Positions 1 through 64,000 of a stretch of 64,000 nucleotides of DNA are shown here, piece after piece. Location of the stretch: positions 3,694 through 67,693 of the IMG/VR virus record IMGVR_UViG_3300025736_000023; one strand, 5' to 3'. The notes beneath the pieces were generated by a model. That model saw nothing but the letters and a program-made list of their open reading frames with translations. It had not been told where the DNA came from and did no database searches. The stretch is from a virus. Made by a program: the position numbers and the translations under genes. Numbering within the stretch: position 1 is the first letter of the stretch; each line of letters opens with the position of its first letter.

Positions 1-8
1 GCCCTATT

Positions 9-674
9 TTGTATTTAGACTCAGATATGGGCACTATGACTATATCAGACAGGGATATCGAAGTAGTTCCTATCAAATGTGCTAAGGATATTGAGGACGT
101 AAACAAATATGTCCGAGCGCACCCTGGAGAATACAAAACCGTAGTCCTCGATGGGCTGACGGCCTGTTACAATCAGATGATCCGGCTCCGTATGCTGGCC
201 CCTGGGCGCACAAGCAATGAGGACCCATATGTACCAAGTCAGCGTGACTGGATGCACGGAACGTTCAGAATGCGTCTTGTACTTGATATGCTCAAAACTG
301 CCCCAGTGAATTTCATAGCAACCGCAATGGTTGACATTCGAGCTAATGAAATCACACAAGCGCCGATGATCCGTCCGGGTTTGTCAAATAAGTTGGCTGG
401 CGAGGTAGGGGCACTTTTTGATATCGTGGGGTACTTGACTGTAAAAATACAGATCAAGGAAAAAACTCGGCTACTACAGTTAGACCCGTTTGGAGGCCGG
501 GCAGCTAAAAACAGAGCAATTTACCCCCTGCCTGCGGTGTTAGAACGCCCACACATGCACATTCTCTACGGGCGAGCCGTCCTTGGTCGCCCATTGGAGA
601 CACTACAAAAGGAGGCGGCAGAATTGGAACGAAAGCATCAGGCGCATATTCAATCCCTAATCACGAAGGAGTAA
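9..674 (+). CDS. AAA_24/Sak4-like phage NTP-binding recombination protein (probably 5'-truncated by the window edge)
   Basis: Walker B-like YKTVVLDGLT, FDIVGYL and AKNR motifs; no Walker A in the window; adjacent to a DUF669-type SSB. Confidence 0.7.
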   Translation: MYLDSDMGTMTISDRDIEVVPIKCAKDIEDVNKYVRAHPGEYKTVVLDGLTACYNQMIRLRMLAPGRTSNEDPYVPSQRDWMHGTFRMRLVLDMLKTAPVNFIATAMVDIRANEITQAPMIRPGLSNKLAGEVGALFDIVGYLTVKIQIKEKTRLLQLDPFGGRAAKNRAIYPLPAVLERPHMHILYGRAVLGRPLETLQKEAAELERKHQAHIQSLITKE

Positions 675-676
675 TC

Positions 677-1072
677 ATGCCAATCTCAGTTAACATGACA
701 GGGGTAGAAACTCGGCCCACACCGCTACCGCCTGGGTACTACAGGGCAGCCGTAAGCCAGTGCGAACAGAAAATCAGCAAGACCAACAACCCCTATGTCC
801 TTTGGACTTTTGGAGTTCTTGAGCCGGAGGAGTTTGTCGGTCGCAAGGCTTTCTTCAACACGAGTCTGCAGTCACACGCCCTTTGGAGTCTCAAGCGTGT
901 TCTCCTGGCCTTTGGCTACGAAAAGGCCGATCTAGAAGGCCAGGTAGAATTTGAACCTAGTGACTTAATCGGCGTCGAATGTACACTCTCGGTGGTCGAA
1001 GACACGTGGGACGGCGAGACAACCGGCAAGGTAGACCAGGTTCTCGCAGCAGGATCCGAACTGATCATCTAG
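677..1072 (+). CDS. DUF669-like single-stranded DNA-binding protein
   Basis: PLPPGYY..V..CE.K.SK.NNPY..W.F pattern and LIG.EC...V; typical position after Sak4. Confidence 0.7.
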   Translation: MPISVNMTGVETRPTPLPPGYYRAAVSQCEQKISKTNNPYVLWTFGVLEPEEFVGRKAFFNTSLQSHALWSLKRVLLAFGYEKADLEGQVEFEPSDLIGVECTLSVVEDTWDGETTGKVDQVLAAGSELII

Positions 1073-1094
1073 ACTAGCCACAATCAATCACTCT

Positions 1095-1136
1095 TAGCAG
1101 CCTGAGCTTGCTGTTAGATTCAAGCTCAGGCTGCTA
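1095..1136. terminator. Perfect 16-bp-stem hairpin (terminator or processing site)
   Basis: tagcagcctgagcttg-N10-caagctcaggctgcta between the SSB and primase genes; no clear U-tract. Confidence 0.5.
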
Positions 1137-1155
1137 CATCTAAAAACGGGGTCCT

Positions 1156-3723
1156 ATGATTAACGATTGTGGTTTGCTCCTAGCGATCTTTGCTGACCTG
1201 GCTGCATCTGAGTGGATAGAATTGTGTCTAGTTACCCAGGAAAGAAAAGGCCGCCAGTTATTCTTTAGTGATACTTTGCATCTGTTAGAGGCTGCCGAAG
1301 CTATTGGCGATAAAGAACACTGTTTTTTCGGTGTTGCGCCTAGAAAAAACCGTTCTGGCGTAGCCGAGAGCGTTGATCGCATCGGTGTTATTTGGGCAGA
1401 CTTGGATGCTAAAGATTTCAATGATGATAAAGCTGCGGCATTGGCTGCTGCAGACCTGTTGGTGCTGCCGCCATCATACATCATAGACTCGGGGCATGGC
1501 TATCATGCGTACTGGCTATTACAGGAGGCGGTAGCCGCAGAGGACGGTTGCGAGGTAGTTAGACTTGTAGGAACCTTACTTGGTGGGGGGCACGTAGGAG
1601 ACCCTGCTAGGGTCATGCGGATACCCGGAACCTTCAACATTAAGGTTGAACCGTATGTCCCATGTACCGTAGTACGCAACAGACCGGAGCTGCGTTATAA
1701 ATTAGATGATATCATTGCAGCAACTCAGATATCTGATCCTACTCGCCGCAGCATTTTAACTGGAAAACCAGGGCCTAAAGCTAGGGATAAAACCCGCTCT
1801 GGTGTAGACTGGCAAGCAGGCTCAGAACTCACCGATCTGCAAATGTCCGAATATGCTATGAAAGCGATTTGGGCGGAGCACATCATTGGAGAGAAATCAA
1901 GAGAGGATAGTGGAAGATACTTAGATATCACTCTAAAAAAGCTGCAAACAAAGCAGCGGACTGCAAAAGCAGCTTATGATCCTAGCAGTTGCTTCTCTAT
2001 GGCCGATGATGCCTATTTTGTAGTGGGAATAGGTAAGAGGGGCAAACATGTAGTTTCTACCTTTACCTTTGAACCTAAGCGGTTGCTAGAGGGACCTGAC
2101 GAGGACATTTTTCTAGGGGACATTCACGCAGATGGTCGCATTTGGGAGGGGATACAGCTTCCTAAAAGTGCATTTCTCAGAGTGGATTCTTTAATGAAGA
2201 AGCTCGGGAAAGCCTCCTGGCAATGGTTAGGGACTGACACCGAGGTCAGATTTTTACTACCATTCATTATGAAACAATGGAAAGAGTTAGGAAGCCCTAG
2301 AGCAATAGCAACCTCTGTACTTGGAAGGCATGAAGATTATTGGGTAGCATCAGAGTACACGCTGAGTGCTACTGAAACGATGGATCGATACTCAGCTCCT
2401 ATAGTCTACTCTCCCACAGGCAGAGCAGGGCCAGCGCTAGATTACCCTCCAGGGTGTTCATTGCCTCTCTTAACAGAAATTCATGCTAAAATTTCCAAGA
2501 TCAACGCTCCAGGAATTGTTTGGCCTATCCTAGGTTGGTTCATGGCTACCCCCTATAAACCCTTACTTAATGATGCCCGAATTCTAGTACCTCATTTGAT
2601 ACTGTATGGTACCACAGGGGCCGGTAAAACGGCTACGCTAGAGTCCGCGTTCATGCCGCTATTGGGGTATCGCATACCAGCACACTCAGAAGATTGTAGT
2701 ACCACGCCTTTTGTACTACTGTCTCTTCTATCTTCAACCAATGCAGTGCCGATAAGTTTAGCAGAGTTCCGACGGTCTACACTAGGAGAAGTATCTTGGC
2801 GCGCTCTGCTTCGCACTCTACTGCTGGCCTATGACGTGGGGCATGATTCACGGGGGCGACCTAATCAGACCACGGTAGACTACCCTTTACATGCGCCATT
2901 GGTACTAAGCGGAGAAGACGTGATATCTGACCCAGCTGTGCAACGGCGATCGATCGTCATTGGAATGACCCCTCGGGACATCGAAATGGGCACAGGGGCG
3001 TATGAAGCGTTTATGGATTTGATCTGCTTACCGCTATCACAGTTTGCTGCTCCCTATATACAGTACACTCTAACAGTATCGCAACAAGAGGCAACAGCTC
3101 AATGGAACTCTGCTCTTCAGGAAGTAGCTTCTGTGATAGATTTTCCATTGACAGAACGAATACGCCGAAACCTGGCTACCGTCTTATTTGGAGCCCGTTC
3201 ATATGAAACTTTTATGCGGCTCCAAGGTGTTGTGCTAGAGGCAACCCCCGCAGAGCACTTCATTGCTCCGTTGGGCGAAGTTCAAGGAGTGTCTATGAAA
3301 AGAGGCTACGTGTTATTGGATAGCTTCGTTGAGGAAGTTATCAACGAAGCTCAAAAAGCCAGCTCCCAGTTTGTGTACACTCTAGACCTGGAAGGCGTCT
3401 TATGGTTTCACTTAACTACGGCGTTGAAGTGGTGGCGCAAAGATCGGCTGGCTCGTAAGGAACCAGTTCTAGATAGCGCTGCTGTGAAACGCCAGTTGAG
3501 AGAGCTTTCCAAGGATTTGCCTGGGGAGGGACACTATGTTTGGGGGCCTACGAAGAAGGCCATAAGAGGAGGTGGTGGATCGCACAGAATGTATGGGCTA
3601 CATATAGCTACCTGTTTTGAATTGGGTTTGGATGTACCAGATTCGCTGGACATTTTCCAGCAAACCATTACTTTCTCTGGGGGCTCAACTAGGATCCCCG
3701 GAAAAATTGAGGAGGTTTCATGA
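1156..3723 (+). CDS. RepB-type (AEP-related) primase fused to a P-loop helicase/ATPase
   Basis: WADLD, DSGHGYHAYW and DPARVMRIPG primase motifs; C-terminal Walker A LYGTTGAGKT. Confidence 0.8.
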   Translation: MINDCGLLLAIFADLAASEWIELCLVTQERKGRQLFFSDTLHLLEAAEAIGDKEHCFFGVAPRKNRSGVAESVDRIGVIWADLDAKDFNDDKAAALAAADLLVLPPSYIIDSGHGYHAYWLLQEAVAAEDGCEVVRLVGTLLGGGHVGDPARVMRIPGTFNIKVEPYVPCTVVRNRPELRYKLDDIIAATQISDPTRRSILTGKPGPKARDKTRSGVDWQAGSELTDLQMSEYAMKAIWAEHIIGEKSREDSGRYLDITLKKLQTKQRTAKAAYDPSSCFSMADDAYFVVGIGKRGKHVVSTFTFEPKRLLEGPDEDIFLGDIHADGRIWEGIQLPKSAFLRVDSLMKKLGKASWQWLGTDTEVRFLLPFIMKQWKELGSPRAIATSVLGRHEDYWVASEYTLSATETMDRYSAPIVYSPTGRAGPALDYPPGCSLPLLTEIHAKISKINAPGIVWPILGWFMATPYKPLLNDARILVPHLILYGTTGAGKTATLESAFMPLLGYRIPAHSEDCSTTPFVLLSLLSSTNAVPISLAEFRRSTLGEVSWRALLRTLLLAYDVGHDSRGRPNQTTVDYPLHAPLVLSGEDVISDPAVQRRSIVIGMTPRDIEMGTGAYEAFMDLICLPLSQFAAPYIQYTLTVSQQEATAQWNSALQEVASVIDFPLTERIRRNLATVLFGARSYETFMRLQGVVLEATPAEHFIAPLGEVQGVSMKRGYVLLDSFVEEVINEAQKASSQFVYTLDLEGVLWFHLTTALKWWRKDRLARKEPVLDSAAVKRQLRELSKDLPGEGHYVWGPTKKAIRGGGGSHRMYGLHIATCFELGLDVPDSLDIFQQTITFSGGSTRIPGKIEEVS

Positions 3724-4163
3724 TTACCGGATTGTTCCCTATAGAGCTCTTAGCCGCCAAAAAGAGTGCAGAGCAACTTCAAGTGGCTTATGAAGAAGTG
3801 CTAGAAGAGGTATCAGAGGCTATCGCGGCTGAAACACGTTTGTTTGATGAGAGTATGCACGCCGGGCGGCAAAACCAATTTGGAGATGTTTCCTATGCAC
3901 AGAGATGTTCTAGAGATCTAGCCAGAGCTATGAGTCTATTACATACAGAGAATCCCGAGGCGGATCTTTCAGTTACCGTCACTGTAGGCGATCTAGTTAC
4001 AAATGCCTGTAGGTGGTGGGCTTGGCGAAAGGTCCAAGCAGATCAAGCTAATGAGACCCATGTCTATACCAGTTACTCAGAACCGGCCTTGGACAAGGAG
4101 CCAGAGCCAGAGCCAGAAAACAAACCAACAGGTCTCAGATCTCTACTGAAGAGACCGAAATGA
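3720..4163 (+). CDS. Hypothetical protein
   Basis: ATGA overlaps on both sides, GAGGAGG RBS. Confidence 0.7.
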   Translation: MITGLFPIELLAAKKSAEQLQVAYEEVLEEVSEAIAAETRLFDESMHAGRQNQFGDVSYAQRCSRDLARAMSLLHTENPEADLSVTVTVGDLVTNACRWWAWRKVQADQANETHVYTSYSEPALDKEPEPEPENKPTGLRSLLKRPK

Positions 4164-6547
4164 AAAAGGACGCTGCACTTTGTGCAACTTGTCCTTTAGG
4201 GAACAGGGGGAGGCACGTGCCTCCCTTTGGTCCTGCAAAGGCTACAATAGCTTTTCTAGGTGAGGCTCCAGGCAACACTGAGGTTCGCGTAGGCAGGCCC
4301 TTCGTAGGAGAGAGTGGAAAGCTCCTTCGTGCCGCTATCTCCGCCTGTGGACGGGTACCATCAGAATTTTACTATACAAATGCCTGTAAGTGTCAGCTAT
4401 CTAAAGACAAGGCCATAGATGATAAGGCACTTGCTATCTGCAGTACCACCTTAAAAGAGGAGTTCCAATCCAGAGGTGTAGAGATCATCGTTGCGATGGG
4501 CAACTCTGCTATGCAAGGCTTGGGCCTTAGCACGCAGGGAATCACAAAGATGCAGGGGCGGCCATTAAAATGGCATGACTTCACAGTTTTCCCAATACTT
4601 CACCCAGCGTCAATTCTCCACCATCCAGATAACTGGGTTGACTTTGCAGACAATCTGGAAGAGGTGCTTAGAGAGGGTGGTCCTAGGCTTGAGCTTGCCC
4701 CAGCCTTTAGCAATTACGCAGTTTTGTCCACTGAGGGGGCAGTACGTTTTCTTACCTGGTTGAGACAGCAAACTTTCGTATACTTTGACATTGAGACTAG
4801 CAATCTCAATATCCTTGATACGACTATCTTGAGCATTGCGTTCACCTGTGGTTCAGACTATGTGGTCGTTCTGCCCAAAGCAGTTCTGGATCACGCGGAT
4901 GTGCGGGCAGCATTACGCCGCGCCTGTGCAAATCCATCCCTAAAATGGTGTGGTCACAATGCTCAGTTTGACGTAGCCCGCTTGATCACTCAGTATAGGG
5001 CGCATCCCTACATTTCAGAGGACACTATCTTAGAGCACTTTGTACTAGATGAGCGCCTGGGCACCCACGGTCTAAAGCAACTGGCTATGAAACTTTTGCG
5101 GGTACCTGATTGGGAAGCAGATATCAAGAAGTGGATATCTAAAGAGCATAGCTCGTATGCATTGATTCCCGAGGAAAATCTATGGAGCTACAATGCCAAA
5201 GACGTAGCTTACGGCTATGACCTGCATCAACTCCTACGTCCCCAGGTAGCCTCCGAGGAAGATCTTGAACGGGTATATACAGAGCTGCTCATTCCAGGGA
5301 CAAATGCCTTAGTAGATATGTCTGTACGAGGCGTCAAGATAGACATAGATAGGCTAAAGACTACACAGACTGAAGCGGAACAAACAATAGATAGGCTACG
5401 AACCGAAATGCGGACGCTTGTTGATCTCCCTGAGTTCAATCCTAACTCGCCAAAGCAGGTTGGTCATATCCTGTACGACATATACAAAGCGCCACCATTC
5501 TCAAGGTCCAAATCACTGCCTATCGAGCTGATAGAGCCCGTAGCTGTACCGTATGGACGGAACGATAAAACTACAGCTAAAGATCAAATGGCACGTCTGG
5601 CGCAGCCAATCTACCCTTGCGCGCCGTTTGCTAGTTTAATGCTGAAGTACAAAAAAGCGCATCAATTGGTTAGCACCTATCTCAAGAATCTTCATCCCGA
5701 ATCTGATGGTAGGATACATCCAGGGCTCAAGCTCTTTGGCACAGTTACCGGGCGGCTGTCTGGTAGCAAGCCAAATGTATTGAATCTCACTAGGATCGGG
5801 CCGGTTCGAGGCTTAGTAGTGCCTGAGCCAGGCAACATTCTTCTTACTATTGACTACAAAGCGTCCGAGCTGCGTGTCTTGGCTGCTCTGGCTGGGTCTA
5901 AGGGACTTCTAGAATTGTTTAGAACAGGCGATGATCCACACAACTTTGTAGGAGAAAGCATTTATGGAGACAATTATGATGTTGAGAAACATCGAGTAGG
6001 TGTCAAGGGGATCAATTTTGGTGTCGCTTTTGGCCTAGGGATCCCTGGTATTGCTGCTATGCTAGGCGTTTCCTTCAGTGAAGCTAAAAGGATTCATAGC
6101 CTGGTCCTCAGACTGCTGGGCGTTGACGAATGGATGCAGCAACAGTTTCGGGATGTCAAAACAAGGCAATATGTTACTACACCTACGGGCCGCCGTAGAC
6201 GCTTTCCATTGATACTCTCTACATTATGGTCCAAAATCAAAAAGCAAGCGATCAACATGCCAGTGCAGAGCACAAGTCATGACTTGTGCTTACTAAGTTT
6301 GATTGAGACCAACAAATGGCTCAAAGACTTTGGAGGCACCATTCTCTTCCCAACGCACGATTCATTGCTACTGGAGTTTCCTATAAAACACGTAGACGCA
6401 GTGGCCTCTCTAGTAACTAAGGAGATGCTGGATGCAGGTACCACTATTCTCGGAGACGATTTCACAGCAGCAGTTGACATCGCAGTCGGGTACTCTTATG
6501 ACAAGAAAGATATGGGAAAATACATAATAGGGGGAGGGGCAACATGA
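4160..6547 (+). CDS. polA: Family-4 uracil-DNA glycosylase + 3'-5' exonuclease + family A DNA polymerase fusion
   Basis: CxxC, GEAPG, RPFVG, TNACKC and HPA (UDG4); FDIET, HNAQFD and YNAKD (ExoI-III); TGRLS, DYKASELR, K.INFG and HDS (PolA). Confidence 0.92.
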   Translation: MKKDAALCATCPLGNRGRHVPPFGPAKATIAFLGEAPGNTEVRVGRPFVGESGKLLRAAISACGRVPSEFYYTNACKCQLSKDKAIDDKALAICSTTLKEEFQSRGVEIIVAMGNSAMQGLGLSTQGITKMQGRPLKWHDFTVFPILHPASILHHPDNWVDFADNLEEVLREGGPRLELAPAFSNYAVLSTEGAVRFLTWLRQQTFVYFDIETSNLNILDTTILSIAFTCGSDYVVVLPKAVLDHADVRAALRRACANPSLKWCGHNAQFDVARLITQYRAHPYISEDTILEHFVLDERLGTHGLKQLAMKLLRVPDWEADIKKWISKEHSSYALIPEENLWSYNAKDVAYGYDLHQLLRPQVASEEDLERVYTELLIPGTNALVDMSVRGVKIDIDRLKTTQTEAEQTIDRLRTEMRTLVDLPEFNPNSPKQVGHILYDIYKAPPFSRSKSLPIELIEPVAVPYGRNDKTTAKDQMARLAQPIYPCAPFASLMLKYKKAHQLVSTYLKNLHPESDGRIHPGLKLFGTVTGRLSGSKPNVLNLTRIGPVRGLVVPEPGNILLTIDYKASELRVLAALAGSKGLLELFRTGDDPHNFVGESIYGDNYDVEKHRVGVKGINFGVAFGLGIPGIAAMLGVSFSEAKRIHSLVLRLLGVDEWMQQQFRDVKTRQYVTTPTGRRRRFPLILSTLWSKIKKQAINMPVQSTSHDLCLLSLIETNKWLKDFGGTILFPTHDSLLLEFPIKHVDAVASLVTKEMLDAGTTILGDDFTAAVDIAVGYSYDKKDMGKYIIGGGAT

Positions 6548-6888
6548 GTTTGAAAAAGTATGGCGCAACGCTATTCGATCTAAGTCTAGTAAAAGCAGTG
6601 ATATGTACTGGGGAAGAAGGTCGTTTTCCTTTCAGGATATATTGGTCTATGGGTGGTCATATCGATATTACTGTCCAGCTCGCAAAGATGTTGCTAGACG
6701 ATATCGACTCCGAGCAAGAACCATACCCAGAACCGATCACCAATCTCGAAGCGCGATTCGAGAAACTGCTACTGGCAGCGAAGGCACTATGCGCAGACTG
6801 GGGCCGTAACCTATACGCTGCGTCGGCGCGGCAGCAGGTGGCTCGCTTTAGAGAAGTGATCGAGGAGGTATCCAGTGGAACTAAATGA
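6544..6888 (+). CDS. Hypothetical protein
   Basis: ATGA-coupled to the polymerase stop. Confidence 0.7.
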   Translation: MSLKKYGATLFDLSLVKAVICTGEEGRFPFRIYWSMGGHIDITVQLAKMLLDDIDSEQEPYPEPITNLEARFEKLLLAAKALCADWGRNLYAASARQQVARFREVIEEVSSGTK

Positions 6889-7051
6889 TATGGTGCTGAA
6901 ACGACAAGCTGAGAACGCCCTCCTCAAACAGCGCTTTGATAGACTATTGAAAGCGGCGAAGGAAACGGATGCAGCTTGGTGTGAAGGCTCGATACTCGCG
7001 TTGGGCATGTCAGTGGATCATTTGAGACAAGTAATCGAGGAGGTATCATGA
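6875..7051 (+). CDS. 58-aa protein missed by the ORF track, resembling the C-terminus of the upstream protein
   Basis: GAGGAGG RBS, GTG start, MELNDMVLKRQAENALLKQRFDRLLKAAK...LRQVIEEVS, ATGA overlap with the next gene. Confidence 0.65.
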   Translation: MELNDMVLKRQAENALLKQRFDRLLKAAKETDAAWCEGSILALGMSVDHLRQVIEEVS

Positions 7052-7260
7052 TCACACACAATGGAAAGAACTATCTGACGCCTAGAGAGGCAGCAAGAGC
7101 ACTAGTGATTCATCTTTCAACTGTATACAGTTGGTGTAAGCATCAACAGGTAGAATTGCTAGATCCGGAAGTGCTTCAGGAAGATGTTGTTTCAAAGTAT
7201 CTAATAGAAGAGGAATCCCTTTATAATCGTCATCACCATGTATACTTGGAGACCTCATGA
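7048..7260 (+). CDS. Excisionase/MerR-like HTH DNA-binding protein
   Basis: YLTPREAARALVIHLSTVYSW. Confidence 0.75.
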   Translation: MITHNGKNYLTPREAARALVIHLSTVYSWCKHQQVELLDPEVLQEDVVSKYLIEEESLYNRHHHVYLETS

Positions 7261-7664
7261 GACTGCTAGTATTTGATCCTGGGGAAACTACCGGTTGGGC
7301 TTACTTGGCTTATGGCAAAATAGCAGGAGGATCATTCCACCTGTGGGCGCAGGTCAAGGACCTCATAGATTGCTACCAGCCGGACGTAGTGCTGTATGAG
7401 AGCTTTTATCTTAGAGCAAGAGCCTCTAGATATTTGATTGGCAGTCCTCTGCTTACTGTACAGGTTATTGGAGTGATCCGATACTTGACAGATGAACTGG
7501 GTGCGGTCTCTGTTTCGCAGATGCCTGCCCAGAGAACTGGTATTTGGCTCAAGAGCCTAAAGGGCTTCGATCGACATGCACGAGATGCCGCAAAGCACGG
7601 GTTACGATATCTTATCAAGAAAGGGCTCGCTGCAGGGTATAAAAGCTACAAAGGGAGGGGATAA
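7257..7664 (+). CDS. RuvC-like Holliday junction resolvase
   Basis: LVFDPGETTGWA, VVLYE and HARDA acidic catalytic motifs. Confidence 0.75.
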   Translation: MRLLVFDPGETTGWAYLAYGKIAGGSFHLWAQVKDLIDCYQPDVVLYESFYLRARASRYLIGSPLLTVQVIGVIRYLTDELGAVSVSQMPAQRTGIWLKSLKGFDRHARDAAKHGLRYLIKKGLAAGYKSYKGRG

Positions 7665-7665
7665 C

Positions 7666-9312
7666 TTGGGCATACAAATCTCACTAGCGAAGCCAACACC
7701 GAGGTCCACAGTTAAATTCCATGTACAGGGGACTTTACCCCCTGTGCTAAGTGCTTTCTTGGAGCGCGTTTCCGGCGTCAAGATTGAGGATGATGACGCT
7801 TGGGTGCCGAAGGAGCCTCGGTTACTTGAGCTTTTATTGAGAGATGTTGATTCTGTGCATCTCAATGAAGAGGTTCGTACATGGTATGAAACTCTTTTGA
7901 CTTATGAGAGAAAAAGTATTGCCTTGACTAAGTTAGAGGATATGTCGTCTTTAGACGTTGATGAACGGTTAGTTGCATATCAGCGGGTGGGGGTAAACTT
8001 CATTCTCAAAACCAGAAGGTGTATTCTAGCAGACGATTCAGGCATGGGAAAAACAGCGCAAGCGATTGAGGCGATTGAATTGTCTGAGGAACATAAACGC
8101 ATCTTGATCGTGTGTACCAACTCAGCAAAGTGGTGGTGGAAGGACGAGATCGAAAAGTGGTTTCCTGGACAAGACCGCGTTGTAGTCGAAGCAGCCACTA
8201 GGAAAGACGATTTCCAAGCCTATCAGGAGACTCAAGGATTCCTAATTATCAATTGGGAACTTGTTCGCTTGATGCCGGAATTGCGCGGCCTGGCCTGGCG
8301 TTGGATAGTGGCAGATGAGGCGCATAAGCTCAAGAATCGCAGCACAAAGACGTGGAAGGGTGTTAACAGTCTAATGACGAGGAGATTGCTACTACTCACA
8401 GCGTCTCCAATCTCCAATGAACCTGCAGATCTGTGGGCACTATTGCACTTGTTGTACCCAGACCGATATCGATCGTATCAACGTTTTTATGAGCTATACG
8501 TCAACTATTTCATTGCTCGGAGTGGGTATAGAAAAATAAATCGATCTAACCCAGTTAGAAACGTAGACCTGTTACAACGTGAGATTGCTCCGATCCTGCT
8601 GCGTCGGGACTGGCAGGGCTACCGAGATACATTGCCCCCTCAAAACAAGGTCATGCCTCTGAAGCTGACCGCTGCACAGGGGGCAATGTACAAGACTATG
8701 GCTAAGAAAATGTATGCTATCTTAGAGGACGGCTCAGAAATTGAGGTCTTTAATGTAGGAGCTAAGATAGTTCGACTGCGCCAGATAGTCAGCACCACGG
8801 CTACGATACAGGCTGGTGACAGTTCCTCCAAACTTGATGCTGCTGTAGACATAATAGAAAACGCCCCAGGAGAGCAGTTTGTTGTCTTTGCTCTCTTTCG
8901 GGCCACTGTCTTAGCATTGCAAAAACGCCTTAGCAAGAAAAAGATTGTCTGTGGTACGATCCTTGGAGGACAGCCGCCTAGTGAGAGATACGAGATGATC
9001 AAAAGATTCCAAGAGGGTGAAATTCAAGTTATTATCTCTACTGTGCAGGCGGGGGGAGAATCCATTACGCTAACTGCTTCGCATCAAGTGATCTTTATTG
9101 AGAAGCACTATAGTTACACTGTACAACAGCAGGCGATCGGTCGGGTGGATCGTTTTGGGCAGACGCATCAGTGCTTGATTACAACCTTGCATTGCCCACA
9201 CACGGTAGATGACCTGGTAGAAAAGATCGTGGCCTCCAAGAGCTCAATGGTAGATACCGTTCTACGAGGCAAGTTCTTTGAGAGCTTGCAAGATTCGTTG
9301 ATGTTTCTATAA
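7666..9312 (+). CDS. SNF2-family (SF2) helicase
   Basis: ILADDSGMGKT, DEAH, LTASP and QAIGRVDRFGQ; TTG start after GGGAGGGG chosen over the track start at 7576. Confidence 0.88.
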   Translation: MGIQISLAKPTPRSTVKFHVQGTLPPVLSAFLERVSGVKIEDDDAWVPKEPRLLELLLRDVDSVHLNEEVRTWYETLLTYERKSIALTKLEDMSSLDVDERLVAYQRVGVNFILKTRRCILADDSGMGKTAQAIEAIELSEEHKRILIVCTNSAKWWWKDEIEKWFPGQDRVVVEAATRKDDFQAYQETQGFLIINWELVRLMPELRGLAWRWIVADEAHKLKNRSTKTWKGVNSLMTRRLLLLTASPISNEPADLWALLHLLYPDRYRSYQRFYELYVNYFIARSGYRKINRSNPVRNVDLLQREIAPILLRRDWQGYRDTLPPQNKVMPLKLTAAQGAMYKTMAKKMYAILEDGSEIEVFNVGAKIVRLRQIVSTTATIQAGDSSSKLDAAVDIIENAPGEQFVVFALFRATVLALQKRLSKKKIVCGTILGGQPPSERYEMIKRFQEGEIQVIISTVQAGGESITLTASHQVIFIEKHYSYTVQQQAIGRVDRFGQTHQCLITTLHCPHTVDDLVEKIVASKSSMVDTVLRGKFFESLQDSLMFL

Positions 9313-9316
9313 TCGG

Positions 9317-9386
9317 AAAGCGGGGAGAGGCAGCCCTCCTCCCCGCTCTCACACGGCAAAGGCGGGGGGACCCTTACCTTGCCGTA
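9317..9386. terminator. Tandem hairpins where the replication and late operons converge
   Basis: gcggggagagg-cagc-cctcctccccgc and acggcaa..ttgccgt stems between convergent genes. Confidence 0.65.
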
Positions 9387-9418
9387 AGCAAACAGGGTTT
9401 ATTAGACCCTGTATACTC

Positions 9419-9706
9419 CTACCACCACTTGTAGCCTGCCACGCCTATGCCCTTCTGGGTGTCATAGAGCTCAGCCGCGACGAGCGCATAAAATAGCACA
9501 TTCCATACTCGCTCGTACCAAACTAGAAACGCCGGATACGTTGCTGCGATCTCATTGCACGCCAGCAATGCGATGGCTACAACGAACGCAGCAAAGAGCG
9601 CCTTCGTTGTAGACAACCCCAACCTCTTCAACCAGTTCACAATTCGCTTTATGACCAGAGATCCAGCGACACCGAACACCATGAAGTCTTCCATCGTAAC
9701 CTCCAA
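9419..9706 (-). CDS. Holin-like membrane protein
   Basis: 95 aa with 2-3 hydrophobic segments; last gene of the late operon. Confidence 0.55.
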   Translation of the reverse strand: MEVTMEDFMVFGVAGSLVIKRIVNWLKRLGLSTTKALFAAFVVAIALLACNEIAATYPAFLVWYERVWNVLFYALVAAELYDTQKGIGVAGYKWW

Positions 9707-9712
9707 ACTAAA

Positions 9713-9967
9713 CTATTGGCCCCCCGATTGCCTACGAAGCCATGAAACATCTGTCTGTATCCCTGCTAATTGCACTTGAATATCCACAAAGGTATCTACT
9801 ATGGTGTCGATTCTAATTATTTGTGCCTCTACAGTCTGAGTTACTGTATCTACTCGTTCCTGTAGCACTGCAAAAGCTGTAGTACACGCGATAATGACGG
9901 CGATAATAGGAATCCAGAACTTGATGGACGCATGAGTGATAGAACCGTTGGCTTTAGTGCCTGGCAT
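9713..9967 (-). CDS. TM + coiled-coil protein (lysis-associated)
   Basis: FWIPIIAVIIACTTAFAVL followed by a heptad region. Confidence 0.55.
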   Translation of the reverse strand: MPGTKANGSITHASIKFWIPIIAVIIACTTAFAVLQERVDTVTQTVEAQIIRIDTIVDTFVDIQVQLAGIQTDVSWLRRQSGGQ

Positions 9968-9976
9968 GTTGTTCTC

Positions 9977-10234
9977 CTACCTCCAACCTTTACGTAGACG
10001 CTCTTGATAGGTGCTTCGATCTATCCAGTCAGGTCGGCTTTTTACTCTGGTACCTCCTTCAAATCTAGTGCCAAGATTTTTATCCACTGCAGCCTCCCAA
10101 GTATCAAATTTCAACCCGGCATATTTCGCCAGTTGTTCTGCCCAAGAGCCTATTAAGAATTCTACATCACACTCATGTACTCCGCTTCTCAGAATCGCAA
10201 TAGCTAAAGCGGTGCGATACCTAGTTAGTGCCAC
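9977..10234 (-). CDS. Hypothetical protein
   Basis: In operon, overlapping the upstream stop. Confidence 0.6.
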   Translation of the reverse strand: MALTRYRTALAIAILRSGVHECDVEFLIGSWAEQLAKYAGLKFDTWEAAVDKNLGTRFEGGTRVKSRPDWIDRSTYQERLRKGWR

Positions 10235-11256
10235 CAGCTACCTTCTTGTGCATTCTTTGAGATACGATACGACAGTTTGATCAACGAAAGCCTAATCTCA
10301 TTTGCTCGCTCAAGGTTCCCTTGCTCATACATTCGCTGCATTTCTTCTAACCACCATCTCAATTTATCCAGCAGGTGGATAAGATCTCCTTGCTCGTGCT
10401 CTGGCAAAGGCCCGGTATCCTGCGTGTGGATACTTAGCATATATTCTGCCAGTTTACGTGCGTTTGATTCGTCAAGATCGAAATCTATCCATTTCTTGCG
10501 CGCACCTGCAACAAAGATAAACGCAGCAGTGACATAGATGTCTTTCTGTATCTCTTCGTCAAACCATTGAAGCTGCGGGACATATTGCTCGAAATTGCCC
10601 TTGCAATAGGTTTTCCAACCTGTTTCTGCTTTGTGAATTGGCGCTACACCACCGTCAATCCCAACCTCTCCTAGCAACAGCGGTGGGGGCTCAAACCGGG
10701 ATACTTCTTTAATTGTATCGTAAAGCCACCGATAACGCAAACAGTGCGAGCCAGCACGGTCCATCATCGTTGGGGCACTGTATTCATGAGCAATAATGTA
10801 GTTAGCTTTCTGGAACATAGGAGCTAACTCCGCAACGTGTGAAGGATCAATGTGAGGCCAGCCAACACTAAATGCTCCTACACCATTCTGAAAACCGTTC
10901 TCGTGCATCAACTCTGTCCAGCGTATAGTAAACTCAACAAGCATCAAGCGGAAAGTATGCTCACCTACAGGAGGCTCGTTTGGTCCTTGCCAGACCGTCA
11001 CGTAGCGTCTAGCATCGTAAGTCCCCGCTAGACGCTCAAAGTATTCTTCAGCACCTTTTCGACCCTTCAGAATATATCGTAGTTCCTCACTATCTCCCCC
11101 AGGTAGAGGAGCCCTAGCAAGGATATTCACCTGGCCCTCAAAGGGATCTTTTTCTGGCGCTTCAATTAGCAGGCACCAGGCCGCCTGTGCTGACAGCACT
11201 ACATCTTTGGCCCAAGAAGGTATCTTCTGAAATTGAAAAGCAAGTTTGGTGCTCAT
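10225..11256 (-). CDS. Clan GH-A-like glycoside hydrolase, putative endolysin
   Basis: GPNEP acid/base, AHEY and LLGEVG nucleophile-like motifs; next to holin-like genes; ATGA start at 11256. Confidence 0.55.
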   Translation of the reverse strand: MSTKLAFQFQKIPSWAKDVVLSAQAAWCLLIEAPEKDPFEGQVNILARAPLPGGDSEELRYILKGRKGAEEYFERLAGTYDARRYVTVWQGPNEPPVGEHTFRLMLVEFTIRWTELMHENGFQNGVGAFSVGWPHIDPSHVAELAPMFQKANYIIAHEYSAPTMMDRAGSHCLRYRWLYDTIKEVSRFEPPPLLLGEVGIDGGVAPIHKAETGWKTYCKGNFEQYVPQLQWFDEEIQKDIYVTAAFIFVAGARKKWIDFDLDESNARKLAEYMLSIHTQDTGPLPEHEQGDLIHLLDKLRWWLEEMQRMYEQGNLERANEIRLSLIKLSYRISKNAQEGSWWH

Positions 11257-12188
11257 TCGATCACTTCCCATGCAGTGCCAGGGTAACATTCGGCTAGAAT
11301 GTACCCTCCATATTGCATAATGAATATACGTCCACTCGACTCGACTTCGATGGCAATCATGTTAGAAAAAGCCAAACACGTAACCCAATCGCCATCATAC
11401 TGTACACGGAAGATGCCTGTCTCTGGGCGGCCAGCAGGAATGCGCCAGTTCTTTGGCCCCTCCGAGTTGTAGCCCTGTACCCACAATGCTACAGTGCCAT
11501 TATGCGTTAGTGCTGCCCAATAAATCCGATGTTGCTGTATTACCAACAACACAGGGGGGTTCGTCTCCTCTTCCTCCAGACTGTGTTCCTCGATCATTTT
11601 TAACAAGAGCCACGGCAAACGCTCATTTGGATCCAGCGTTGCGGGCGGTTGTGGCATAGGGGGCCAGGTAGGTGTTGGTGGCTCCCATACGGTAGGAGTA
11701 GCAGACGGTCCCGGTGTAGGCGTGCTTGTTGGCTCTGGTGGTAGACTTGGACTAGGCGTTATTGTCGGTTCAGGGGAAGCCACAAATAATGTAAAAGGCC
11801 CTGACGATGCACCCGGAGTGCTATTGAATTTGAATCTGGCTCGCTTACCACTCATCAGCATCACTGAGGCATTGCTAGGTCCTCGAATGCCCTCAATGCT
11901 AATAGGCCCACCGCTGTCAAGTACAAACTCGTACCACTGTCCAGCAATAACGGTAATAGAGTGCTTCCAAACCCCCTGTGCATCTGTTACCCAACAGCGG
12001 GTTTGCCAACAAAGGAGCTCACCAGGCACAGGGGGGTCTAGCTTGACTGTGCAGAGCGTGTTGGTTTGAGATTGGGCGGCGACTGTGTGAAATTTCTCAG
12101 ACTGTGGACCCCACCACCCTAACGTCCACCCGCCGAATAGTGCTAGTATCAGTAAGAGTGCCCAAAATATAGCCCAAAAGAGTTTCAT
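11253..12188 (-). CDS. Membrane-anchored protein with Pro/Thr-rich linker
   Basis: N-terminal hydrophobic segment, central PTPT run. Confidence 0.6.
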   Translation of the reverse strand: MKLFWAIFWALLLILALFGGWTLGWWGPQSEKFHTVAAQSQTNTLCTVKLDPPVPGELLCWQTRCWVTDAQGVWKHSITVIAGQWYEFVLDSGGPISIEGIRGPSNASVMLMSGKRARFKFNSTPGASSGPFTLFVASPEPTITPSPSLPPEPTSTPTPGPSATPTVWEPPTPTWPPMPQPPATLDPNERLPWLLLKMIEEHSLEEEETNPPVLLVIQQHRIYWAALTHNGTVALWVQGYNSEGPKNWRIPAGRPETGIFRVQYDGDWVTCLAFSNMIAIEVESSGRIFIMQYGGYILAECYPGTAWEVIE

Positions 12189-12208
12189 CTATTTGTCTCC
12201 AGTATACA

Positions 12209-13378
12209 CTAGATTTTTTGTATTTCTACCCAAACCTGACAATTCTTACCCCCGCCTTCACTTCTTGCTTCACAGGTTATCTCTGTGCCTGCATTGAAAA
12301 TAAACTCAGTTCCAGAAGGAACAGATAAACCTTCTCTTTTATTAGCATCAAACTGGTAAGTATCGAAGTATGTAGCCCCGCTATCAGCACTGAATCTAAC
12401 ATTCCACCATTCTGTAGAAGCTGGTGCAAATGTAGCACCAACTATTCTAAATGGGAAATCCAGCTCGTCAGCAGCAAACACAGTAAGAGTGTTACCCCAA
12501 GCAACACCAGCCCCCGAAGTTACAGTTTCTCCAACTAGATCATCCGGATCTATTGTAACAGCAAATTGTCCTCGTATATTACTCCAGAGATGGTCATTTA
12601 CTTCATCATCTACGTTCGTTTTGTTCCCGTGAAACAATACACTCCTAAAATGTTGTTCACTACCAGCGTCTAAGTTTAATGCAATTCCACTAGCATGGGA
12701 ACACTCGCCTATATCTATGTCGTTAAATGTATTACCGTCTGAAGTAGCCCCAACAATCTGAATACCCTCAAGACATGAGTGTATGCGTAAATCCCTAAAA
12801 CAAGATCGAGCAAAGTTATCAACCAGTATGCCTCTACAATAAGTAATGTTGCCAAGTATATCTACATCAATAACCTTGGCATGTTTGCCTGTTGTGGCAT
12901 GATCTAAGTGTATGCAAGTCTTTATTGAACCTGCTAAATCCTCACCGACAAACTGGCACCGGGTAATTCTTGACCCGCCATGAGTCATAATTACACCGTT
13001 ATTGCCTGTCCCTAGATGGAAGTTTAAATCTATCAGGGCCACCTTGCCTGTAAACTTCATTACTGCGGTAGCCGATCCATGAGTGTTCTCTATTTTAGCC
13101 CAATTCCTTTGTGAGCCTAGTAGAATATAGTTGCCGGTATATGTCGGATTGCCTGTGGTGTATATGTCGTAGTTGCTTGTATGAGGAGAAATCATTATTA
13201 GGGTACAGTCACCACCATCAGTTGAGGCTGCCGCTAATGCTGCTTGAATAGTGGTAAAAGCCCCACCCCATGTCTTTCCGTTAGTTCCTGCCCCATTTGG
13301 TGAAACATAAAGAGTCTCAGTAACTGCTCTACCGATAATCCCTGCGCCTATTTCTGGTAGATGGCTTATAAATGCCAT
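12209..13378 (-). CDS. Beta-helix (pectin-lyase-like) tail spike / receptor-binding protein
   Basis: LYVSPNG...GKTW..AF.TIQAAL start motif followed by beta-helix periodicity; locally AT-richer. Confidence 0.65.
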   Translation of the reverse strand: MAFISHLPEIGAGIIGRAVTETLYVSPNGAGTNGKTWGGAFTTIQAALAAASTDGGDCTLIMISPHTSNYDIYTTGNPTYTGNYILLGSQRNWAKIENTHGSATAVMKFTGKVALIDLNFHLGTGNNGVIMTHGGSRITRCQFVGEDLAGSIKTCIHLDHATTGKHAKVIDVDILGNITYCRGILVDNFARSCFRDLRIHSCLEGIQIVGATSDGNTFNDIDIGECSHASGIALNLDAGSEQHFRSVLFHGNKTNVDDEVNDHLWSNIRGQFAVTIDPDDLVGETVTSGAGVAWGNTLTVFAADELDFPFRIVGATFAPASTEWWNVRFSADSGATYFDTYQFDANKREGLSVPSGTEFIFNAGTEITCEARSEGGGKNCQVWVEIQKI

Positions 13379-13379
13379 T

Positions 13380-14162
13380 TTAGAACACTCTCCAATTTTC
13401 TGTGGTTTCCCATATAATTATAACGGAGTCTTCATCACTTAACAACTGGGTTAGCTCTCCATTTATCGTTTCTGCACCATTTCCGTCTATGGTTAAATCA
13501 TTGCCAGAAGTGCCACAATTGGTGATGAAAAACCTTTGTCCATCAACCCCTACTGGCAAGGTTAGAGTCCAAGCACCACCATCAGTATCACAATAAATAG
13601 TATCGTCTGTAACTAGGGCAGTGTAGGTTGTGGTTACTCTAGTTGTGTTTACTACTCTACCACCACTTGTTTCAAGCGAAGTGTCTATTTTTAGGCCATT
13701 TAGCAGCGTTGTGGGCACACCAATTTCTAGAGTTTCAGCAGAGGCGTCTACGAAAATAGCAATTAATGTGTCTGTCTTTACTGTAAGGTCGCTATCTGTA
13801 CTGGACCCACTATCATTATTGACTGTTAGTCCTTCGCCCAATATGATACTGCCAGAGTAGACCCTATCTACATTTTCAATTGTAGGGATACGATAGGTTA
13901 CTCGATCACCAGGATTGCCCATCAATTCTACCCAGACACTAGCATCTGCTGTAGCAGGGATACCCATGTTACGTGCTCGCACGGTCCTAGCAGAGTCTCC
14001 AAGCAGCCGAACGTAGACATAACCAGTTCTTCCTGGTACATCTACTATACCTACCGCATCTCCTAGGGTACCTGGCACAAAGCGGTGGGCAGGCTCTACA
14101 TCATCAAACAAGGCAGCCAGACTGCGTACCGCTCGTGCTTTTAGTGTTGCAAGTGTAGACAT
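13380..14162 (-). CDS. Tail fibre / distal tail protein
   Basis: C-terminal TYTA..TD..I.CDT.GGA.TLTLP...GNGAETING fibre motif. Confidence 0.65.
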   Translation of the reverse strand: MSTLATLKARAVRSLAALFDDVEPAHRFVPGTLGDAVGIVDVPGRTGYVYVRLLGDSARTVRARNMGIPATADASVWVELMGNPGDRVTYRIPTIENVDRVYSGSIILGEGLTVNNDSGSSTDSDLTVKTDTLIAIFVDASAETLEIGVPTTLLNGLKIDTSLETSGGRVVNTTRVTTTYTALVTDDTIYCDTDGGAWTLTLPVGVDGQRFFITNCGTSGNDLTIDGNGAETINGELTQLLSDEDSVIIIWETTENWRVF

Positions 14163-14163
14163 G

Positions 14164-17100
14164 TTATGCCCCTATGCCTGGGCGTCGTAGATAGGCAAAG
14201 GCTACCAACTGTAATTCTGTAGTCAATAGGCCAGTTTGGAAATCGATCGCGTTAGCTACAGCTTCCACAAAGAAACGCTTGTTGTCCCAAGCAAGTCCGT
14301 ACCTGGTATCTGCAGCAGCTAAACTAATTTGGATCCCGCCAAGATCCGCGAGATCTACGAAACTATAGTTCCCCAAGCATTTTATTACGACTCTCGGGTA
14401 GGTGTTGTTCTGTATTGAGAATAGCCCCTGAGCTAAGAACTCTGCCTCGTTTTGACTAGACAGTACGCACCCGCTTCTTGTTTGAATGCGCCCTCGATAG
14501 GTAGGAAGCTCTCCTGGATGATAGCCAATAACTGCGGTTGCTGTAGCCCCATCAAATGCAATTCCCTCGACACAAATTACACTAGTAACGGGTTCATCTA
14601 CGAACTCAATTGTGAGGGGGGTTTCCCAGTCCAGAGTACCGAAAGTGTACGGCACAGGGAGATCAGCCCACAAATCGGCTTCAATGGTGTGCTGAGGATC
14701 GTTACATATAGATACTCTCCCAAACCTATCCACGATGATACGAGCAAAAACATCTTTAGCCAAACTGTCCATTTGTCTCCATAGTGCCCCACGACCAAAA
14801 TCCTGATATTTCACCAAGTAGTCGGATGCCTTGTGGGAAATACTTTGCCATAGCTCATAGTAATAAGCTGGCAGAAAGACATCGGTAAGGCGCATTAGGG
14901 TACTGTTCCAAAGTAGCAGGTTCACGAAGGCATAGTTAGGAGTGAGTACATCCTGCTTGGTCCAATCGTCTGCTGTGGTTTCAGCCACATAATCTAGTGC
15001 CAGGCTAAAGTTGTCCCTGTTTTTCATGAGTGTCTGGACACCAGATGTTCGGAATCGTGTAACTCTAGTTTCTGGATCTTTGGTCACACTACCACCAATG
15101 ATGTACCCTACATACTTGACTTCGGAACGATATTCTGGGGGTTCCTCAGAACCAAAATCATACCCGCCTAACTCCTCTTCGGCAAATAGAATAACCTGGG
15201 CACCTTCAGGGAAGTCAGCAATATCTACATCGGTGTAGACCTCAAATTCCGCGTTCCAGCCGCCCTCGGATACGCTTCCACTTAGATTCAAGACATTGAA
15301 GTTTGTATAGGGGGCATTCTCACCTGTGCGCTCAAAAATGTGTACGTATCGGAAAGCGGGATGCCCTCTCCAAGTAGGAACACCTGTTTCTACTTGACAC
15401 TCTACACGAAATACACCCGCTGTTGCCCAGGTAATATCACCGGGGGTCTCTAAATTGGAAGATGGAACTCCTTCAGCGTCGTAAAACTTCCAAGACCACC
15501 ACGCTGGCGGAGTGAGCGGGTTGACGTTGTAACTGTCCTTTGCTGTAAAGTATATGGACGCTGATCCATCCTCCAAAAAGGCGCATGTGGGAGGGCCTAT
15601 GATTGGTACACACATAGTATGTGCCGCTTGCATTGGAAAGTCTACATCCGCTGGTGTGATGTTCCAATCACGATACCAAATCAGCTTTGTGGGATCTCCA
15701 GGATCTATAATCACCCTTGGGAATCTTGCCCACAACTCGATAACGTCATATATCTCAAAGAGGTCTCCAATAGCCCAATCAAGGTCATCTTGCTCTGCCA
15801 CGTGGAGAGTAGCAGCACCTAACTCGTAGCGAAGACGCACTTTGCCTTTGTACACTCCTGCGCTAGTGTAGACTTTTACAGTCATTCCGTGTACACAAAT
15901 GAGTCGTTCTCCTACTGAGTTGATATAAGTTACTTCGGTGCCACCCACACCTGGCGTAACGCTGTCTACTTCGCCACAGAATATCTTCTCTGGTTTATGC
16001 ACAGCGAGGTAGTATTTCCCCCTGTGCGGATGGTTACGTGACGTTGATAGCCTGCCTGAAGGACCACCAGAAGTAACTGTGTCAATCAAGGTCAAACTAT
16101 CTTCTAGGGTACCTTTATCGATTAATCCACCAGGCCAAGTCTGCTCTGCTTCTAACTCTCCCGAGAAAGTGACTCTACCTGTACGTGATCTATGGAACGT
16201 AATACCTGTCTCAGGTGGGTGTGGGGGATCAGGCGGATCATCATCTCGCCTGGTACCAATGTCACTGACACTATCTCCATCGCCTCCGCTCCAAAGTGCT
16301 CCCTCAAGCTCTTTCTTGAACTCTGTTCCACCTGGTGGGGCTGGAGGAATAAAGGCGTCAGTATGACCAAAGAGATTTAGAAAGGTAATAACGCCTGTAT
16401 AGACCTTATGCCAGATAGTGCCGCCAGGTTCTTGTGGTTTGTCAGGATCTTCAGGGTCAAATTCTGGATCGTCTGGAGGAAAAGGTTTGTATATATTCCA
16501 TGGACGCGTATTACCCTGAAGGCCATCAAAGGTTAAAGAACCCTCTAAGGTTTTGAAATAAGGCGTCTTTGCTGGTGTGAGAGTACCAGAGAATGTGAGC
16601 TCCCCAGCAAGTTCTTTTGTGAATTTCTTAGCAGGAAACCCGAAACCGACTCCGGTGGGGCTAAGTCCTGGGCTGTCAAAACTGTCTGAAATGATGCCTG
16701 AGAATCCAGTGTGAATGTAATGTTTGGCGGCAAATAGGTCAGCACTGATTACGTTTGTTCCGTCCCAAGTGATGCCGGTGGGCTCACTGTCTGGACTAGA
16801 ATAACAATTGCTAACCGTGTTAGAGAATCCGACATGCAAATAATGTTTCTGGGAGGAAGCATCTGCACTAATTACATTGGCTCCGTCCCAAGAAATACCT
16901 GTTGGTTGCGTAAAAGGACTGCTATAGCTGTCTGAAATAGAGCTAGAAAACTGTACATGTTTGTAATGTCTATTTGCATTGTTATCTGCGCTTAGTACGT
17001 TTGCTCCGACATCCGTTGTTATTCCTTGTGGGTCTGTACTTGGGCTCCAATAGCTATCTGTAATTGCTGCTGAAAATCCACTGTGTTGATAATGCCTCAT

Positions 17101-17895
17101 TTCGGCATTATCTGCACTAATGGCGTTGTTTTTAAGTGTCCAAGCAATGCCTTGCGGGCTAGGGCCTGGTGAAGCATAACTAGTTATAATAACGCTAGAC
17201 GATTCCAAGTGTAAATAATGCCTGGCTGCTAGAGAATCTGCACTGAGCATGTGCCATATGTTAGTGTAAAAATATCGCCCATCCCAAGTGATTCCAGTTG
17301 GAAAGGTACTTGGGCTTGAATAACAATTGCTAATTGAGGCAGAAAAGCCTACGTGTAGATAGTGTTTATTGACAAGCGCGTCCGCACTAATAACGTTTGT
17401 GCCATCCCAAGTGATTCCAGTTGGGTCGGTACTTGGGCTTGAATAATAATTGCTAATTGAGGCAGAAAAGCCTACGTGTAGATAGTGCTTCGGGCCAGGA
17501 GCATTGTATACACTAATAACGTTTGTGCCATCCCAAGTGATGCCAAAAGGATCTGGACTAGCATAGCTATTGCTAATTGAGGCGGAAAAGCCCGCGTGTA
17601 GATAGTGGCTCTGAACTGTAACGTTATCTGCACTAATAACGTTCTCATCATCCCAAGTGATGCCTCTAGGACCATACCAGGGGCTTGAATAACAATTGCT
17701 AATTGAGGCAGAAAAGCCCACGTGTAGATAGTGCTTATCATAATTCCTGTCTGCACTAATAACGTTTGTGCCATCCCAAGTGATCCCCATTGGGTTATTG
17801 AATGGGCTTGAATAGCTTTCGCTAATTGAGGCAGAAAAGCCTACGTGTAGATAGTGCTTATCGGCTTGTGCGTCCGCACTAATAACGTTTGCCAT
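14164..17895 (-). CDS. Large tail protein: 10 N-terminal ~41-aa beta-propeller repeats, beta-strand repeat stalk, C-terminal hub-like region
   Basis: Repeats NVISAD..KHYLH.GFS.SIS..YSSP...P.GITWDG; position downstream of the tape measure. Confidence 0.7.
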   Translation of the reverse strand: MANVISADAQADKHYLHVGFSASISESYSSPFNNPMGITWDGTNVISADRNYDKHYLHVGFSASISNCYSSPWYGPRGITWDDENVISADNVTVQSHYLHAGFSASISNSYASPDPFGITWDGTNVISVYNAPGPKHYLHVGFSASISNYYSSPSTDPTGITWDGTNVISADALVNKHYLHVGFSASISNCYSSPSTFPTGITWDGRYFYTNIWHMLSADSLAARHYLHLESSSVIITSYASPGPSPQGIAWTLKNNAISADNAEMRHYQHSGFSAAITDSYWSPSTDPQGITTDVGANVLSADNNANRHYKHVQFSSSISDSYSSPFTQPTGISWDGANVISADASSQKHYLHVGFSNTVSNCYSSPDSEPTGITWDGTNVISADLFAAKHYIHTGFSGIISDSFDSPGLSPTGVGFGFPAKKFTKELAGELTFSGTLTPAKTPYFKTLEGSLTFDGLQGNTRPWNIYKPFPPDDPEFDPEDPDKPQEPGGTIWHKVYTGVITFLNLFGHTDAFIPPAPPGGTEFKKELEGALWSGGDGDSVSDIGTRRDDDPPDPPHPPETGITFHRSRTGRVTFSGELEAEQTWPGGLIDKGTLEDSLTLIDTVTSGGPSGRLSTSRNHPHRGKYYLAVHKPEKIFCGEVDSVTPGVGGTEVTYINSVGERLICVHGMTVKVYTSAGVYKGKVRLRYELGAATLHVAEQDDLDWAIGDLFEIYDVIELWARFPRVIIDPGDPTKLIWYRDWNITPADVDFPMQAAHTMCVPIIGPPTCAFLEDGSASIYFTAKDSYNVNPLTPPAWWSWKFYDAEGVPSSNLETPGDITWATAGVFRVECQVETGVPTWRGHPAFRYVHIFERTGENAPYTNFNVLNLSGSVSEGGWNAEFEVYTDVDIADFPEGAQVILFAEEELGGYDFGSEEPPEYRSEVKYVGYIIGGSVTKDPETRVTRFRTSGVQTLMKNRDNFSLALDYVAETTADDWTKQDVLTPNYAFVNLLLWNSTLMRLTDVFLPAYYYELWQSISHKASDYLVKYQDFGRGALWRQMDSLAKDVFARIIVDRFGRVSICNDPQHTIEADLWADLPVPYTFGTLDWETPLTIEFVDEPVTSVICVEGIAFDGATATAVIGYHPGELPTYRGRIQTRSGCVLSSQNEAEFLAQGLFSIQNNTYPRVVIKCLGNYSFVDLADLGGIQISLAAADTRYGLAWDNKRFFVEAVANAIDFQTGLLTTELQLVAFAYLRRPGIGA
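17270..17895 (-). repeat. Five ~123-bp tandem coding repeats
   Basis: atcccaagtgat recurs at 17281, 17404, 17530, 17650 and 17773 with near-identical framework DNA. Confidence 0.9.
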
Positions 17896-17897
17896 TA

Positions 17898-18365
17898 TTA
17901 TGCCAGTTCAATCCGCAAACGTATTAGCCAGGTTTGACCGGCACGTTTTTCACCTTGATCAGACACCTTTCGGTTAAGATTCGTTCCTCCTGTTCTGTTG
18001 CGTACACAGAACTCGTTCCAATAGTATTCAGCCTCACCGTCTGCGAAGGAGCTTCTAAAGTCTACTCTCTGTAAAGCTCCAGAAACAGGGTATCCTGCCT
18101 CCATTCCGTTATACTTGGTGTTCACGGCAGCCTGCAAACCCAGTTGAGCGCCTGCAGCAGCGGTGTCATCATCACCTACGCCAATCTCTGCATTGGAGTT
18201 ATCGAAATGGTTAGCATTTGCGCCAGTCATCAAGTCGAACAGTAGATTGATACCCGCGTGCAATCCACAGTTATGCTTGAATTCAGTCACATTGTAGGGC
18301 TCAGTAGCCCCTGTGATGTAACGCTCAATACGCCAGGAGGCTTTCCATTGCAATAGCTCCTTCAT
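17898..18365 (-). CDS. Fibre-anchor/collar-like structural protein
   Basis: IGVGDDDTAA...WNEF.V.N.....LNR pattern; resembles 38431-39018. Confidence 0.5.
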   Translation of the reverse strand: MKELLQWKASWRIERYITGATEPYNVTEFKHNCGLHAGINLLFDLMTGANANHFDNSNAEIGVGDDDTAAAGAQLGLQAAVNTKYNGMEAGYPVSGALQRVDFRSSFADGEAEYYWNEFCVRNRTGGTNLNRKVSDQGEKRAGQTWLIRLRIELA

Positions 18366-18749
18366 TTATACAGCCTCCAGGTGAGTGAATCTAAAGGTGA
18401 TATTGGTCCAGCCACCCATTGTAGGCGTGGCCTCGTCTGGTATTATAGGCCGGTGCATAACGGCAGAGTAGGTGGCATAGGTGTTATCTGGTCTTCGTGT
18501 GTTTATGTAGAGGCTGATAGAGGCGTCTGAGCCAAGGAAGGCTAACATAGTAACCCAGTCATTCCAGGATAGAAAATCGAAAACCCACTGGCACAGGGGG
18601 TACCCATCGCCTACAGCAATTCCTGTACCTCCTGTGTGGACGACGGGAGTGTACACGAACGTTGTGCCGGTTGGTGGCGTATCAATAATATCTTCTATGT
18701 TGTCCATATCTGTTGATGAGGTATCTATTTTATACTCGTAAGTTGCCAT
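18366..18749 (-). CDS. Distal tail (Dit-like) protein
   Basis: Immediately after the tape measure; size and W.F..L pattern fit. Confidence 0.5.
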   Translation of the reverse strand: MATYEYKIDTSSTDMDNIEDIIDTPPTGTTFVYTPVVHTGGTGIAVGDGYPLCQWVFDFLSWNDWVTMLAFLGSDASISLYINTRRPDNTYATYSAVMHRPIIPDEATPTMGGWTNITFRFTHLEAV

Positions 18750-18753
18750 GTGC

Positions 18754-21700
18754 CTACCTCTTTAGTGTTTCTAACGCACGTTTGGAAGCATCTGCGATGG
18801 CCTCGTAAGAGGCTTCATAGGCAATCTCTCTAACTTGTTCTAGTGTTTCCTTAGAGGTGCCTGTAGGCAGGTTCCACGTATTTTGCTGTGTAATCTGAGT
18901 GGTCACTGTATTAGATGTGCTACCAAACTTTCCACCGTATGGAGGCTCTACAGGGTGGAATCTGTTATATGGTTCTCCTATGCGTCCTATAGGTGTAATT
19001 CCTCCTGGAGGCTCTACAGGATGGAATCTGTTATATGGTTCTCCTATGCGTACATCGTATCTGATATCTGGAGGCTCTACAGGATGGAATCTGTTATATG
19101 GTTCTCCTATGCGTACATCGTATCTGATATCTGGAGGCTCTACAGGATGGAATCTGTTATCGTAATCTTTTCTGGCCCATCTATCCCTAGCCTCTATATC
19201 TGTGTCAAATTGCCGATCTGCAACCGTTTTGAATAGCTGCTGATTCAAAGGACCAAAACGGCCTTCTAATGCACGAACAGTATCTGAATTGAGAACATAC
19301 TCCTTGCCAGCCTCGCCTAGCCAGTATTTTCCAAAGACTGCATAGCCTCCTGTCTGTCGCCCCCAAGGACGAGTATACCCAGGTTCGTCTCCACCTAATC
19401 TAGGGCTATCAGGTAGTTCAGGTATAGAATCAGCTAGGTCCTGTAGTTGATCCCAAATGTATTGGTAATCATCTAAAAATATCTCAACATCACGTAATAG
19501 CCTATCATAATGATCCTGATAGGAACCCTCTAGTTCATCCCAATATCCAGCCAGTTTGCGTAGCGCTGCTAGGTGAGCATCCCGTACTAGCTGCTCTTCT
19601 TCCTCTAGTTCTGCGGCTAGTTGGGCTAGTTGTTTTTCGTACTGTGCCTTTCTCTTTTCGTGCGCCTGTTTGTTCCTCTCATCTTCAGCTTCCATTGCCG
19701 CTTCAAACTGTAGCGCTGCGGTCTCTTCCTGGCGAGAAAACGCTTCGGCAGCCTGTTGCTTTGCGCGCTCATAATCTTCAGCGCGTCTCTCTGCGGATCT
19801 GGCATAGCTTTCGGCCTCCTGGCGTTGACTTTCCTCAAAGTGTTGCTGCTGCTGAACTCTCTGTTCTGCAAATCGCTCTCTCTCTTCTACTACTTGTTGC
19901 TCGTATGCTTCACGACGCAAGACACCTTCACGAGCAAAGTTCTCAGCAAGCTCTTGCCGCCGCAGTTCGTACTCGGCTTGCCGTTTTGCCTTCTGATCAG
20001 CATATCTAGTGGTCTCTTCAGCTACTTGTTCTGCATAGCGTGCTCGTTCCTCAGCAACACGCTCGTCATATTCTGCTTTACGATCGGCTTTACGCTCTTC
20101 GGCACGTTCTTTCTCTTCGGCAACCTGCTCTTCATACTCTTCCTGACGGCGTAATTTTTCCTCTGCCGCTTGTTCTTCTAATTCAGTTCTACGTTTCTCA
20201 TACTCGTCTTGTCGTTGCTGTCTCTCTTTTTCTGCACGCTCATTCTCTTTTTGTATGCTCTCTTCATAATCTTCTTGTCGCTTACGGGCTGCTTTTTCAG
20301 CACGCTCTTTTTCTTCTTTTACTTGCTCTTCGTAGTCCTCGCGTCGCTGCTTCTTTTGGTCTGCATAGCGCTCTTTTTCCTCATTGACACGATCCTCGTA
20401 ATCTTCCTGGCGTCGTCTTTTAGCATCAGCAAAATTCTCTTCTTCTTCTCTTGCGCGGTCTTCATAATCCTTTTTGCGTCTATCTTTGCCTATTTCATAA
20501 TCTTCGTTTGCTTCATCTCGATTACGCGCAAAGTCTCGTAGCTCTTTCAAAAGACCTCGTGCATCCCTAGTACGGATGAGATCGTTTAAGCGGTCTCGGT
20601 GGTCCTGTTCCATTCGCTCCATACGGAGCAAGTGATCTTCGGCAGCGCGTTCATCTGCTTTCTGAGCTTTTTCTGCCAAGTCTGAAATCTTTTTTGCGTG
20701 TCGTTCTGCATCGTCCTCTATAGCATCTTGGTAATCTTTATCCAGGTCTTCAAGGCGCTTTGCATGATCCTCAGCATCATCAATAATGTCTTCGTTATAG
20801 TCCTTTAATATGTCTGCTAATCTCTCGGCATGATTCTCAGCAGCTTCCTCTACAGCCTCATAATAGCTAGTCTCAAGATCTGCCAAACGCTCTGCATGTC
20901 GCGCCGCATCATCTGCTAGAGTCTCTTGAAGATCTTTGGCAATATCTGCAAGGCGTTCTGCATGACGTTCCGCTGCATCTTCTACTTCCTCGTGATAACT
21001 GGTCTCTAGATCAGCAAGACGTTCGGCATGTTGTTCTGCATCGTCTAAGGCATCCTCTTGGTACTGTTTCTCTATATCTGCAAGGCGTTCTGCATGTTCC
21101 TCAGCAGCTTCACGAATTGCTGTCTGGTACTCTTCCTCTAACTGGACCAAGTTTTGTTGGTGATCCTCAGTTATCTGTTGCTGCTGTTGCTGATATTCCT
21201 CAATAGCTTGAATGTCAGCGTTACGCGCATCTTCGCCTAACTCTATCAATCTAGCGTTATGTTCTGCAGCGGTATCCTCTAGTTCCTTGAGGTGCGCTAC
21301 CTCTGCATCTGCGATTTTTAGACGGTAATCTTCAAGGGCACGAACCTCCTTAAAAGCATAGTCCTCTTCCGCTTTTTGTCTGCTAAGAGTATAGTCTGCT
21401 AATCGTTTTTCTCGACTAGCTGCGTATTTTTCCTCTAAATCAGTCTTGCGCTGCAGATGAGACTCTGTAGCATCTTCTTGCCATTCAGCCCAAGAGGTTT
21501 GTGCAGCAGCAATCTTCTCTTCGTTTCTTATATGCAGTTGGAGAATGTCATTTTCATATTTTTCTTGAAGATCAACAAGTTTATCGTTGAGCTCTTTTTG
21601 TGCTGCTGCATCTGGTGATACACCCATACCTGGGGGGAACATACCTTCTTGAGCATCCTTTTGGGCCTTCTCTATATCCTTCCATCCTCGCATCCAGCCT

Positions 21701-24060
21701 TCTTCTTCGCCACCCATCCGCCGTTCGGCAAAGGCATCTGCTGTTTCTTGGACGCTATCTCGAATAGCACTGTGTATTTTTGCTAGTTCTGCACCCTGAG
21801 AAATCCAAGTCTTATTCTCGCCCAGTATATCCTGAATTAACTTCTCACCTTCTTCAGTACGAGCCACCCAATCTCCATAGGGGGCTCCAGCGCGTTGCTT
21901 ACGGAATAAGTCATCAAACATTTGTTGAGTAACTTGAGATTCTTTTTCTAACTGTTCCCTAATACTTTTTTGACGTGTTGTAGCTGCGATAACACCAACG
22001 GCTATTGGAATCAACCCAGCAGCTACAGCACCCCAAGCAGCAAAGGAGGCCGCTCCTACTGCGCCTGCAGTGCCTACTGCAACACCAGTGCCTCCTGCAA
22101 CTGCAGTTGTTGCTGCTGCTGATGCTACCTGAGCCGCAGTTATACTCTGCATTATAATAAAGTAACTGGCTACTGCTTGAGCCAACTGACCCATTGCAAT
22201 AGCAATACCGCCCAACACTAGACCACTACCTGCAGTAAGCATGGCTCCTGTAACTAGCATAGGATATTTATCTATTAAATCAGCAAGTTGCTGCATGACG
22301 CTAGAAAGCGTCTCCATAGCAGGTAATCCTGCTGTTACAAAATTCTGCCCCATATCCATGAGGGCTGCATCCCAGCGGGCGCGCATTCGTTTTGCACGCG
22401 AAGAGTCCTCACCTTCCCAGCGCGTCCACATTTGATCCCAAAGACTATGTGCTCCTTGCAATGCAGCGGTCTCTTCTTCAATAATGTTGATCCCTTCCTT
22501 CTGGCTTTTACGCATTTCCTCCATAAGAGTAATAAGGATAGGCACTTCACTAGCTCTTGCTATAGTAGCTATTAGAGCATTGCGCTGTGCAGCAGTCCAA
22601 TCTTCAGTAACAGCTACTAGAAACTCAATATATCTGGCCAGAGTTATAGCTTCGTCTTCAGGAAAGGCAATATCTTTCCAAGACTCGCCTAGTTCCTCAC
22701 TTAATCCAAGAGCCTCATTCATAGCATCGTTGTGGGCCTTTGTTGGCTTTAATAGATGAATAAACATCTGGTTCAATGCACGTCCTACACGGGTACCCTT
22801 TAGATTTGCATTTGCTAAGATACCAACCGTAGCAGTTAGCTCTTCAAAGGTTACTCCAAGCGCTGCAGCCATTGGTCCTGCATACGCAGCAGCATCACCG
22901 ATGTCTGTAACGTTGGCAAAGCTCTTAGCAGATACAAAGTTAAGTACCTCAGCAATGTGCGCAACATCATCGAGGTCCATCCCAAAACCTTGCATAATGC
23001 CACCGGCGATCTCCGTTACTGAGCCTAACTGTACCATGTTCATCGAAGCAAGTTTCTGCAGATCAATGGTTTGTGCTAGAATTTCGTTAAGGTCTTCCTC
23101 AGTTTGGATCACCACTCCTGTACCAGCAGCCCATAATCTCAAACCTTCAGCAAGTTCTGAAGGAGTGTACAATCCCAATGCTCTAGAACTATCCAGAATC
23201 TTCTCTTCTAAAACATCCTGCATCTCAGCTTGCATTTCCATAGCCATAGCTGCGCGGGTAGCTGCCTCATTGAAATCTAGGTAAGCTTCCGCAGCGGAAG
23301 TCATAAACTGGACAATTTCTTTACCTGTCCTAGTCATAGATCGACCTACAGATTCAAGTCCGTAGCCCAACCTGCGTAAACCAAACCATTGTAGAGATGC
23401 TTGGTTCAATCCTTCATTAAATGCGTCGAACCAACTCTCTACTACAGGTTGGGTAGTCTGCATAGTCCGGGCGACTTTGGATATACCAGTCCAGAAATCA
23501 ACATTAGTAGACCCGGCAGTACCACCTAATAGGGACATACCAGAAACTGCAGGGATACCAGTTTTACCAAGATTTACAATAATCTGTTGCAGCTTTTTAG
23601 CATCTTCCACCGCAGAATCGAAAACAACACTTCCCTGAGCTGAGATACGCTGGTATATTGCTCTTATCTTTGCTTCCATATCTGGTATGATAGACTGACC
23701 AACTATCTCATTTGAAGCCTTTCTAGCACTGTTAGTTAGCGGGTCGAAGACAGCCGCTCCAGCCCCAGTTATAACAGAGTAAAGATTCATAGTAGTGGTG
23801 CCCAAAGTGGCGACGCTACCTCTTACCTCATCTACTCGTTTTCTGTAATTACCGAACCGTCGAGTCTGAGAGGTGATGGACTTGTTGGTTATATCAAAAG
23901 CAGCCCCAAGGTCTCGCTCTGTTTCTGCGAGTACCTTGTTCGTTGCGTTGGCCTTTTCCAGAGTTTGTTCTAGGGTTTTAGCAATGGCTTTAGCCTTGCT
24001 ATCTATATTGCTCTCAATTAAATCTATCTCAAAGAGATATCTGGTTGTGTAATCAGCCAT
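18754..24060 (-). CDS. Tape measure protein
   Basis: TP901-like core (YAGPMAAALGV..EE...GILANA.LKG...G.AL), 1768 aa, follows the tail chaperones. Confidence 0.9.
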   Translation of the reverse strand: MADYTTRYLFEIDLIESNIDSKAKAIAKTLEQTLEKANATNKVLAETERDLGAAFDITNKSITSQTRRFGNYRKRVDEVRGSVATLGTTTMNLYSVITGAGAAVFDPLTNSARKASNEIVGQSIIPDMEAKIRAIYQRISAQGSVVFDSAVEDAKKLQQIIVNLGKTGIPAVSGMSLLGGTAGSTNVDFWTGISKVARTMQTTQPVVESWFDAFNEGLNQASLQWFGLRRLGYGLESVGRSMTRTGKEIVQFMTSAAEAYLDFNEAATRAAMAMEMQAEMQDVLEEKILDSSRALGLYTPSELAEGLRLWAAGTGVVIQTEEDLNEILAQTIDLQKLASMNMVQLGSVTEIAGGIMQGFGMDLDDVAHIAEVLNFVSAKSFANVTDIGDAAAYAGPMAAALGVTFEELTATVGILANANLKGTRVGRALNQMFIHLLKPTKAHNDAMNEALGLSEELGESWKDIAFPEDEAITLARYIEFLVAVTEDWTAAQRNALIATIARASEVPILITLMEEMRKSQKEGINIIEEETAALQGAHSLWDQMWTRWEGEDSSRAKRMRARWDAALMDMGQNFVTAGLPAMETLSSVMQQLADLIDKYPMLVTGAMLTAGSGLVLGGIAIAMGQLAQAVASYFIIMQSITAAQVASAAATTAVAGGTGVAVGTAGAVGAASFAAWGAVAAGLIPIAVGVIAATTRQKSIREQLEKESQVTQQMFDDLFRKQRAGAPYGDWVARTEEGEKLIQDILGENKTWISQGAELAKIHSAIRDSVQETADAFAERRMGGEEEGWMRGWKDIEKAQKDAQEGMFPPGMGVSPDAAAQKELNDKLVDLQEKYENDILQLHIRNEEKIAAAQTSWAEWQEDATESHLQRKTDLEEKYAASREKRLADYTLSRQKAEEDYAFKEVRALEDYRLKIADAEVAHLKELEDTAAEHNARLIELGEDARNADIQAIEEYQQQQQQITEDHQQNLVQLEEEYQTAIREAAEEHAERLADIEKQYQEDALDDAEQHAERLADLETSYHEEVEDAAERHAERLADIAKDLQETLADDAARHAERLADLETSYYEAVEEAAENHAERLADILKDYNEDIIDDAEDHAKRLEDLDKDYQDAIEDDAERHAKKISDLAEKAQKADERAAEDHLLRMERMEQDHRDRLNDLIRTRDARGLLKELRDFARNRDEANEDYEIGKDRRKKDYEDRAREEEENFADAKRRRQEDYEDRVNEEKERYADQKKQRREDYEEQVKEEKERAEKAARKRQEDYEESIQKENERAEKERQQRQDEYEKRRTELEEQAAEEKLRRQEEYEEQVAEEKERAEERKADRKAEYDERVAEERARYAEQVAEETTRYADQKAKRQAEYELRRQELAENFAREGVLRREAYEQQVVEERERFAEQRVQQQQHFEESQRQEAESYARSAERRAEDYERAKQQAAEAFSRQEETAALQFEAAMEAEDERNKQAHEKRKAQYEKQLAQLAAELEEEEQLVRDAHLAALRKLAGYWDELEGSYQDHYDRLLRDVEIFLDDYQYIWDQLQDLADSIPELPDSPRLGGDEPGYTRPWGRQTGGYAVFGKYWLGEAGKEYVLNSDTVRALEGRFGPLNQQLFKTVADRQFDTDIEARDRWARKDYDNRFHPVEPPDIRYDVRIGEPYNRFHPVEPPDIRYDVRIGEPYNRFHPVEPPGGITPIGRIGEPYNRFHPVEPPYGGKFGSTSNTVTTQITQQNTWNLPTGTSKETLEQVREIAYEASYEAIADASKRALETLKR
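18940..19160 (-). repeat. In-frame 63/66-bp tandem repeats in the TMP C-terminus
   Basis: tggaggctctacagg at 18940, 19006, 19069 and 19132; encodes NRFHPVEPP..RIGEPY. Confidence 0.9.
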
Positions 24061-24554
24061 TAACCACCCCTAACAAGTTCAGCTAATTGGAAAACTAGAT
24101 CCCCTTCTATAGCCTCAGCAAGCGCTTCTCTATAGCGCGGACCCACAGGGGCAATAGGTCGAGCAGGCATAAACCGTGTTCCTTCTTGGTGCCAAATAAA
24201 TCTAGGATCAGAGGTCCCGAAACGTAGTGTAAAGCTATTCGCCCCTAGAGGGATTTGCTCTACAACACCGCCACCCAGAAAAGACTCCTTAAAAGAGCCT
24301 GTTCGATACAGAATAGGGTGTTCTGGCGGAAAACCTAAGTACAATCGTTGAATAATCGTTGGAACAGCAAGAGAGAGCCACGGTGGGACTCCCTCTTCTG
24401 CAAACATACTTTCTATGTACTCTACATAATTACGGTGGGCTATCTCTGGAGCTATTTTGACAAAAGCACTAACTGCTCTTCCTGGTTTTGCTAATGTACG
24501 ACTAAAAGCGCCTTTGGAAGAAGCGCTGGGTTTCCAGCCAATTGCAAACAGCAT
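24060..24554 (-). CDS. Virion morphogenesis / tail completion protein (Mu gpG-like)
   Basis: F..EG.PPW..L, IL.RTG and HQ.GT..MPARP motifs. Confidence 0.7.
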   Translation of the reverse strand: MLFAIGWKPSASSKGAFSRTLAKPGRAVSAFVKIAPEIAHRNYVEYIESMFAEEGVPPWLSLAVPTIIQRLYLGFPPEHPILYRTGSFKESFLGGGVVEQIPLGANSFTLRFGTSDPRFIWHQEGTRFMPARPIAPVGPRYREALAEAIEGDLVFQLAELVRGG

Positions 24555-24560
24555 TGTGCT

Positions 24561-24863
24561 TTAGCCTCCTCTGGACTGAACTCCTGCAGGAGCCCCTTTC
24601 ATCATGTCTTCTATGCGCCTTCTCCGCCAGGCAATAGTAGCCAAGTCCTCCAAAAGCCACTCTGGTTGCTCTAGCAGCCCTCCATGGAAAGGTAAGAATT
24701 TCCAATCCATAGCTTCGAGCAGATTCCAAATACGCCAAGATTCTATAGGGCTATGGAGATCCCATTCAGGCGGATCCTCTCCAGACGGTCTCTTTCTCTC
24801 TGTGAGCCAAACGAGCAACTTCTGGTCTAGTTCTTCTCGTCGTTTGGCTCTAGCGCTTCCCCC
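24561..24863 (-). CDS. Tail assembly chaperone -1 frameshift extension (gpT-like)
   Basis: LP..GGLL.QP.W motif; frame open from the slippery site GGGGGAA. Confidence 0.75.
   Translation of the reverse strand, partial: GGSARAKRREELDQKLLVWLTERKRPSGEDPPEWDLHSPIESWRIWNLLEAMDWKFLPFHGGLLEQPEWLLEDLATIAWRRRRIEDMMKGAPAGVQSRGG
24804..24863 (-). promoter_or_regulatory. -1 ribosomal frameshift signal with downstream stem-loop
   Basis: GGGGGAA (24863-24857), then 6 nt, then an 11-bp stem GAGCCAAACGA/TCGTTTGGCTC. Confidence 0.75.
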
Positions 24864-25240
24864 TTCGTCTCCTCGACGGATTCTTTAGCCGCTCGTTGGA
24901 TGTCCCAATGAGGGTTCAACTCAAAGACAATTTGCTCCCATTGAAACACCATCACATCGGGAAGTACTAGAAAGGCGTCTGTAGACATGTCTTCTTCGAG
25001 CTTCTTTACACTTTTCCTGTGCTTAAATGTAGAAACAGACAAACAGGCAGGATAAGTATGCAACAACAGAAGTCGTGTTATCCTGGATTCAGAAGCCAGC
25101 TTTGTATCAGTTACAGCGGGTAGAGTATACATCTGCGCTACTAGAACAGATCTATGGATTCCATCTGCTACTGTAGCCTGTCTTACCGTGATATCTACAT
25201 TGTAGTTCTCGTCTTTGTAGGTCAGCACTTTTTGAGTCAT
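24827..25240 (-). CDS. Tail assembly chaperone (gpG-like)
   Basis: Between tail tube and TMP, carries the slippery site. Confidence 0.75.
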   Translation of the reverse strand: MTQKVLTYKDENYNVDITVRQATVADGIHRSVLVAQMYTLPAVTDTKLASESRITRLLLLHTYPACLSVSTFKHRKSVKKLEEDMSTDAFLVLPDVMVFQWEQIVFELNPHWDIQRAAKESVEETKGEALEPNDEKN

Positions 25241-25273
25241 AGGTCCCCCTCTTATCTAACGTCGAAACTTTGT

Positions 25274-26107
25274 CTAGTCCTTGTAGTCATACTCGATGAT
25301 GATCTTAGCACCGTCATCAGGAGCGCCTGCGGAGATTGTTACCACTCCGTCGGTCTCTGTATAGGCTGCTACAACCCCATCAATGTATACTTGGATGAAA
25401 CTGAGAGTCTGCAAGTGGGCACCTTGGGTGAGTGTAAATTCGTCTTCGATACCATCACCTTCAAAGGCATCCAACCAGAACTTGTATCTCGTCACAATCA
25501 TCAGCACAGGGGCCTTAGTAAAGCCGTGTGTCGCTGTCGAGAAGGACGTGCCAAACTCATCAAGAGTCACTGGGCTGGTGATGATACTATACGAGAACTC
25601 ACCTACGGCTGCATCTTCCATCGTAGCCGGTCTTACTGCAGCCTCACACGAGAGTAACATGTAGGTTTGCCAGCACTTCTGGCCGAAGGTATCACTTCCT
25701 TCCTCACTATCAATAGCTTCTCTGCAACCCCACAAGCATAGGGTTTCCTCACTCCCCTGCTTGTCAGTTGCCAGACCAACCCGTCTAGCCTTTGCAGATC
25801 CAAACGACTCAGTGTCAGTGATCAGTGCAATGGCAGCCAAGTTTGTCTTGGTCACTCTGAGCTCTGCAGATGGGTTCTCAGTAGGCGGTAGCTGGAACGT
25901 ATGGTACGGCTGGTCGTCCCCTCGCGCCGTCACACGCTGGGGCTCTGGAACAGCTAGTGTAAGTGCCAAAGCACCACTGATCTGTACACCATCGTATGCC
26001 ACTCCTGCCGCCGGGCTACCTGCTATTTGGATAGTCCCATCTGTGTCGCGCAATGCGACTCGCACCATCCTAAGACCTATTCCCGTAGAGATTTCATTCT
26101 GAGCCAT
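25274..26107 (-). CDS. Major tail (tube) protein with a C-terminal accessory domain
   Basis: N-terminal GLR.V..A motif; synteny. Confidence 0.7.
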   Translation of the reverse strand: MAQNEISTGIGLRMVRVALRDTDGTIQIAGSPAAGVAYDGVQISGALALTLAVPEPQRVTARGDDQPYHTFQLPPTENPSAELRVTKTNLAAIALITDTESFGSAKARRVGLATDKQGSEETLCLWGCREAIDSEEGSDTFGQKCWQTYMLLSCEAAVRPATMEDAAVGEFSYSIITSPVTLDEFGTSFSTATHGFTKAPVLMIVTRYKFWLDAFEGDGIEDEFTLTQGAHLQTLSFIQVYIDGVVAAYTETDGVVTISAGAPDDGAKIIIEYDYKD

Positions 26108-26110
26108 TTC

Positions 26111-26617
26111 CTAGCCTCCTTGTTTTACTACCCTGAACGCGTAACTGATCACCTCATATCCGACCGCAAAAGCCATATCATAACGATAGCCTGTGCGATC
26201 GTTGTAAGACAGAGAAAGGATACCCTGACCTTGCCCGGCTGCCAAATTCTGCATAAACACTGCTGGGCTCAGTATACTCATGATCTCCATGCGAGCTGTT
26301 CTAAGATTACGGTATCCTCTGGCTCTGTCGTACACCCTTATTGAAACAAACTGGAAAAAGTGTTGTGCAATGTGGGGAGCAGGACGTTCCCCAGCATCTT
26401 GCACTGAGATTGTCAGTACCTTGTCGGTCTCTTCTGCATCCCTCCTTGTACTTACAGCCCCCGCCAAAACACTTTCAGTAACATCGCCTGCTTCCAATAC
26501 ATTATCCGCTCCTGAGACGACTAAAGCTCTCAAGTCGGTTGCCAAAGCGTTTGTTTTGAGAAAGTCCCAAACTAATTGGGCAGAATCAATTGATACTACC
26601 ACGCCCAGCTCCTTCAA
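26111..26617 (-). CDS. Tail terminator-like protein
   Basis: Synteny and size; true start uncertain. Confidence 0.5.
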   Translation of the reverse strand: MKELGVVVSIDSAQLVWDFLKTNALATDLRALVVSGADNVLEAGDVTESVLAGAVSTRRDAEETDKVLTISVQDAGERPAPHIAQHFFQFVSIRVYDRARGYRNLRTARMEIMSILSPAVFMQNLAAGQGQGILSLSYNDRTGYRYDMAFAVGYEVISYAFRVVKQGG

Positions 26618-26801
26618 GAGCGATTTGCCACTCTCTCATATTGCCACATATAGGGCAAACCATTCGTACTACCACATAGCTCTCAGCTACAGCCACCTGC
26701 ACGGTCGTAGTTATTGACCAGCATATTCCGCAGCGGAAAACCCCAACCTTGTCTGCACTCGGTACAACTAAACTGTCTATTTGAGGCTCACTCACGCTCA
26801 T
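26586..26801 (-). CDS. Small Zn-ribbon protein
   Basis: CGIC...CPIC. Confidence 0.5.
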   Translation of the reverse strand: MSVSEPQIDSLVVPSADKVGVFRCGICWSITTTVQVAVAESYVVVRMVCPICGNMREWQIALEGAGRGSIN

Positions 26802-27168
26802 CTAAAACCACCTCATGCTTATAGGCATATTGTCCAGCATAAGCCACTCGGAACGTTCTTTTTATTGACGAACTTTGCTGTGTTGCTACAACTATATCTC
26901 TTGTTAACATACGAGTTGCATCGTATGGAGCCAATAGCGCCCAACCATAGTACCCTACAGGGTGCTCTCCACGTAATGCTGCTGCGTATGGAGTCTCCTC
27001 ACGGGGGGCTCCTCTAGCCCCTACAGGTTGAATACGCCCAACGAAACTAAAAGTGACTTCTTCATCATCAGGCGTGCGTCCTTCCCGGTATATTACAACG
27101 TCCCAAGGATCATCATTGATGATCTTGAGTGTATTTCGCTTTCTAACAACCAGGTTTACAGGTGTCAT
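26788..27168 (-). CDS. Head closure/stopper-like protein
   Basis: Synteny; beta-rich 126 aa. Confidence 0.5.
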   Translation of the reverse strand: MTPVNLVVRKRNTLKIINDDPWDVVIYREGRTPDDEEVTFSFVGRIQPVGARGAPREETPYAAALRGEHPVGYYGWALLAPYDATRMLTRDIVVATQQSSSIKRTFRVAYAGQYAYKHEVVLDERE

Positions 27169-27866
27169 CTCGCTATAGCTATCCCAGATCCGCCATACTT
27201 GCCCTCAACACCTCGATGCAAGCGTTGAGTTGTTGCCAAAAGATTACCAGGTATAAAATGAGCTGTCAATTTTTGAAGCCCCTCAGCATAGTCAGCCTCT
27301 AAAGCGGACTCATTCATACGGGCTTGCAAGTATACCGCTGTCGTCAGATCTGCAATGATATCAAGGTCCTCATCAGGGAGAGTATCATACCCATCTTCAG
27401 CAGTGTTCAAAACATGAAGCGCTGCGTAGACGATCTCTAGATCATCATCTCCAGCAGATGCGGGAGTTGGGAAAATTATCAACGTTTTATTACGCTGTAC
27501 CCAAGTCCCTTTCGTAGCCCGTATATGGGCACTTTGATTGATGTTGTCAATAACTCTATCCGAAGGCATGTGATATCTGGAAGTGCGATTCAGCAAGTAC
27601 ATTTGCTCGGCACCAGCGCGCATTTCGGCGAACAACTGTCCCGAGGCCCACCAATCGCACTCTAGCACCCACAGACAGTTGAGAGCTGACAGATCATATT
27701 CCTCTTCATCTGCAATGGTGGATATCTTAGTAGATGCTACTACAGGATTATACCTAGAATACTCTCGAACTGCATTTGCAATCATTCGATCCAGGCATTC
27801 GGTAGCAATCGTTTCAGTTGTGATGCGATCAGTAGTTACAGCGGTACGGATTACCGTTATCAGCAC
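27165..27866 (-). CDS. Head-tail adaptor/neck protein
   Basis: I..AV.EYS.Y.P, EY.L and L.IFPTP motifs. Confidence 0.6.
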   Translation of the reverse strand: MLITVIRTAVTTDRITTETIATECLDRMIANAVREYSRYNPVVASTKISTIADEEEYDLSALNCLWVLECDWWASGQLFAEMRAGAEQMYLLNRTSRYHMPSDRVIDNINQSAHIRATKGTWVQRNKTLIIFPTPASAGDDDLEIVYAALHVLNTAEDGYDTLPDEDLDIIADLTTAVYLQARMNESALEADYAEGLQKLTAHFIPGNLLATTQRLHRGVEGKYGGSGIAIAR

Positions 27867-28432
27867 CTAGTACCCCCTGCGTTAAAAGTAGCATAGAAAG
27901 CGTTCTGTCGCTCTTGTCTTACAATGGTTTTGTAGTGAAGCAATAAGCAATCATCTGGTGCCCTAATAAATGTTTCATACGGCGCTATAGGCCGTTCATG
28001 AAGCGCGCCAGCGAATCTGTAACCGCTACGAAATATCCTTGGGTGCCATTCGTAGGTATTTTTCCCGATTGGCTGTTTCCCTACGAGATTGTGTCTCCGA
28101 ATCCAAACGCCCCCTGTGCCCTGGAGTGGCTGCCAGTATGCTATCCATGAAAGCAACCTAACCGTAGGCAACTCGTCTGCATCAATCTGCAGTACCCATG
28201 GAGTAGTCACAAAGGCTAATCCTACATTTCTAGCTTCTCCGAACCCTCGCTCCATTGTAGTATGACACACACGAGCACCCAAATTCAAGGCTTCTTCTAC
28301 TGTGCCATCTACTGACCCGGTATCTGTAACGATAATCTCATGAACATGGGGGGCTACTCTTGATAGTAATCCATAGATAAATCCTTCTTCATTCTTTGTA
28401 AGAACGTGTAAGCTGAGTTTACTTGGCAGCAT
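27860..28432 (-). CDS. GT2 glycosyltransferase
   Basis: KNEE, IIVTDTGSVDGT, ARN, IDADE and LHE motifs; start taken at MLPSK. Confidence 0.88.
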   Translation of the reverse strand: MLPSKLSLHVLTKNEEGFIYGLLSRVAPHVHEIIVTDTGSVDGTVEEALNLGARVCHTTMERGFGEARNVGLAFVTTPWVLQIDADELPTVRLLSWIAYWQPLQGTGGVWIRRHNLVGKQPIGKNTYEWHPRIFRSGYRFAGALHERPIAPYETFIRAPDDCLLLHYKTIVRQERQNAFYATFNAGGTRC

Positions 28433-28439
28433 AATTATC

Positions 28440-30308
28440 CTACTTTTTTTTGTGCCAAACACCTTGAAGGGTACGTCCACGTTTACGTTGCACCAAACCC
28501 CTAGCCTCTACCGTTTTGTACACTCTACCATGCAGGAAACTACGATTAGTCCCATACTCCTCTAAAATACAAGACTCGGAAGAAAGAATGTCCATCCAGT
28601 TACCATGTCTTAGAAGTCTTGCGCGTTTAGCATAATACTTAGGATAGTACACTGATGGTACCGAAAAAAGCACTTGAGGGACTATACCCAACTGGTTTCG
28701 TATTTGTAGAGCTATTTCTTTATTGCCTAACTGTTGTAGTACCCCCATACTGGCGCAGACTGCAGGCATTGTCACGCCAGATCGATGGAGCACAGGGGGG
28801 TCTAACAAACCTTTGGTGCAAGATATTAACTTTGGAGCGTTCACACCTCTGGCTGCAAGTTTCTCACGCGCAGTCTCCAAGTTTTCCGGTGCAACAATCC
28901 CTACAACCTCATAACCCCGCTGTATAAGACCCTTGTATAGAATTCCTTCTCCTACACCCATATCCCAAACAGGCCCAGGTGCGGGTATTAGCTTTGTAAA
29001 CCAATCAAAGAAACCAGTATGATCTGCAACTGTCTCATTAGGGGCGTTAGGTATGCGGCTGTTCCGAACGCTAGAGTCTGCAGGGCTAACACCCTCTATT
29101 ATGTCAAGCAGTTTTCTCCCTACACTAGCAGGGCCATGTTCTCTTGCGAACCATTGAGCAGCCCGTTGCCCCTTCTGGTACGCTTCCTCTCTATGATTAT
29201 ACACCCAGCGCATCGTTTCAATTAGTTCATCCCAATCTGGGAGATACCAGTTCCCTCCTAGTGGCGAGTCCTCTGTTTTACCTGTTTGAATTGGAAAGGT
29301 GTACTGTGGATCACACATCGGGATGAGTCCGGTATTGTTTGATAGAATTGTGGGTAGCCCAGTAGCTATAGCTTCCCGAGGGGGCATTCCAAAACCCTCC
29401 CCTTTGGATGCAAACACCATAGCATCCGCGTTGTGCATCCAATCTAACATCTTTTGAGGAAACCAATCGGCGCTGATAATGCTGACTCTTGGATCGTTAC
29501 CTGTGCCTGGAAGCTGGTTTTCCCCCCAACCGAAATACCCCAAACGGGTCTTGAATTCAAATCTAACATTAGGATATTGCTTCAGTGGAAACGCTTTTTT
29601 GAAGGCATCCAGAGTTTCCAAAGGGGATTTTCGCCCTGATAATGTTCCAAAAGTGATAAAAGTGAACGTGTCTTTAGGTTCTCTCTTCGTTGCTGTATGA
29701 TACATTGGATTGATTGACAGCGGCGACACCACTACTGGAGCAGTCACAAACTGTTCAAATACATCTTTACAATAACTACAAGGAACTACTAGCAAATCAA
29801 CCTCTCCACAGTCATGCTTCCATTCAGGTAAGTTTACTAGCGGGTCGTCTGACTCGTACATGGTCAACCCTATTCTATAGGGAGTAGGTAGCTTCTTGAA
29901 TTCTCCTGGAGTTGCCATACAAATGCCGACTCTGTGTGCTCGCTGTTCTGGCTTCCGCAGCATTGCTATAGTCTCAGGCAAAAGTCCCTCTTTGGACATG
30001 AACCAACATTGATTCACAGATATTTGACAACCCACGCTCGTTAGTGCATGTATCATGTTCTCAGCAGCAGTTGCGTAACCGTCTCCCATACTGAATGGGC
30101 TCAACCAGTAAACATGAGTTCCTTCAGGAGTCTTCCAAAGCAGATCCTTAGAATCTTCAAGATCATCCAGATCGGCCTTTCGTCGTGTGTTCATCCAAAT
30201 AGCGTCTAGGTAGCTGACTTCTTCCGGGACCTTCAACCAAACGCCCGGAAGAAGCCAACTTCCATGAGGAGCTACTTGTGTAACCCCTGTGCTGTTACGT
30301 ACTCGCAT
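28440..30308 (-). CDS. GT4 (GT-B) glycosyltransferase with a C-terminal methyltransferase-like domain
   Basis: DGYA, TMYES and SKGEGFGMPPREAIATGLP; C-terminal VWDMGVGEG. Confidence 0.85.
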   Translation of the reverse strand: MRVRNSTGVTQVAPHGSWLLPGVWLKVPEEVSYLDAIWMNTRRKADLDDLEDSKDLLWKTPEGTHVYWLSPFSMGDGYATAAENMIHALTSVGCQISVNQCWFMSKEGLLPETIAMLRKPEQRAHRVGICMATPGEFKKLPTPYRIGLTMYESDDPLVNLPEWKHDCGEVDLLVVPCSYCKDVFEQFVTAPVVVSPLSINPMYHTATKREPKDTFTFITFGTLSGRKSPLETLDAFKKAFPLKQYPNVRFEFKTRLGYFGWGENQLPGTGNDPRVSIISADWFPQKMLDWMHNADAMVFASKGEGFGMPPREAIATGLPTILSNNTGLIPMCDPQYTFPIQTGKTEDSPLGGNWYLPDWDELIETMRWVYNHREEAYQKGQRAAQWFAREHGPASVGRKLLDIIEGVSPADSSVRNSRIPNAPNETVADHTGFFDWFTKLIPAPGPVWDMGVGEGILYKGLIQRGYEVVGIVAPENLETAREKLAARGVNAPKLISCTKGLLDPPVLHRSGVTMPAVCASMGVLQQLGNKEIALQIRNQLGIVPQVLFSVPSVYYPKYYAKRARLLRHGNWMDILSSESCILEEYGTNRSFLHGRVYKTVEARGLVQRKRGRTLQGVWHKKK

Positions 30309-30329
30309 CTCTAAGTCCCCCCGATACGA

Positions 30330-31547
30330 CTACTCTGCGACGGTAATAGTTGAGTACAGTTCCGAGACCACCATTTTCTTGGCGTTTCGAGTTCGCACGT
30401 TTCGCGTCCATTTATCAACGTTCACATACGCGCCCGGCAGAGTTGCATCAGAAGGTCCCAAGGTCTCTGCATAGACTAGCGGCATAGGCGAAAGCGGGAT
30501 ATATGGTGCAAAAACGTAGCCAGTATCGATAGTGCTTCGGGGATAGCACCCCATAATCCCTCTGGTTGCTGGGATATATGGAGTCATGTACACGTCCCAG
30601 AAGCCCTCCACACGACCTACAAATTCCACTCCGGATATTGAACGAGGCCCCGGCGGTGTCATTCGTTCTGCGGGTTTCCAAGTTGCTGACTTCATCAGAT
30701 AGGTGATGACAGTGCGCCCGCCAATAACCCAGTCCGAGTTACGATATCGCTGGGTATAGATCAGGCTCTCGGCGTCGATAAGCGCGTGATGAAGCGTCTC
30801 GTACCACTCCCGGTTAGATTGTCCAGTAGGTACAGTCCAGCTCCAATCTACGTTACCGGCTCCTGCACCATTTAGAATCTCTCGAAGGCTACGGTACTCA
30901 AGCTCTCTGAGGATCTCTTCGGCGCACTGATTTACCAACTCGGATTCGACGTCGATATTCAGCGCCCCACGAGCGTCCTCTTGAACCTCAGTAGACCAAC
31001 TAGCGTTCAGGATATCCTTGGTGGCAGTAACAGTCTCTTTGGTGATCTCCATCTTAATGCGGTTAGGTACCTCGTTCTCACCCTTGAACGCATAATCGCT
31101 GTCCATCACCGTAGTGCTGGTCTCGGGATCAACATCCTCGCGCTTGAAATCCATGTAAAAGATTTGCATCACGCCACCAGATGACAAAGGCATCGGCTGG
31201 ATTGAGGCGATCTTTGCCAGGATCAACTGCGGGAACACCTTGCGCACAATCGGCAAAGCGTACTTCACAGGCAGAGCGACATCAGTTGTCATCGTCTGCT
31301 CCATGACGTTGCTGCCAGCACTAATTATACTCTGGTTCTCAAACAGAATCGCCATGGTCTCCCACATCTTCTGCGGGATTGCCTCCATGGGATTTCTCTT
31401 AGTTCCTGTGCCCAAGAGCCACTCCCATTTGCCCACTAGGGCATCTAGATAGGCTCTACGGCCAGCCAGGAAATCCTTATAAGACGCACCTACATCCACA
31501 ACCGACATATCTGGAACATTTCCTCTATTCACTGTAGCCTCCTTCAT
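30330..31547 (-). CDS. Major capsid protein, T4 gp23-like
   Basis: LPIVRKVFPQL...SIQPM, W..E..ED......D.E.EL.....EI..E and GYVFAPYIPL. Confidence 0.88.
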   Translation of the reverse strand: MKEATVNRGNVPDMSVVDVGASYKDFLAGRRAYLDALVGKWEWLLGTGTKRNPMEAIPQKMWETMAILFENQSIISAGSNVMEQTMTTDVALPVKYALPIVRKVFPQLILAKIASIQPMPLSSGGVMQIFYMDFKREDVDPETSTTVMDSDYAFKGENEVPNRIKMEITKETVTATKDILNASWSTEVQEDARGALNIDVESELVNQCAEEILRELEYRSLREILNGAGAGNVDWSWTVPTGQSNREWYETLHHALIDAESLIYTQRYRNSDWVIGGRTVITYLMKSATWKPAERMTPPGPRSISGVEFVGRVEGFWDVYMTPYIPATRGIMGCYPRSTIDTGYVFAPYIPLSPMPLVYAETLGPSDATLPGAYVNVDKWTRNVRTRNAKKMVVSELYSTITVAE

Positions 31548-31564
31548 GTACCTGTATAAATAGA

Positions 31565-32950
31565 TTACCCAGCCAAGCGCATGAGCGCGATTTGACCCTC
31601 AGTGAATGTGACCGGATCCTCGCTCTCGTCAGTATTGCTATCGTCCTCTTCTCCGTCAGCCTTAAACTTGGCTATCCCTTTCGCAGTGCCTACACCAGGT
31701 GATCTAGACAAAGCGCGCATTAGAGCTACTTCTCGTACTGCCTTCAGTGTTGCAGGAATTTCCTCTACCGAGGTTACACTTTCCTTCAAAGCGGCAGCAA
31801 TTTCGCGGCCAACACCAATCTGTGCCGCCTGTTCAATTGCCAAGGACAGCTCCAGTGCGGCTACTTGTGCAATAGTGTCCTCAGTAGGCTCCTGGGTCTC
31901 CAACAAAGTATCTCTCTCTGTGGTAACTGTCTCAAGAGCCGCCGTTGCTGTATCGAGAGATTCCTGAAGGGTTTCACTGTGACCGGTCGCAACCTCTAAA
32001 GCCGTTGCAACATGATCATCCAGCAAGTCCTTCCGCTTTTCGATAAGCATCTCCAGAGTTAGTTCCTCCCAATTGATCTCCATGACCTTCTCCTCCTCTT
32101 TTTCAGTGGGTTTCCACACTGGAAACACCATCGCTGATTCAAGCACTTTAACTAGACCTGCTCCGGTTATGCCCGCCTGATCGCACATGTCAATTCCTTG
32201 GATCTTAGCGGTTTGCATCTCCTCTATGTAACCATAATCCTCTCCTTCTCCGTCTCCACCATCTTCAGAACTAAGACTGTGCATAATACTATGCACCTCT
32301 GACATACGTACAGAGGACTCCCCCATTACTTCATCGTAAAGCAGGGTAATTACATCTTTTCCTTCAGATGTAGGTGAAATATACCCATGATACCGGATCT
32401 CGGGGCCATCTCGCCATAATTCTCCTTTGATTTTTCCGATAGGATTCTTTGTGTCCGAGGTGAAGATGGACCCTCCAGCGCTACCATGCTTATTGTACAT
32501 CGTTACAGTGTGACCAAGCTCCATGAACTTGTTGGTGTTCTCCATGCAAAGCTCATTGAATTCTGGAGCGTAATACCGTTCATAGCCAGTCCCTAACTGG
32601 CTAACAACAAAGTCAATCAGGGCTATTCCCTCAAAATTGAATCCTTCCCTAAGAGCCTTATCGAGGGATTGCTCTTCGAGCCATGTTACTGGCTTACTTA
32701 TTCTGGCCTCATATGTGGGGAAAGCTGCCATAGCCTCATGTGATTTACTCCATTTGCCATCTTTTGCTTTGCGATAGCCTGCTTGGTACAACGATTTGCC
32801 CATTACTCCGTGGGCTTGTCTATAAGCGGCGCCTTCGTCCTGTGTCTTCTTTAGAACGCTATTGAAGACTTCAATGAATTGATTTAGGAATTCTTGGGGT
32901 ATTCCTTTACCGGCCAACTTCCGAGGAACTGTATTCTTCTTGAATGGCAT
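31565..32950 (-). CDS. ChaB-like N-terminal domain + prohead protease/scaffold
   Basis: F...FNS......DE..A...A...Y.K..DG.W at the N-terminus; acidic coiled-coil C-terminus; between portal and capsid. Confidence 0.65.
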   Translation of the reverse strand: MPFKKNTVPRKLAGKGIPQEFLNQFIEVFNSVLKKTQDEGAAYRQAHGVMGKSLYQAGYRKAKDGKWSKSHEAMAAFPTYEARISKPVTWLEEQSLDKALREGFNFEGIALIDFVVSQLGTGYERYYAPEFNELCMENTNKFMELGHTVTMYNKHGSAGGSIFTSDTKNPIGKIKGELWRDGPEIRYHGYISPTSEGKDVITLLYDEVMGESSVRMSEVHSIMHSLSSEDGGDGEGEDYGYIEEMQTAKIQGIDMCDQAGITGAGLVKVLESAMVFPVWKPTEKEEEKVMEINWEELTLEMLIEKRKDLLDDHVATALEVATGHSETLQESLDTATAALETVTTERDTLLETQEPTEDTIAQVAALELSLAIEQAAQIGVGREIAAALKESVTSVEEIPATLKAVREVALMRALSRSPGVGTAKGIAKFKADGEEDDSNTDESEDPVTFTEGQIALMRLAG

Positions 32951-34359
32951 TATTCATCTCCTTCTGGTTCAACAGTTGGTTTTGGTTTCGGAGCTGCCGC
33001 AATTCTGTCTATCTCTATCTTGGACATTCTTAAATGTCTTGTCTGAATAAATTCAGAGTCTACCAGACCTAATGCCAGAAGTTTTTCATCTGCTTCGGCA
33101 AAGTTCTTAGTTGCAGCACTCCCTTCCAACACATCTGCCCAAGAGGGAGTAGGCCACATAATGATAAGCTCAACGCTGTTTGGATCTATCCCTAGTAAAA
33201 CTAATTGGAGCTTGATAGTGTGCTCAATAGCCTCACTCAGCATAGACTGAATTCTTCGCAGTATTCGCAAAAAGCGCCTGTCCTGCTGTTGCAGAGTAGC
33301 CTTCGCATTGATGTCACGTTCCAAACCTAAGTGTGCTTTGGGTACTCTTAGAGATGTCATTACTTTGTTCTGGTAATACTCAATTGGCGAGAGATTCAAA
33401 AAGCCTGAATTGGCCGTATCAAGTATCTTAACATCTGTCTGGCCTGGATACGCCCGACCGCCAATATCGTGCATTGCCCGACCAATGTAAATGTCCTTCA
33501 CAACAGAGAGCTCGTCCTTACCTTTTACTCCCGAGGCAATTGCTCTAGTAGTAAGAGATGTAGCGAAGGTATTGATATATGCTTCGGCCTCTTTCGGAGT
33601 TTTACCAGTAACATCTAAAATAAAGAGCAATCTAGCAAAGGCTCTAGTCAGCCAGTTGATGACTAGAGCTTCTTCCATTGCCTGCCACTTTTTCCAAGCT
33701 GTACGTGCTGTAGAGAGCAATGAGCGACCATACACTCTAGAGCCAGAACGGTTCCAACGTATGTGCTCTATCTGATAAGGGTACCACCAGGCAACTCTCT
33801 GATTGGTGCCGGGGCGGTACTGTTCAAAAGCGGCCTCTCCAGGCTTTGTACCCTCAAGCAATAGCCCAGCATCGTTTTCATTTCGGAACATCGACACAGG
33901 GGGCATGTACATTAAGCGAACTAACAGTAGATTCTTATCGATAATGTACTGCAAAAACGTATCACCATACAGTATCGTGTCCCTGGCTATTGCATACGCT
34001 TTTTCTCTCCATCTAGTGCGTTTGATAACCTCTTCTACGACTGTACTATGCTCCTTTCCCTCTTGAAATACAATCGTGAAAGCGCCCTTAGAGCCGTCTT
34101 CTGAGTTTACAGAGTTATCTGCCAGAATATCTAGTGCCGAAGCAACTTCATCTACGGTATCATCCATCTCCAAAGCGTCAGAATAGACGGCCATACGCTT
34201 TGAATCTATCTCAAAGAAGACACCTTTGAGCTTGCCTACTGTAGCCTGAGTAACACCTACAGTGGACGTAGCATTAGGTTTAGGAGTCTCTGGACGGGCT
34301 TTTTTTCGTACTTTAGCCCATACTTTTCTTAGCCAACTAGGTTGTTTCTGGTCAAGCAT
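32950..34359 (-). CDS. Portal protein, T4 gp20-like
   Basis: MEEALVI..LTRA..R..F.LDV and SLRVPK motifs. Confidence 0.85.
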   Translation of the reverse strand: MLDQKQPSWLRKVWAKVRKKARPETPKPNATSTVGVTQATVGKLKGVFFEIDSKRMAVYSDALEMDDTVDEVASALDILADNSVNSEDGSKGAFTIVFQEGKEHSTVVEEVIKRTRWREKAYAIARDTILYGDTFLQYIIDKNLLLVRLMYMPPVSMFRNENDAGLLLEGTKPGEAAFEQYRPGTNQRVAWWYPYQIEHIRWNRSGSRVYGRSLLSTARTAWKKWQAMEEALVINWLTRAFARLLFILDVTGKTPKEAEAYINTFATSLTTRAIASGVKGKDELSVVKDIYIGRAMHDIGGRAYPGQTDVKILDTANSGFLNLSPIEYYQNKVMTSLRVPKAHLGLERDINAKATLQQQDRRFLRILRRIQSMLSEAIEHTIKLQLVLLGIDPNSVELIIMWPTPSWADVLEGSAATKNFAEADEKLLALGLVDSEFIQTRHLRMSKIEIDRIAAAPKPKPTVEPEGDE

Positions 34360-34377
34360 GTATTACTTTCCTAAGAT

Positions 34378-34641
34378 TTACAGTCTTAGCGGCACATTCG
34401 TTGGCAACTCTGGACACACGGTACCAAACCAGTTGAACGCATCTTCAGACTCAACCACGCGCCACGTCAGCACGTCTTCCCGAATGAGCGCTGCAACCTC
34501 CTGTAGCTTCTGGCCGTCCGTTTTGTCCATCGCCTCAACAACCCTCATTGCCGCCGCGTCGATCTCGACAGTGCGGTGAGCACTCCCGACCGGTATATAG
34601 GTGGCTTCGCCATCGACAATGACCGGGTGTCCTACCTCCAC
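34378..34641 (-). CDS. Hypothetical protein, locally GC-richer
   Basis: Overlaps the upstream stop. Confidence 0.45.
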   Translation of the reverse strand: MEVGHPVIVDGEATYIPVGSAHRTVEIDAAAMRVVEAMDKTDGQKLQEVAALIREDVLTWRVVESEDAFNWFGTVCPELPTNVPLRL

Positions 34642-35207
34642 ATCAAACTTGACGCTGCCCGAATATTTACTGTGCCAGTATTGGTCACTAGCGCCTGTAC
34701 TGTCACACCCACCAATAGCGGCGTGTTAGCTGCCAGTGCCTCAGCCGTAGCTAGTGCCGCGCACGTTTTCTGTCCACACAGCAGTGTAACAGGTGCGTCT
34801 GTAGATACCGGCACTGCCGCTACTCTTAATTCGGTATCAGTTAACCCACCTGTGGTTACAGGGAACGTCGCTTGATCACTAGCAATAACAACAGGCTGAG
34901 ATGCGGCCATGATCTTCTGGCCCAAGGTAGCAATTCTAGCAGCAAATAGAGTCACCAAGCCGCGTAGTTTACCACTAATGGTTCCATCAGCGTCAGTTAC
35001 AATAGCAGCATCTGTAACGGTACCCTGCACAGCAGCGATAGCTGCAACATCTGTACCAGAGCCTCCTATTGCATTCTCTATAGCTCTCAGTCTAGATAGA
35101 ACTGTATACGTAGTAGGAACTGCTACAACTTCTCCTAACACATCATTATCATTGTTATCAATTAGCTGTACTAAACCTGATGGTTCTCTTTCCGGTATGA
35201 CTGCCAT
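34632..35207 (-). CDS. Virion structural/fibre-like protein, possibly C-terminally truncated
   Basis: LGQK.MA.S.PVVIASDQ and V.A...NTG.V motifs; AGGAGG RBS. Confidence 0.55.
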   Translation of the reverse strand: MAVIPEREPSGLVQLIDNNDNDVLGEVVAVPTTYTVLSRLRAIENAIGGSGTDVAAIAAVQGTVTDAAIVTDADGTISGKLRGLVTLFAARIATLGQKIMAASQPVVIASDQATFPVTTGGLTDTELRVAAVPVSTDAPVTLLCGQKTCAALATAEALAANTPLLVGVTVQALVTNTGTVNIRAASSLMWR

Positions 35208-35250
35208 GGTGTCCTCCTATTTGAGTATCGATGAATGCGCAGCTTCCCAA

Positions 35251-35556
35251 TTACCTTCGACCTTTTATTAAAAAGAAACATTCTAAGACCTTGCCCCCTG
35301 TTGTGAACTTGATCTCAATTCGATAAGTATGATCGTCGGTAAGCGACTTTACCACAGGTGTAGTGATTACATCACCGCTGATAGTAGTAGCACCACTTAG
35401 TATCTCAGCGGTTACATCTTTATAAGAATCAGATACGTCATAAGCCTTGACCTCGGCGTTAGAGGGTATAGCTCCCCATGGCGTCGTCGTAAGCGCATAA
35501 GGAATCTCTTCATCTTGGCCTTGTCGAATATCAATTTCGACCACCTGTAACCTCAT
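35251..35556 (-). CDS. Small Ig-like / BppU-like fibre adaptor protein
   Basis: Beta-rich, Y.IE..F.T C-terminus, downstream of the propeller protein. Confidence 0.45.
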   Translation of the reverse strand: MRLQVVEIDIRQGQDEEIPYALTTTPWGAIPSNAEVKAYDVSDSYKDVTAEILSGATTISGDVITTPVVKSLTDDHTYRIEIKFTTGGKVLECFFLIKGRR

Positions 35557-35561
35557 AATTA

Positions 35562-36674
35562 CTACCTTTCCGCCAAAGTCAGCCCACTAGTACGTGAATT
35601 CAATGTTAACGTCTCCTTACGTATGGCTAACGTCAAATAGATGTACTCTCCCCCAGTGGTTAAAGCCGCACTCAGTGTGCCTATAAAAGTTATCGCGCCT
35701 GTTGCATTCCTAGTGGCTTTGGTCAGCAAGGTACCTACAAAAGTTGAGGCACCACCGAGAAGTTCTGTAGGTGGTTTAACTAGCGTGCCAATAAAAGTTA
35801 CCGTGCCGGATAGAGCTTTCTTTGCCTTGCAATATAGGGCACCTGTTGGAGCAAATGTACCAATAAGTGCTTGTGTAGTTGCAGTGAATAAAGTACCTAC
35901 AAAAGTGAGCTCCCCTAAATAACTTTTAGAAGATGCTTTTGCTAGATGACCAATGAGCGTAAGTGCTCCTACAACAGCTTTTTGCGCTTCTTTTATTAAA
36001 GAGCCTGTAGGAGTTATTGCTCCTAATACTGTCTCATCGTACTCTGTAGCTTGGTATCGTCCGTCCCAGGTAATACCTTGAGGGACTGCCAGTGGAGACT
36101 GGTAACTATTGCTGATTGTGTCAGAGAACCCAGAATGCAAGTAATGACGGTCTGCGGTACTGTCTGTACTAAGAACATTTGTCCCATCCCAGGAAATACC
36201 TCTAGGCCCCGAAGATGGACTACTATAGCTAGCAGCTATACTTGTAGAAAAACCATTATGCTTATAGTGTTTTGCTTCATCACCATCGATACTAATAACG
36301 TTAGTATTATCCCAGGTAATGCCTGTTGGTGAGGTAGATGGGCTACTATAGCTGCTATCCAAAACCGCCGAAAAGCTTATGTGTTTGTAATGTTTGGCCA
36401 CATCGCTGTCTGCACTAATGACGTTCGTTCCGTCCCAGGTTATGCCTCTTGGCCATGTGGACGGACTGGAATAGCTGGCTGTTATGCTTGCAGAAAAGCC
36501 ACTGTGTTTGTAGTGTGAACGAGTAAACACAACAGCACTAAGAACGTTTGTGCCATCCCATGTAATTCCAGTAGAATCTTGCTCGAAAGAATAGCTCTCA
36601 CTGATTGTGTCAGAGAACCCAGAATGCTTAAAATGTTTTTCATTCCAATCCACACTAATGACATTGTAGGCCAT
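35562..36674 (-). CDS. Five-repeat beta-propeller fibre protein, paralogous to the N-terminus of 14164-17895
   Basis: Five NVISAD..HY.H.GFS..I..SYSSP..P.GITWDG repeats followed by G.LTF.G.L repeats. Confidence 0.75.
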   Translation of the reverse strand: MAYNVISVDWNEKHFKHSGFSDTISESYSFEQDSTGITWDGTNVLSAVVFTRSHYKHSGFSASITASYSSPSTWPRGITWDGTNVISADSDVAKHYKHISFSAVLDSSYSSPSTSPTGITWDNTNVISIDGDEAKHYKHNGFSTSIAASYSSPSSGPRGISWDGTNVLSTDSTADRHYLHSGFSDTISNSYQSPLAVPQGITWDGRYQATEYDETVLGAITPTGSLIKEAQKAVVGALTLIGHLAKASSKSYLGELTFVGTLFTATTQALIGTFAPTGALYCKAKKALSGTVTFIGTLVKPPTELLGGASTFVGTLLTKATRNATGAITFIGTLSAALTTGGEYIYLTLAIRKETLTLNSRTSGLTLAER

Positions 36675-36676
36675 TA

Positions 36677-37258
36677 TTAGATTGGTACCTCAATCCAGTG
36701 TTGTTGTACCAAATTACAGTCTGCCCAGACATCTAACCCAGCCGCATGAGCTCGATCGCAAAAGTCAAAGTCCTCTGTTCGGACTATAAATCCCTGCTCG
36801 TCGTACACACACTGGAACCAAGGATCATGAATAATGTCAAATACAGTCCGATGAATCAACAAGCCTGCACAACCCACAACAACATTAGGCCCCTGGAGTC
36901 CGACTAAGGGGCGGTGTTGCACATAAGCTCCCTTACCATCGCGGTCTAATACCATCAGACCTATTTCGTTACCCTTCATGGAGGGGTGTGGAGCAGAGAC
37001 AATTAGCTGCTTATGGACCAACAGCTTCTGAATAGTTCGGTCCTGTGGTACACAGTCTGAATCCAACAGAAACATGTGTGAGCAGTCTGTAGCTAAAAAG
37101 CGCCTTACCTGCTCACAGCGAGCGTGTTGCAACGGATTAGGTGTCCTTACTATTTGGACTTCAACATCTGGTGCAAGCTGAGTAAACGCACGCAGCAACC
37201 ACTCTACGGTAGCTGCGTGCATATGCCCCTTAGTCGCTACAGAGATACACACTCTCAT
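36677..37258 (-). CDS. GT-A fold glycosyltransferase-like protein
   Basis: FLLDSD, G.AGLLI.R.VF and EDFDFC.RA..AG. Confidence 0.75.
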   Translation of the reverse strand: MRVCISVATKGHMHAATVEWLLRAFTQLAPDVEVQIVRTPNPLQHARCEQVRRFLATDCSHMFLLDSDCVPQDRTIQKLLVHKQLIVSAPHPSMKGNEIGLMVLDRDGKGAYVQHRPLVGLQGPNVVVGCAGLLIHRTVFDIIHDPWFQCVYDEQGFIVRTEDFDFCDRAHAAGLDVWADCNLVQQHWIEVPI

Positions 37259-37262
37259 AGTG

Positions 37263-37748
37263 CTATCGGCGTCTCGGGGTAAGCGACTTGCCTGTCTTAG
37301 CTACAAGGGTAGCCATTGGTTTCAGGCGCTTATTGATCCCTCTAACGCGACTAGCAGGATCTAGAGCATCCCTATCCTCCTGTGATATAGCAATACCCGC
37401 TCCTTGCTTGGCTACAATAGCCTGAAGCCGTGCTGGATCGAGCACTACCTCTTCAGATTCGTCGTTGTCGATACGCCATTGCTCCATAAGAGCGTCCGCC
37501 TCAACAGCAGTAACCTCTTCCATGTCAGGGCTTGCAAGGTAGCGATCGGCCACCCCATCGTCCAATAGGATCAAGCAAAATTCATGATCCTGACCCATTC
37601 CAATGCCACCAGAATACGCCCCTGTACCGTTGATCCCACAGGGGCCTAGCCCTGAGCGATCTACCTCCTGCGCATTGTAAGGAGAGGGATAGACCATCAT
37701 ATCCTCTCCCACGCCACCACGCCGAATCTTAACTTTTACTATTCTCAT
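37263..37748 (-). CDS. Hypothetical protein
   Basis: RBS present, in operon. Confidence 0.6.
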   Translation of the reverse strand: MRIVKVKIRRGGVGEDMMVYPSPYNAQEVDRSGLGPCGINGTGAYSGGIGMGQDHEFCLILLDDGVADRYLASPDMEEVTAVEADALMEQWRIDNDESEEVVLDPARLQAIVAKQGAGIAISQEDRDALDPASRVRGINKRLKPMATLVAKTGKSLTPRRR

Positions 37749-37793
37749 CTACCTCAGCCTCCAATAGTTATATACTATGTAAATTAGCCGCCC

Positions 37794-37822
37794 TTGACAA
37801 TTGGTTACGTTCATGGTATTCT
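37794..37822 (+). promoter_or_regulatory. sigma70-type promoter for the homing endonuclease
   Basis: TTGACA-N17-TATTCT with TG extension. Confidence 0.7.
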
Positions 37823-37845
37823 AGTTACAAAAGGAAGGTGAACTT

Positions 37846-38415
37846 ATGTCTAAAAAGACTGTCCCTGTCAGTAAAATTTGTCCTGTCTGTAAGAAAGAGT
37901 TTTTTGTATGCCCACCCGGACGATCTAGTAGATATTATGCACCTAACAAACAAGTTTGCTGTTCTCGTACTTGTGCTTTTAAAGGGCGCTTCCGTCGTAG
38001 CCAGCAGTGTAAGCTACTTTTACCTACTGAAGCTTCATATATCGCAGGCTTCCTAGACGGTGACGGTTCTATTATGCTCTATAAGAGAGAACGTAAAGCC
38101 GCATTAAGAGTGTCTTTTGCTAACTGCAAACGTGAGATCCTTGATTGGATACTGCTTAAAACTGGTGTAGGTAACGTAATTGAGAAACCTATTCATGATG
38201 CAAAACATAAACCAGCTTTCCTACTCTTTATAAACTCTGGTGCTGCATTATCTTTACTCGTACAGCTACTACAATATCTCACTATCAAGCGGCCTCAAGC
38301 AGAACTCGCTATTTGGTTCCAAGAGCGCAAAAGTGATCCAGCTATTAGCTCTAAGACAGATTGGCAACGGAAGGCTAAAGCTAAAATGCAAAGCCTAAAT
38401 CGGCGGGGCAGATAA
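37846..38415 (+). mobile_element. Free-standing LAGLIDADG homing endonuclease with N-terminal Zn-finger
   Basis: YIAGFLDGDGSI; CPVC..F...CCS..C; L.IKR.QA; antisense to the operon. Confidence 0.88.
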
Positions 38416-38430
38416 AACCCCAATAGACGA

Positions 38431-39018
38431 CTAACCACCAGCAGTAACAGTAAGCCGATAGGTGTACTCGATCGAATCACCGTTCTCCACGTTTATTGCA
38501 CTGAATACATGTCTATCTAGCAATGTTACACCGGTTGACGCATTAAACAGACCGTGTTCAGTAATTGCCTTTGTAGTAGTGTAAGCAATAGTACCTACGC
38601 TTTCATAGATGTTATGTGCATTCTCTACCTGTGTACCAGCCGATCGAGCTTCGCCATCTGTAGTCTCAATGTCCGTGTCTCCAACAACAGCCGGTGTAGT
38701 ACCAACCCCTGAATCGTGATACTTGAAATCGCCCCAGATAGATGACTCAGCAATAAGCTGATCCACCATAAGATCCACAAACGCTGTAGTAACGACTCGA
38801 AGGCTGACTAGTCCAAAATCGATAATCTCTCCATTAGCCTTTCGTACTTGAATGGATAGTCGCCCAATAAAGCCTGAGAGATTCAATACCCTAAAGAGCA
38901 GTACCCGCCAACCTTTGAGCAAGTTAGGCAGGTTACGTATCTTCCAATCTAGCCCAGCTTTGGGAGCTCTAATAGTTCTAGTGCGTATTGCCCCACTAAA
39001 TCCAACGTGGCTTTCCAT
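38431..39018 (-). CDS. Fibre-anchor/collar-like structural protein
   Basis: SGVGTTP...D and AITEHGLFNAS.G..L.DR.VFSAINV..GDSI. Confidence 0.6.
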   Translation of the reverse strand: MESHVGFSGAIRTRTIRAPKAGLDWKIRNLPNLLKGWRVLLFRVLNLSGFIGRLSIQVRKANGEIIDFGLVSLRVVTTAFVDLMVDQLIAESSIWGDFKYHDSGVGTTPAVVGDTDIETTDGEARSAGTQVENAHNIYESVGTIAYTTTKAITEHGLFNASTGVTLLDRHVFSAINVENGDSIEYTYRLTVTAGG

Positions 39019-39029
39019 ATTACTATCTC

Positions 39030-39155
39030 CTATTTCTTTCCAATGGGGACACCGCGAGGACCGTTGCCCTTACCGCGTCCTAGTCCCTGACCCTTGCCAC
39101 CACTCCTGATCTTGCCTCCTGGACAGGATGGATACGTTGTTTTCTTCTTAGCCAT
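39030..39155 (-). CDS. 41-aa Gly/Lys/Arg-rich basic peptide (missed by the track)
   Basis: MAKKKTTYPSCPGGKIRSGGKGQGLGRGKGNGPRGVPIGKK; AAAGGAG upstream; fills the gap exactly. Confidence 0.6.
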   Translation of the reverse strand: MAKKKTTYPSCPGGKIRSGGKGQGLGRGKGNGPRGVPIGKK

Positions 39156-40326
39156 TATCAGCGACTCCTTTACTGATTTCTAACGAGTATTTTACACAAT
39201 GCCGAATCACTTCACAAACCCTAGCAACGTCAGCTTGATTCATAGCCATTCCAGTAGGCAGAACAATAGTTCTACTAGCCACCTCCTCTGTCCTTGGGAG
39301 CTCCCAATGTCGCTGGCTGTAAGGTCTTGCTTCGTGACAGGGAGGTGAAAAGTACCGCCGGGCTAAAATGTTCTCTGCCCAAAGCGCTTTTGCAAGCGTA
39401 TCAGCAGATAATCCCTCTTTCAATACTTCTATGACAACATATTGATAATTGCTATTCCCTCCTAAAGGATACACCCTAATGCCAGATATGTCAAGTCCTT
39501 CAGAGTAAATAGTAAAGTTAGCATAGTTATGATCAATAAATGTAGGCACACCAGTAAGGTTCATCACGCCTACAGCGGCGTGTAATTCGCTTAGTTTAGC
39601 GTTAATGCCTAGTCCGTATACAGAATGATCCCCAGGTTTATCGCCAGCGAAACCGAAATTGCGTAATTCTCTAAGTTTCAGAGTTAAACTGGGACTATTT
39701 GTGGTTATTGCACCGCCCTCAATGCTGTTGAAGAACTTTGTTGCATGGAATGAAAAGACCTCACAAGCTCCATAATTTCCTATTCTATCCCAGCTAGGTC
39801 CACAGAGAAAAGCATGTGCAGCATCAAAGAACAGAGGCAATCCGTGTCTCCCTGCGATCTCAGTTAGTTCCTTGGGGGCACAGGGGGTACCCCACACATG
39901 TACTCCTAATATCCCGACAGTACGATCGGTAATTTTCTTCTCTACATCGATGGGATCAAGCACGTGTGTTTTTGGGTCAATGTCCGCAAAGATTGGCGTG
40001 TACCCTTGCCAGGCCAGTGCGTGTGGAGTAGCTATAAAAGTGAAAGATGGCATGATCACCTCGCCGAGCTTTGGCATTAACGCTCTAGCAGCAATCATCA
40101 AACCCAAGGTACCGTTAGCTACAGCCACACTCCAAGGTACCGACAGTTTATTACACAATTGAGCCTCGAACTGCTGTACCTGCACTCCATTGTTGGTAAG
40201 CCACTGACTCTCTAGCACGCTCTTAAAAACTCTTAATAGCATATCGTGGTGTACCATGTTAGGGCGGCCCACATGCTTGGGCTTTTCAAACGCTGGTTCG
40301 CCACCAAAGATAGCTAGTTTTTTCAT
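39148..40326 (-). CDS. vioA: DegT/DnrJ PLP sugar aminotransferase, VioA/DesI-like
   Basis: LAIFGG.PAF...HVGRPN, NGT, FDAAH, SFHATK and EGGA. Confidence 0.85.
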   Translation of the reverse strand: MKKLAIFGGEPAFEKPKHVGRPNMVHHDMLLRVFKSVLESQWLTNNGVQVQQFEAQLCNKLSVPWSVAVANGTLGLMIAARALMPKLGEVIMPSFTFIATPHALAWQGYTPIFADIDPKTHVLDPIDVEKKITDRTVGILGVHVWGTPCAPKELTEIAGRHGLPLFFDAAHAFLCGPSWDRIGNYGACEVFSFHATKFFNSIEGGAITTNSPSLTLKLRELRNFGFAGDKPGDHSVYGLGINAKLSELHAAVGVMNLTGVPTFIDHNYANFTIYSEGLDISGIRVYPLGGNSNYQYVVIEVLKEGLSADTLAKALWAENILARRYFSPPCHEARPYSQRHWELPRTEEVASRTIVLPTGMAMNQADVARVCEVIRHCVKYSLEISKGVADNG

Positions 40327-40329
40327 GTC

Positions 40330-40920
40330 TTATCCTGTATCCGCCTCTAATGTTGGGGGCATAGATGTTTCTAGCATTCGCCTTCGGTATATCTCTTGTT
40401 CAAGCAGCTTCTCTAGTTCTAAGACACGCTCTTTAGGACGTTCTCTTATATATCTAACAGGACTCCCAGCGTAAATAGACCACGGCAGCAAAGTAGTGTT
40501 TTGTAACACTAGGGACATAGCACCTACAACGACGCCATCAGGTATAAACACGCCAGGTAGAATGACTGAGTTAGCACCAACCATGCAGTGCCGACCAATC
40601 TCTACCCGAGAGCGGATTGCTACCCTAAAAGGAGCTGGAATAGCTGCGCCTAACAAACTTGCTCCTGAAATGTCCTCTGTCCCTGTGAAAATGCGTACTC
40701 CACTGGACAGAGTAGAATAGTCGCCTATGGAGCACTCTCCACCACCTGTTATGGATGCAAACGACGCAATATGCACATAATTGCCCAGGAGGGTCCATCG
40801 CTTGCTAACAATGAACACAAAGTCATCTATGATGATATTATGCCCCCAAACGATGTTTTCAGGGTATGCTAGTTTTGCTAAAGGGAATATCTTATTGTCT
40901 AGCATGAAGAAGCACTCCAA
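40330..40920 (-). CDS. Hexapeptide-repeat (LbH) sugar N-acetyltransferase, VioB-like
   Basis: IDDF.FI, GNYVHIA..SITGGG, GANSVILPGV and YAGSP. Confidence 0.8.
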   Translation of the reverse strand: MECFFMLDNKIFPLAKLAYPENIVWGHNIIIDDFVFIVSKRWTLLGNYVHIASFASITGGGECSIGDYSTLSSGVRIFTGTEDISGASLLGAAIPAPFRVAIRSRVEIGRHCMVGANSVILPGVFIPDGVVVGAMSLVLQNTTLLPWSIYAGSPVRYIRERPKERVLELEKLLEQEIYRRRMLETSMPPTLEADTG

Positions 40921-41953
40921 ATCTAGTAACCCACTGCTGCGCTAATACTGTATAATCATGAACTTGCTCTTCAGCTTGTGCCTGCAATTGTATTTTGTAC
41001 AATTCAGGATTTAGCAGGAGATCACTAGCTGCATTTGCAAAAGCTAGTTGCCATTCTCCCTTACGCGGGACAACAGTACCGGTGCGCCCTTGAATTACTC
41101 TCTCTGGCAAAGCGCTTAGATCAGTAACAACTAGCGCGTTTCTTGCTGCAGCACACTCCATAGCCGCCATACAACACATCTCAGGAGATGCAGGACTACC
41201 TGGGAGTAACATCACCTGGCTCTGTAACTGCTCTTCAATAAGCTGATTTCTGGGAACATATCCCAAATAGGTGATCCCTTCAACTCCAGTTATACCAACA
41301 TCTGTAGCCCCAACCCAGAAGGGATCCCCAAGGTGTATCCCCCATAACTCCATACCGCCTGTAACGTGTAATGTAGCCCAAGGTACTCTCTTACGGATCA
41401 AGGGCCAAATTGTAACTAGAGAGCGTAAACCACGCTCAGGCACACTACAGTAAACACACCTACCACGTACTTTAGATAAACTGCGCCTACTGTAGCCTAA
41501 ATAATGAATACCTGCATTGCTCAACAAGTACAGACTCTCATCTATAGGGTGCTGCTGTTGAAAACGTGCCTTCTGATGCTCACTGATCACAATAACTAAT
41601 TGGACATCTCCTGCACTGACATAGGCAGGTAAGTTAGGGATGGCTGGGTCGCAACAAAAGATAGCTTTGACAGGGGCGACCATACCCTTAAGAGCATTAG
41701 GAAAACGCAAAGCAATAACTACGTCAAATTCCTCGTTGAATCGTTCGGGACCCTCGATAGTTCGCCATTCCACACCCCTATGCTCATGTGCATGAGTCCC
41801 AGGGATATAGATACGTACATTGTGCCCTAACTTTGCCAAAGCAAAAGCATACTGCACCATCGCACCCTCGGAGCCCCCGTCGTCACCCATATCGTAAGAT
41901 CTGCCTGAGAAGTGTGCAGGTCGGCCTGTCTTGTATACAAAAGCTATGCGCAT
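40892..41953 (-). CDS. GT4-like (GT-B) glycosyltransferase
   Basis: GGSE, S.PERGL and E..C..AME.AA...V....AL.E. Confidence 0.85.
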   Translation of the reverse strand: MRIAFVYKTGRPAHFSGRSYDMGDDGGSEGAMVQYAFALAKLGHNVRIYIPGTHAHEHRGVEWRTIEGPERFNEEFDVVIALRFPNALKGMVAPVKAIFCCDPAIPNLPAYVSAGDVQLVIVISEHQKARFQQQHPIDESLYLLSNAGIHYLGYSRRSLSKVRGRCVYCSVPERGLRSLVTIWPLIRKRVPWATLHVTGGMELWGIHLGDPFWVGATDVGITGVEGITYLGYVPRNQLIEEQLQSQVMLLPGSPASPEMCCMAAMECAAARNALVVTDLSALPERVIQGRTGTVVPRKGEWQLAFANAASDLLLNPELYKIQLQAQAEEQVHDYTVLAQQWVTRFGVLLHARQ

Positions 41954-42963
41954 TGGTCCTTCTTTCTCAAAAGTACAGACGCCACTTGGACGTTCACTCC
42001 CTTAGCGAATACTGGGGGCGCTTGAGCCTTAATAGGCCAATCATTCCAATCATTTCTAGCAAAGTCTGCTGGCTGACAAAGAGTGGCAATATCTCTAAAG
42101 GGGGTAACTAGACGAGCATAAACCGAGCTCTCATCATAAATACGTCGTCCAGTAGTTTTACCGGGATACTCTTCATACCCTTTACCAAAATCAAAGGTGA
42201 TTGCCAATAACCCATTAGGTTTCAACACTCTTAGCATCTCTGAAACAGCTTTGCCATCCTCTGGAATATGCTTAATGCAAGCCGTGCAAATAACGTCGTC
42301 AAAACTGTTGTTTTCAAATGGAAGATTAGTTGCATCCGCCGCTTGAACGTGTATTCCTGGTCCCGGCTTGATCTGTACTGTACTGATATCTATGGCAGTA
42401 ACGGAAGCTCCCATACTCGATAGATAGGTAGGGAGTATACTTTCCCTGGTACCAACATCTAATATCTTGTGATTTTGTACAACCCCCAAGAAGATTGTGG
42501 CTCTGATATGCTCCCATTGGCGCATTAGGGGCATTTTATTGTCCCCAAAACCCTTAAGCGTAGCTGATTCTTTAGCGAAGCAAAACTCTCGAAAGTCCTG
42601 CTCTAAGTAGCCCCCCGAGACACAATCAAGATCGATCCAAGGTCTAAGAGTTGACATCCAATTCACCTTATTTATATGGCACTCATCCGCCGCGCCTCCG
42701 AGATGAAAATCAGCAAACTGTACCCAAACTCGCCTCTTGCCTTCTCTCCACCAGTTGGCAAGACGGTGCCAACCATCTAACACTACCAGGCAATGCTTAC
42801 AGATGATGATAGGAGACGCTTCTAATTCTCCACTATGATACTTTCTCACGCCAGACCAATCAGTGCATGGATGGCACCTGAAGTTGATCCACTCGATAGG
42901 CCACAACCTGGCCTCAGTGACCTCTATTTCAGCACCGTCGTACATTGCTCTAGGCATGATCAT
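41944..42963 (-). CDS. ParB/Srx-like domain fused to a class I SAM methyltransferase
   Basis: PIII....VLDGWHRL; ILDVGT and ADATNLPF.NNSFD; start taken at MIMPRA. Confidence 0.75.
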   Translation of the reverse strand: MIMPRAMYDGAEIEVTEARLWPIEWINFRCHPCTDWSGVRKYHSGELEASPIIICKHCLVVLDGWHRLANWWREGKRRVWVQFADFHLGGAADECHINKVNWMSTLRPWIDLDCVSGGYLEQDFREFCFAKESATLKGFGDNKMPLMRQWEHIRATIFLGVVQNHKILDVGTRESILPTYLSSMGASVTAIDISTVQIKPGPGIHVQAADATNLPFENNSFDDVICTACIKHIPEDGKAVSEMLRVLKPNGLLAITFDFGKGYEEYPGKTTGRRIYDESSVYARLVTPFRDIATLCQPADFARNDWNDWPIKAQAPPVFAKGVNVQVASVLLRKKDQCA

Positions 42964-43705
42964 ACTGGCGATATTGTTTTGGTATTGGAGCTCCATGCTT
43001 TCGGAATATGTAGGGCATCGATTTTTTGTGGCTGTCCAAAAATGCTTTATTTCTCTTGTGCCATTGATGGTACCCTGTAATGTCGTCACATGTTAGCAGG
43101 TGATACCCAGCATCCGTTAGACACCAGCCAAAATCGCAATCGTTAGCATTTGCCCCTGGAATGAGCTCATCCCAACCGCCCACGTCATGCCAAGCCTGTA
43201 GAGGAATAATCACATTAGCACCTAAAATAGCTCTACAGGACGGCAAGAGTTTGTAGTCAAACCAGTTCTTTCCATGTACTCCTAGTCGGTGATCTGCCCT
43301 AGCTTTAGAGCGGTCTCCTGACTTTGGTATCCAATCGTACCGGCCTGCTAATACCCGCTTACGATACTTGGCGATGTGCCTATAGGCGTTCTCAATAGCG
43401 TCGGGAGAGAATAGAATGTCCCCATCTGTGTACCAAATGTGGGTGGTTGCTCCAGGTACTGCTTTAGTACCTATATTCAATGTGGCTGCTACCCCAAGTG
43501 GGAGAATACCTCCAGTGAACACATGCCTTACATGAAAGGCACGACTGTTCGCAATAGATAGTGCCCTAATTGGGTCTGTACTAGCATCATCTGCAACGAC
43601 TAGAGTGAAGTCTCTCCTAGTTTGTAGCGACCATGCTTTGATCGATTCTTGGACGTGGTCTATTCGGTTGTGAACTGCCATAACTACACTAATATGTTTA
43701 ACCAT
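42950..43705 (-). CDS. GT2 glycosyltransferase
   Basis: SVVM..HNR, VVADDASTD, TDGD and GGWDE; AGGAGG RBS before 43705. Confidence 0.85.
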   Translation of the reverse strand: MVKHISVVMAVHNRIDHVQESIKAWSLQTRRDFTLVVADDASTDPIRALSIANSRAFHVRHVFTGGILPLGVAATLNIGTKAVPGATTHIWYTDGDILFSPDAIENAYRHIAKYRKRVLAGRYDWIPKSGDRSKARADHRLGVHGKNWFDYKLLPSCRAILGANVIIPLQAWHDVGGWDELIPGANANDCDFGWCLTDAGYHLLTCDDITGYHQWHKRNKAFLDSHKKSMPYIFRKHGAPIPKQYRQYDHA

Positions 43706-45509
43706 CTGACTTTGGGCCTCCTTTGAAACTAGGGGTGATATAGATATCATCGCCTTCGCCCCATATTTGTAATCCAACTGACGCCAAATCGTGTTTTGCA
43801 GCGATATAATGGACATTTTCTACAAGCGTCTGACGATTGGCCACCTGATTTCTATCATGATACACATGATAGCCATGTACCAACCTGGTGAAGATGACAG
43901 GATATCCTGCAAGTTGGGCTCGAATGCTTAACTCACAATCTTGTCCTCCATGAGTGACCATATTTTCATCAAAGCCTCCTAATTCAGTATAGATATTCCT
44001 TGGAAATAGCAACACATCAGCGAAAAGTGCAGCAGCATACTGCGTTTGTGGGGCACCCTCAAACAGTTCTGGAGAATCTAGCACTCTAGGGTCGGTCCCA
44101 ATAAGCCCTTTGGTACGCCCCCCAAATTGAGCCGGGGGCAACGTGCCCTCTACGATCTTGTCCCAATTGGTGTAGATATCATAGGGCCGGATGTGCATTG
44201 GGAGCATCCAATCATACTGTCCTGCAATTATAGCCTGCGGATTAGCCAGCCGCAAGTTATTAAGGTGCTCTAGTGACGTAGGCTCTAATAGGATATCTGA
44301 CCCCAAGAGCAAGAACGCATCTCCACGAGCGATCGCACAACCTCGATTGTATGCTAACGATGCTCGATAACCTTTATGAGGTTGCCAACGATACTGTATT
44401 GCAAAGCGGTCTTGAAACTCTAATAGCACACCAAGAGGGCTATCTACTGAACCATCGTCCGTTACAACTACTTCAATTGGTGCATGATAGTGTTCTAGAT
44501 TCCGATCGAGAGCACACAGAGCAAGATATAGATTGTCGCGCCTGTTGTACACAGGCAAAACCACTGAAAGAGAGAAGTTACTGGGCTTAACTGCACGTAC
44601 AGGCTCCAATGCAGCGGACTGCACAGGAACCTGCACAGGGGGGATAATCTCTACCGGTTCGTGCGTAGCTATTGCAGGTACTGATACAGGCGTTCCATCG
44701 GACATTGTTGGAGACAGATTGAACAGATGCTCATCGCTGCTGTAACCTACAAATTGACTTCTCAGACGCTCACGGTTTTTTAGGGAATACTTCTCAACCC
44801 ACTCAACGCCCGATCCGTGCTCATAGTGATATAGTGTAGCTTTGGGCTGGTAAATTACTTTATACCCAGCTTCTCTAACCCGCCAACAAAAGTCGATGTC
44901 CTCGAAGTTGCCCCCTGTGTAGCCCTCGTCGAGACCTCCGAAGTCATTCCATATGGAGCGCCGAATTAGCGCGCAAGCGAAGGTGATAGCGTTAAGTTCT
45001 CTACGTTTAGCTGCATTAACCGAATCGGCTGGTTGGTTTCGGAATGGGTGATAGGGCATACCGTCTACCGTTCGCGCAACCCCAGCGTGCTGTACCGTTA
45101 AGCGAATGCCAGGCTCCTTCGTATCAGGATAGAGCAAGCGAGCTCCTACAATACCTACGTTAGGATCATTGTCTAGTTCTTCAGCCATAGCCTGTAGCCA
45201 ACCTGGTAGCGGTTCAATATCTGAGTTTAGTAGACAGACGTACTCTGATGGCGGTATCTGAGCTACTGCCCAGTTGTTTATCTCAGCATACCCTTTTCTT
45301 GTGCGCATTTTGAAGACAGTGGCCAACCCTTTCTCAACAAGTTCATCCAAATAGTCCTGCAGCTCAGTCTGCGGAGAGCAATCATCGGCTATGTAGATGG
45401 TGTGCGGGCGCATAGTACGCTCGACTAAGGCTGGAATACATCGTTTTATGTGATGTACTCCATTGAACGTAGGAATAACAATAGGTATCACGATCCCCCC
45501 TCTAGGCAA
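43698..45509 (-). CDS. Double GT2 glycosyltransferase
   Basis: Two GT-A domains (IADDCS..LLNSD..FEDIDFC; VTDDGS.D..GGFDE..GGQD). Confidence 0.9.
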   Translation of the reverse strand: MPRGGIVIPIVIPTFNGVHHIKRCIPALVERTMRPHTIYIADDCSPQTELQDYLDELVEKGLATVFKMRTRKGYAEINNWAVAQIPPSEYVCLLNSDIEPLPGWLQAMAEELDNDPNVGIVGARLLYPDTKEPGIRLTVQHAGVARTVDGMPYHPFRNQPADSVNAAKRRELNAITFACALIRRSIWNDFGGLDEGYTGGNFEDIDFCWRVREAGYKVIYQPKATLYHYEHGSGVEWVEKYSLKNRERLRSQFVGYSSDEHLFNLSPTMSDGTPVSVPAIATHEPVEIIPPVQVPVQSAALEPVRAVKPSNFSLSVVLPVYNRRDNLYLALCALDRNLEHYHAPIEVVVTDDGSVDSPLGVLLEFQDRFAIQYRWQPHKGYRASLAYNRGCAIARGDAFLLLGSDILLEPTSLEHLNNLRLANPQAIIAGQYDWMLPMHIRPYDIYTNWDKIVEGTLPPAQFGGRTKGLIGTDPRVLDSPELFEGAPQTQYAAALFADVLLFPRNIYTELGGFDENMVTHGGQDCELSIRAQLAGYPVIFTRLVHGYHVYHDRNQVANRQTLVENVHYIAAKHDLASVGLQIWGEGDDIYITPSFKGGPKSDG

Positions 45510-47331
45510 ACATAACTGGAACGAATATCTTTTTCGGCTCTGGAATTGTTTCTGGATCTACACCGGCTGCTATTGCTGCAGCAACCTGCATAGCATGAAT
45601 CTTATTCTCTGCTAAAGCGTCGTATTTTGCATATGGATCCGTCTCATTAGGCGCAAGTAATCCAGCATTTGGGGCTCTACTAGGCGTAAATTCGTGCGCC
45701 TGAGCTTGGATTAACTCTGTAGATATCTGTGCCTCCCAGCCTTTAGCTAGGGTTCGGCAACCTTCTAGAGCATCCAGTCCGTCGTCGTATGCGCCCATCG
45801 GCCACTCGGTCAGCTCTTTCTTGAGCTCTGTCTGTCCATCTTCCAAGATTAACAAATAGCCGTTAAGAAGGTCCGGCTGTAGGGAATCAATGCGCATTTT
45901 CTTATTAGATAGCTGGTTATATGGCTCTACCGGTAGATAAATGCCCTCTTCCATAGATCGGCGTGCTGATTCCGTTGCAAACAACGCCTGGAAAGCGTTT
46001 TTTTCGATTCTCCAACGAGCAATAGGATATTGTTTGGCATGTTTGTTCTGCGCATTGATGATTTGATTCGGAGGGCGCCGTTTGATATCTGCAACGATGG
46101 TAAACATTTGCCGGGTGGGTGCTTTAGCAACCAGAATGATTGCTGAAAAGTCTGATCTAGTGGTAGATCCCATACTGGGGTCAGTAAAGCCAAATATAGC
46201 ACACGTACTAAGCTCGACTGCAGGCGCACCATCGGTGGGTACCAACCATATGCTTGCTGTTTCCTGTCTATGTTCCATGCGGAAGGTTTGCCACTCCTTG
46301 AAAAGCCTACTTTCTGGGTCTACAGGCTCATTCTGTAACTCTGTAGCGAATGTAGCAGAACCGCCTGATACTCTAGTAAGCATCAAATCATAGTAGCTAA
46401 AAGCCTCCGGCCAGGCGGACTCCGCGCCCTTGAGCATATCGGCCTTGTTCTGAACAAAGAAGGCATGAGCTGTCTTCTCCTTATCGGGGTCGGCAATGTT
46501 GGTAACTAACTCGGTCCATTGATCCCACAAGTCTTGATTCTCAGCCCAAGATACCACAGCACGGTATAGCCTGGAGTGGAACATAGGGTTGGCTTCAAGA
46601 TTTTTGAGCAGACAATCAAAGTGGAGGAAGTTGCCTACCACGAACACCTTAGTATCAGACCAACCGGCGTTCATAACAGAGCGCCAGAACCATTTGCGGT
46701 GGGCCTCTCTTCGAGTTGCCGACTGGACCCCTTCTAGGTTCTCCGAGTCGTCTACAATAATCAGGTCTGGGCGGTACTGCAGGAACTTGCGTCCTCGTAT
46801 CTTCATTCTTGCGCCCAAGGCGATTAGCTTCACCCTGTTGGCAGTGGTGATATCGTCCTCTTGCCACTTTGCACCCTGGAGATCCCCGAAGTCCTCCTTG
46901 ATGCGGTCGTTGTGCTCTATCTCATCTTTGATAGTAGCAAGCTGTTGTTTGGCCTGGGTATGTGCGTCTGAGATGATTACAATGAACCGGCGCTTTTTAA
47001 AGCAGACGGTCCACAGGGGGAGGGCCAACGTGGTTGTAGTCGTTTTACCGAAACCACGAGGCCACACTAGAGCGTTATTGACCTTGCCTGGGGCAGCCAT
47101 TGCGCTCTGCATAGTACGATAGGTCTCTTTGTGCAAGGGTGCAGGTGTGCAATCGAAGTGGTTGGGTAGGTAGAATCTGGCAAAAAACTCAAGATCTATC
47201 TCAGCCAGCAGCATCCACAGCTCTTGAGCAGGTGGCCTATCAAGATGGCCGCTCTGGGCCAGAGCCTCTAGCGAAAAGTTCCGCTGAAGGGCCTCTCGTA
47301 TAAGAATGAGGTCATTTGTAGTTAGTTCCAT
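45502..47331 (-). CDS. terL: Terminase large subunit
   Basis: PRGFGKTT Walker A, RPDLIIVDD.E Walker B, nuclease DP and DD.LDAL motifs. Confidence 0.92.
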   Translation of the reverse strand: MELTTNDLILIREALQRNFSLEALAQSGHLDRPPAQELWMLLAEIDLEFFARFYLPNHFDCTPAPLHKETYRTMQSAMAAPGKVNNALVWPRGFGKTTTTTLALPLWTVCFKKRRFIVIISDAHTQAKQQLATIKDEIEHNDRIKEDFGDLQGAKWQEDDITTANRVKLIALGARMKIRGRKFLQYRPDLIIVDDSENLEGVQSATRREAHRKWFWRSVMNAGWSDTKVFVVGNFLHFDCLLKNLEANPMFHSRLYRAVVSWAENQDLWDQWTELVTNIADPDKEKTAHAFFVQNKADMLKGAESAWPEAFSYYDLMLTRVSGGSATFATELQNEPVDPESRLFKEWQTFRMEHRQETASIWLVPTDGAPAVELSTCAIFGFTDPSMGSTTRSDFSAIILVAKAPTRQMFTIVADIKRRPPNQIINAQNKHAKQYPIARWRIEKNAFQALFATESARRSMEEGIYLPVEPYNQLSNKKMRIDSLQPDLLNGYLLILEDGQTELKKELTEWPMGAYDDGLDALEGCRTLAKGWEAQISTELIQAQAHEFTPSRAPNAGLLAPNETDPYAKYDALAENKIHAMQVAAAIAAGVDPETIPEPKKIFVPVMFA

Positions 47332-47600
47332 ATTACCGTTTATTATCTGTGTGCTGTGTCACTAAGGCGTCGTCCAGCATGGTCATACCCCCAGCCACCA
47401 CCGCAAGGACAGTACAAACGCCTGCAGCGTTCCAACCATGATGAATACTATGAGGGCTACTATCCCTAGCGCGAACACGACGCGCATTACATCCCGACAC
47501 CGCTCTCCAAAGCGCTCTGCCTTGTTCATCCCAACCGCCAGCGCATCAGTAGTTGTACATTGTCCTGTAAAATCATTTTAATTACCGTTTATTATCTGTG
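47332..47600. repeat. 20-bp perfect direct repeat flanking a 229-bp insert
   Basis: attaccgtttattatctgtg at 47332-47351 and 47581-47600. Confidence 0.9.
47383..47529 (-). CDS. 48-aa single-pass membrane peptide inside the repeat-flanked insert
   Basis: MNKAERFGERCRDVMRVVFALGIVALIVFIMVGTLQAFVLSLRWWLGV; ATGA overlaps at both ends. Confidence 0.55.
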   Translation of the reverse strand: MNKAERFGERCRDVMRVVFALGIVALIVFIMVGTLQAFVLSLRWWLGV

Positions 47601-48148
47601 ATCTGGATACCAGTCATTTCAAACATCAGGGCACGGAGAGTGGGCACAGGGGCTCCACTGGCTAATGTAGTCGTTTCGCCTTGTGGTAGGGCGGTAGCAC
47701 CTTTCATAGGCAGAGCACCGATCGATTGCTGAATAGCGACAAACTCTCGGAGCATTTTCCAGTAGGCGGCGATGGCTGTATCCAAGTATGGAATCCGTTC
47801 GAGACGTGATTTCTCTATGTTTATTACCGCACCCATGCGGTCTGAAGACAACCGCAATAAGCGCTCCATTTCACCTAGCGCATCAACTTTGATAGAGAGA
47901 TTGTTATATTTTGCTTGCAGAATGGACATTTCAAGAATGTCATCCGCAGGAATGCTATCGAGGTACGTATAGATGTCAGCAACAGGTATGATGACGTTCT
48001 TGGTTTCCCGCATGAAAGAGAAGATCCTTGGTGGAGACCAGCAGGAACACAAAAGCTCCCTAACCTCCTGTTCGTAGGGAGCAATGCTCTCGGGAACAGC
48101 GAGAGGGACAAGCGCATTATTTTCTGCGTCTAGGATTTCGACTTTCAT
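47582..48148 (-). CDS. Putative terminase small subunit
   Basis: Helical 188-aa protein upstream of TerL; assignment by position only. Confidence 0.5.
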   Translation of the reverse strand: MKVEILDAENNALVPLAVPESIAPYEQEVRELLCSCWSPPRIFSFMRETKNVIIPVADIYTYLDSIPADDILEMSILQAKYNNLSIKVDALGEMERLLRLSSDRMGAVINIEKSRLERIPYLDTAIAAYWKMLREFVAIQQSIGALPMKGATALPQGETTTLASGAPVPTLRALMFEMTGIQITDNKR

Positions 48149-48169
48149 ATACTTTATGTCTTAAGAGGC

Positions 48170-48451
48170 TTAGTCAGGCTGCTCTGAGAGCCGCCAGCTC
48201 GCAAAAGTATCTGCTATTGGTACACAGCCCATACCACCGTGTATAGAGTTGCCGTAGTGATAGCAAACAACCCCTGCCTGCCAATCAACTACTCGCAATA
48301 TCGGCACACCGTGCTTTACGCCGTTCTCCCATCGTGGGTAGATTTTCGTTAGAGTCATTTGGGTGTCAGTGGCAGGCTTAGTGTTAGAGTCTGGTATACA
48401 TCCACAGACCATAATCAGTATCAAAACAATCAAGGCCAATCGGTTTCTCAT
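48170..48451 (-). CDS. Putative lipoprotein
   Basis: MRNRLALIVLILIMVCGC lipobox-like; R.VDW..GVVCY motif. Confidence 0.6.
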   Translation of the reverse strand: MRNRLALIVLILIMVCGCIPDSNTKPATDTQMTLTKIYPRWENGVKHGVPILRVVDWQAGVVCYHYGNSIHGGMGCVPIADTFASWRLSEQPD

Positions 48452-48675
48452 TTTCCTTGCTCCGGCGGGTTCCATTCATTCCATCTGCTACAACTTGGAC
48501 AGTGAACGTATATGCGGCCATCTTTGAAAACAGCTACTCGATCTAGTGTTTGCATAAATGCTGCAGTAAGGTCTTTAGTTAGAACGGCTCCACACATTAT
48601 ACAGCACCATACAGAGGCCACAGCAGGGTCAGTTTCTACAGCTCTATATGCGGCTACGAATTCTGGGTCCTGCAT
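48448..48675 (-). CDS. Zn-ribbon protein
   Basis: CIMC...CPSC; start uncertain. Confidence 0.55.
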   Translation of the reverse strand: MQDPEFVAAYRAVETDPAVASVWCCIMCGAVLTKDLTAAFMQTLDRVAVFKDGRIYVHCPSCSRWNEWNPPEQGK

Positions 48676-48915
48676 CCACCGTTTCAGTACCTCCTCGTGT
48701 GTGATATTTCTCTTGGGCGACGGCGGCTCGGGCTTGGGCGGATCCCACCAAAAGTCAGGCGGGGGGCGCTGGCTCCCATTAGTAGCAAACCAACGATCAT
48801 CATATGCCCTTACACACTTTTCAACATCATCACCCCAACGTGCATAGATGCAACTCCCCCGGACGGGCTATTGCTCATTAGGTCTTTGCCACACAATTCC
48901 CCCCTTTAAGACATC

Positions 48916-49036
48916 AGCGGCTGGCGGGAATTGCACCCGCCATTTACCCTAGCGCCGCTATCTAGCAAGCCCTGACTCGGGCTGATCCTGCTACGGCGGT
49001 GGGCTGGAGTTGCACCAGCCGTGCCTTTGCACCGCC
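48916..49036 (-). ncRNA. Structured leader RNA with two T-loop minihelix-like domains
   Basis: GGCGGTG..GGCTGG-TGCAACT-CCAGCC-CACCGCC; central hairpin; AGCGGC..GGCGGG-TGCAATT-CCCGCC-A-GCCGCT. Confidence 0.6.
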
Positions 49037-49064
49037 CATTTGTGCCTTCCCAGGTAATACACAT

Positions 49065-49093
49065 AGTATAGCACAGGTTGAGTGGGAATACAA
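49065..49093 (-). promoter_or_regulatory. Late-operon sigma70-type promoter
   Basis: TTGTAT-N17-TATACT with TG extension on the minus strand. Confidence 0.7.
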
Positions 49094-49310
49094 GGCGCGG
49101 TGGAAGGAGACGAAATAGTTGCACTAAATGTACACATTGCTAAAAGTTGCTGGAGTTTGTGAGAGAGAGGCCATACCGCTTTCAGCACCCCACCCCAGTT
49201 TTTATCACTCGCTTACTGTTTATACCTGCTATCACACATACATGCGGACATGATACCATTACCTTGCACTCGACCAGCTCAAAGACATTATGTAAATAGA
49301 ACAAATGTAG

Positions 49311-49408
49311 TAGGCATATATACCTAGACGCCTAGGCCAAAGAGCCTAGAGAAATATAGGTAAAATGGCGGATGTGAAAATGGCCACGCTATGGTAGGAT
49401 GTGAATGC
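49311..49408 (+). promoter_or_regulatory. Early operator/promoter cassette, copy 1
   Basis: TAGGC-N6-GCCTA palindrome(s), then GGATGTGA-N17-TAGGAT. Confidence 0.65.
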
Positions 49409-49440
49409 AATGATCGATACACTCAAATGAAAGGGGCAAC

Positions 49441-49659
49441 ATGGTGCTAGATACACCTACTGAGACAAACTTGGCAACCTTGCAGGACGCGCTATTGATA
49501 GCACATCGCACATTAGAGATACTTGAGCAGCACGAGGATAAGGACATAGCTGCCGACTCTTATGCCAACCTGATCAAGGTTGTGAACATGCTTGATAATA
49601 CAGATACACTGATCAGATGGGCCGGATACCTTGCCCATCGCAAGGACCCCAAGCCATAA
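49441..49659 (+). CDS. Early hypothetical protein
   Basis: AAGGGG RBS. Confidence 0.65.
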   Translation: MVLDTPTETNLATLQDALLIAHRTLEILEQHEDKDIAADSYANLIKVVNMLDNTDTLIRWAGYLAHRKDPKP

Positions 49660-49738
49660 TCAATACATTCTAGCATACTATAAGGACAGTATGTTAGGAT
49701 GTGGGAATTATCCCACTATAGCATAATGGAGGGATAAA

Positions 49739-49918
49739 GTGAACAAACAAGATCGCGTGGCATTGCGTCCTATCGTTCGTGGACTACGAGAACTCAAGCG
49801 TATTATAGAGATGAACGGCTCCAATAGCGGTAAAATACCCGCTATCAATGCAACTATGGGTGAGTATGCTGCAAGTCTAGCAGATGCAATTCTAGACGTT
49901 ATGATGGGCAAGCAATAA
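49739..49918 (+). CDS. 59-aa early protein (missed by the track)
   Basis: GGAGG RBS, GTG start, MNKQDRVALRP... Confidence 0.55.
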   Translation: MNKQDRVALRPIVRGLRELKRIIEMNGSNSGKIPAINATMGEYAASLADAILDVMMGKQ

Positions 49919-49940
49919 CGCAGTAACACAAGGGGGCATC

Positions 49941-50153
49941 ATGTCAACCTGGACTGACGCGGCAGAGTATGCCACAAGACAGGCTTGCTTGTCTTTGGGT
50001 AACTTTACTGAGGGAGCCTATACGTATGCGATGCACCTTGCTCGGTTTGGTCATACTCACACACTACGCGAGTTTGCGGCTGCTGTTGCAAACGTTCCTG
50101 CTAGGTACATTCGTATACGTGAGGTTTGCGATTATCTGTTAGGTGACGATTAG
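49941..50153 (+). CDS. Early protein, paralog family A
   Basis: Similar to 54154-54390. Confidence 0.7.
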   Translation: MSTWTDAAEYATRQACLSLGNFTEGAYTYAMHLARFGHTHTLREFAAAVANVPARYIRIREVCDYLLGDD

Positions 50154-50177
50154 GGACGTATAGCACAAGGGAGAATC

Positions 50178-50534
50178 ATGCCAAAGAAAGAACAAACGTT
50201 TCATGGTTGGGGCTGCTATTTCGGAATGCCGGGATACATGCCCATATCAGGGTGTTTTCACAAGACAAAAGCTGGCGCTATGTCCGACGCAACAAATGAG
50301 AAACGCCGCTTCCTAGATGATACCTTTGATATAGACGAGCAGCGACATAGTTACCGTTGCGATGGTAACGTTAGACGGGACTGGGGATATACCTTGGAGC
50401 CTCGGTGCGAGTTGGGTTATGGTGGCGCCGATTATCGTATCACTGTTGAACCGGTACAATGCCCATACTCTGACCTAGGGCCAGACCAGATCAACTCACT
50501 TGAGGAATACGGCTGTTATAGTTTAGATCAATAA
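50178..50534 (+). CDS. Early hypothetical protein
   Basis: RBS; G.PGYMP motif. Confidence 0.65.
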   Translation: MPKKEQTFHGWGCYFGMPGYMPISGCFHKTKAGAMSDATNEKRRFLDDTFDIDEQRHSYRCDGNVRRDWGYTLEPRCELGYGGADYRITVEPVQCPYSDLGPDQINSLEEYGCYSLDQ

Positions 50535-50556
50535 CACGGTAACACAAGGGGGCATC

Positions 50557-50829
50557 ATGACCAGACAGCGAGTAACACGTAAGTACCTTGAGACTCTGAC
50601 CGACCAGTTGAACGATGTCCTAGGCCGACCTATGGCGTCCTATGAACTAGGCCGAATCAACCTAGACTATGCGTCCTGCTATGGTGGTTATGCGTTGCGA
50701 GAGATCGACAACGACAAAGGCGGGGAAACATTCTACTGGCCTAGATGGTCACGAGTCTCAGCCCGTGAGATGGAAGCATACCTGCTAGGTCAACTCGACC
50801 TAGTACGTCTACAGAGCTGGGAGAAATAG
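50557..50829 (+). CDS. Early protein, paralog family B
   Basis: Similar to 52414-52686. Confidence 0.7.
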   Translation: MTRQRVTRKYLETLTDQLNDVLGRPMASYELGRINLDYASCYGGYALREIDNDKGGETFYWPRWSRVSAREMEAYLLGQLDLVRLQSWEK

Positions 50830-50831
50830 TC

Positions 50832-51032
50832 ATGCCAATGAGCAGGCTATCCTCGGTGGGTGCTGGTCCTTGGCGGGTTGTTTTGTTTACTCTTAGTAGG
50901 GATTGTTGGTTTATTGAGCATGAAGTAACGTGCAGACGCAGGAGCATAAAGCCGGAGAAAAGCGGCGACTACTGGAATAGAGCACAAGAGGAATGTGACA
51001 GACTCAACGCACTACTAGCAGAGAAGGGATAG
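50832..51032 (+). CDS. Early protein, paralog family C
   Basis: Similar to 52803-53006. Confidence 0.7.
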   Translation: MPMSRLSSVGAGPWRVVLFTLSRDCWFIEHEVTCRRRSIKPEKSGDYWNRAQEECDRLNALLAEKG

Positions 51033-51034
51033 TC

Positions 51035-51286
51035 ATGCAAACGCAACAGACCAAAGTATGCCAAGAGTTTGACGATAACTACAACTTAGTTGTAGACTCA
51101 TGCGAGGTTGAACATATCCTGACAAACTACGTGTGTCCTGACGATAGGGACGACTACGGTAGTCTATTTGTCAAAGTCGGGGAGGGTGAATATCTTGAAA
51201 TATGGGGGTCAGAACACCAAGTCCCCTGGGTTGACATAACATATTATCGAGTCCAGATAGCAGATGGTAGCGGTAGTCAACAGTAA
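51035..51286 (+). CDS. Acidic early protein
   Basis: RBS; TAGTCATG stop-start junction. Confidence 0.65.
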   Translation: MQTQQTKVCQEFDDNYNLVVDSCEVEHILTNYVCPDDRDDYGSLFVKVGEGEYLEIWGSEHQVPWVDITYYRVQIADGSGSQQ

Positions 51287-51720
51287 CAAACTGCCCGCTA
51301 TAGAATCACTTTTGGAAAGTGTGTCAGCTTGACAAATTATACAGTAAACGACTTGTTATAGAGTCTAGGTCAGCAGTAACAAACTGCACACCTAGTAGGG
51401 GCGCTATAGTCACATTCCGTTATTCCATTTTTGTTCCCATAATTCTTAAGATTGTTACTATTCTTTATCAAGTTACTTAAGAATACGAAATGGAATAACG
51501 GAATCCCACTACAGTTTATTACTGTGAGAAAACAGTAACAAACCGTATATAGTAATAGTAAGAGTATATATATATAATTTTATTCCATTATTCCATTATT
51601 CCATTTTAAGCGTATAGGTACGTAGCAAAACGAGCGTTATGTCAAGTAGATATTTATATATATATGTTTTTCTCTCTCTATACACACAAAATGGAATAAT
51701 GGAATAATGGAATAAAACTC
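51281..51720. other. Putative replication origin: AT-rich with inverted iteron arrays
   Basis: Perfect IRs at 51414-51430/51488-51504 and 51578-51607/51688-51717 built of ATTCCATT units; (TA)n tracts; CAGTAACAAAC x3. Confidence 0.6.
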
Positions 51721-51933
51721 TATACTGTCGTGTTTAGTACATCCTTTACAGTCTAATCCACTTTAACCATGCGAAACTCGGCGGGTGTAACATGTAAACC
51801 CAGCTATACAGTCTATACTATATCCCCACACAAACCACAGTAAAACACACGGGGGCCACAAGGCCCCACTCACGACCCGACATAGAGGGTACTACCAGCG
51901 CGGTTTGCGATGGTAAGCAGAGGAGGTACTGAG

Positions 51934-52185
51934 ATGTACGCAAGATACGGACACCCGAACGATGACTACATCGCGGCGATGTCGCGCGAGCCATCGCGAG
52001 TAACGGAGGACGGGAAATTCGTCGATGAAACCCATGTCATGAGCTTTCATCACGGAGAAATGCCCGCTTTCGCTAGCAAGGAGTTCGCGACACTAGAGAA
52101 GGCGCGACAGTACGCGCGCGACGAGCTTGGCATTGTTCGCTGGCGCGACTTCCAAGGCCAGTTCACGAACGAGCCAAACTCATAA
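51934..52185 (+). CDS. Hypothetical protein, GC-richer
   Basis: GAGGAGG RBS before ATG at 51934. Confidence 0.65.
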   Translation: MYARYGHPNDDYIAAMSREPSRVTEDGKFVDETHVMSFHHGEMPAFASKEFATLEKARQYARDELGIVRWRDFQGQFTNEPNS

Positions 52186-52197
52186 TCTCTCGATAGC

Positions 52198-52232
52198 CTA
52201 CTGAGTCGGAGCGGAGGTTCCGACTCAGTGGG
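52198..52232 (+). terminator. Strong hairpin
   Basis: actgagtcgga-N8-tccgactcagt just after the stop codon. Confidence 0.5.
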
Positions 52233-52413
52233 GTGGCGAGTGACAACACACACGGGAGGATTGAGATGGTTAAGCGAGAGGCAGAGCGCGAGCGACAAGA
52301 CACAGTAAACTAACATAGAGGAGCCAGCATAATGCCCGCTATCACAGGTTGCGTTGGTATACAGAGCTGGTAGTCTTGAGAGACTTTGAGTCCACACACT
52401 AAGGGGGTTAATT

Positions 52414-52686
52414 ATGAGCACCACACGTCTTAGTAAAGTATCCATAGACGCCCTAGTACACCAATTAAATGTCGCATTTAAAGTTAGGGGTACGCCGATA
52501 TATCTTGGTGTAACCTATTGCAAGAGTCTGGGGTATAGCTTGTTTAGAGCTACTGGCACAGGCGGATGGTCTCCCTATTGGCCGTCATACAGACAAACGG
52601 GTGTGCCTGTAAAAGAGATGTGGGCATTTCTGACCGGTCAGATCGAATTGCTCAAGCTGTTAGAACAAAAAGAACGCTCAGACTAG
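52414..52686 (+). CDS. Early protein, paralog family B
   Basis: QLN...GY.L...GG...YWP...EM.A.L.GQ. Confidence 0.7.
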   Translation: MSTTRLSKVSIDALVHQLNVAFKVRGTPIYLGVTYCKSLGYSLFRATGTGGWSPYWPSYRQTGVPVKEMWAFLTGQIELLKLLEQKERSD

Positions 52687-52767
52687 GCCAAAATGCCTAC
52701 TTAACTCTAGGCCAAATGGCGGATGTGACAATTGCGATAGTATGCTAGTATGCTAGTATGTTAGTGC
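52683..52767 (+). promoter_or_regulatory. Early operator/promoter cassette, copy 2
   Basis: TAGGCCAAAATGCCTA..TAGGC..GGATGTGA-N17-TAGTAT..GTTAGTGC. Confidence 0.7.
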
Positions 52768-52802
52768 AGCGCAAGGAAAACGAAAACACAAGGAGAATAA
52801 TC

Positions 52803-53006
52803 ATGGCAAGGACTGGATTATCATGGCAGGGCATTGGCCCGTGGCGAGTTGACTTGTGGAACGAGAGCGAGTATTGGCATATCGAACACGAAATAACGGG
52901 TGAACGTGAGAGGAGAGGCCCCTGGATGTGGTCTGGCGGCGTCAATTACTTTGACGAAGCACAGGCAGAGTGTCAAAGACGCAACGCACTATTGAAAGAG
53001 GTATAG
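52803..53006 (+). CDS. Early protein, paralog family C
   Basis: GPWRV.L....W.IEHE.T...AQ.EC.R.NALL. Confidence 0.7.
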   Translation: MARTGLSWQGIGPWRVDLWNESEYWHIEHEITGERERRGPWMWSGGVNYFDEAQAECQRRNALLKEV

Positions 53007-53008
53007 TC

Positions 53009-53323
53009 ATGTCAACGCAAGCACTGGAGCTATTTGTCGAGGAAAACTATCTCAACGCAACAGAGGGGTACAGAATGGGCGACAGTGGAGTATACTCTGT
53101 AGGGGATAGGTCACGCGGGGATGTTTACCGCTATGCGCAGAAAGAGTATGGACGGTGCCAGAGTACAGTGTACCTTGACACAGAGAAGGGTGCCAAAGCG
53201 ATAGGTTGGGTATTCCAAAAGCGAGCCAAGTATGAGGACTGTAACGAAACGTTTCTTATGGAAACTTGGGTAACGGTGCACACTGCAAAGCCAACAGTAA
53301 CAACCGAGTATCATTATCTGTAA
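53009..53323 (+). CDS. Early hypothetical protein
   Basis: GAGG RBS; EYGRC...Y.D....IGWVF.KR..YED...ETWV pattern. Confidence 0.7.
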   Translation: MSTQALELFVEENYLNATEGYRMGDSGVYSVGDRSRGDVYRYAQKEYGRCQSTVYLDTEKGAKAIGWVFQKRAKYEDCNETFLMETWVTVHTAKPTVTTEYHYL

Positions 53324-53347
53324 CACAAAGGGGCAAAGTGGTTACAA

Positions 53348-53571
53348 TGATCAAGCGCATAGAGGTTGACGGCGTGTCCTATGAGTTATTCCAGTCAAAT
53401 GATGGACGTTACTGCTTTAGGGGTATGGACGTAGAGTCTGGCGAAAACATTCTAAACCAGATCAAAATCTTTACCAGCTATGAGCAGGGCATAGCATACC
53501 ATAAAGCCCTAGTGAGTGAGGCACAGGGCCTAGTATCACAGTTTAGACATGCAAAAAGGAGGACAACATGA
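53348..53571 (+). CDS. Early hypothetical protein
   Basis: RBS; ATGA-coupled to the next gene; start approximate. Confidence 0.55.
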
Positions 53572-54137
53572 TCGAGGTTACAGTTACAAACTATCACGGC
53601 GAGCTCTGTATACAGCAGATGACAATCGACTTTGACCGACCAGTTAAAACATACACCTATCGGCCTACAGGTGTCCCCGTTGACAAGGACAACATGTGGA
53701 TGCTAGGTTGCCAAGCCGCCTATCAGGGACGTGGGCGCTACTTTGTTACTCAGTCGAGGCCGCACCCGCCACGGTCACAAGATATTTACTTGGAAGACTG
53801 GGAGCGAATGGTAGCAACCGCCACACACCATCGCAGTATTGACCCACCTGGCAGATGTGGCGCAGACTGGCAGTGGCAGTGGTTTCACGGTTATTGGAAA
53901 AAGGCACCAAAAGAGGCTATTGTGCCAACCGCGTTGGATAGTCTACTCGACGCTGCGCGAGAGATTGCCGAGACTCCAACATGGTACTATAGTACAGTTA
54001 GACACACCCTTTGCTGCTCATACTGTGGGGTTTACATGCCAACGGACGCAAGACACCCTGAGTGGTTACGAGATCCGAGCAACCATAGCGAGTCCTGTAT
54101 CTGGCGCAAACTTGCAACAGCAGTACAACAGCTATAA
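53568..54137 (+). CDS. Early protein with a C-terminal Cys/His Zn domain (family E)
   Basis: C..C....WL....NH...C.WR shared with 57017-57448. Confidence 0.65.
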   Translation: MIEVTVTNYHGELCIQQMTIDFDRPVKTYTYRPTGVPVDKDNMWMLGCQAAYQGRGRYFVTQSRPHPPRSQDIYLEDWERMVATATHHRSIDPPGRCGADWQWQWFHGYWKKAPKEAIVPTALDSLLDAAREIAETPTWYYSTVRHTLCCSYCGVYMPTDARHPEWLRDPSNHSESCIWRKLATAVQQL

Positions 54138-54153
54138 TAACAAAGGGGGCAAC

Positions 54154-54390
54154 ATGTCAGATGATATTATGTCAATGAAAAGTAAATACATGATAGCAGC
54201 AGATTGGGCAACAGATGAGGCATACTCGGTGCTAACAAATACAACCGAGGCTATTTACAACCAAGCACGACACCTAGCAAAGTTTAGCAGACTCCAAGAC
54301 CTTAGAGAGTTGGCGGTATCTGTAGCACATGTCAAAGGGCGCTATGTGCGCGTTCGTCAACTGGCCGAATGGCTAAGAGATTTGTCCTAA
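54154..54390 (+). CDS. Early protein, paralog family A
   Basis: AA..AT..A...L.N.TE..Y..A.HLA.F.....LRE.A..VA.V..RY.R.R. Confidence 0.7.
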   Translation: MSDDIMSMKSKYMIAADWATDEAYSVLTNTTEAIYNQARHLAKFSRLQDLRELAVSVAHVKGRYVRVRQLAEWLRDLS

Positions 54391-54404
54391 GTAGAACGTT
54401 TGTA

Positions 54405-54481
54405 CTAGGCCAAAATGCTTATTTAACTCTAGGCATTTATGCCGATGTGCAAAGTGCGAATCTCTGTTAGTCTGTTAGTGC
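54405..54481 (+). promoter_or_regulatory. Early operator/promoter cassette, copy 3
   Basis: TAGGCCAAAATGCTTA..TAGGCATTTATGCCGATGTGC-N17-TAGTCT GTTAGTGC. Confidence 0.7.
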
Positions 54482-54517
54482 GTCGGAAAAACGTCAAGTA
54501 TACGATAGGAGTAAAAC

Positions 54518-54925
54518 ATGAGCGCGTTTGTAGTTTCTGCTAAGACAGTAGGGAACATTGCAGGTTACGTATTCGCGACTAACGGGCGCAAAGAAATGTT
54601 GCAGAGACAGGGCATTGATCTAAGCGGCGGCTACGACCAAGCTATTACGCGGTTTAGCCGCCAGCTAGAGCACATGAACCGAGAAGCCGTATATTACCGA
54701 TATGGTGAGGCCGACGACCTTGTAACGCGGCAACTAGAGGAACTTGAGCTTCACTCTCCAAGTACAACCGGTGCGTTTAAATCTATAAATTGCTATCTGT
54801 ACCAGTGTGCCGAAGGAAACGTACCTGATAGGACGCTATTCAAAGCACTCGACAAGCTCCGACATGACCTAGCTTTCACAATAGCAACCGATACTGAGGA
54901 GTACAAAACAGGAGCCTGGGAATAA
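54518..54925 (+). CDS. Conserved phage hypothetical protein
   Basis: MSAFVV...N..AV..RY...K...C..YQC.E motif. Confidence 0.7.
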   Translation: MSAFVVSAKTVGNIAGYVFATNGRKEMLQRQGIDLSGGYDQAITRFSRQLEHMNREAVYYRYGEADDLVTRQLEELELHSPSTTGAFKSINCYLYQCAEGNVPDRTLFKALDKLRHDLAFTIATDTEEYKTGAWE

Positions 54926-54955
54926 CCAAGGACATCATAGTATAGGAGAAATAAC

Positions 54956-55270
54956 ATGGCAACGCGTAATTTCTGGCTGGAAGCGTTTGTAGATGGACGG
55001 AAAACCACCCTCACAGGGGGGCCACAAGCCAAAGACGGCGGTATGGCCATCAACCTGTACGTCAGGCACAAAGGCAGCAGTGTTAGGGCCTTGCGTCTGG
55101 ACTGTCTTGCTGGCGTAGATGGGAAGCTGTTTATCCTCGTAGACACAGGCAGGGACTCCACTATGCTCATCCCCCTTGTGGAGGTGGATAGGGAGACACT
55201 GCCAGACGTTCAATTGTCTTCCTCGGATGGTGTCAGTCGCCTAACTGCTCGGCTTGTATCTGAGCGATAG
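54956..55270 (+). CDS. Early hypothetical protein
   Basis: RNFW....DGRK....GGP..KDGG; AGGAG RBS. Confidence 0.7.
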   Translation: MATRNFWLEAFVDGRKTTLTGGPQAKDGGMAINLYVRHKGSSVRALRLDCLAGVDGKLFILVDTGRDSTMLIPLVEVDRETLPDVQLSSSDGVSRLTARLVSER

Positions 55271-55283
55271 GAGTATAAGAGGC

Positions 55284-55616
55284 ATGAACAGGATCAAGGG
55301 TACATTTATGCGCCATATGTACAAAGACGGGAGCCCAAATAAGCTGCTGGCGCAAGAGGCTACCATATTTGACGGTGTGTTCGCAGTGTACAAGGAGGGG
55401 CCATACACGAACAACTGGCATGTTGATCATACCCCTACAGGCTTAGTCTGTACTAGGGTGCCTAGAAAAAAGGACGCAGTAGCTATAGTCAGGGCCTTGT
55501 TAGCTATACCCCTTGGTTGGCAAACTACCGACAGGGACAAACTGACAGTACGCATGGACAAGGTTGAAAACTGTATGGGGCTATATCGCAAGGCTATACA
55601 AGTTAGGGCAGAGTAA
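55284..55616 (+). CDS. Early protein, paralog family D
   Basis: Similar to the N-half of 58429-59226. Confidence 0.65.
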   Translation: MNRIKGTFMRHMYKDGSPNKLLAQEATIFDGVFAVYKEGPYTNNWHVDHTPTGLVCTRVPRKKDAVAIVRALLAIPLGWQTTDRDKLTVRMDKVENCMGLYRKAIQVRAE

Positions 55617-55630
55617 AGGGGGCTATAAGC

Positions 55631-55924
55631 ATGGCTAAGATACAAGTGTGGTACAATGACGGCGATTTACTCGCTGGGGACGACGTAGACAACTATGATC
55701 TGGACTTGTCCTGCAACGCATACGAGGCGCAGGTATTGGCCAGACTCCAAGAGGAATACCCAACAGCAGAGATAGAGATAGTGCGCAACCGCAACATGAC
55801 AGGTTATTGTCCATCTCCAGAATACAACGGGCGGTCTGACAGTCAAGACGGTGCAGACATAGAGTATCTCGACGCGGAAGTGTACGAGACGTATGCTTGG
55901 CTAACACGATTGGGGGAAATGTAA
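55631..55924 (+). CDS. Acidic early protein
   Basis: RBS; D/E-rich. Confidence 0.65.
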   Translation: MAKIQVWYNDGDLLAGDDVDNYDLDLSCNAYEAQVLARLQEEYPTAEIEIVRNRNMTGYCPSPEYNGRSDSQDGADIEYLDAEVYETYAWLTRLGEM

Positions 55925-55925
55925 A

Positions 55926-56108
55926 ATGGATCTCTTTGAGACCCTAGCAAGAATAGACATACCTCGGTGGCTACTAAGCATGGCAGTCGCCCATACCGTT
56001 GCTTCCATGTTGTGGGGCAATCATGATAGAAAAATGGTCCTCCTGCTGAGGGGCATAGCCTGTATAGGGGTGGCTATCCTACTTATGCTCATGGAGGGCA
56101 TACGATGA
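55926..56108 (+). CDS. Small membrane protein
   Basis: Two hydrophobic segments. Confidence 0.55.
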   Translation: MDLFETLARIDIPRWLLSMAVAHTVASMLWGNHDRKMVLLLRGIACIGVAILLMLMEGIR

Positions 56109-56530
56109 ACAAGCGACTAGATCAGCTTGTCAAAGTATCCGATTTACTGTTCGAGGCAAGGCAGATTTTAAGACGCTACGACGAAGAGGCTGCTGGCAGG
56201 ACTGAAAAGGACTGGGCACTTGACCAAAGGCAGGCTATAGACGATGTGAGACGAGAGGTTGTGAACCACTGGTCTGCTAACAGGCACCGACTGCAAGCAG
56301 ACACAACGTCACAACCTAACCCCCCTGTGCCCCTTGACGATATGGTAAACAACGTCGTGCCCTGGGTAACGTGGGTAGCATGGAAACGGCAGGTATGGGA
56401 GAGAATATCACTGATTACATGCGGGCAAGTAGACGAGGTAGGTATACCAGAGTCGATCTTAGCACGCTGGTTCGGAAAAGGTGTTTGCGTATACTGTGCC
56501 GCCCAACTAGCTTTGGAATGGCCGTTCTAG
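56105..56530 (+). CDS. Early hypothetical protein
   Basis: ATGA overlap. Confidence 0.6.
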   Translation: MNKRLDQLVKVSDLLFEARQILRRYDEEAAGRTEKDWALDQRQAIDDVRREVVNHWSANRHRLQADTTSQPNPPVPLDDMVNNVVPWVTWVAWKRQVWERISLITCGQVDEVGIPESILARWFGKGVCVYCAAQLALEWPF

Positions 56531-56603
56531 GCATAAATGCCTAGATCGAAATAGGCATTTATGCGGATGCGCACGGTGCAAAATTGTGCTATGCTGTTAG
56601 TGC
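56527..56603 (+). promoter_or_regulatory. Early operator/promoter cassette, copy 4
   Basis: TAGGCATAAATGCCTA..TAGGCATTTATGCGGATGCGC-N17-TATGCT GTTAGTGC. Confidence 0.7.
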
Positions 56604-56646
56604 GCCGGTAAACTAACTCACTATTACTACACTATGGAGACTACAA

Positions 56647-56994
56647 ATGACTTTCAAAGAATGGATCATAGCTACCTTGGGGCCACAAGGCTCAGATGAT
56701 GGTACGGGACATCTTGATGATCTGGCAACACTTGGAGCTACAAATGGGTTTGCTGGTATCACCATGTACAGTGATACTACCAAGCTGTACAACGAGTATG
56801 AGAGTGAACTATGGGAGATGCTAAAGCATATGGCTCAAGAAATGGGCTACCCTAGTGTGCTTAATCTCCTGGTAACGACTGTTAGTGGGTACGATATTGA
56901 AACCCATTGGCAATTCAAGAATCTAGTGATATGGATCTGTGCAGAAAAGATCGCCGCTGACTACTGTGATAACCGTGGACCTCGGCCTTGGTGA
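56647..56994 (+). CDS. Conserved acidic phage protein
   Basis: G...GF.G...Y.DT..LY...E.E.W...KN...W...E motif. Confidence 0.65.
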   Translation: MTFKEWIIATLGPQGSDDGTGHLDDLATLGATNGFAGITMYSDTTKLYNEYESELWEMLKHMAQEMGYPSVLNLLVTTVSGYDIETHWQFKNLVIWICAEKIAADYCDNRGPRPW

Positions 56995-57016
56995 TTGAAA
57001 TATAAAGGAGACTAAC

Positions 57017-57448
57017 ATGAGACCTGGTGAGCATGAATACTTGTTGCGCGTGCGGTGTCTGAACGAAATGTGCAACGCGGAAGCTACTGCTATTATTGCT
57101 AGTGAGGTTAGAAATCGTAGTGACATTCTGTACCGCGAGGGGTGGACTCGCCTGCACAGTAGGGGCTGGTTGTGTCCCACGTGTAGTGAGGCAATTGTGA
57201 GCTACAATCACGAGGCCCTAGCCCAACTTGTTAAGGCTGCAAGAGAGCTGACAAGATGGCCCACCTTGCATCAAGGACCAGCATCAGGCGGCTGGTATTG
57301 TACTAAATGTAAGGCTCAGGTTGCTGACGACGTGGGTATTAACTGGTTGGGTGATGAAAACAATCATGATGAACTCTGCCCTTGGCGTCTAGCTAAAGAG
57401 GCGCTTGCTAACCTAGATAATCCTGGTTACTCTACCAAAGGAGACTAG
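57017..57448 (+). CDS. Zn-binding early protein (family E C-terminus)
   Basis: Multiple CxxC motifs; AAGGAG RBS. Confidence 0.65.
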   Translation: MRPGEHEYLLRVRCLNEMCNAEATAIIASEVRNRSDILYREGWTRLHSRGWLCPTCSEAIVSYNHEALAQLVKAARELTRWPTLHQGPASGGWYCTKCKAQVADDVGINWLGDENNHDELCPWRLAKEALANLDNPGYSTKGD

Positions 57449-57449
57449 C

Positions 57450-57668
57450 ATGAGACCTGACGAATCAATTAACTACTTGCAAGCGGCCATAAACTCTGTT
57501 GAAGCGCTTGGGTACTATGCGAACAAAGGCGCTGAGGAATACGCACAGAAAGCACAAGAAGAGGCCAAGTGTTATGCCCTAGTCTCAATTGCTCAGTCAT
57601 TAGCGACGCTGGCAGAGGCCGCGTCATGGGATATAGAGGAAAGGAAACGTACTGCAAATGGGGCTTAA
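57450..57668 (+). CDS. Hypothetical protein
   Basis: RBS; ALVSIA.SL motif. Confidence 0.6.
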   Translation: MRPDESINYLQAAINSVEALGYYANKGAEEYAQKAQEEAKCYALVSIAQSLATLAEAASWDIEERKRTANGA

Positions 57669-57692
57669 TTTGATTTGGGCAAGGAGACTAGC

Positions 57693-57968
57693 ATGAAGGT
57701 TATTACAAATGGACACAGCAGACCATTACTCACGTTGCAAGAGCTCCCGCTTACAAAGCAAAGATTATATGATGACACTTGCTATAAGGGACCAGAGTTT
57801 GTAAAGTACAAGGGCACATACTATCCTATCTCATGGTTGATAGATGTAACCTTTGAACCACAATATCAAGGTTGGGATGCTTTTATGATATTGGGAGATT
57901 TTACTGTCATGTTGCTAAAAGATGATCCCATTGATTGTGACCACGTGATCATGGGAAGGACTAATTGA
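57693..57968 (+). CDS. Hypothetical protein
   Basis: AAGGAG RBS; ITN.H.R.L...EL...F..YKG..Y...GWD. Confidence 0.65.
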   Translation: MKVITNGHSRPLLTLQELPLTKQRLYDDTCYKGPEFVKYKGTYYPISWLIDVTFEPQYQGWDAFMILGDFTVMLLKDDPIDCDHVIMGRTN

Positions 57969-57969
57969 C

Positions 57970-58176
57970 ATGAGCTTGTATGACTATCTGATCTCTCAGA
58001 TCATCGCGGCCCATGATTACCCATTCTACGCTTTGATCATGGCGGCTATGCGCAAAGCAGACACTCATAACACGATCCGCCTCAAGTCAGTGTTTCCTAA
58101 CACTTGGCAGGAACTCCAAGATAGATACAATGCACCTGCTGGACGCTTGCCAGGTGAGCTCACAAACGATGACTGA
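57970..58176 (+). CDS. Conserved small phage protein
   Basis: FYALIMAAMRKADT.N..RL...FP....EL..RYNAP. Confidence 0.7.
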   Translation: MSLYDYLISQIIAAHDYPFYALIMAAMRKADTHNTIRLKSVFPNTWQELQDRYNAPAGRLPGELTNDD

Positions 58177-58420
58177 TCCAGACCGTATGTATATCGGTAT
58201 TGGAGATTGTGAGTCACTACCGATCACGGCGGCAGGTGTCCAGATAGGAGACCTTATCGCCAGTACCCTAGACTGGCGAATAGGAGGCAAAGTCATTAGT
58301 GTTGGCACGATTTTTCACAATCCACTGATCGTGTGGATAGTGGAGACTCACAGGGGCAAGCAAGAGCTTATTTTTGAAGGCAACGCCCGTGTTCCTGGGC
58401 TACCTGGTATAGAGTTTTAG
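58169..58420 (+). CDS. Hypothetical protein
   Basis: Overlapping start. Confidence 0.55.
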   Translation: MTDPDRMYIGIGDCESLPITAAGVQIGDLIASTLDWRIGGKVISVGTIFHNPLIVWIVETHRGKQELIFEGNARVPGLPGIEF

Positions 58421-58428
58421 GGGGTACT

Positions 58429-59226
58429 ATGACACTCAAACCGATTAAAGGCACGTTCGAGAGAGTAATTATCAAAGAATATTGCGACAATTTTCCCGAT
58501 CTCCCGCACACCTATAGCCAAGTACCTAGCCGACAGACACAAGAGGCTAGGATTTACGCCGAACACTTTGCAGTATACAAAAGAGATGAAAGAGCCTCTG
58601 ACTGGCAGTGGGAACTTTACCACGCTCCGACCGGATGCCCCCTGACAGCTTGTGGCCGCTTGAAAGATTGTGTTGCTGTAATCAAAGCCTTACTTGAAAT
58701 AGACCTTCCATGGGAGGAGCCTGATAGGGAAAACTGGGAGACGCTAAACAAGGAACGGCCTCACCTGCACACTGCTTTTAGGGATGCACTCGAAGTTAAG
58801 GCTCCCGCTGGGCCTAGCCGTGGGCATATACGAAAGGTTCCTGCGGCCTATGGGACTTTGGCGTCTGCAATGGAAAACCACAATTCCTACTGTCCATACG
58901 CTCAAGCCTACAAATCATTATGGGAGCAAGACCCCTTTCACATTATAACAATAGCTACAATCAGAGAGCGCATACGCTTTGAAATTGCGGAGGAGCTGAT
59001 TGACGCTGCTTACTCTGCTCAGGAAGCATACGATGACATTATGAACTATCCTTGCAACGGTGTCTACTGCCTGAGGATGGGTACGCCTCTAAATGGCAGA
59101 GCGCAACGAGCGATTATGCACTGGGCGAAGGCACACGGTATGATACAGCCGACTGCAACTGGCGGTAACGAAACGGGCAAAGTAGCAAAAAACATAGCCG
59201 CTCATAACGTTCAACTTGACAGTTAA
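58429..59226 (+). CDS. Early protein, N-half paralog family D
   Basis: IKGTF...QEA.I....FAVYK...W...H.PTG. Confidence 0.65.
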   Translation: MTLKPIKGTFERVIIKEYCDNFPDLPHTYSQVPSRQTQEARIYAEHFAVYKRDERASDWQWELYHAPTGCPLTACGRLKDCVAVIKALLEIDLPWEEPDRENWETLNKERPHLHTAFRDALEVKAPAGPSRGHIRKVPAAYGTLASAMENHNSYCPYAQAYKSLWEQDPFHIITIATIRERIRFEIAEELIDAAYSAQEAYDDIMNYPCNGVYCLRMGTPLNGRAQRAIMHWAKAHGMIQPTATGGNETGKVAKNIAAHNVQLDS

Positions 59227-59514
59227 AAGGCGCTTATAACGTGCCAAGTGGCAGACGAAACGGCGCTGGGGGACTCTCTAAGCTGATATAAGTGGTAAAG
59301 TAGGGCTGTAATGGGTAAACTCGTTTCACTTTGTTATATCGCAATATACCAGTATAAAATGCACGTAGACTGCAACGCACAGGGTGGCTTTTTAGAACCC
59401 GCACACTTTAGAAGCTCAAACCCTATACAGCTATACCCTTTGCGCACAGCGCGCCGCTAGGAGCATCCTAGAGCCGTTTGCGATTTTAGCACTAAAAGGA
59501 GACAGATACAGACA

Positions 59515-59658
59515 ATGATTGATCAAAGTGTACTTGACTGGATCAAGGAGCTGGAAGATCGCCTGGAAAAGACACTGGAAATAGTAGCAACTCTTACTGA
59601 GGTAGTTGAAACGCTGGCACAGTCAGTGTACCTATGGGATCAGCATAGTGGAGTGTAA
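59515..59658 (+). CDS. 47-aa coiled-coil peptide (missed by the track)
   Basis: AAGGAG upstream; MIDQSVLDWIKELEDRLEK... Confidence 0.45.
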   Translation: MIDQSVLDWIKELEDRLEKTLEIVATLTEVVETLAQSVYLWDQHSGV

Positions 59659-59659
59659 A

Positions 59660-60106
59660 ATGACAACCAACAGACTGACTGCGAACATTGAGCTGGATTA
59701 CAACTGCCTGGATGTACGGAATGCTGCGATGTATTCGGGCATTGGGGCAATGCAGCTACGTAAGTACATCCGTGCGGGGGTGTTACCTGGGTCGCTGCGT
59801 GCTCCAGTAGACAATCCTACAGGTCATCTGAAGTATTGGATAAGCATAGACGATCTAGATGTGTTTGTCGCCGCCCGAAAAGCACGTAAGATCAGTAGAG
59901 GTATATCGGTGCGCTTCAGGGGCCGAATATGCTATAAGGCGCAACGCATTAAGGGCGTTATTTCTATGCTCAGAAAGTCTGAGGTAGCACAAGCACTCCC
60001 TGCCAGCTCTAGTACAACTATAGCGTTACTCACTGACTTGGTTGCAGAGCTAATGTCCGAACATATTGAGCGGGTTGCAAAGGAGATATCAGATGAACAG
60101 GCGTGA
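59660..60106 (+). CDS. MerR/excisionase-like HTH protein
   Basis: LDVRNAAMYSGI....LRKYIRAG.L...YWI...DL. Confidence 0.6.
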   Translation: MTTNRLTANIELDYNCLDVRNAAMYSGIGAMQLRKYIRAGVLPGSLRAPVDNPTGHLKYWISIDDLDVFVAARKARKISRGISVRFRGRICYKAQRIKGVISMLRKSEVAQALPASSSTTIALLTDLVAELMSEHIERVAKEISDEQA

Positions 60107-60452
60107 TTGGGCTGCGCAATTAGCGCAAAATGGTGTCGTAACAGTGTTGCAGGTGGTACGAAAGCCGAATGTTTGCGTGGGTGTGCGATGTGGTGCTTGG
60201 GAGGGTGTACGCTACCTAAAAGTTCGGGGCTTCGGGTTCGCGAAGTACAACCCGAATGATATAGGGACCCTCCCATGGAACAGCCAGTTGGGGATCAACA
60301 AGGCTAGCGGGCGTGCGTTGGCAGACTTGGCAGAGCGCTTGGCTGCAGTAGATTACGTAGTAGCGGAGACGCATAAGCAGGAGTATGCTCACCTGCATCC
60401 CGGATACGCAGTTCCGCCAAGTCAAGGCAAAACGGTGGTTGGCCATGAGTGA
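60093..60452 (+). CDS. Hypothetical protein
   Basis: GFAK.NP.D....N...G...A.GRA motif. Confidence 0.6.
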   Translation: MNRRDWAAQLAQNGVVTVLQVVRKPNVCVGVRCGAWEGVRYLKVRGFGFAKYNPNDIGTLPWNSQLGINKASGRALADLAERLAAVDYVVAETHKQEYAHLHPGYAVPPSQGKTVVGHE

Positions 60453-60822
60453 GAATCTAAAACCATGCCCCTGCTGTGGGGGACCAGCAATAAAAAGCCT
60501 GGCCTCCCGAGACAACCATGTGTTTTGCCATTATTGTGGCCTACGTACAAAGGGCTATAAGGCCATAGAGGATGCTATTGCTGATTGGCAGGAACGAACC
60601 GATGATCCGCTGCTAGACACGCTGTGGGCTGTAGTACACGCTGTGTGTAATAGTACAGACGTGTCAAGTGGAATAACCAGGGCTCGTGAGGGTGCGAGGG
60701 GCGAGATGGCAGCAGGTGATGATGAGGGCTGGCTCTACATGAGTGCTATAGCCGATGCTCTTGAGGGCCTAGAGAAAGCGGCGCCGGAGCCGGTAACGCG
60801 CCGGTGGGGACTAGATTTGTAG
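60445..60822 (+). CDS. Lar-like (restriction alleviation) Zn-finger protein
   Basis: LKPCPCCGG...V.C..CG......AI..W..R. Confidence 0.65.
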   Translation: MSENLKPCPCCGGPAIKSLASRDNHVFCHYCGLRTKGYKAIEDAIADWQERTDDPLLDTLWAVVHAVCNSTDVSSGITRAREGARGEMAAGDDEGWLYMSAIADALEGLEKAAPEPVTRRWGLDL

Positions 60823-60867
60823 ACTCAACACTTAGCTACTGACTAACGTATAATAGGGGGTAAACAC

Positions 60868-61173
60868 ATGAAAGTACGTAACAGACTGTTGAAGAAGACA
60901 GAGTACAAGGGGCGACTAACTGAGGCACGTGATGCTCTATGCCCATGTAGATCATGCTACAACGCGCATGACTGTGGGCGCACCCACACCACTGGAAAGT
61001 GGGTCGCACGGATGTATTGTGCAACGAATTGGAATAACGGTTGCCCTAGTCCTCTACCAGAACCACAACATGTTGTGCTCTCTAGACGTTCTAGGGTATG
61101 CAGGCGCTGTGGTGCTCAACTAACACGTGAGCAAGTAAAAGTGGCAAGACTACTAGAGGAGACAGTGACATGA
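60868..61173 (+). CDS. Cys-rich protein
   Basis: Multiple Cys/His residues; RBS. Confidence 0.6.
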   Translation: MKVRNRLLKKTEYKGRLTEARDALCPCRSCYNAHDCGRTHTTGKWVARMYCATNWNNGCPSPLPEPQHVVLSRRSRVCRRCGAQLTREQVKVARLLEETVT

Positions 61174-61424
61174 GTTGGGTATTCAATGCGCCTGGCGAAT
61201 CCATCAAGCAAGCCAATCTTGCTGAGGGCTACACGGTTGGAAGACCGAAGCCGGTTGGAAAAACAACGGAGAAGTACGAAGAGATGGGCTGGGTAGGAGT
61301 GTACTACGAGCTCAAACGCAACCCTGATGCTGGAAGTATGAGCTTGGCTGTATTTTTAGTGGGTGTATTTGGTATGCTAATCGCAGCAGCAGCAGTAGTG
61401 GGCCTATGGTACTGGTTGGGATGA
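61170..61424 (+). CDS. C-terminally anchored membrane protein
   Basis: Hydrophobic tail; ATGA overlap. Confidence 0.6.
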   Translation: MSWVFNAPGESIKQANLAEGYTVGRPKPVGKTTEKYEEMGWVGVYYELKRNPDAGSMSLAVFLVGVFGMLIAAAAVVGLWYWLG

Positions 61425-61455
61425 TAGACGGTGTTGCGACGAAAGGAGAACAGAC

Positions 61456-61839
61456 ATGAAGCTTCTAGACGTAGTGTTGCTCGACGAAACAACTCCCATG
61501 TCCGGTCGAGAAGCATGGGAATTATGTAAAGCAGTGCAACACGGCAGTGCTTATGGCCTGGCCGTGTATGCCTTTGCTGAAAAGTGGGCCGACCTCATGG
61601 AGGCCGAAATTGCCCAGCATGGATTTGCTAACCTGGGCGATTTTGCAGACGCAACGAGTCATGAGGCTGATACAGAAGGAATTACCGGTTATATGTATGG
61701 CTGTGCGGTGCGTGATCTCTCCCACATGTGGGCATACGGTTGTGTCTTGCGGCTGTGGCACAACGCCAAGTATGGCGAGAGCGGCGAACAAGCCCAACAA
61801 GCTGGCGGCGTAATAAATCCTGCGATACTCGTTATATAG
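61456..61839 (+). CDS. Conserved phage hypothetical protein
   Basis: WA.LME...AD.EGITG.MYG.AV..L...W.YG..LR.WHN. Confidence 0.7.
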   Translation: MKLLDVVLLDETTPMSGREAWELCKAVQHGSAYGLAVYAFAEKWADLMEAEIAQHGFANLGDFADATSHEADTEGITGYMYGCAVRDLSHMWAYGCVLRLWHNAKYGESGEQAQQAGGVINPAILVI

Positions 61840-61864
61840 AAAAGCAGGCAGACATGAGACAGCG

Positions 61865-61976
61865 GCTACAACGTTGTAGCTTGTCTATAGTTTCACGCGG
61901 AGGCTGTCTAAACCTACAATCGAATAGCACTCTGCCCTGAGAGACGCGATAGCGCGGAGTCGTCTCGCGTCTCTCA
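61865..61976 (+). promoter_or_regulatory. Palindrome + promoter + leader hairpin
   Basis: GCTACAACGTTGTAGC; TTCACG-N17-TACAAT; tgagagacgcga..tcgcgtctctca. Confidence 0.45.
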
Positions 61977-62007
61977 AACTCCCCGTGCTATTGGAAGGAG
62001 ACGGTTC

Positions 62008-62325
62008 GTGTCAGGTGTTTGTAAGCTTTTTATAAATGATTCCTGCTTCTGTGCCTCCGGTGAGTGTCCAGACGAAAAGGACATACCCGCTGGTTGCACA
62101 GGGGGGTGCATGGTAGAGAGTAGGCTAGGGCATACCACGTGGACGCCTACTCTGAGTATATGTCCAGAACGCTGTCCATTATCTGACAATTGCCCCTGTG
62201 CCCATCCCGCTGATGCGAGACGACGAGAGGCGTTTGACGCTTGGCTAGAGCGAAAGAAACACAGAAAGGCGGTAGCTAAGGCTGAAAAAAGACCCAGAAA
62301 ACGAGACAGACGTGAATACGATTAA
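62008..62325 (+). CDS. Cys-rich protein with a basic tail
   Basis: GGAAGGAG RBS, GTG start. Confidence 0.55.
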   Translation: MSGVCKLFINDSCFCASGECPDEKDIPAGCTGGCMVESRLGHTTWTPTLSICPERCPLSDNCPCAHPADARRREAFDAWLERKKHRKAVAKAEKRPRKRDRREYD

Positions 62326-62337
62326 AGGAGAATATAG

Positions 62338-62622
62338 ATGTTTAAGAAACCGTTTTTGCCGATAACGCTGACATATATTGTGCTTGTAGTAGCTATCGTG
62401 CTGTTTACAGGTTATGCAATTCTGCCTGTAGCAACTAAAGATAGCGACACAGCAGCACAAGTACCCACAGCAGAAGCATCATATGTGGGTGATCGCGTCG
62501 TTTTAGCGAGTGGGTTTCACTATCTGATACGAACCATTGATTGGGAAATGGGCATAGTTTGCTATGAGGGACCGGACAACATCCGCTGCTTCCTAATCTC
62601 TGAGACTCACTTGGCTAAGTAG
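62338..62622 (+). CDS. Membrane-anchored protein related to 48170-48451
   Basis: N-terminal TM; R.IDW..G.VCY....C..I. Confidence 0.6.
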   Translation: MFKKPFLPITLTYIVLVVAIVLFTGYAILPVATKDSDTAAQVPTAEASYVGDRVVLASGFHYLIRTIDWEMGIVCYEGPDNIRCFLISETHLAK

Positions 62623-62628
62623 GAGCAT

Positions 62629-63054
62629 ATGAAAATTACAGTTACCTTTGAGAAAAACGAACCTGAAGCTGCAGCGGGCTATGATGGTCCCCGATGGAAG
62701 GACATAGATGGGCGAGTAGTAGCTCTCCCTGATCTGAATGATTCGCACCTGTTGGCCGTTTTTGGCTGCCTGAATAAGCAGATATATTCGATTCAGAAGC
62801 TGACACAGTACTATTATAGCCCACTTTTTGACCTCCAAGGTGCCGCCTCCGACGCTGCTAGTCTAGAAATGGATTCACTATGGAGCCACCAGTTTGACTG
62901 CCAGATGATGCGGATGTTAATCACTGCAGAAATTGAGCACAGGGGGCTTACGGTTCCTGAACGGTTACTACCACCGCGTCCTTCAGGATACGTGATAGGG
63001 GAGACTATTACTTATGATGAAGTCTTTGCACGAGCCGATAGAAGTGATGGATAG
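62629..63054 (+). CDS. Hypothetical protein
   Basis: W...DGR.....L.D.HL motif; AGGAG RBS. Confidence 0.65.
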   Translation: MKITVTFEKNEPEAAAGYDGPRWKDIDGRVVALPDLNDSHLLAVFGCLNKQIYSIQKLTQYYYSPLFDLQGAASDAASLEMDSLWSHQFDCQMMRMLITAEIEHRGLTVPERLLPPRPSGYVIGETITYDEVFARADRSDG

Positions 63055-63084
63055 AGCGGGCATTTAAGGAGTGAGAATAGACTA

Positions 63085-63345
63085 ATGAGAATTAAACCAA
63101 CACCAGATAGACAACTTGATCCACCCGAGCCAGAGCCGGTTCAGCGCAGAGAGTGGGACAGCGCCTTTCGTTATCAATGGTATTCGTTCCAGAACGATGC
63201 AGATGCTTGGGGCATTAACCTTGGTTCTGCCGAGGAAGCGGCTGACTTTTCGTGGGAGAATGATGGCTTTGAACAAGCTGGAGACGATGCTGCCAGACAG
63301 GAATTGCTATCTCGATTCGATTGTATTTGCTCAAGGGAGGGTTAA
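63085..63345 (+). CDS. Acidic hypothetical protein
   Basis: LDPPE motif; RBS. Confidence 0.6.
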   Translation: MRIKPTPDRQLDPPEPEPVQRREWDSAFRYQWYSFQNDADAWGINLGSAEEAADFSWENDGFEQAGDDAARQELLSRFDCICSREG

Positions 63346-63501
63346 ATGAGCATTCCATTCATTCAGTATTTGCGGCCTGATGGTAGGAAACGAGAAATGG
63401 CGTTTGCAACTAACGAGGCAAATGAGTATTGGTATGAATATTATGGCCGTATCGCCGACGCCCTGGTAGCACTGACTGAGGGGGTGCCTGATGAAGAGTA
63501 G
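63346..63501 (+). CDS. 51-aa protein (missed by the track)
   Basis: GGAGG RBS; MSIPFIQYLRPDGRKR. Confidence 0.55.
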   Translation: MSIPFIQYLRPDGRKREMAFATNEANEYWYEYYGRIADALVALTEGVPDEE

Positions 63502-63691
63502 TGATGTGGTGCGCACGCTCAAGAAAGCGCGTGCCGAACAGATCAGCGTGACGAGGGACGTTGTTGTAGTCCTCCATGACCTATGTGATGGATTCTCAGG
63601 TTCGTGTGCAGTTTGGAAAGAGTTCGCTGGCCTGCTAGAAGATGTGCTGATCCGTAAGATCGAGGAGGTTCCCGATGACAGCGAAGGATAG
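63491..63691 (+). CDS. Hypothetical protein
   Basis: Overlapping translational coupling. Confidence 0.55.
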   Translation: MKSSDVVRTLKKARAEQISVTRDVVVVLHDLCDGFSGSCAVWKEFAGLLEDVLIRKIEEVPDDSEG

Positions 63692-64000
63692 ACGGTGGAA
63701 ATTTCTGCATAGTGGAAAAGAGGAGTTACTGGACGGAACCGTTTTCAGTCCAGGCTCGCTTTCCTGGTTGGACGTGCAAGAGATGGTTTGGAATCACAAC
63801 GAGGACTGCGACGCATACGAGGCCGAGATCGACCGTCTTATGCCGCTGGCGCGGGTCGCGTGGGTGCGGCTGCTGCGCTTGGGCATAGTGCTCAAGGATA
63901 TTACTCGATTAGCGGACACACATGACCCAGGCCGTGAACAATGGCTGCTTGATGCAATCTGTAACAAAGCCTGGGAAGGAATAAGGGAAATCATGGAGGA
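63675..64000 (+). CDS. Hypothetical protein, runs off the window
   Basis: GAGGAGG RBS, MTAKDRRWKF..., frame open to the edge. Confidence 0.5.
   Translation, partial: MTAKDRRWKFLHSGKEELLDGTVFSPGSLSWLDVQEMVWNHNEDCDAYEAEIDRLMPLARVAWVRLLRLGIVLKDITRLADTHDPGREQWLLDAICNKAWEGIREIME

Follow-up and report, generated by a model that had tools for sequence, protein, structure and literature searches.

A glycosyltransferase core beside the capsid gene and a variable sugar island in the head module of a tailed phage: a candidate system for glycosylating virion proteins

The window analysed here is a 64-kb stretch out of the 67.7-kb record of an uncultured tailed phage, and its head module carries a kit of six glycosyltransferase (GT) genes with seven domains, a DesI-type sugar 4-aminotransferase, a left-handed beta-helix (LbH) N-acyltransferase and two methyltransferase domains. 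In the list of open reading frames (ORFs), all of the sugar genes are present on the minus strand, co-oriented and spanning terL to the tail genes, as the original prediction had located them. The polymerase and helicase genes lie at 4160-9312 and the GTs sit in the head module, so the separation from the replication genes that had been claimed also holds. The features are as follows, with Pfam matches of the sugar enzymes counted above curated cut-offs.

45502..47331, minus strand: large terminase terL, 609 aa, upstream border of the island (phrog_38, 3.3e-90)
43698..45509, minus: two-domain GT2, 603 aa (Glycos_transf_2 3.4e-33, two stretches)
42950..43816, minus: GT2, 288 aa as listed, the true start probably lying further in (Glycos_transf_2 9.2e-13)
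41944..43089, minus: N-terminal domain (~200 aa) plus class I SAM methyltransferase, 381 aa (Methyltransf_11 7.7e-18)
40892..41953, minus: GT4, 353 aa (Pfam Glyco_trans_1_4 4.7e-10)
40330..40920, minus: LbH N-acyltransferase, 196 aa (Pfam Hexapep 2.2e-09)
39148..40326, minus: DesI-type nucleotide-sugar 4-aminotransferase, 392 aa (DegT 2e-87)
38431..39018, minus: fibre-like structural protein, 195 aa (ESM Atlas 0.98, 'tail fiber protein family' cluster)
37846..38415, plus: LAGLIDADG-type homing endonuclease ORF, outside the kit (Pfam LAGLIDADG_3 0.001, under cut-off)
37263..37748, minus: conserved 161-aa protein of unknown function (84% identical in the relative G001)
36677..37258, minus: small GT-A-like protein, 193 aa, the weakest GT call (phrog_2456 glycosyltransferase 6.7e-05)
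35562..36674, minus: repeat protein, 370 aa: a five-bladed beta-propeller at the N-terminus, then short GxxTFxGxL repeats
34632..35207, minus: 191-aa protein just upstream of the portal gene, conserved in its first 43 residues only
32950..34359, minus: T4-type portal, downstream border of the island (Pfam Portal_T4 1.5e-28)
31565..32950, minus: 461-aa protein in the portal-capsid interval, protease or scaffold role presumed from position
30330..31547, minus: gp23-type major capsid protein, 405 aa (Pfam Gp23 4.2e-31)
28440..30308, minus: core GT4-methyltransferase fusion (GT4-MT), 622 aa, directly after the capsid gene (Glycos_transf_1 8.8e-09)
27860..28480, minus: short GT2, 206 aa, after GT4-MT (Glycos_transf_2 8.5e-14)
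27165..27866, minus: 233-aa protein, first conserved gene past the capsid-side GTs, presumed from position to be a head-tail connector

All of the sugar genes recur in colinear order in a complete 65,186-bp relative (G001) at 59-86% amino-acid identity, which makes the set more than a product of chance; terL is 77% identical between the two genomes. One group of sugar genes had been described as running from capsid to neck. The capsid border is secure from the Gp23 match, and the capsid protein has 228 relatives at E<=1e-10, but the 'neck' label is a positional one, because the genes past the capsid-side GTs, including that of the 233-aa protein, had no family match in searches that included Pfam and PHROG. 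This gene is syntenic across the clade, as is that of the 461-aa protein, likewise without a family match in Pfam or PHROG, in all clade loci that reach that far.

The GT4-MT fusion gave an AlphaFold2 model with pLDDT 91.3 and pTM 0.90 and GT-B/GT4 matches from 2.0e-14 in the fold search, and the motifs GDGY, TMYE, RK, KTR, GEG..RE and GG.W of its GT4 domain are invariant across 34 orthologues. Two methyltransferase-type domains had been proposed for the kit; Methyltransf_11 bears out the one at 41944-43089, and the call is weaker for the C-terminus of the fusion, which has no Pfam match in the window protein. This C-terminus has a GxGxG motif and is read as a Rossmann-type domain from the alternation of strands and helices in the model, and precomputed Pfam methyltransferase domains occur in 7 of the 120 orthologues listed. 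Judged by sequence similarity, the family appears almost confined to the capsid clade, with 110 matches at 1.6e-58 or better and the next at 2.4e-38 and worse. Among the 46 distinct IMG/VR loci of the clade set (capsid identity of at least 40%), GT4-MT is the gene immediately after capsid in 40, or in 40 of the 41 with enough sequence, counts that do not represent independent events because they are drawn from related metagenomic fragments. Five of the six loci without it end within 172 bp past the capsid gene; in the sixth (L042), a LAGLIDADG homing-endonuclease ORF is inserted after the capsid gene, and past it an ORF start resembles, by eye, the GT4-MT N-terminus. The same order is found on a separate 8.9-kb MAG contig, and the adjacency persists as capsid identity falls from 86% to 41%. 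GT4-MT thus belongs to the core of the clade's head module, and its fixation beside the capsid gene is a new finding that ties the sugar genes to the head module much more strongly than had been proposed. The short GT2 that follows, with its DAD motif retained in G001, was found in 24 of the 32 distinct loci with room for it.

This distribution bears on the possibility that the kit glycosylates some other cytoplasmic target (host proteins, a phage non-structural protein or a small molecule) as a takeover or counter-defence function merely riding in the late operon. GT4-MT does match the Pfam family 'GT4 in conflict systems' (GT4-conflict, 1.9e-07; 30.9 bits against a cut-off of 26 bits), and many phage accessory genes are found in structural operons. 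Such genes are usually patchy, however, whereas GT4-MT stays fixed by the capsid gene over the whole of that identity range, and amino-sugar tailoring together with five to seven transferase domains is heavy equipment for one cytoplasmic target. We consider this explanation improbable.

The remaining sugar enzymes form an island between terL and the portal gene. Five of the six predicted GT genes are recognised by Pfam; the sixth, the 'GT-A' at 36677, is weaker, having no Pfam or NCBIfam match, and is called from its PHROG match, its conserved DSD motif and its resemblance to phage clusters named glycosyltransferase/Anp1/GT2 (ESM Atlas feature score 0.98). The possibility of degenerate catalytic motifs had been raised along with the prediction, but the DxD and EX7E motifs are intact and retained in G001, at 59-86% protein identity. 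Specifically, the two-domain GT2 retains ADD/NSD and TDD/GSD motifs (69% identical, with part of Glyco_transf_7C in its second domain, Pfam 9.5e-08), the GT2 at 42950..43816 retains ADD and DGD (73%), the GT4 has an identical EX7E motif, EMCCMAAME, at residue 258, and the small GT-A-like protein (86%) has an identical DSD. In the SAM methyltransferase (64% identical in G001), Methyltransf_11 covers residues 210-297. The predicted pair of aminotransferase and LbH enzyme is evident from the DegT and Hexapep matches. The best solved relative of the LbH enzyme (79% identical in G001) is 3vbi at 1.3e-26, with the next family at 8.7e-10; 3vbi is deposited as 'galactoside O-acetyltransferase' and is presumably AntD of the anthrose pathway. 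The aminotransferase, in which the SFHATK lysine motif aligns and is retained in G001, matches 2po3 at 2.3e-99, with the next PDB entry at 2.8e-37, and TIGR04427 PLP_DesI at 9.3e-119 (397 bits, under the 650-bit equivalog cut-off). These matches lend support to the earlier guess of viosamine, since a preprint lists 2PO3 among C4 aminotransferases, with TDP-4-keto-6-deoxyglucose as its substrate. Of the rare-sugar synthesis that had been ascribed to the phage itself, the amination step stands; no RmlA- or RmlB-type enzyme was found in the phage, and so the 4-keto sugar must come from the host.

Fibre-like genes had been described as interspersed among the sugar genes, and structure models and the ESM Atlas do place such genes inside the island. 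The model of the protein at 38431..39018 superposes on the tail fiber cluster (TM 0.77/0.94) and on a tail-collar fibre N-terminal domain (TM 0.63/0.78), and its sequence matches phrog_5417, of unknown function, at 2.4e-06. In the 370-aa repeat protein (27% Ser+Thr), the AlphaFold2 model has pLDDT 88-98 and 20 strands over the first 200 residues, the top superposition is 3mbr (rmsd 2.5 A over 190 columns), and the N-terminal part of a 1243-aa tail protein (14164-17895) has the same repeats. Neither the 161-aa nor the 191-aa protein has a family match in Pfam or PHROG, and tblastn of the latter against G001 and another relative (L015) matched only its N-terminal residues. The ORF at 37846..38415, whose translation shows a LAGLIDADG-like motif, interrupts the island on the strand opposite to the kit and has no counterpart in G001.

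Among the nine distinct loci with both border genes, the gap from terL to portal measures 132-234 bp in six and 4.4-5.8 kb in three; it is ~11 kb in this phage and ~10 kb in G001. Sugar enzymes account for 19 of the 20 island ORFs picked from five loci. In one pair of loci (L017 and L025), the capsid proteins are 87% identical, and translated similarity extends over only 4084 of 6917 island bases. The terL-portal junction, a second new finding, is thus a swappable sugar island, empty in those six relatives and with a gene content that differs among others, and by sequence comparison it turns over faster than capsid or portal.

As had been proposed, membrane components are missing: no GT has a transmembrane (TM) segment, no ORF besides the tape-measure gene (three hydrophobic segments) and its antisense frames has more than two hydrophobic segments, and no flippase, polymerase, ligase or priming transferase (Bac_transf) is encoded. 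A full lipid-carrier export route is accordingly not encoded. Alternatively, the kit might alter a glycan of the host envelope (O-antigen, capsule, S-layer or flagellin glycan) while infection proceeds. The enzymes would then act on lipid-linked or nascent host intermediates, with flippases and ligases supplied by the host, and the benefit could be, for instance, a block to superinfection or the hiding of receptors on debris that would otherwise trap progeny. Most GT2 and GT4 enzymes use lipid-linked or polysaccharide acceptors, and the peripheral GTs of those pathways equally have no TM segments, so that a host lipid-linked acceptor is compatible with the absence of TM segments here. The GT2/GT4 families and the top NCBIfam names (exopolysaccharide, mycofactocin and LPS transferases, all far under cut-offs) belong to polysaccharide pathways, and the fold matches include PimA, PglA, WaaG and TarM; in the fold search PimA, PglA, MshA, GtfA and SdgB score alike, which leaves protein- and lipid-acting GT4 enzymes inseparable. 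Variable sugar islands would also suit an arms race over surface glycans, and cyanophage papers interpret the GT sets of those phages as remodelling the host envelope (PMC12801897). Against this stand the missing flippase, polymerase, ligase and priming transferase; nor does envelope remodelling explain why 40 of 41 loci keep a GT in the interval from the capsid gene to its next conserved neighbour. Lysogenic seroconversion is unlikely, because a search for a tyrosine integrase had no match and the clade appears nearly absent from bacterial genomes (one match in a search of 185,579 species, one genome each). Taken together, remodelling of the host envelope seems unlikely.

Hypermodification of the phage DNA with sugars, in the manner of the T4 glucosyltransferases or of 5mYOX- and ThyS-linked GTs, is very improbable. 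Phage GT-A and GT-B enzymes can assemble multi-sugar glycans on 5hmC, and DNA-hypermodifying phages resemble this one in having several GTs of these folds in series with sugar-tailoring enzymes, but their GTs adjoin C5-methyltransferase/5mYOX or ThyS genes (10.1101/2023.12.21.572611). No such neighbours were found here; searches of the genome found no thymidylate-synthase-type hydroxymethylase, hydroxymethyl-pyrimidine pathway or C5 DNA methylase (a Tet_JBP search had no match, its control being equally silent), and the head-module location of the GTs sets them apart from polymerase and helicase.

The reading that we favour, and hold to be somewhat probable, is that the kit is a phage-encoded cytoplasmic system for glycosylating the phage's own virion proteins and yields a strain-variable glycan coat. 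From gene position, conservation and the exclusion of rivals, the glycan is most likely carried on virion proteins. We infer that synthesis would fall late in infection, and that the soluble GT4-MT, with the short GT2 in most members, would lay a conserved core on an acceptor protein of the virion, for which the prime candidate is the major capsid protein; the variable island would then add outer sugars that differ among related phages. In this phage, the DesI-type enzyme would aminate host dTDP-4-keto-6-deoxy-D-glucose at C4 and the LbH enzyme would N-acylate the amine, with O-methylation probable, so that the outer sugar may be an N-acyl, probably O-methyl viosamine. This and other sugars would be transferred by one GT4, three GT2 domains and the small GT-A-like protein. 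A complex prediction of the GT4 domain with the capsid protein weakly supports their pairing, with a score of 0.40 against 0.00 for the best of three controls, runs agreeing in at least 86% of contacts and partner pLDDT of at least 68; of 80 solved complexes, 58 reach the mark for such predictions, as do 2 of 110 mismatched pairs, and at scores of 0.60 or below it is reached by only 7 of the 80 together with both of those mismatches.

Virion glycosylation was reportedly described by Freeman et al. in 2023 (Cell Host Microbe) for the mycobacteriophages Che8, Corndog and Myrna. Like these phages, ours encodes its own soluble GTs, and some mycobacteriophage relatives also have methyltransferases. 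In Che8, a proven case, however, the three genes for GTs (108-110) are located at the right end of the genome and none is present among the head-module genes 1-11, whereas here GT4-MT is fixed by the capsid gene clade-wide and is joined by a variable island with nucleotide-sugar tailoring; the gp23-type capsid protein is moreover at most 28% identical to that of any cultured phage. Mycobacteriophage glycans are reported on the C-terminal ends of capsid and tail tube subunits (PMC12619734). By eye, the capsid C-terminus here is not notably rich in Ser/Thr.

In chloroviruses, cytoplasmic virus-encoded GTs (PBCV-1 A064R and others), one of them a fusion with a methyltransferase domain, decorate the major capsid protein. 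GT4-MT has its best fold match in the putative GT 3oy2 of chlorovirus NY-2A (2.0e-14), a match that shows fold and not kinship because it is barely better than many bacterial GT4 matches; capsid fold and host domain also differ between the two systems. Some protein O-glycans of bacteria end in an N-acyl, O-methyl viosamine. The pairing of a DesI-type 4-aminotransferase with an LbH N-acyltransferase resembles that for anthrose, which caps exosporium glycoproteins (BclA in Bacillus), and for the flagellin glycan of P. syringae, whose Vio-island and flagellin viosamine are mentioned in PMC10117803. Those are cellular systems, and the acyl donor and methylation site cannot be read from the phage sequence. 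The Mimivirus fibril cluster, as outlined in the same article, comprises the methyltransferase R132, the aminotransferase L136, the dehydratase R141, the N-acetyltransferase-GT L142 and the GT2s L137-L140, enzyme classes that make 2-O-methyl-N-acetyl-viosamine (PMC10117803). Mimivirus, a giant virus, uses UDP-sugars and its own 4,6-dehydratase, whereas this 68-kb tailed phage has no 4,6-dehydratase and an aminotransferase closest to the dTDP-sugar enzyme DesI. The two clusters share the enzyme classes for a 2-O-methyl-N-acyl-viosamine with several GT2s alongside and a clade-specific content, and that of Mimivirus encodes a fibril protein.

The phage genome under study is a record of 67,693 bp, rated complete by CheckV, in which putative sugar enzymes stand among the head genes; the window comprises its bases 3694-67693. 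It had been predicted from the sequence that six glycosyltransferase (GT) genes, a sugar aminotransferase, an acetyltransferase and two methyltransferase-type domains form a virion glycosylation system, and every gene named in that prediction is present in the ORF list, as set out here with the landmark genes.

Sugar genes and landmark genes in the window (coordinates, strand, description)
4160-6547, plus: uracil-DNA glycosylase-fused family A DNA polymerase, 795 aa (N-terminal uracil-DNA-glycosylase-superfamily domain and 3'-5' exonuclease domain)
in the window, plus: SNF2 helicase
18754-24060, minus: tape-measure protein, 1768 aa (PhageMin_Tail, 4.7e-25)
27860-28480, minus: short GT2, 206 aa
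28440-30308, minus: GT4 fused to a putative methyltransferase (GT4-MT), 622 aa
30330-31547, minus: gp23-type major capsid protein (Pfam, 4.2e-31)
32950-34359, minus: T4-type portal (Pfam, 1.5e-28)
36677-37258, minus: GT-A-like protein, 193 aa
39148-40326, minus: aminotransferase
40330-40920, minus: LbH acyltransferase
40892-41953, minus: GT4
41944-43089, minus: methyltransferase
42950-43816, minus: GT2
43698-45509, minus: GT2x2
45502-47331, minus: large terminase, terL (phrog_38, 3.3e-90)

The phage is long-tailed. No capsid in 50,697 cultured phage records exceeds 28% identity to its own, and a 19.5-kb region searched by megablast against the same records returned zero matches; no tRNA genes were found. 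When ten tail, neck and lysis-side proteins were searched against PHROGs, a single family was matched, to which no function is assigned, and the labels "adaptor" and "tube" (the latter for a putative tube protein of 277 aa) used downstream of the capsid-side GTs are therefore positional. The tape-measure gene carries a 63-bp tandem repeat near its 3' end (3.5 copies, 92% matches) and a long stretch rich in Glu, Arg and Ala; the antisense frames of this stretch yield spurious ORFs with multiple transmembrane (TM) segments. A small plus-strand protein at 60385-60822 has a Lar restriction-alleviation domain (6.6e-08, above the cut-off), and its gene is likely an anti-restriction gene.

The observation of a sugar-gene kit is confirmed, with two domain calls weaker than first stated. 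Five of the six GT genes lie above curated Pfam cut-offs, as do the aminotransferase, the LbH acyltransferase and one methyltransferase. The sixth GT, the GT-A-like protein, matched nothing in Pfam or NCBIfam but has a weak PHROG glycosyltransferase match (6.7e-05); its ESM-Atlas score to phage clusters named glycosyltransferase, Anp1 or GT2 is 0.98, and a DSD motif is present. The second methyltransferase domain, placed in the C-terminal third of GT4-MT, has no Pfam match in the window protein but finds backing in the structural model and in orthologues: in the AlphaFold2 model (pLDDT 91.3, pTM 0.90) strands and helices alternate beyond the GT-B part, this third being read from the model as a Rossmann-type domain, and precomputed Methyltransf_25, Methyltransf_11 or Methyltransf_23 domains occur in 7 of the 120 listed orthologues. 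Catalytic motifs are intact: the GT-A/GT2 domains have motifs of DxD type, each of the two GT4s has EX7E, and the aminotransferase has its PLP lysine motif. The sugar genes are co-oriented, and their junctions abut or overlap. As listed, the GT2x2, GT2 and methyltransferase ORFs overlap by 118-140 nt (42950-43089 and 43698-43816), identically in a colinear relative described below; internal start codons would abolish these overlaps. Between 27000 and 46900, promoter-like and terminator-like sites number 29 and 16 against 29.9 and 13.9 expected from shuffles, which is no enrichment. Residues 1-200 of the protein encoded at 41944-43089 form an N-terminal domain without a family match, and this domain, of about 200 aa, is missing from the 204-aa methyltransferase of the related IMG/VR locus L017. 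A DGWHR motif seen by eye in it may point to a ParB/sulfiredoxin-type domain, for which Pfam gave no match.

The colinear relative, G001, is a complete genome of 65,186 bp with direct terminal repeats that retains every sugar gene. Between terL and portal, a block that we call the sugar island, identities are 69% for GT2x2, 73% for GT2, 64% for the methyltransferase, 59% for GT4, 79% for LbH, 67% for the aminotransferase, 76% for a 195-aa protein, 84% for a 161-aa protein and 86% for the GT-A-like protein; on the capsid side they are 73% for GT4-MT and 67% for the short GT2, with capsid (86%) and portal (79%) as references. Sugar-enzyme motifs are kept across these identities (59-86%) with at most one conservative change.

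Capsid relatives number 228 at E<=1e-10 in a large protein collection, and a profile built from 20 capsid relatives retrieved 80 IMG/VR loci, 49 with a capsid identity of at least 40% and 46 distinct by capsid DNA, in which synteny was read by tblastn with the window proteins. Of the 46 distinct loci, 40 have a GT4-MT homologue immediately 3' of the capsid gene, a count that, like the others given for loci here, rests on related metagenomic fragments and not on independent events. Among the six loci without it, five stop no more than 172 bp past the capsid gene, and the sixth, L042, shows within 650 bp past the capsid a LAGLIDADG-type ORF and then an ORF start that matches the GT4-MT N-terminus by eye. 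GT4-MT keeps its place beside the capsid gene as capsid identity falls from 86% to 41%, and the short GT2 is next in order in 24 of the 32 distinct loci with room for it. In locus L045 (5274-8129) the capsid and GT4-MT genes are fused in frame into a 968-aa protein (P0157) that is missing approximately the last 45 capsid residues, invariant positions among them, together with a few dozen residues at the start of GT4-MT (BLASTP query 1-43); a defective genome or faulty assembly may explain it, and it was left out of the evidence. The capsid profile, searched against one genome each of 185,579 species, gave a single match, L090, an 8,933-bp all-phage contig in a Pirellulales MAG with the order capsid, GT4-MT, short GT2, tail genes. 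At most, this points weakly to a planctomycete host, too weakly for host assignment.

Across 34 distinct full-length orthologues of GT4-MT, the motifs GDGY, TMYE, RK, KTR, GEG..RE and GG.W are invariant in the GT4 half, whereas conservation in the methyltransferase half is loose. The EX7E motif reads EGFGMPPRE at residue 304, and its Arg-Glu end is invariant in the same set. The family is nearly clade-restricted: a search gave 110 matches at 1.6e-58 or better, followed by a step to 2.4e-38 and worse. Cultured-phage proteins resembling it are annotated glycosyltransferases of actinophages only (141 records, 127 from Streptomyces phages, about 25% identity). Searched by sequence, the solved structures gave no match to the 622-aa enzyme at E<=0.01; a fold search with its model gave as top match 3oy2, a putative GT of chlorovirus NY-2A (2.0e-14), and all listed fold matches are GT-B glycosyltransferases, mostly GT4. 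The enzyme accordingly belongs to GT4 (retaining GT-B). Since bacterial GT4 enzymes score nearly equal to 3oy2 whether they act on lipids, on small molecules or on proteins, the fold is to be read as "retaining GT-B" and is silent on the acceptor. Complex prediction for the GT4 domain with the capsid scored 0.40 versus 0.00 for the best of three controls, with at least 86% of contacts shared between runs and a partner pLDDT of at least 68. Of 80 solved complexes, 58 passed the mark applied to such predictions, as did 2 of 110 mismatched pairs; at scores of 0.60 or below it was reached by 7 of the 80 complexes and by both passing mismatches. The predicted pairing of GT4 domain and capsid thereby receives weak support.

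It had also been stated that the GTs lack TM segments and that no flippase is encoded, and both statements held. Every 19-residue hydropathy window of the GTs is below 1.6 in a simple hydropathy scan, as distinct from a TM predictor, and no multi-TM ORF occurs among the real genes of the window, hydrophobic segments numbering three in the tape-measure gene and at most two in other ORFs (antisense frames of the tape-measure gene excepted). A search for a Bac_transf priming enzyme gave no match. The GTs are predicted to be soluble and would not need virus-encoded lipid-carrier export. Self-contained synthesis of an envelope glycan by the kit is weakened as an explanation because neither a flippase nor a priming enzyme is encoded. 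With lower probability, the GTs may instead be peripheral enzymes hijacking host lipid-linked intermediates, given that peripheral GTs of host lipid-linked pathways likewise lack TM segments. Lysogenic seroconversion, in which the kit would act as in Gtr-type, O-antigen-modifying prophages, is weakened: no multi-TM ORF is present, a search for integrases of the tyrosine type found none, and in one genome each of 185,579 species the clade is hardly represented.

The sugar island is the more variable of the two sites. Nine distinct loci show terL together with portal; the two genes are 132-234 bp apart in six of these and 4.4-5.8 kb apart in three, as against about 11 kb in the window and about 10 kb in G001. 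Out of 83 ORFs from nine loci, 20 from five loci that had been left unnamed by tblastn were chosen by hand, and 19 of these 20 are sugar enzymes (ten GT2, two Glyco_trans_1_2, two methyltransferases, two NAD-dependent epimerase/dehydratases, one ATP-grasp, one DegT and one RGP/GT75). Island content differs even among close relatives: L017 and L025, with capsids 87% identical, share translated similarity over 4084 of 6917 island bases, and L017 and L020, with capsids 75% identical, over 1832 of 6917. Fibre-like genes lie within the island of the window. The 195-aa protein (38431-39018) resembles tail-fibre and tail-collar N-terminal domains, and a 370-aa protein is confidently modelled as a five-bladed propeller whose repeats recur in a 1243-aa tail protein; the protein at 34632-35207 is also counted as fibre-like. 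On the opposite (plus) strand inside the island, a LAGLIDADG-type homing endonuclease ORF (37846-38415) is regarded as an insertion because it is absent from G001; the LAGLIDADG-type ORF of L042 (about 5910-6450, between capsid gene and GT4-MT) is a different one. A reversibly-glycosylated-polypeptide/GT75-type protein (8.7e-40) in L020 (1747-2718) and a PylC-like ATP-grasp enzyme (6.5e-16) in L017 (3844-4836) are unusual in phage.

Part of the island points to an amino sugar. Compared with solved enzymes, the aminotransferase is closest to DesI (2po3, 2.3e-99; runner-up 2.8e-37), and the PLP lysine motif aligns; its best NCBIfam match is TIGR04427 (dTDP-4-dehydro-6-deoxyglucose aminotransferase, 9.3e-119), whose equivalog cut-off of 650 bits is not reached by the 397 bits scored. 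The enzyme 2PO3 is listed in a preprint as a C4 aminotransferase acting on TDP-4-keto-6-deoxyglucose to give an equatorial amine, and the product of that reaction is viosamine. By sequence, the phage enzyme is assigned to the DesI-type C4 family at family level, its substrate and stereochemistry being predicted. The LbH enzyme, of the LbH fold family by Pfam, has as its nearest solved protein 3vbi (1.3e-26), ahead of VioB (6.8e-06) and QdtC (1.8e-05); we take 3vbi to be AntD, the N-acyltransferase of anthrose synthesis, a name absent from the deposit. The LbH enzyme is a candidate for N-acylation of the 4-amino sugar. The two class I SAM methyltransferase domains of the kit are candidates for sugar O-methylation. 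A search of the whole record for a glucose-1-phosphate thymidylyltransferase and a dTDP-glucose 4,6-dehydratase gave no NTP_transferase or GDP_Man_Dehyd match, the controls being positive in 14 of 14 genomes; with no RmlA- or RmlB-type enzyme in the record, the 4-keto sugar must therefore be host-supplied. An epimerase/dehydratase gene is present in L017 and L020. Because aminotransferase homologues (52-60% identity) adjoin the portal, just upstream of it, in six loci (L017, L021, L023, L025, L042 and L057), the amino sugar is a recurring theme in the clade.

Glycosylation of the phage DNA, whether of the T4 type or of the 5mYOX- or ThyS-linked kinds, would also call for GTs. It is weakened by the lack of any Thymidylat_synt or C5 DNA_methylase match, with controls positive, and by the fact that known DNA-glycan GTs adjoin hydroxymethylase or C5 methylase genes; a Tet_JBP search returned nothing, as did its control in every genome, and so carries no weight. 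The particle is favoured as the target because a GT is fixed beside the capsid gene over 86-41% capsid identity, because the second GT site sits between a packaging gene and a head gene, and because fibre-like genes occur within the island. On balance we lean slightly towards the reading that the kit glycosylates virion proteins, with the capsid as the core enzyme's most likely acceptor and the fibre-like proteins as possible further ones. It is plausible, if somewhat short of probable, that in this large, as yet uncultured clade of gp23-capsid tailed phages glycosylation is part of head assembly and that the island is a phage "serotype" locus with rare sugars such as N-acyl-O-methyl-viosamine. 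On that view the capsid-adjacent GT4-methyltransferase would prime the capsid, or else some other core virion protein, in all clade members, and the hot-swappable terL-portal island would give each lineage its own outer glycan.

To our knowledge, phage virion glycosylation has been shown in a few actinophages only, where it dulls antibody recognition. Virion glycosylation in mycobacteriophages is the nearest proven case. The record of Che8 carries three GT genes at the right genome end and a head module without any, unlike the capsid-adjacent GT found here. In its enzyme set the kit resembles the Mimivirus cluster that serves to make 2-O-methyl-N-acetyl-viosamine for the fibrils, and Pseudomonas syringae has a Vio-island and viosamine in its flagellin, as mentioned in the paper on that cluster (PMC10117803). 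As proposed, the terL-portal "serotype" locus would be analogous to bacterial O-antigen loci. Searches of open-access full text found no phage report that describes a GT adjacent to the capsid gene or a sugar island between terL and portal. If particles of this clade are glycosylated, virion glycosylation is no actinophage oddity but a conserved head-morphogenesis trait of an environmental lineage, and phages can hold variable glycan loci like those of bacterial surfaces and giant viruses. The GT4-methyltransferase fusion and the capsid whose gene it accompanies would then be a simple, testable enzyme-substrate pair, and a capsid-adjacent GT plus a terL-portal sugar island would serve as a genomic marker for glycosylated phages in metagenomes.

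Among the fibre-like proteins, the idea that the 195-aa island protein is a paralogue of a 155-aa tail protein was dropped, BLASTP showing no similarity. The propeller repeat, of about 41-45 aa (GITWDGTNVISAD...KHYxHxGFSxSI), occurs on the minus strand at 35562-36674 and 14164-17895 and belongs to no Pfam family. At the N-terminus of the 1243-aa tail protein it is also a tandem repeat at the DNA level, with a period of 123. With the repeat as query, 1.84 billion representatives gave 2832 protein matches at E<=0.001 and 1174 at E<=1e-10, and many of the matched proteins measure 1000-2100 aa. The repeat seems to be a binding module that is widespread in phage fibres and has so far gone undescribed.
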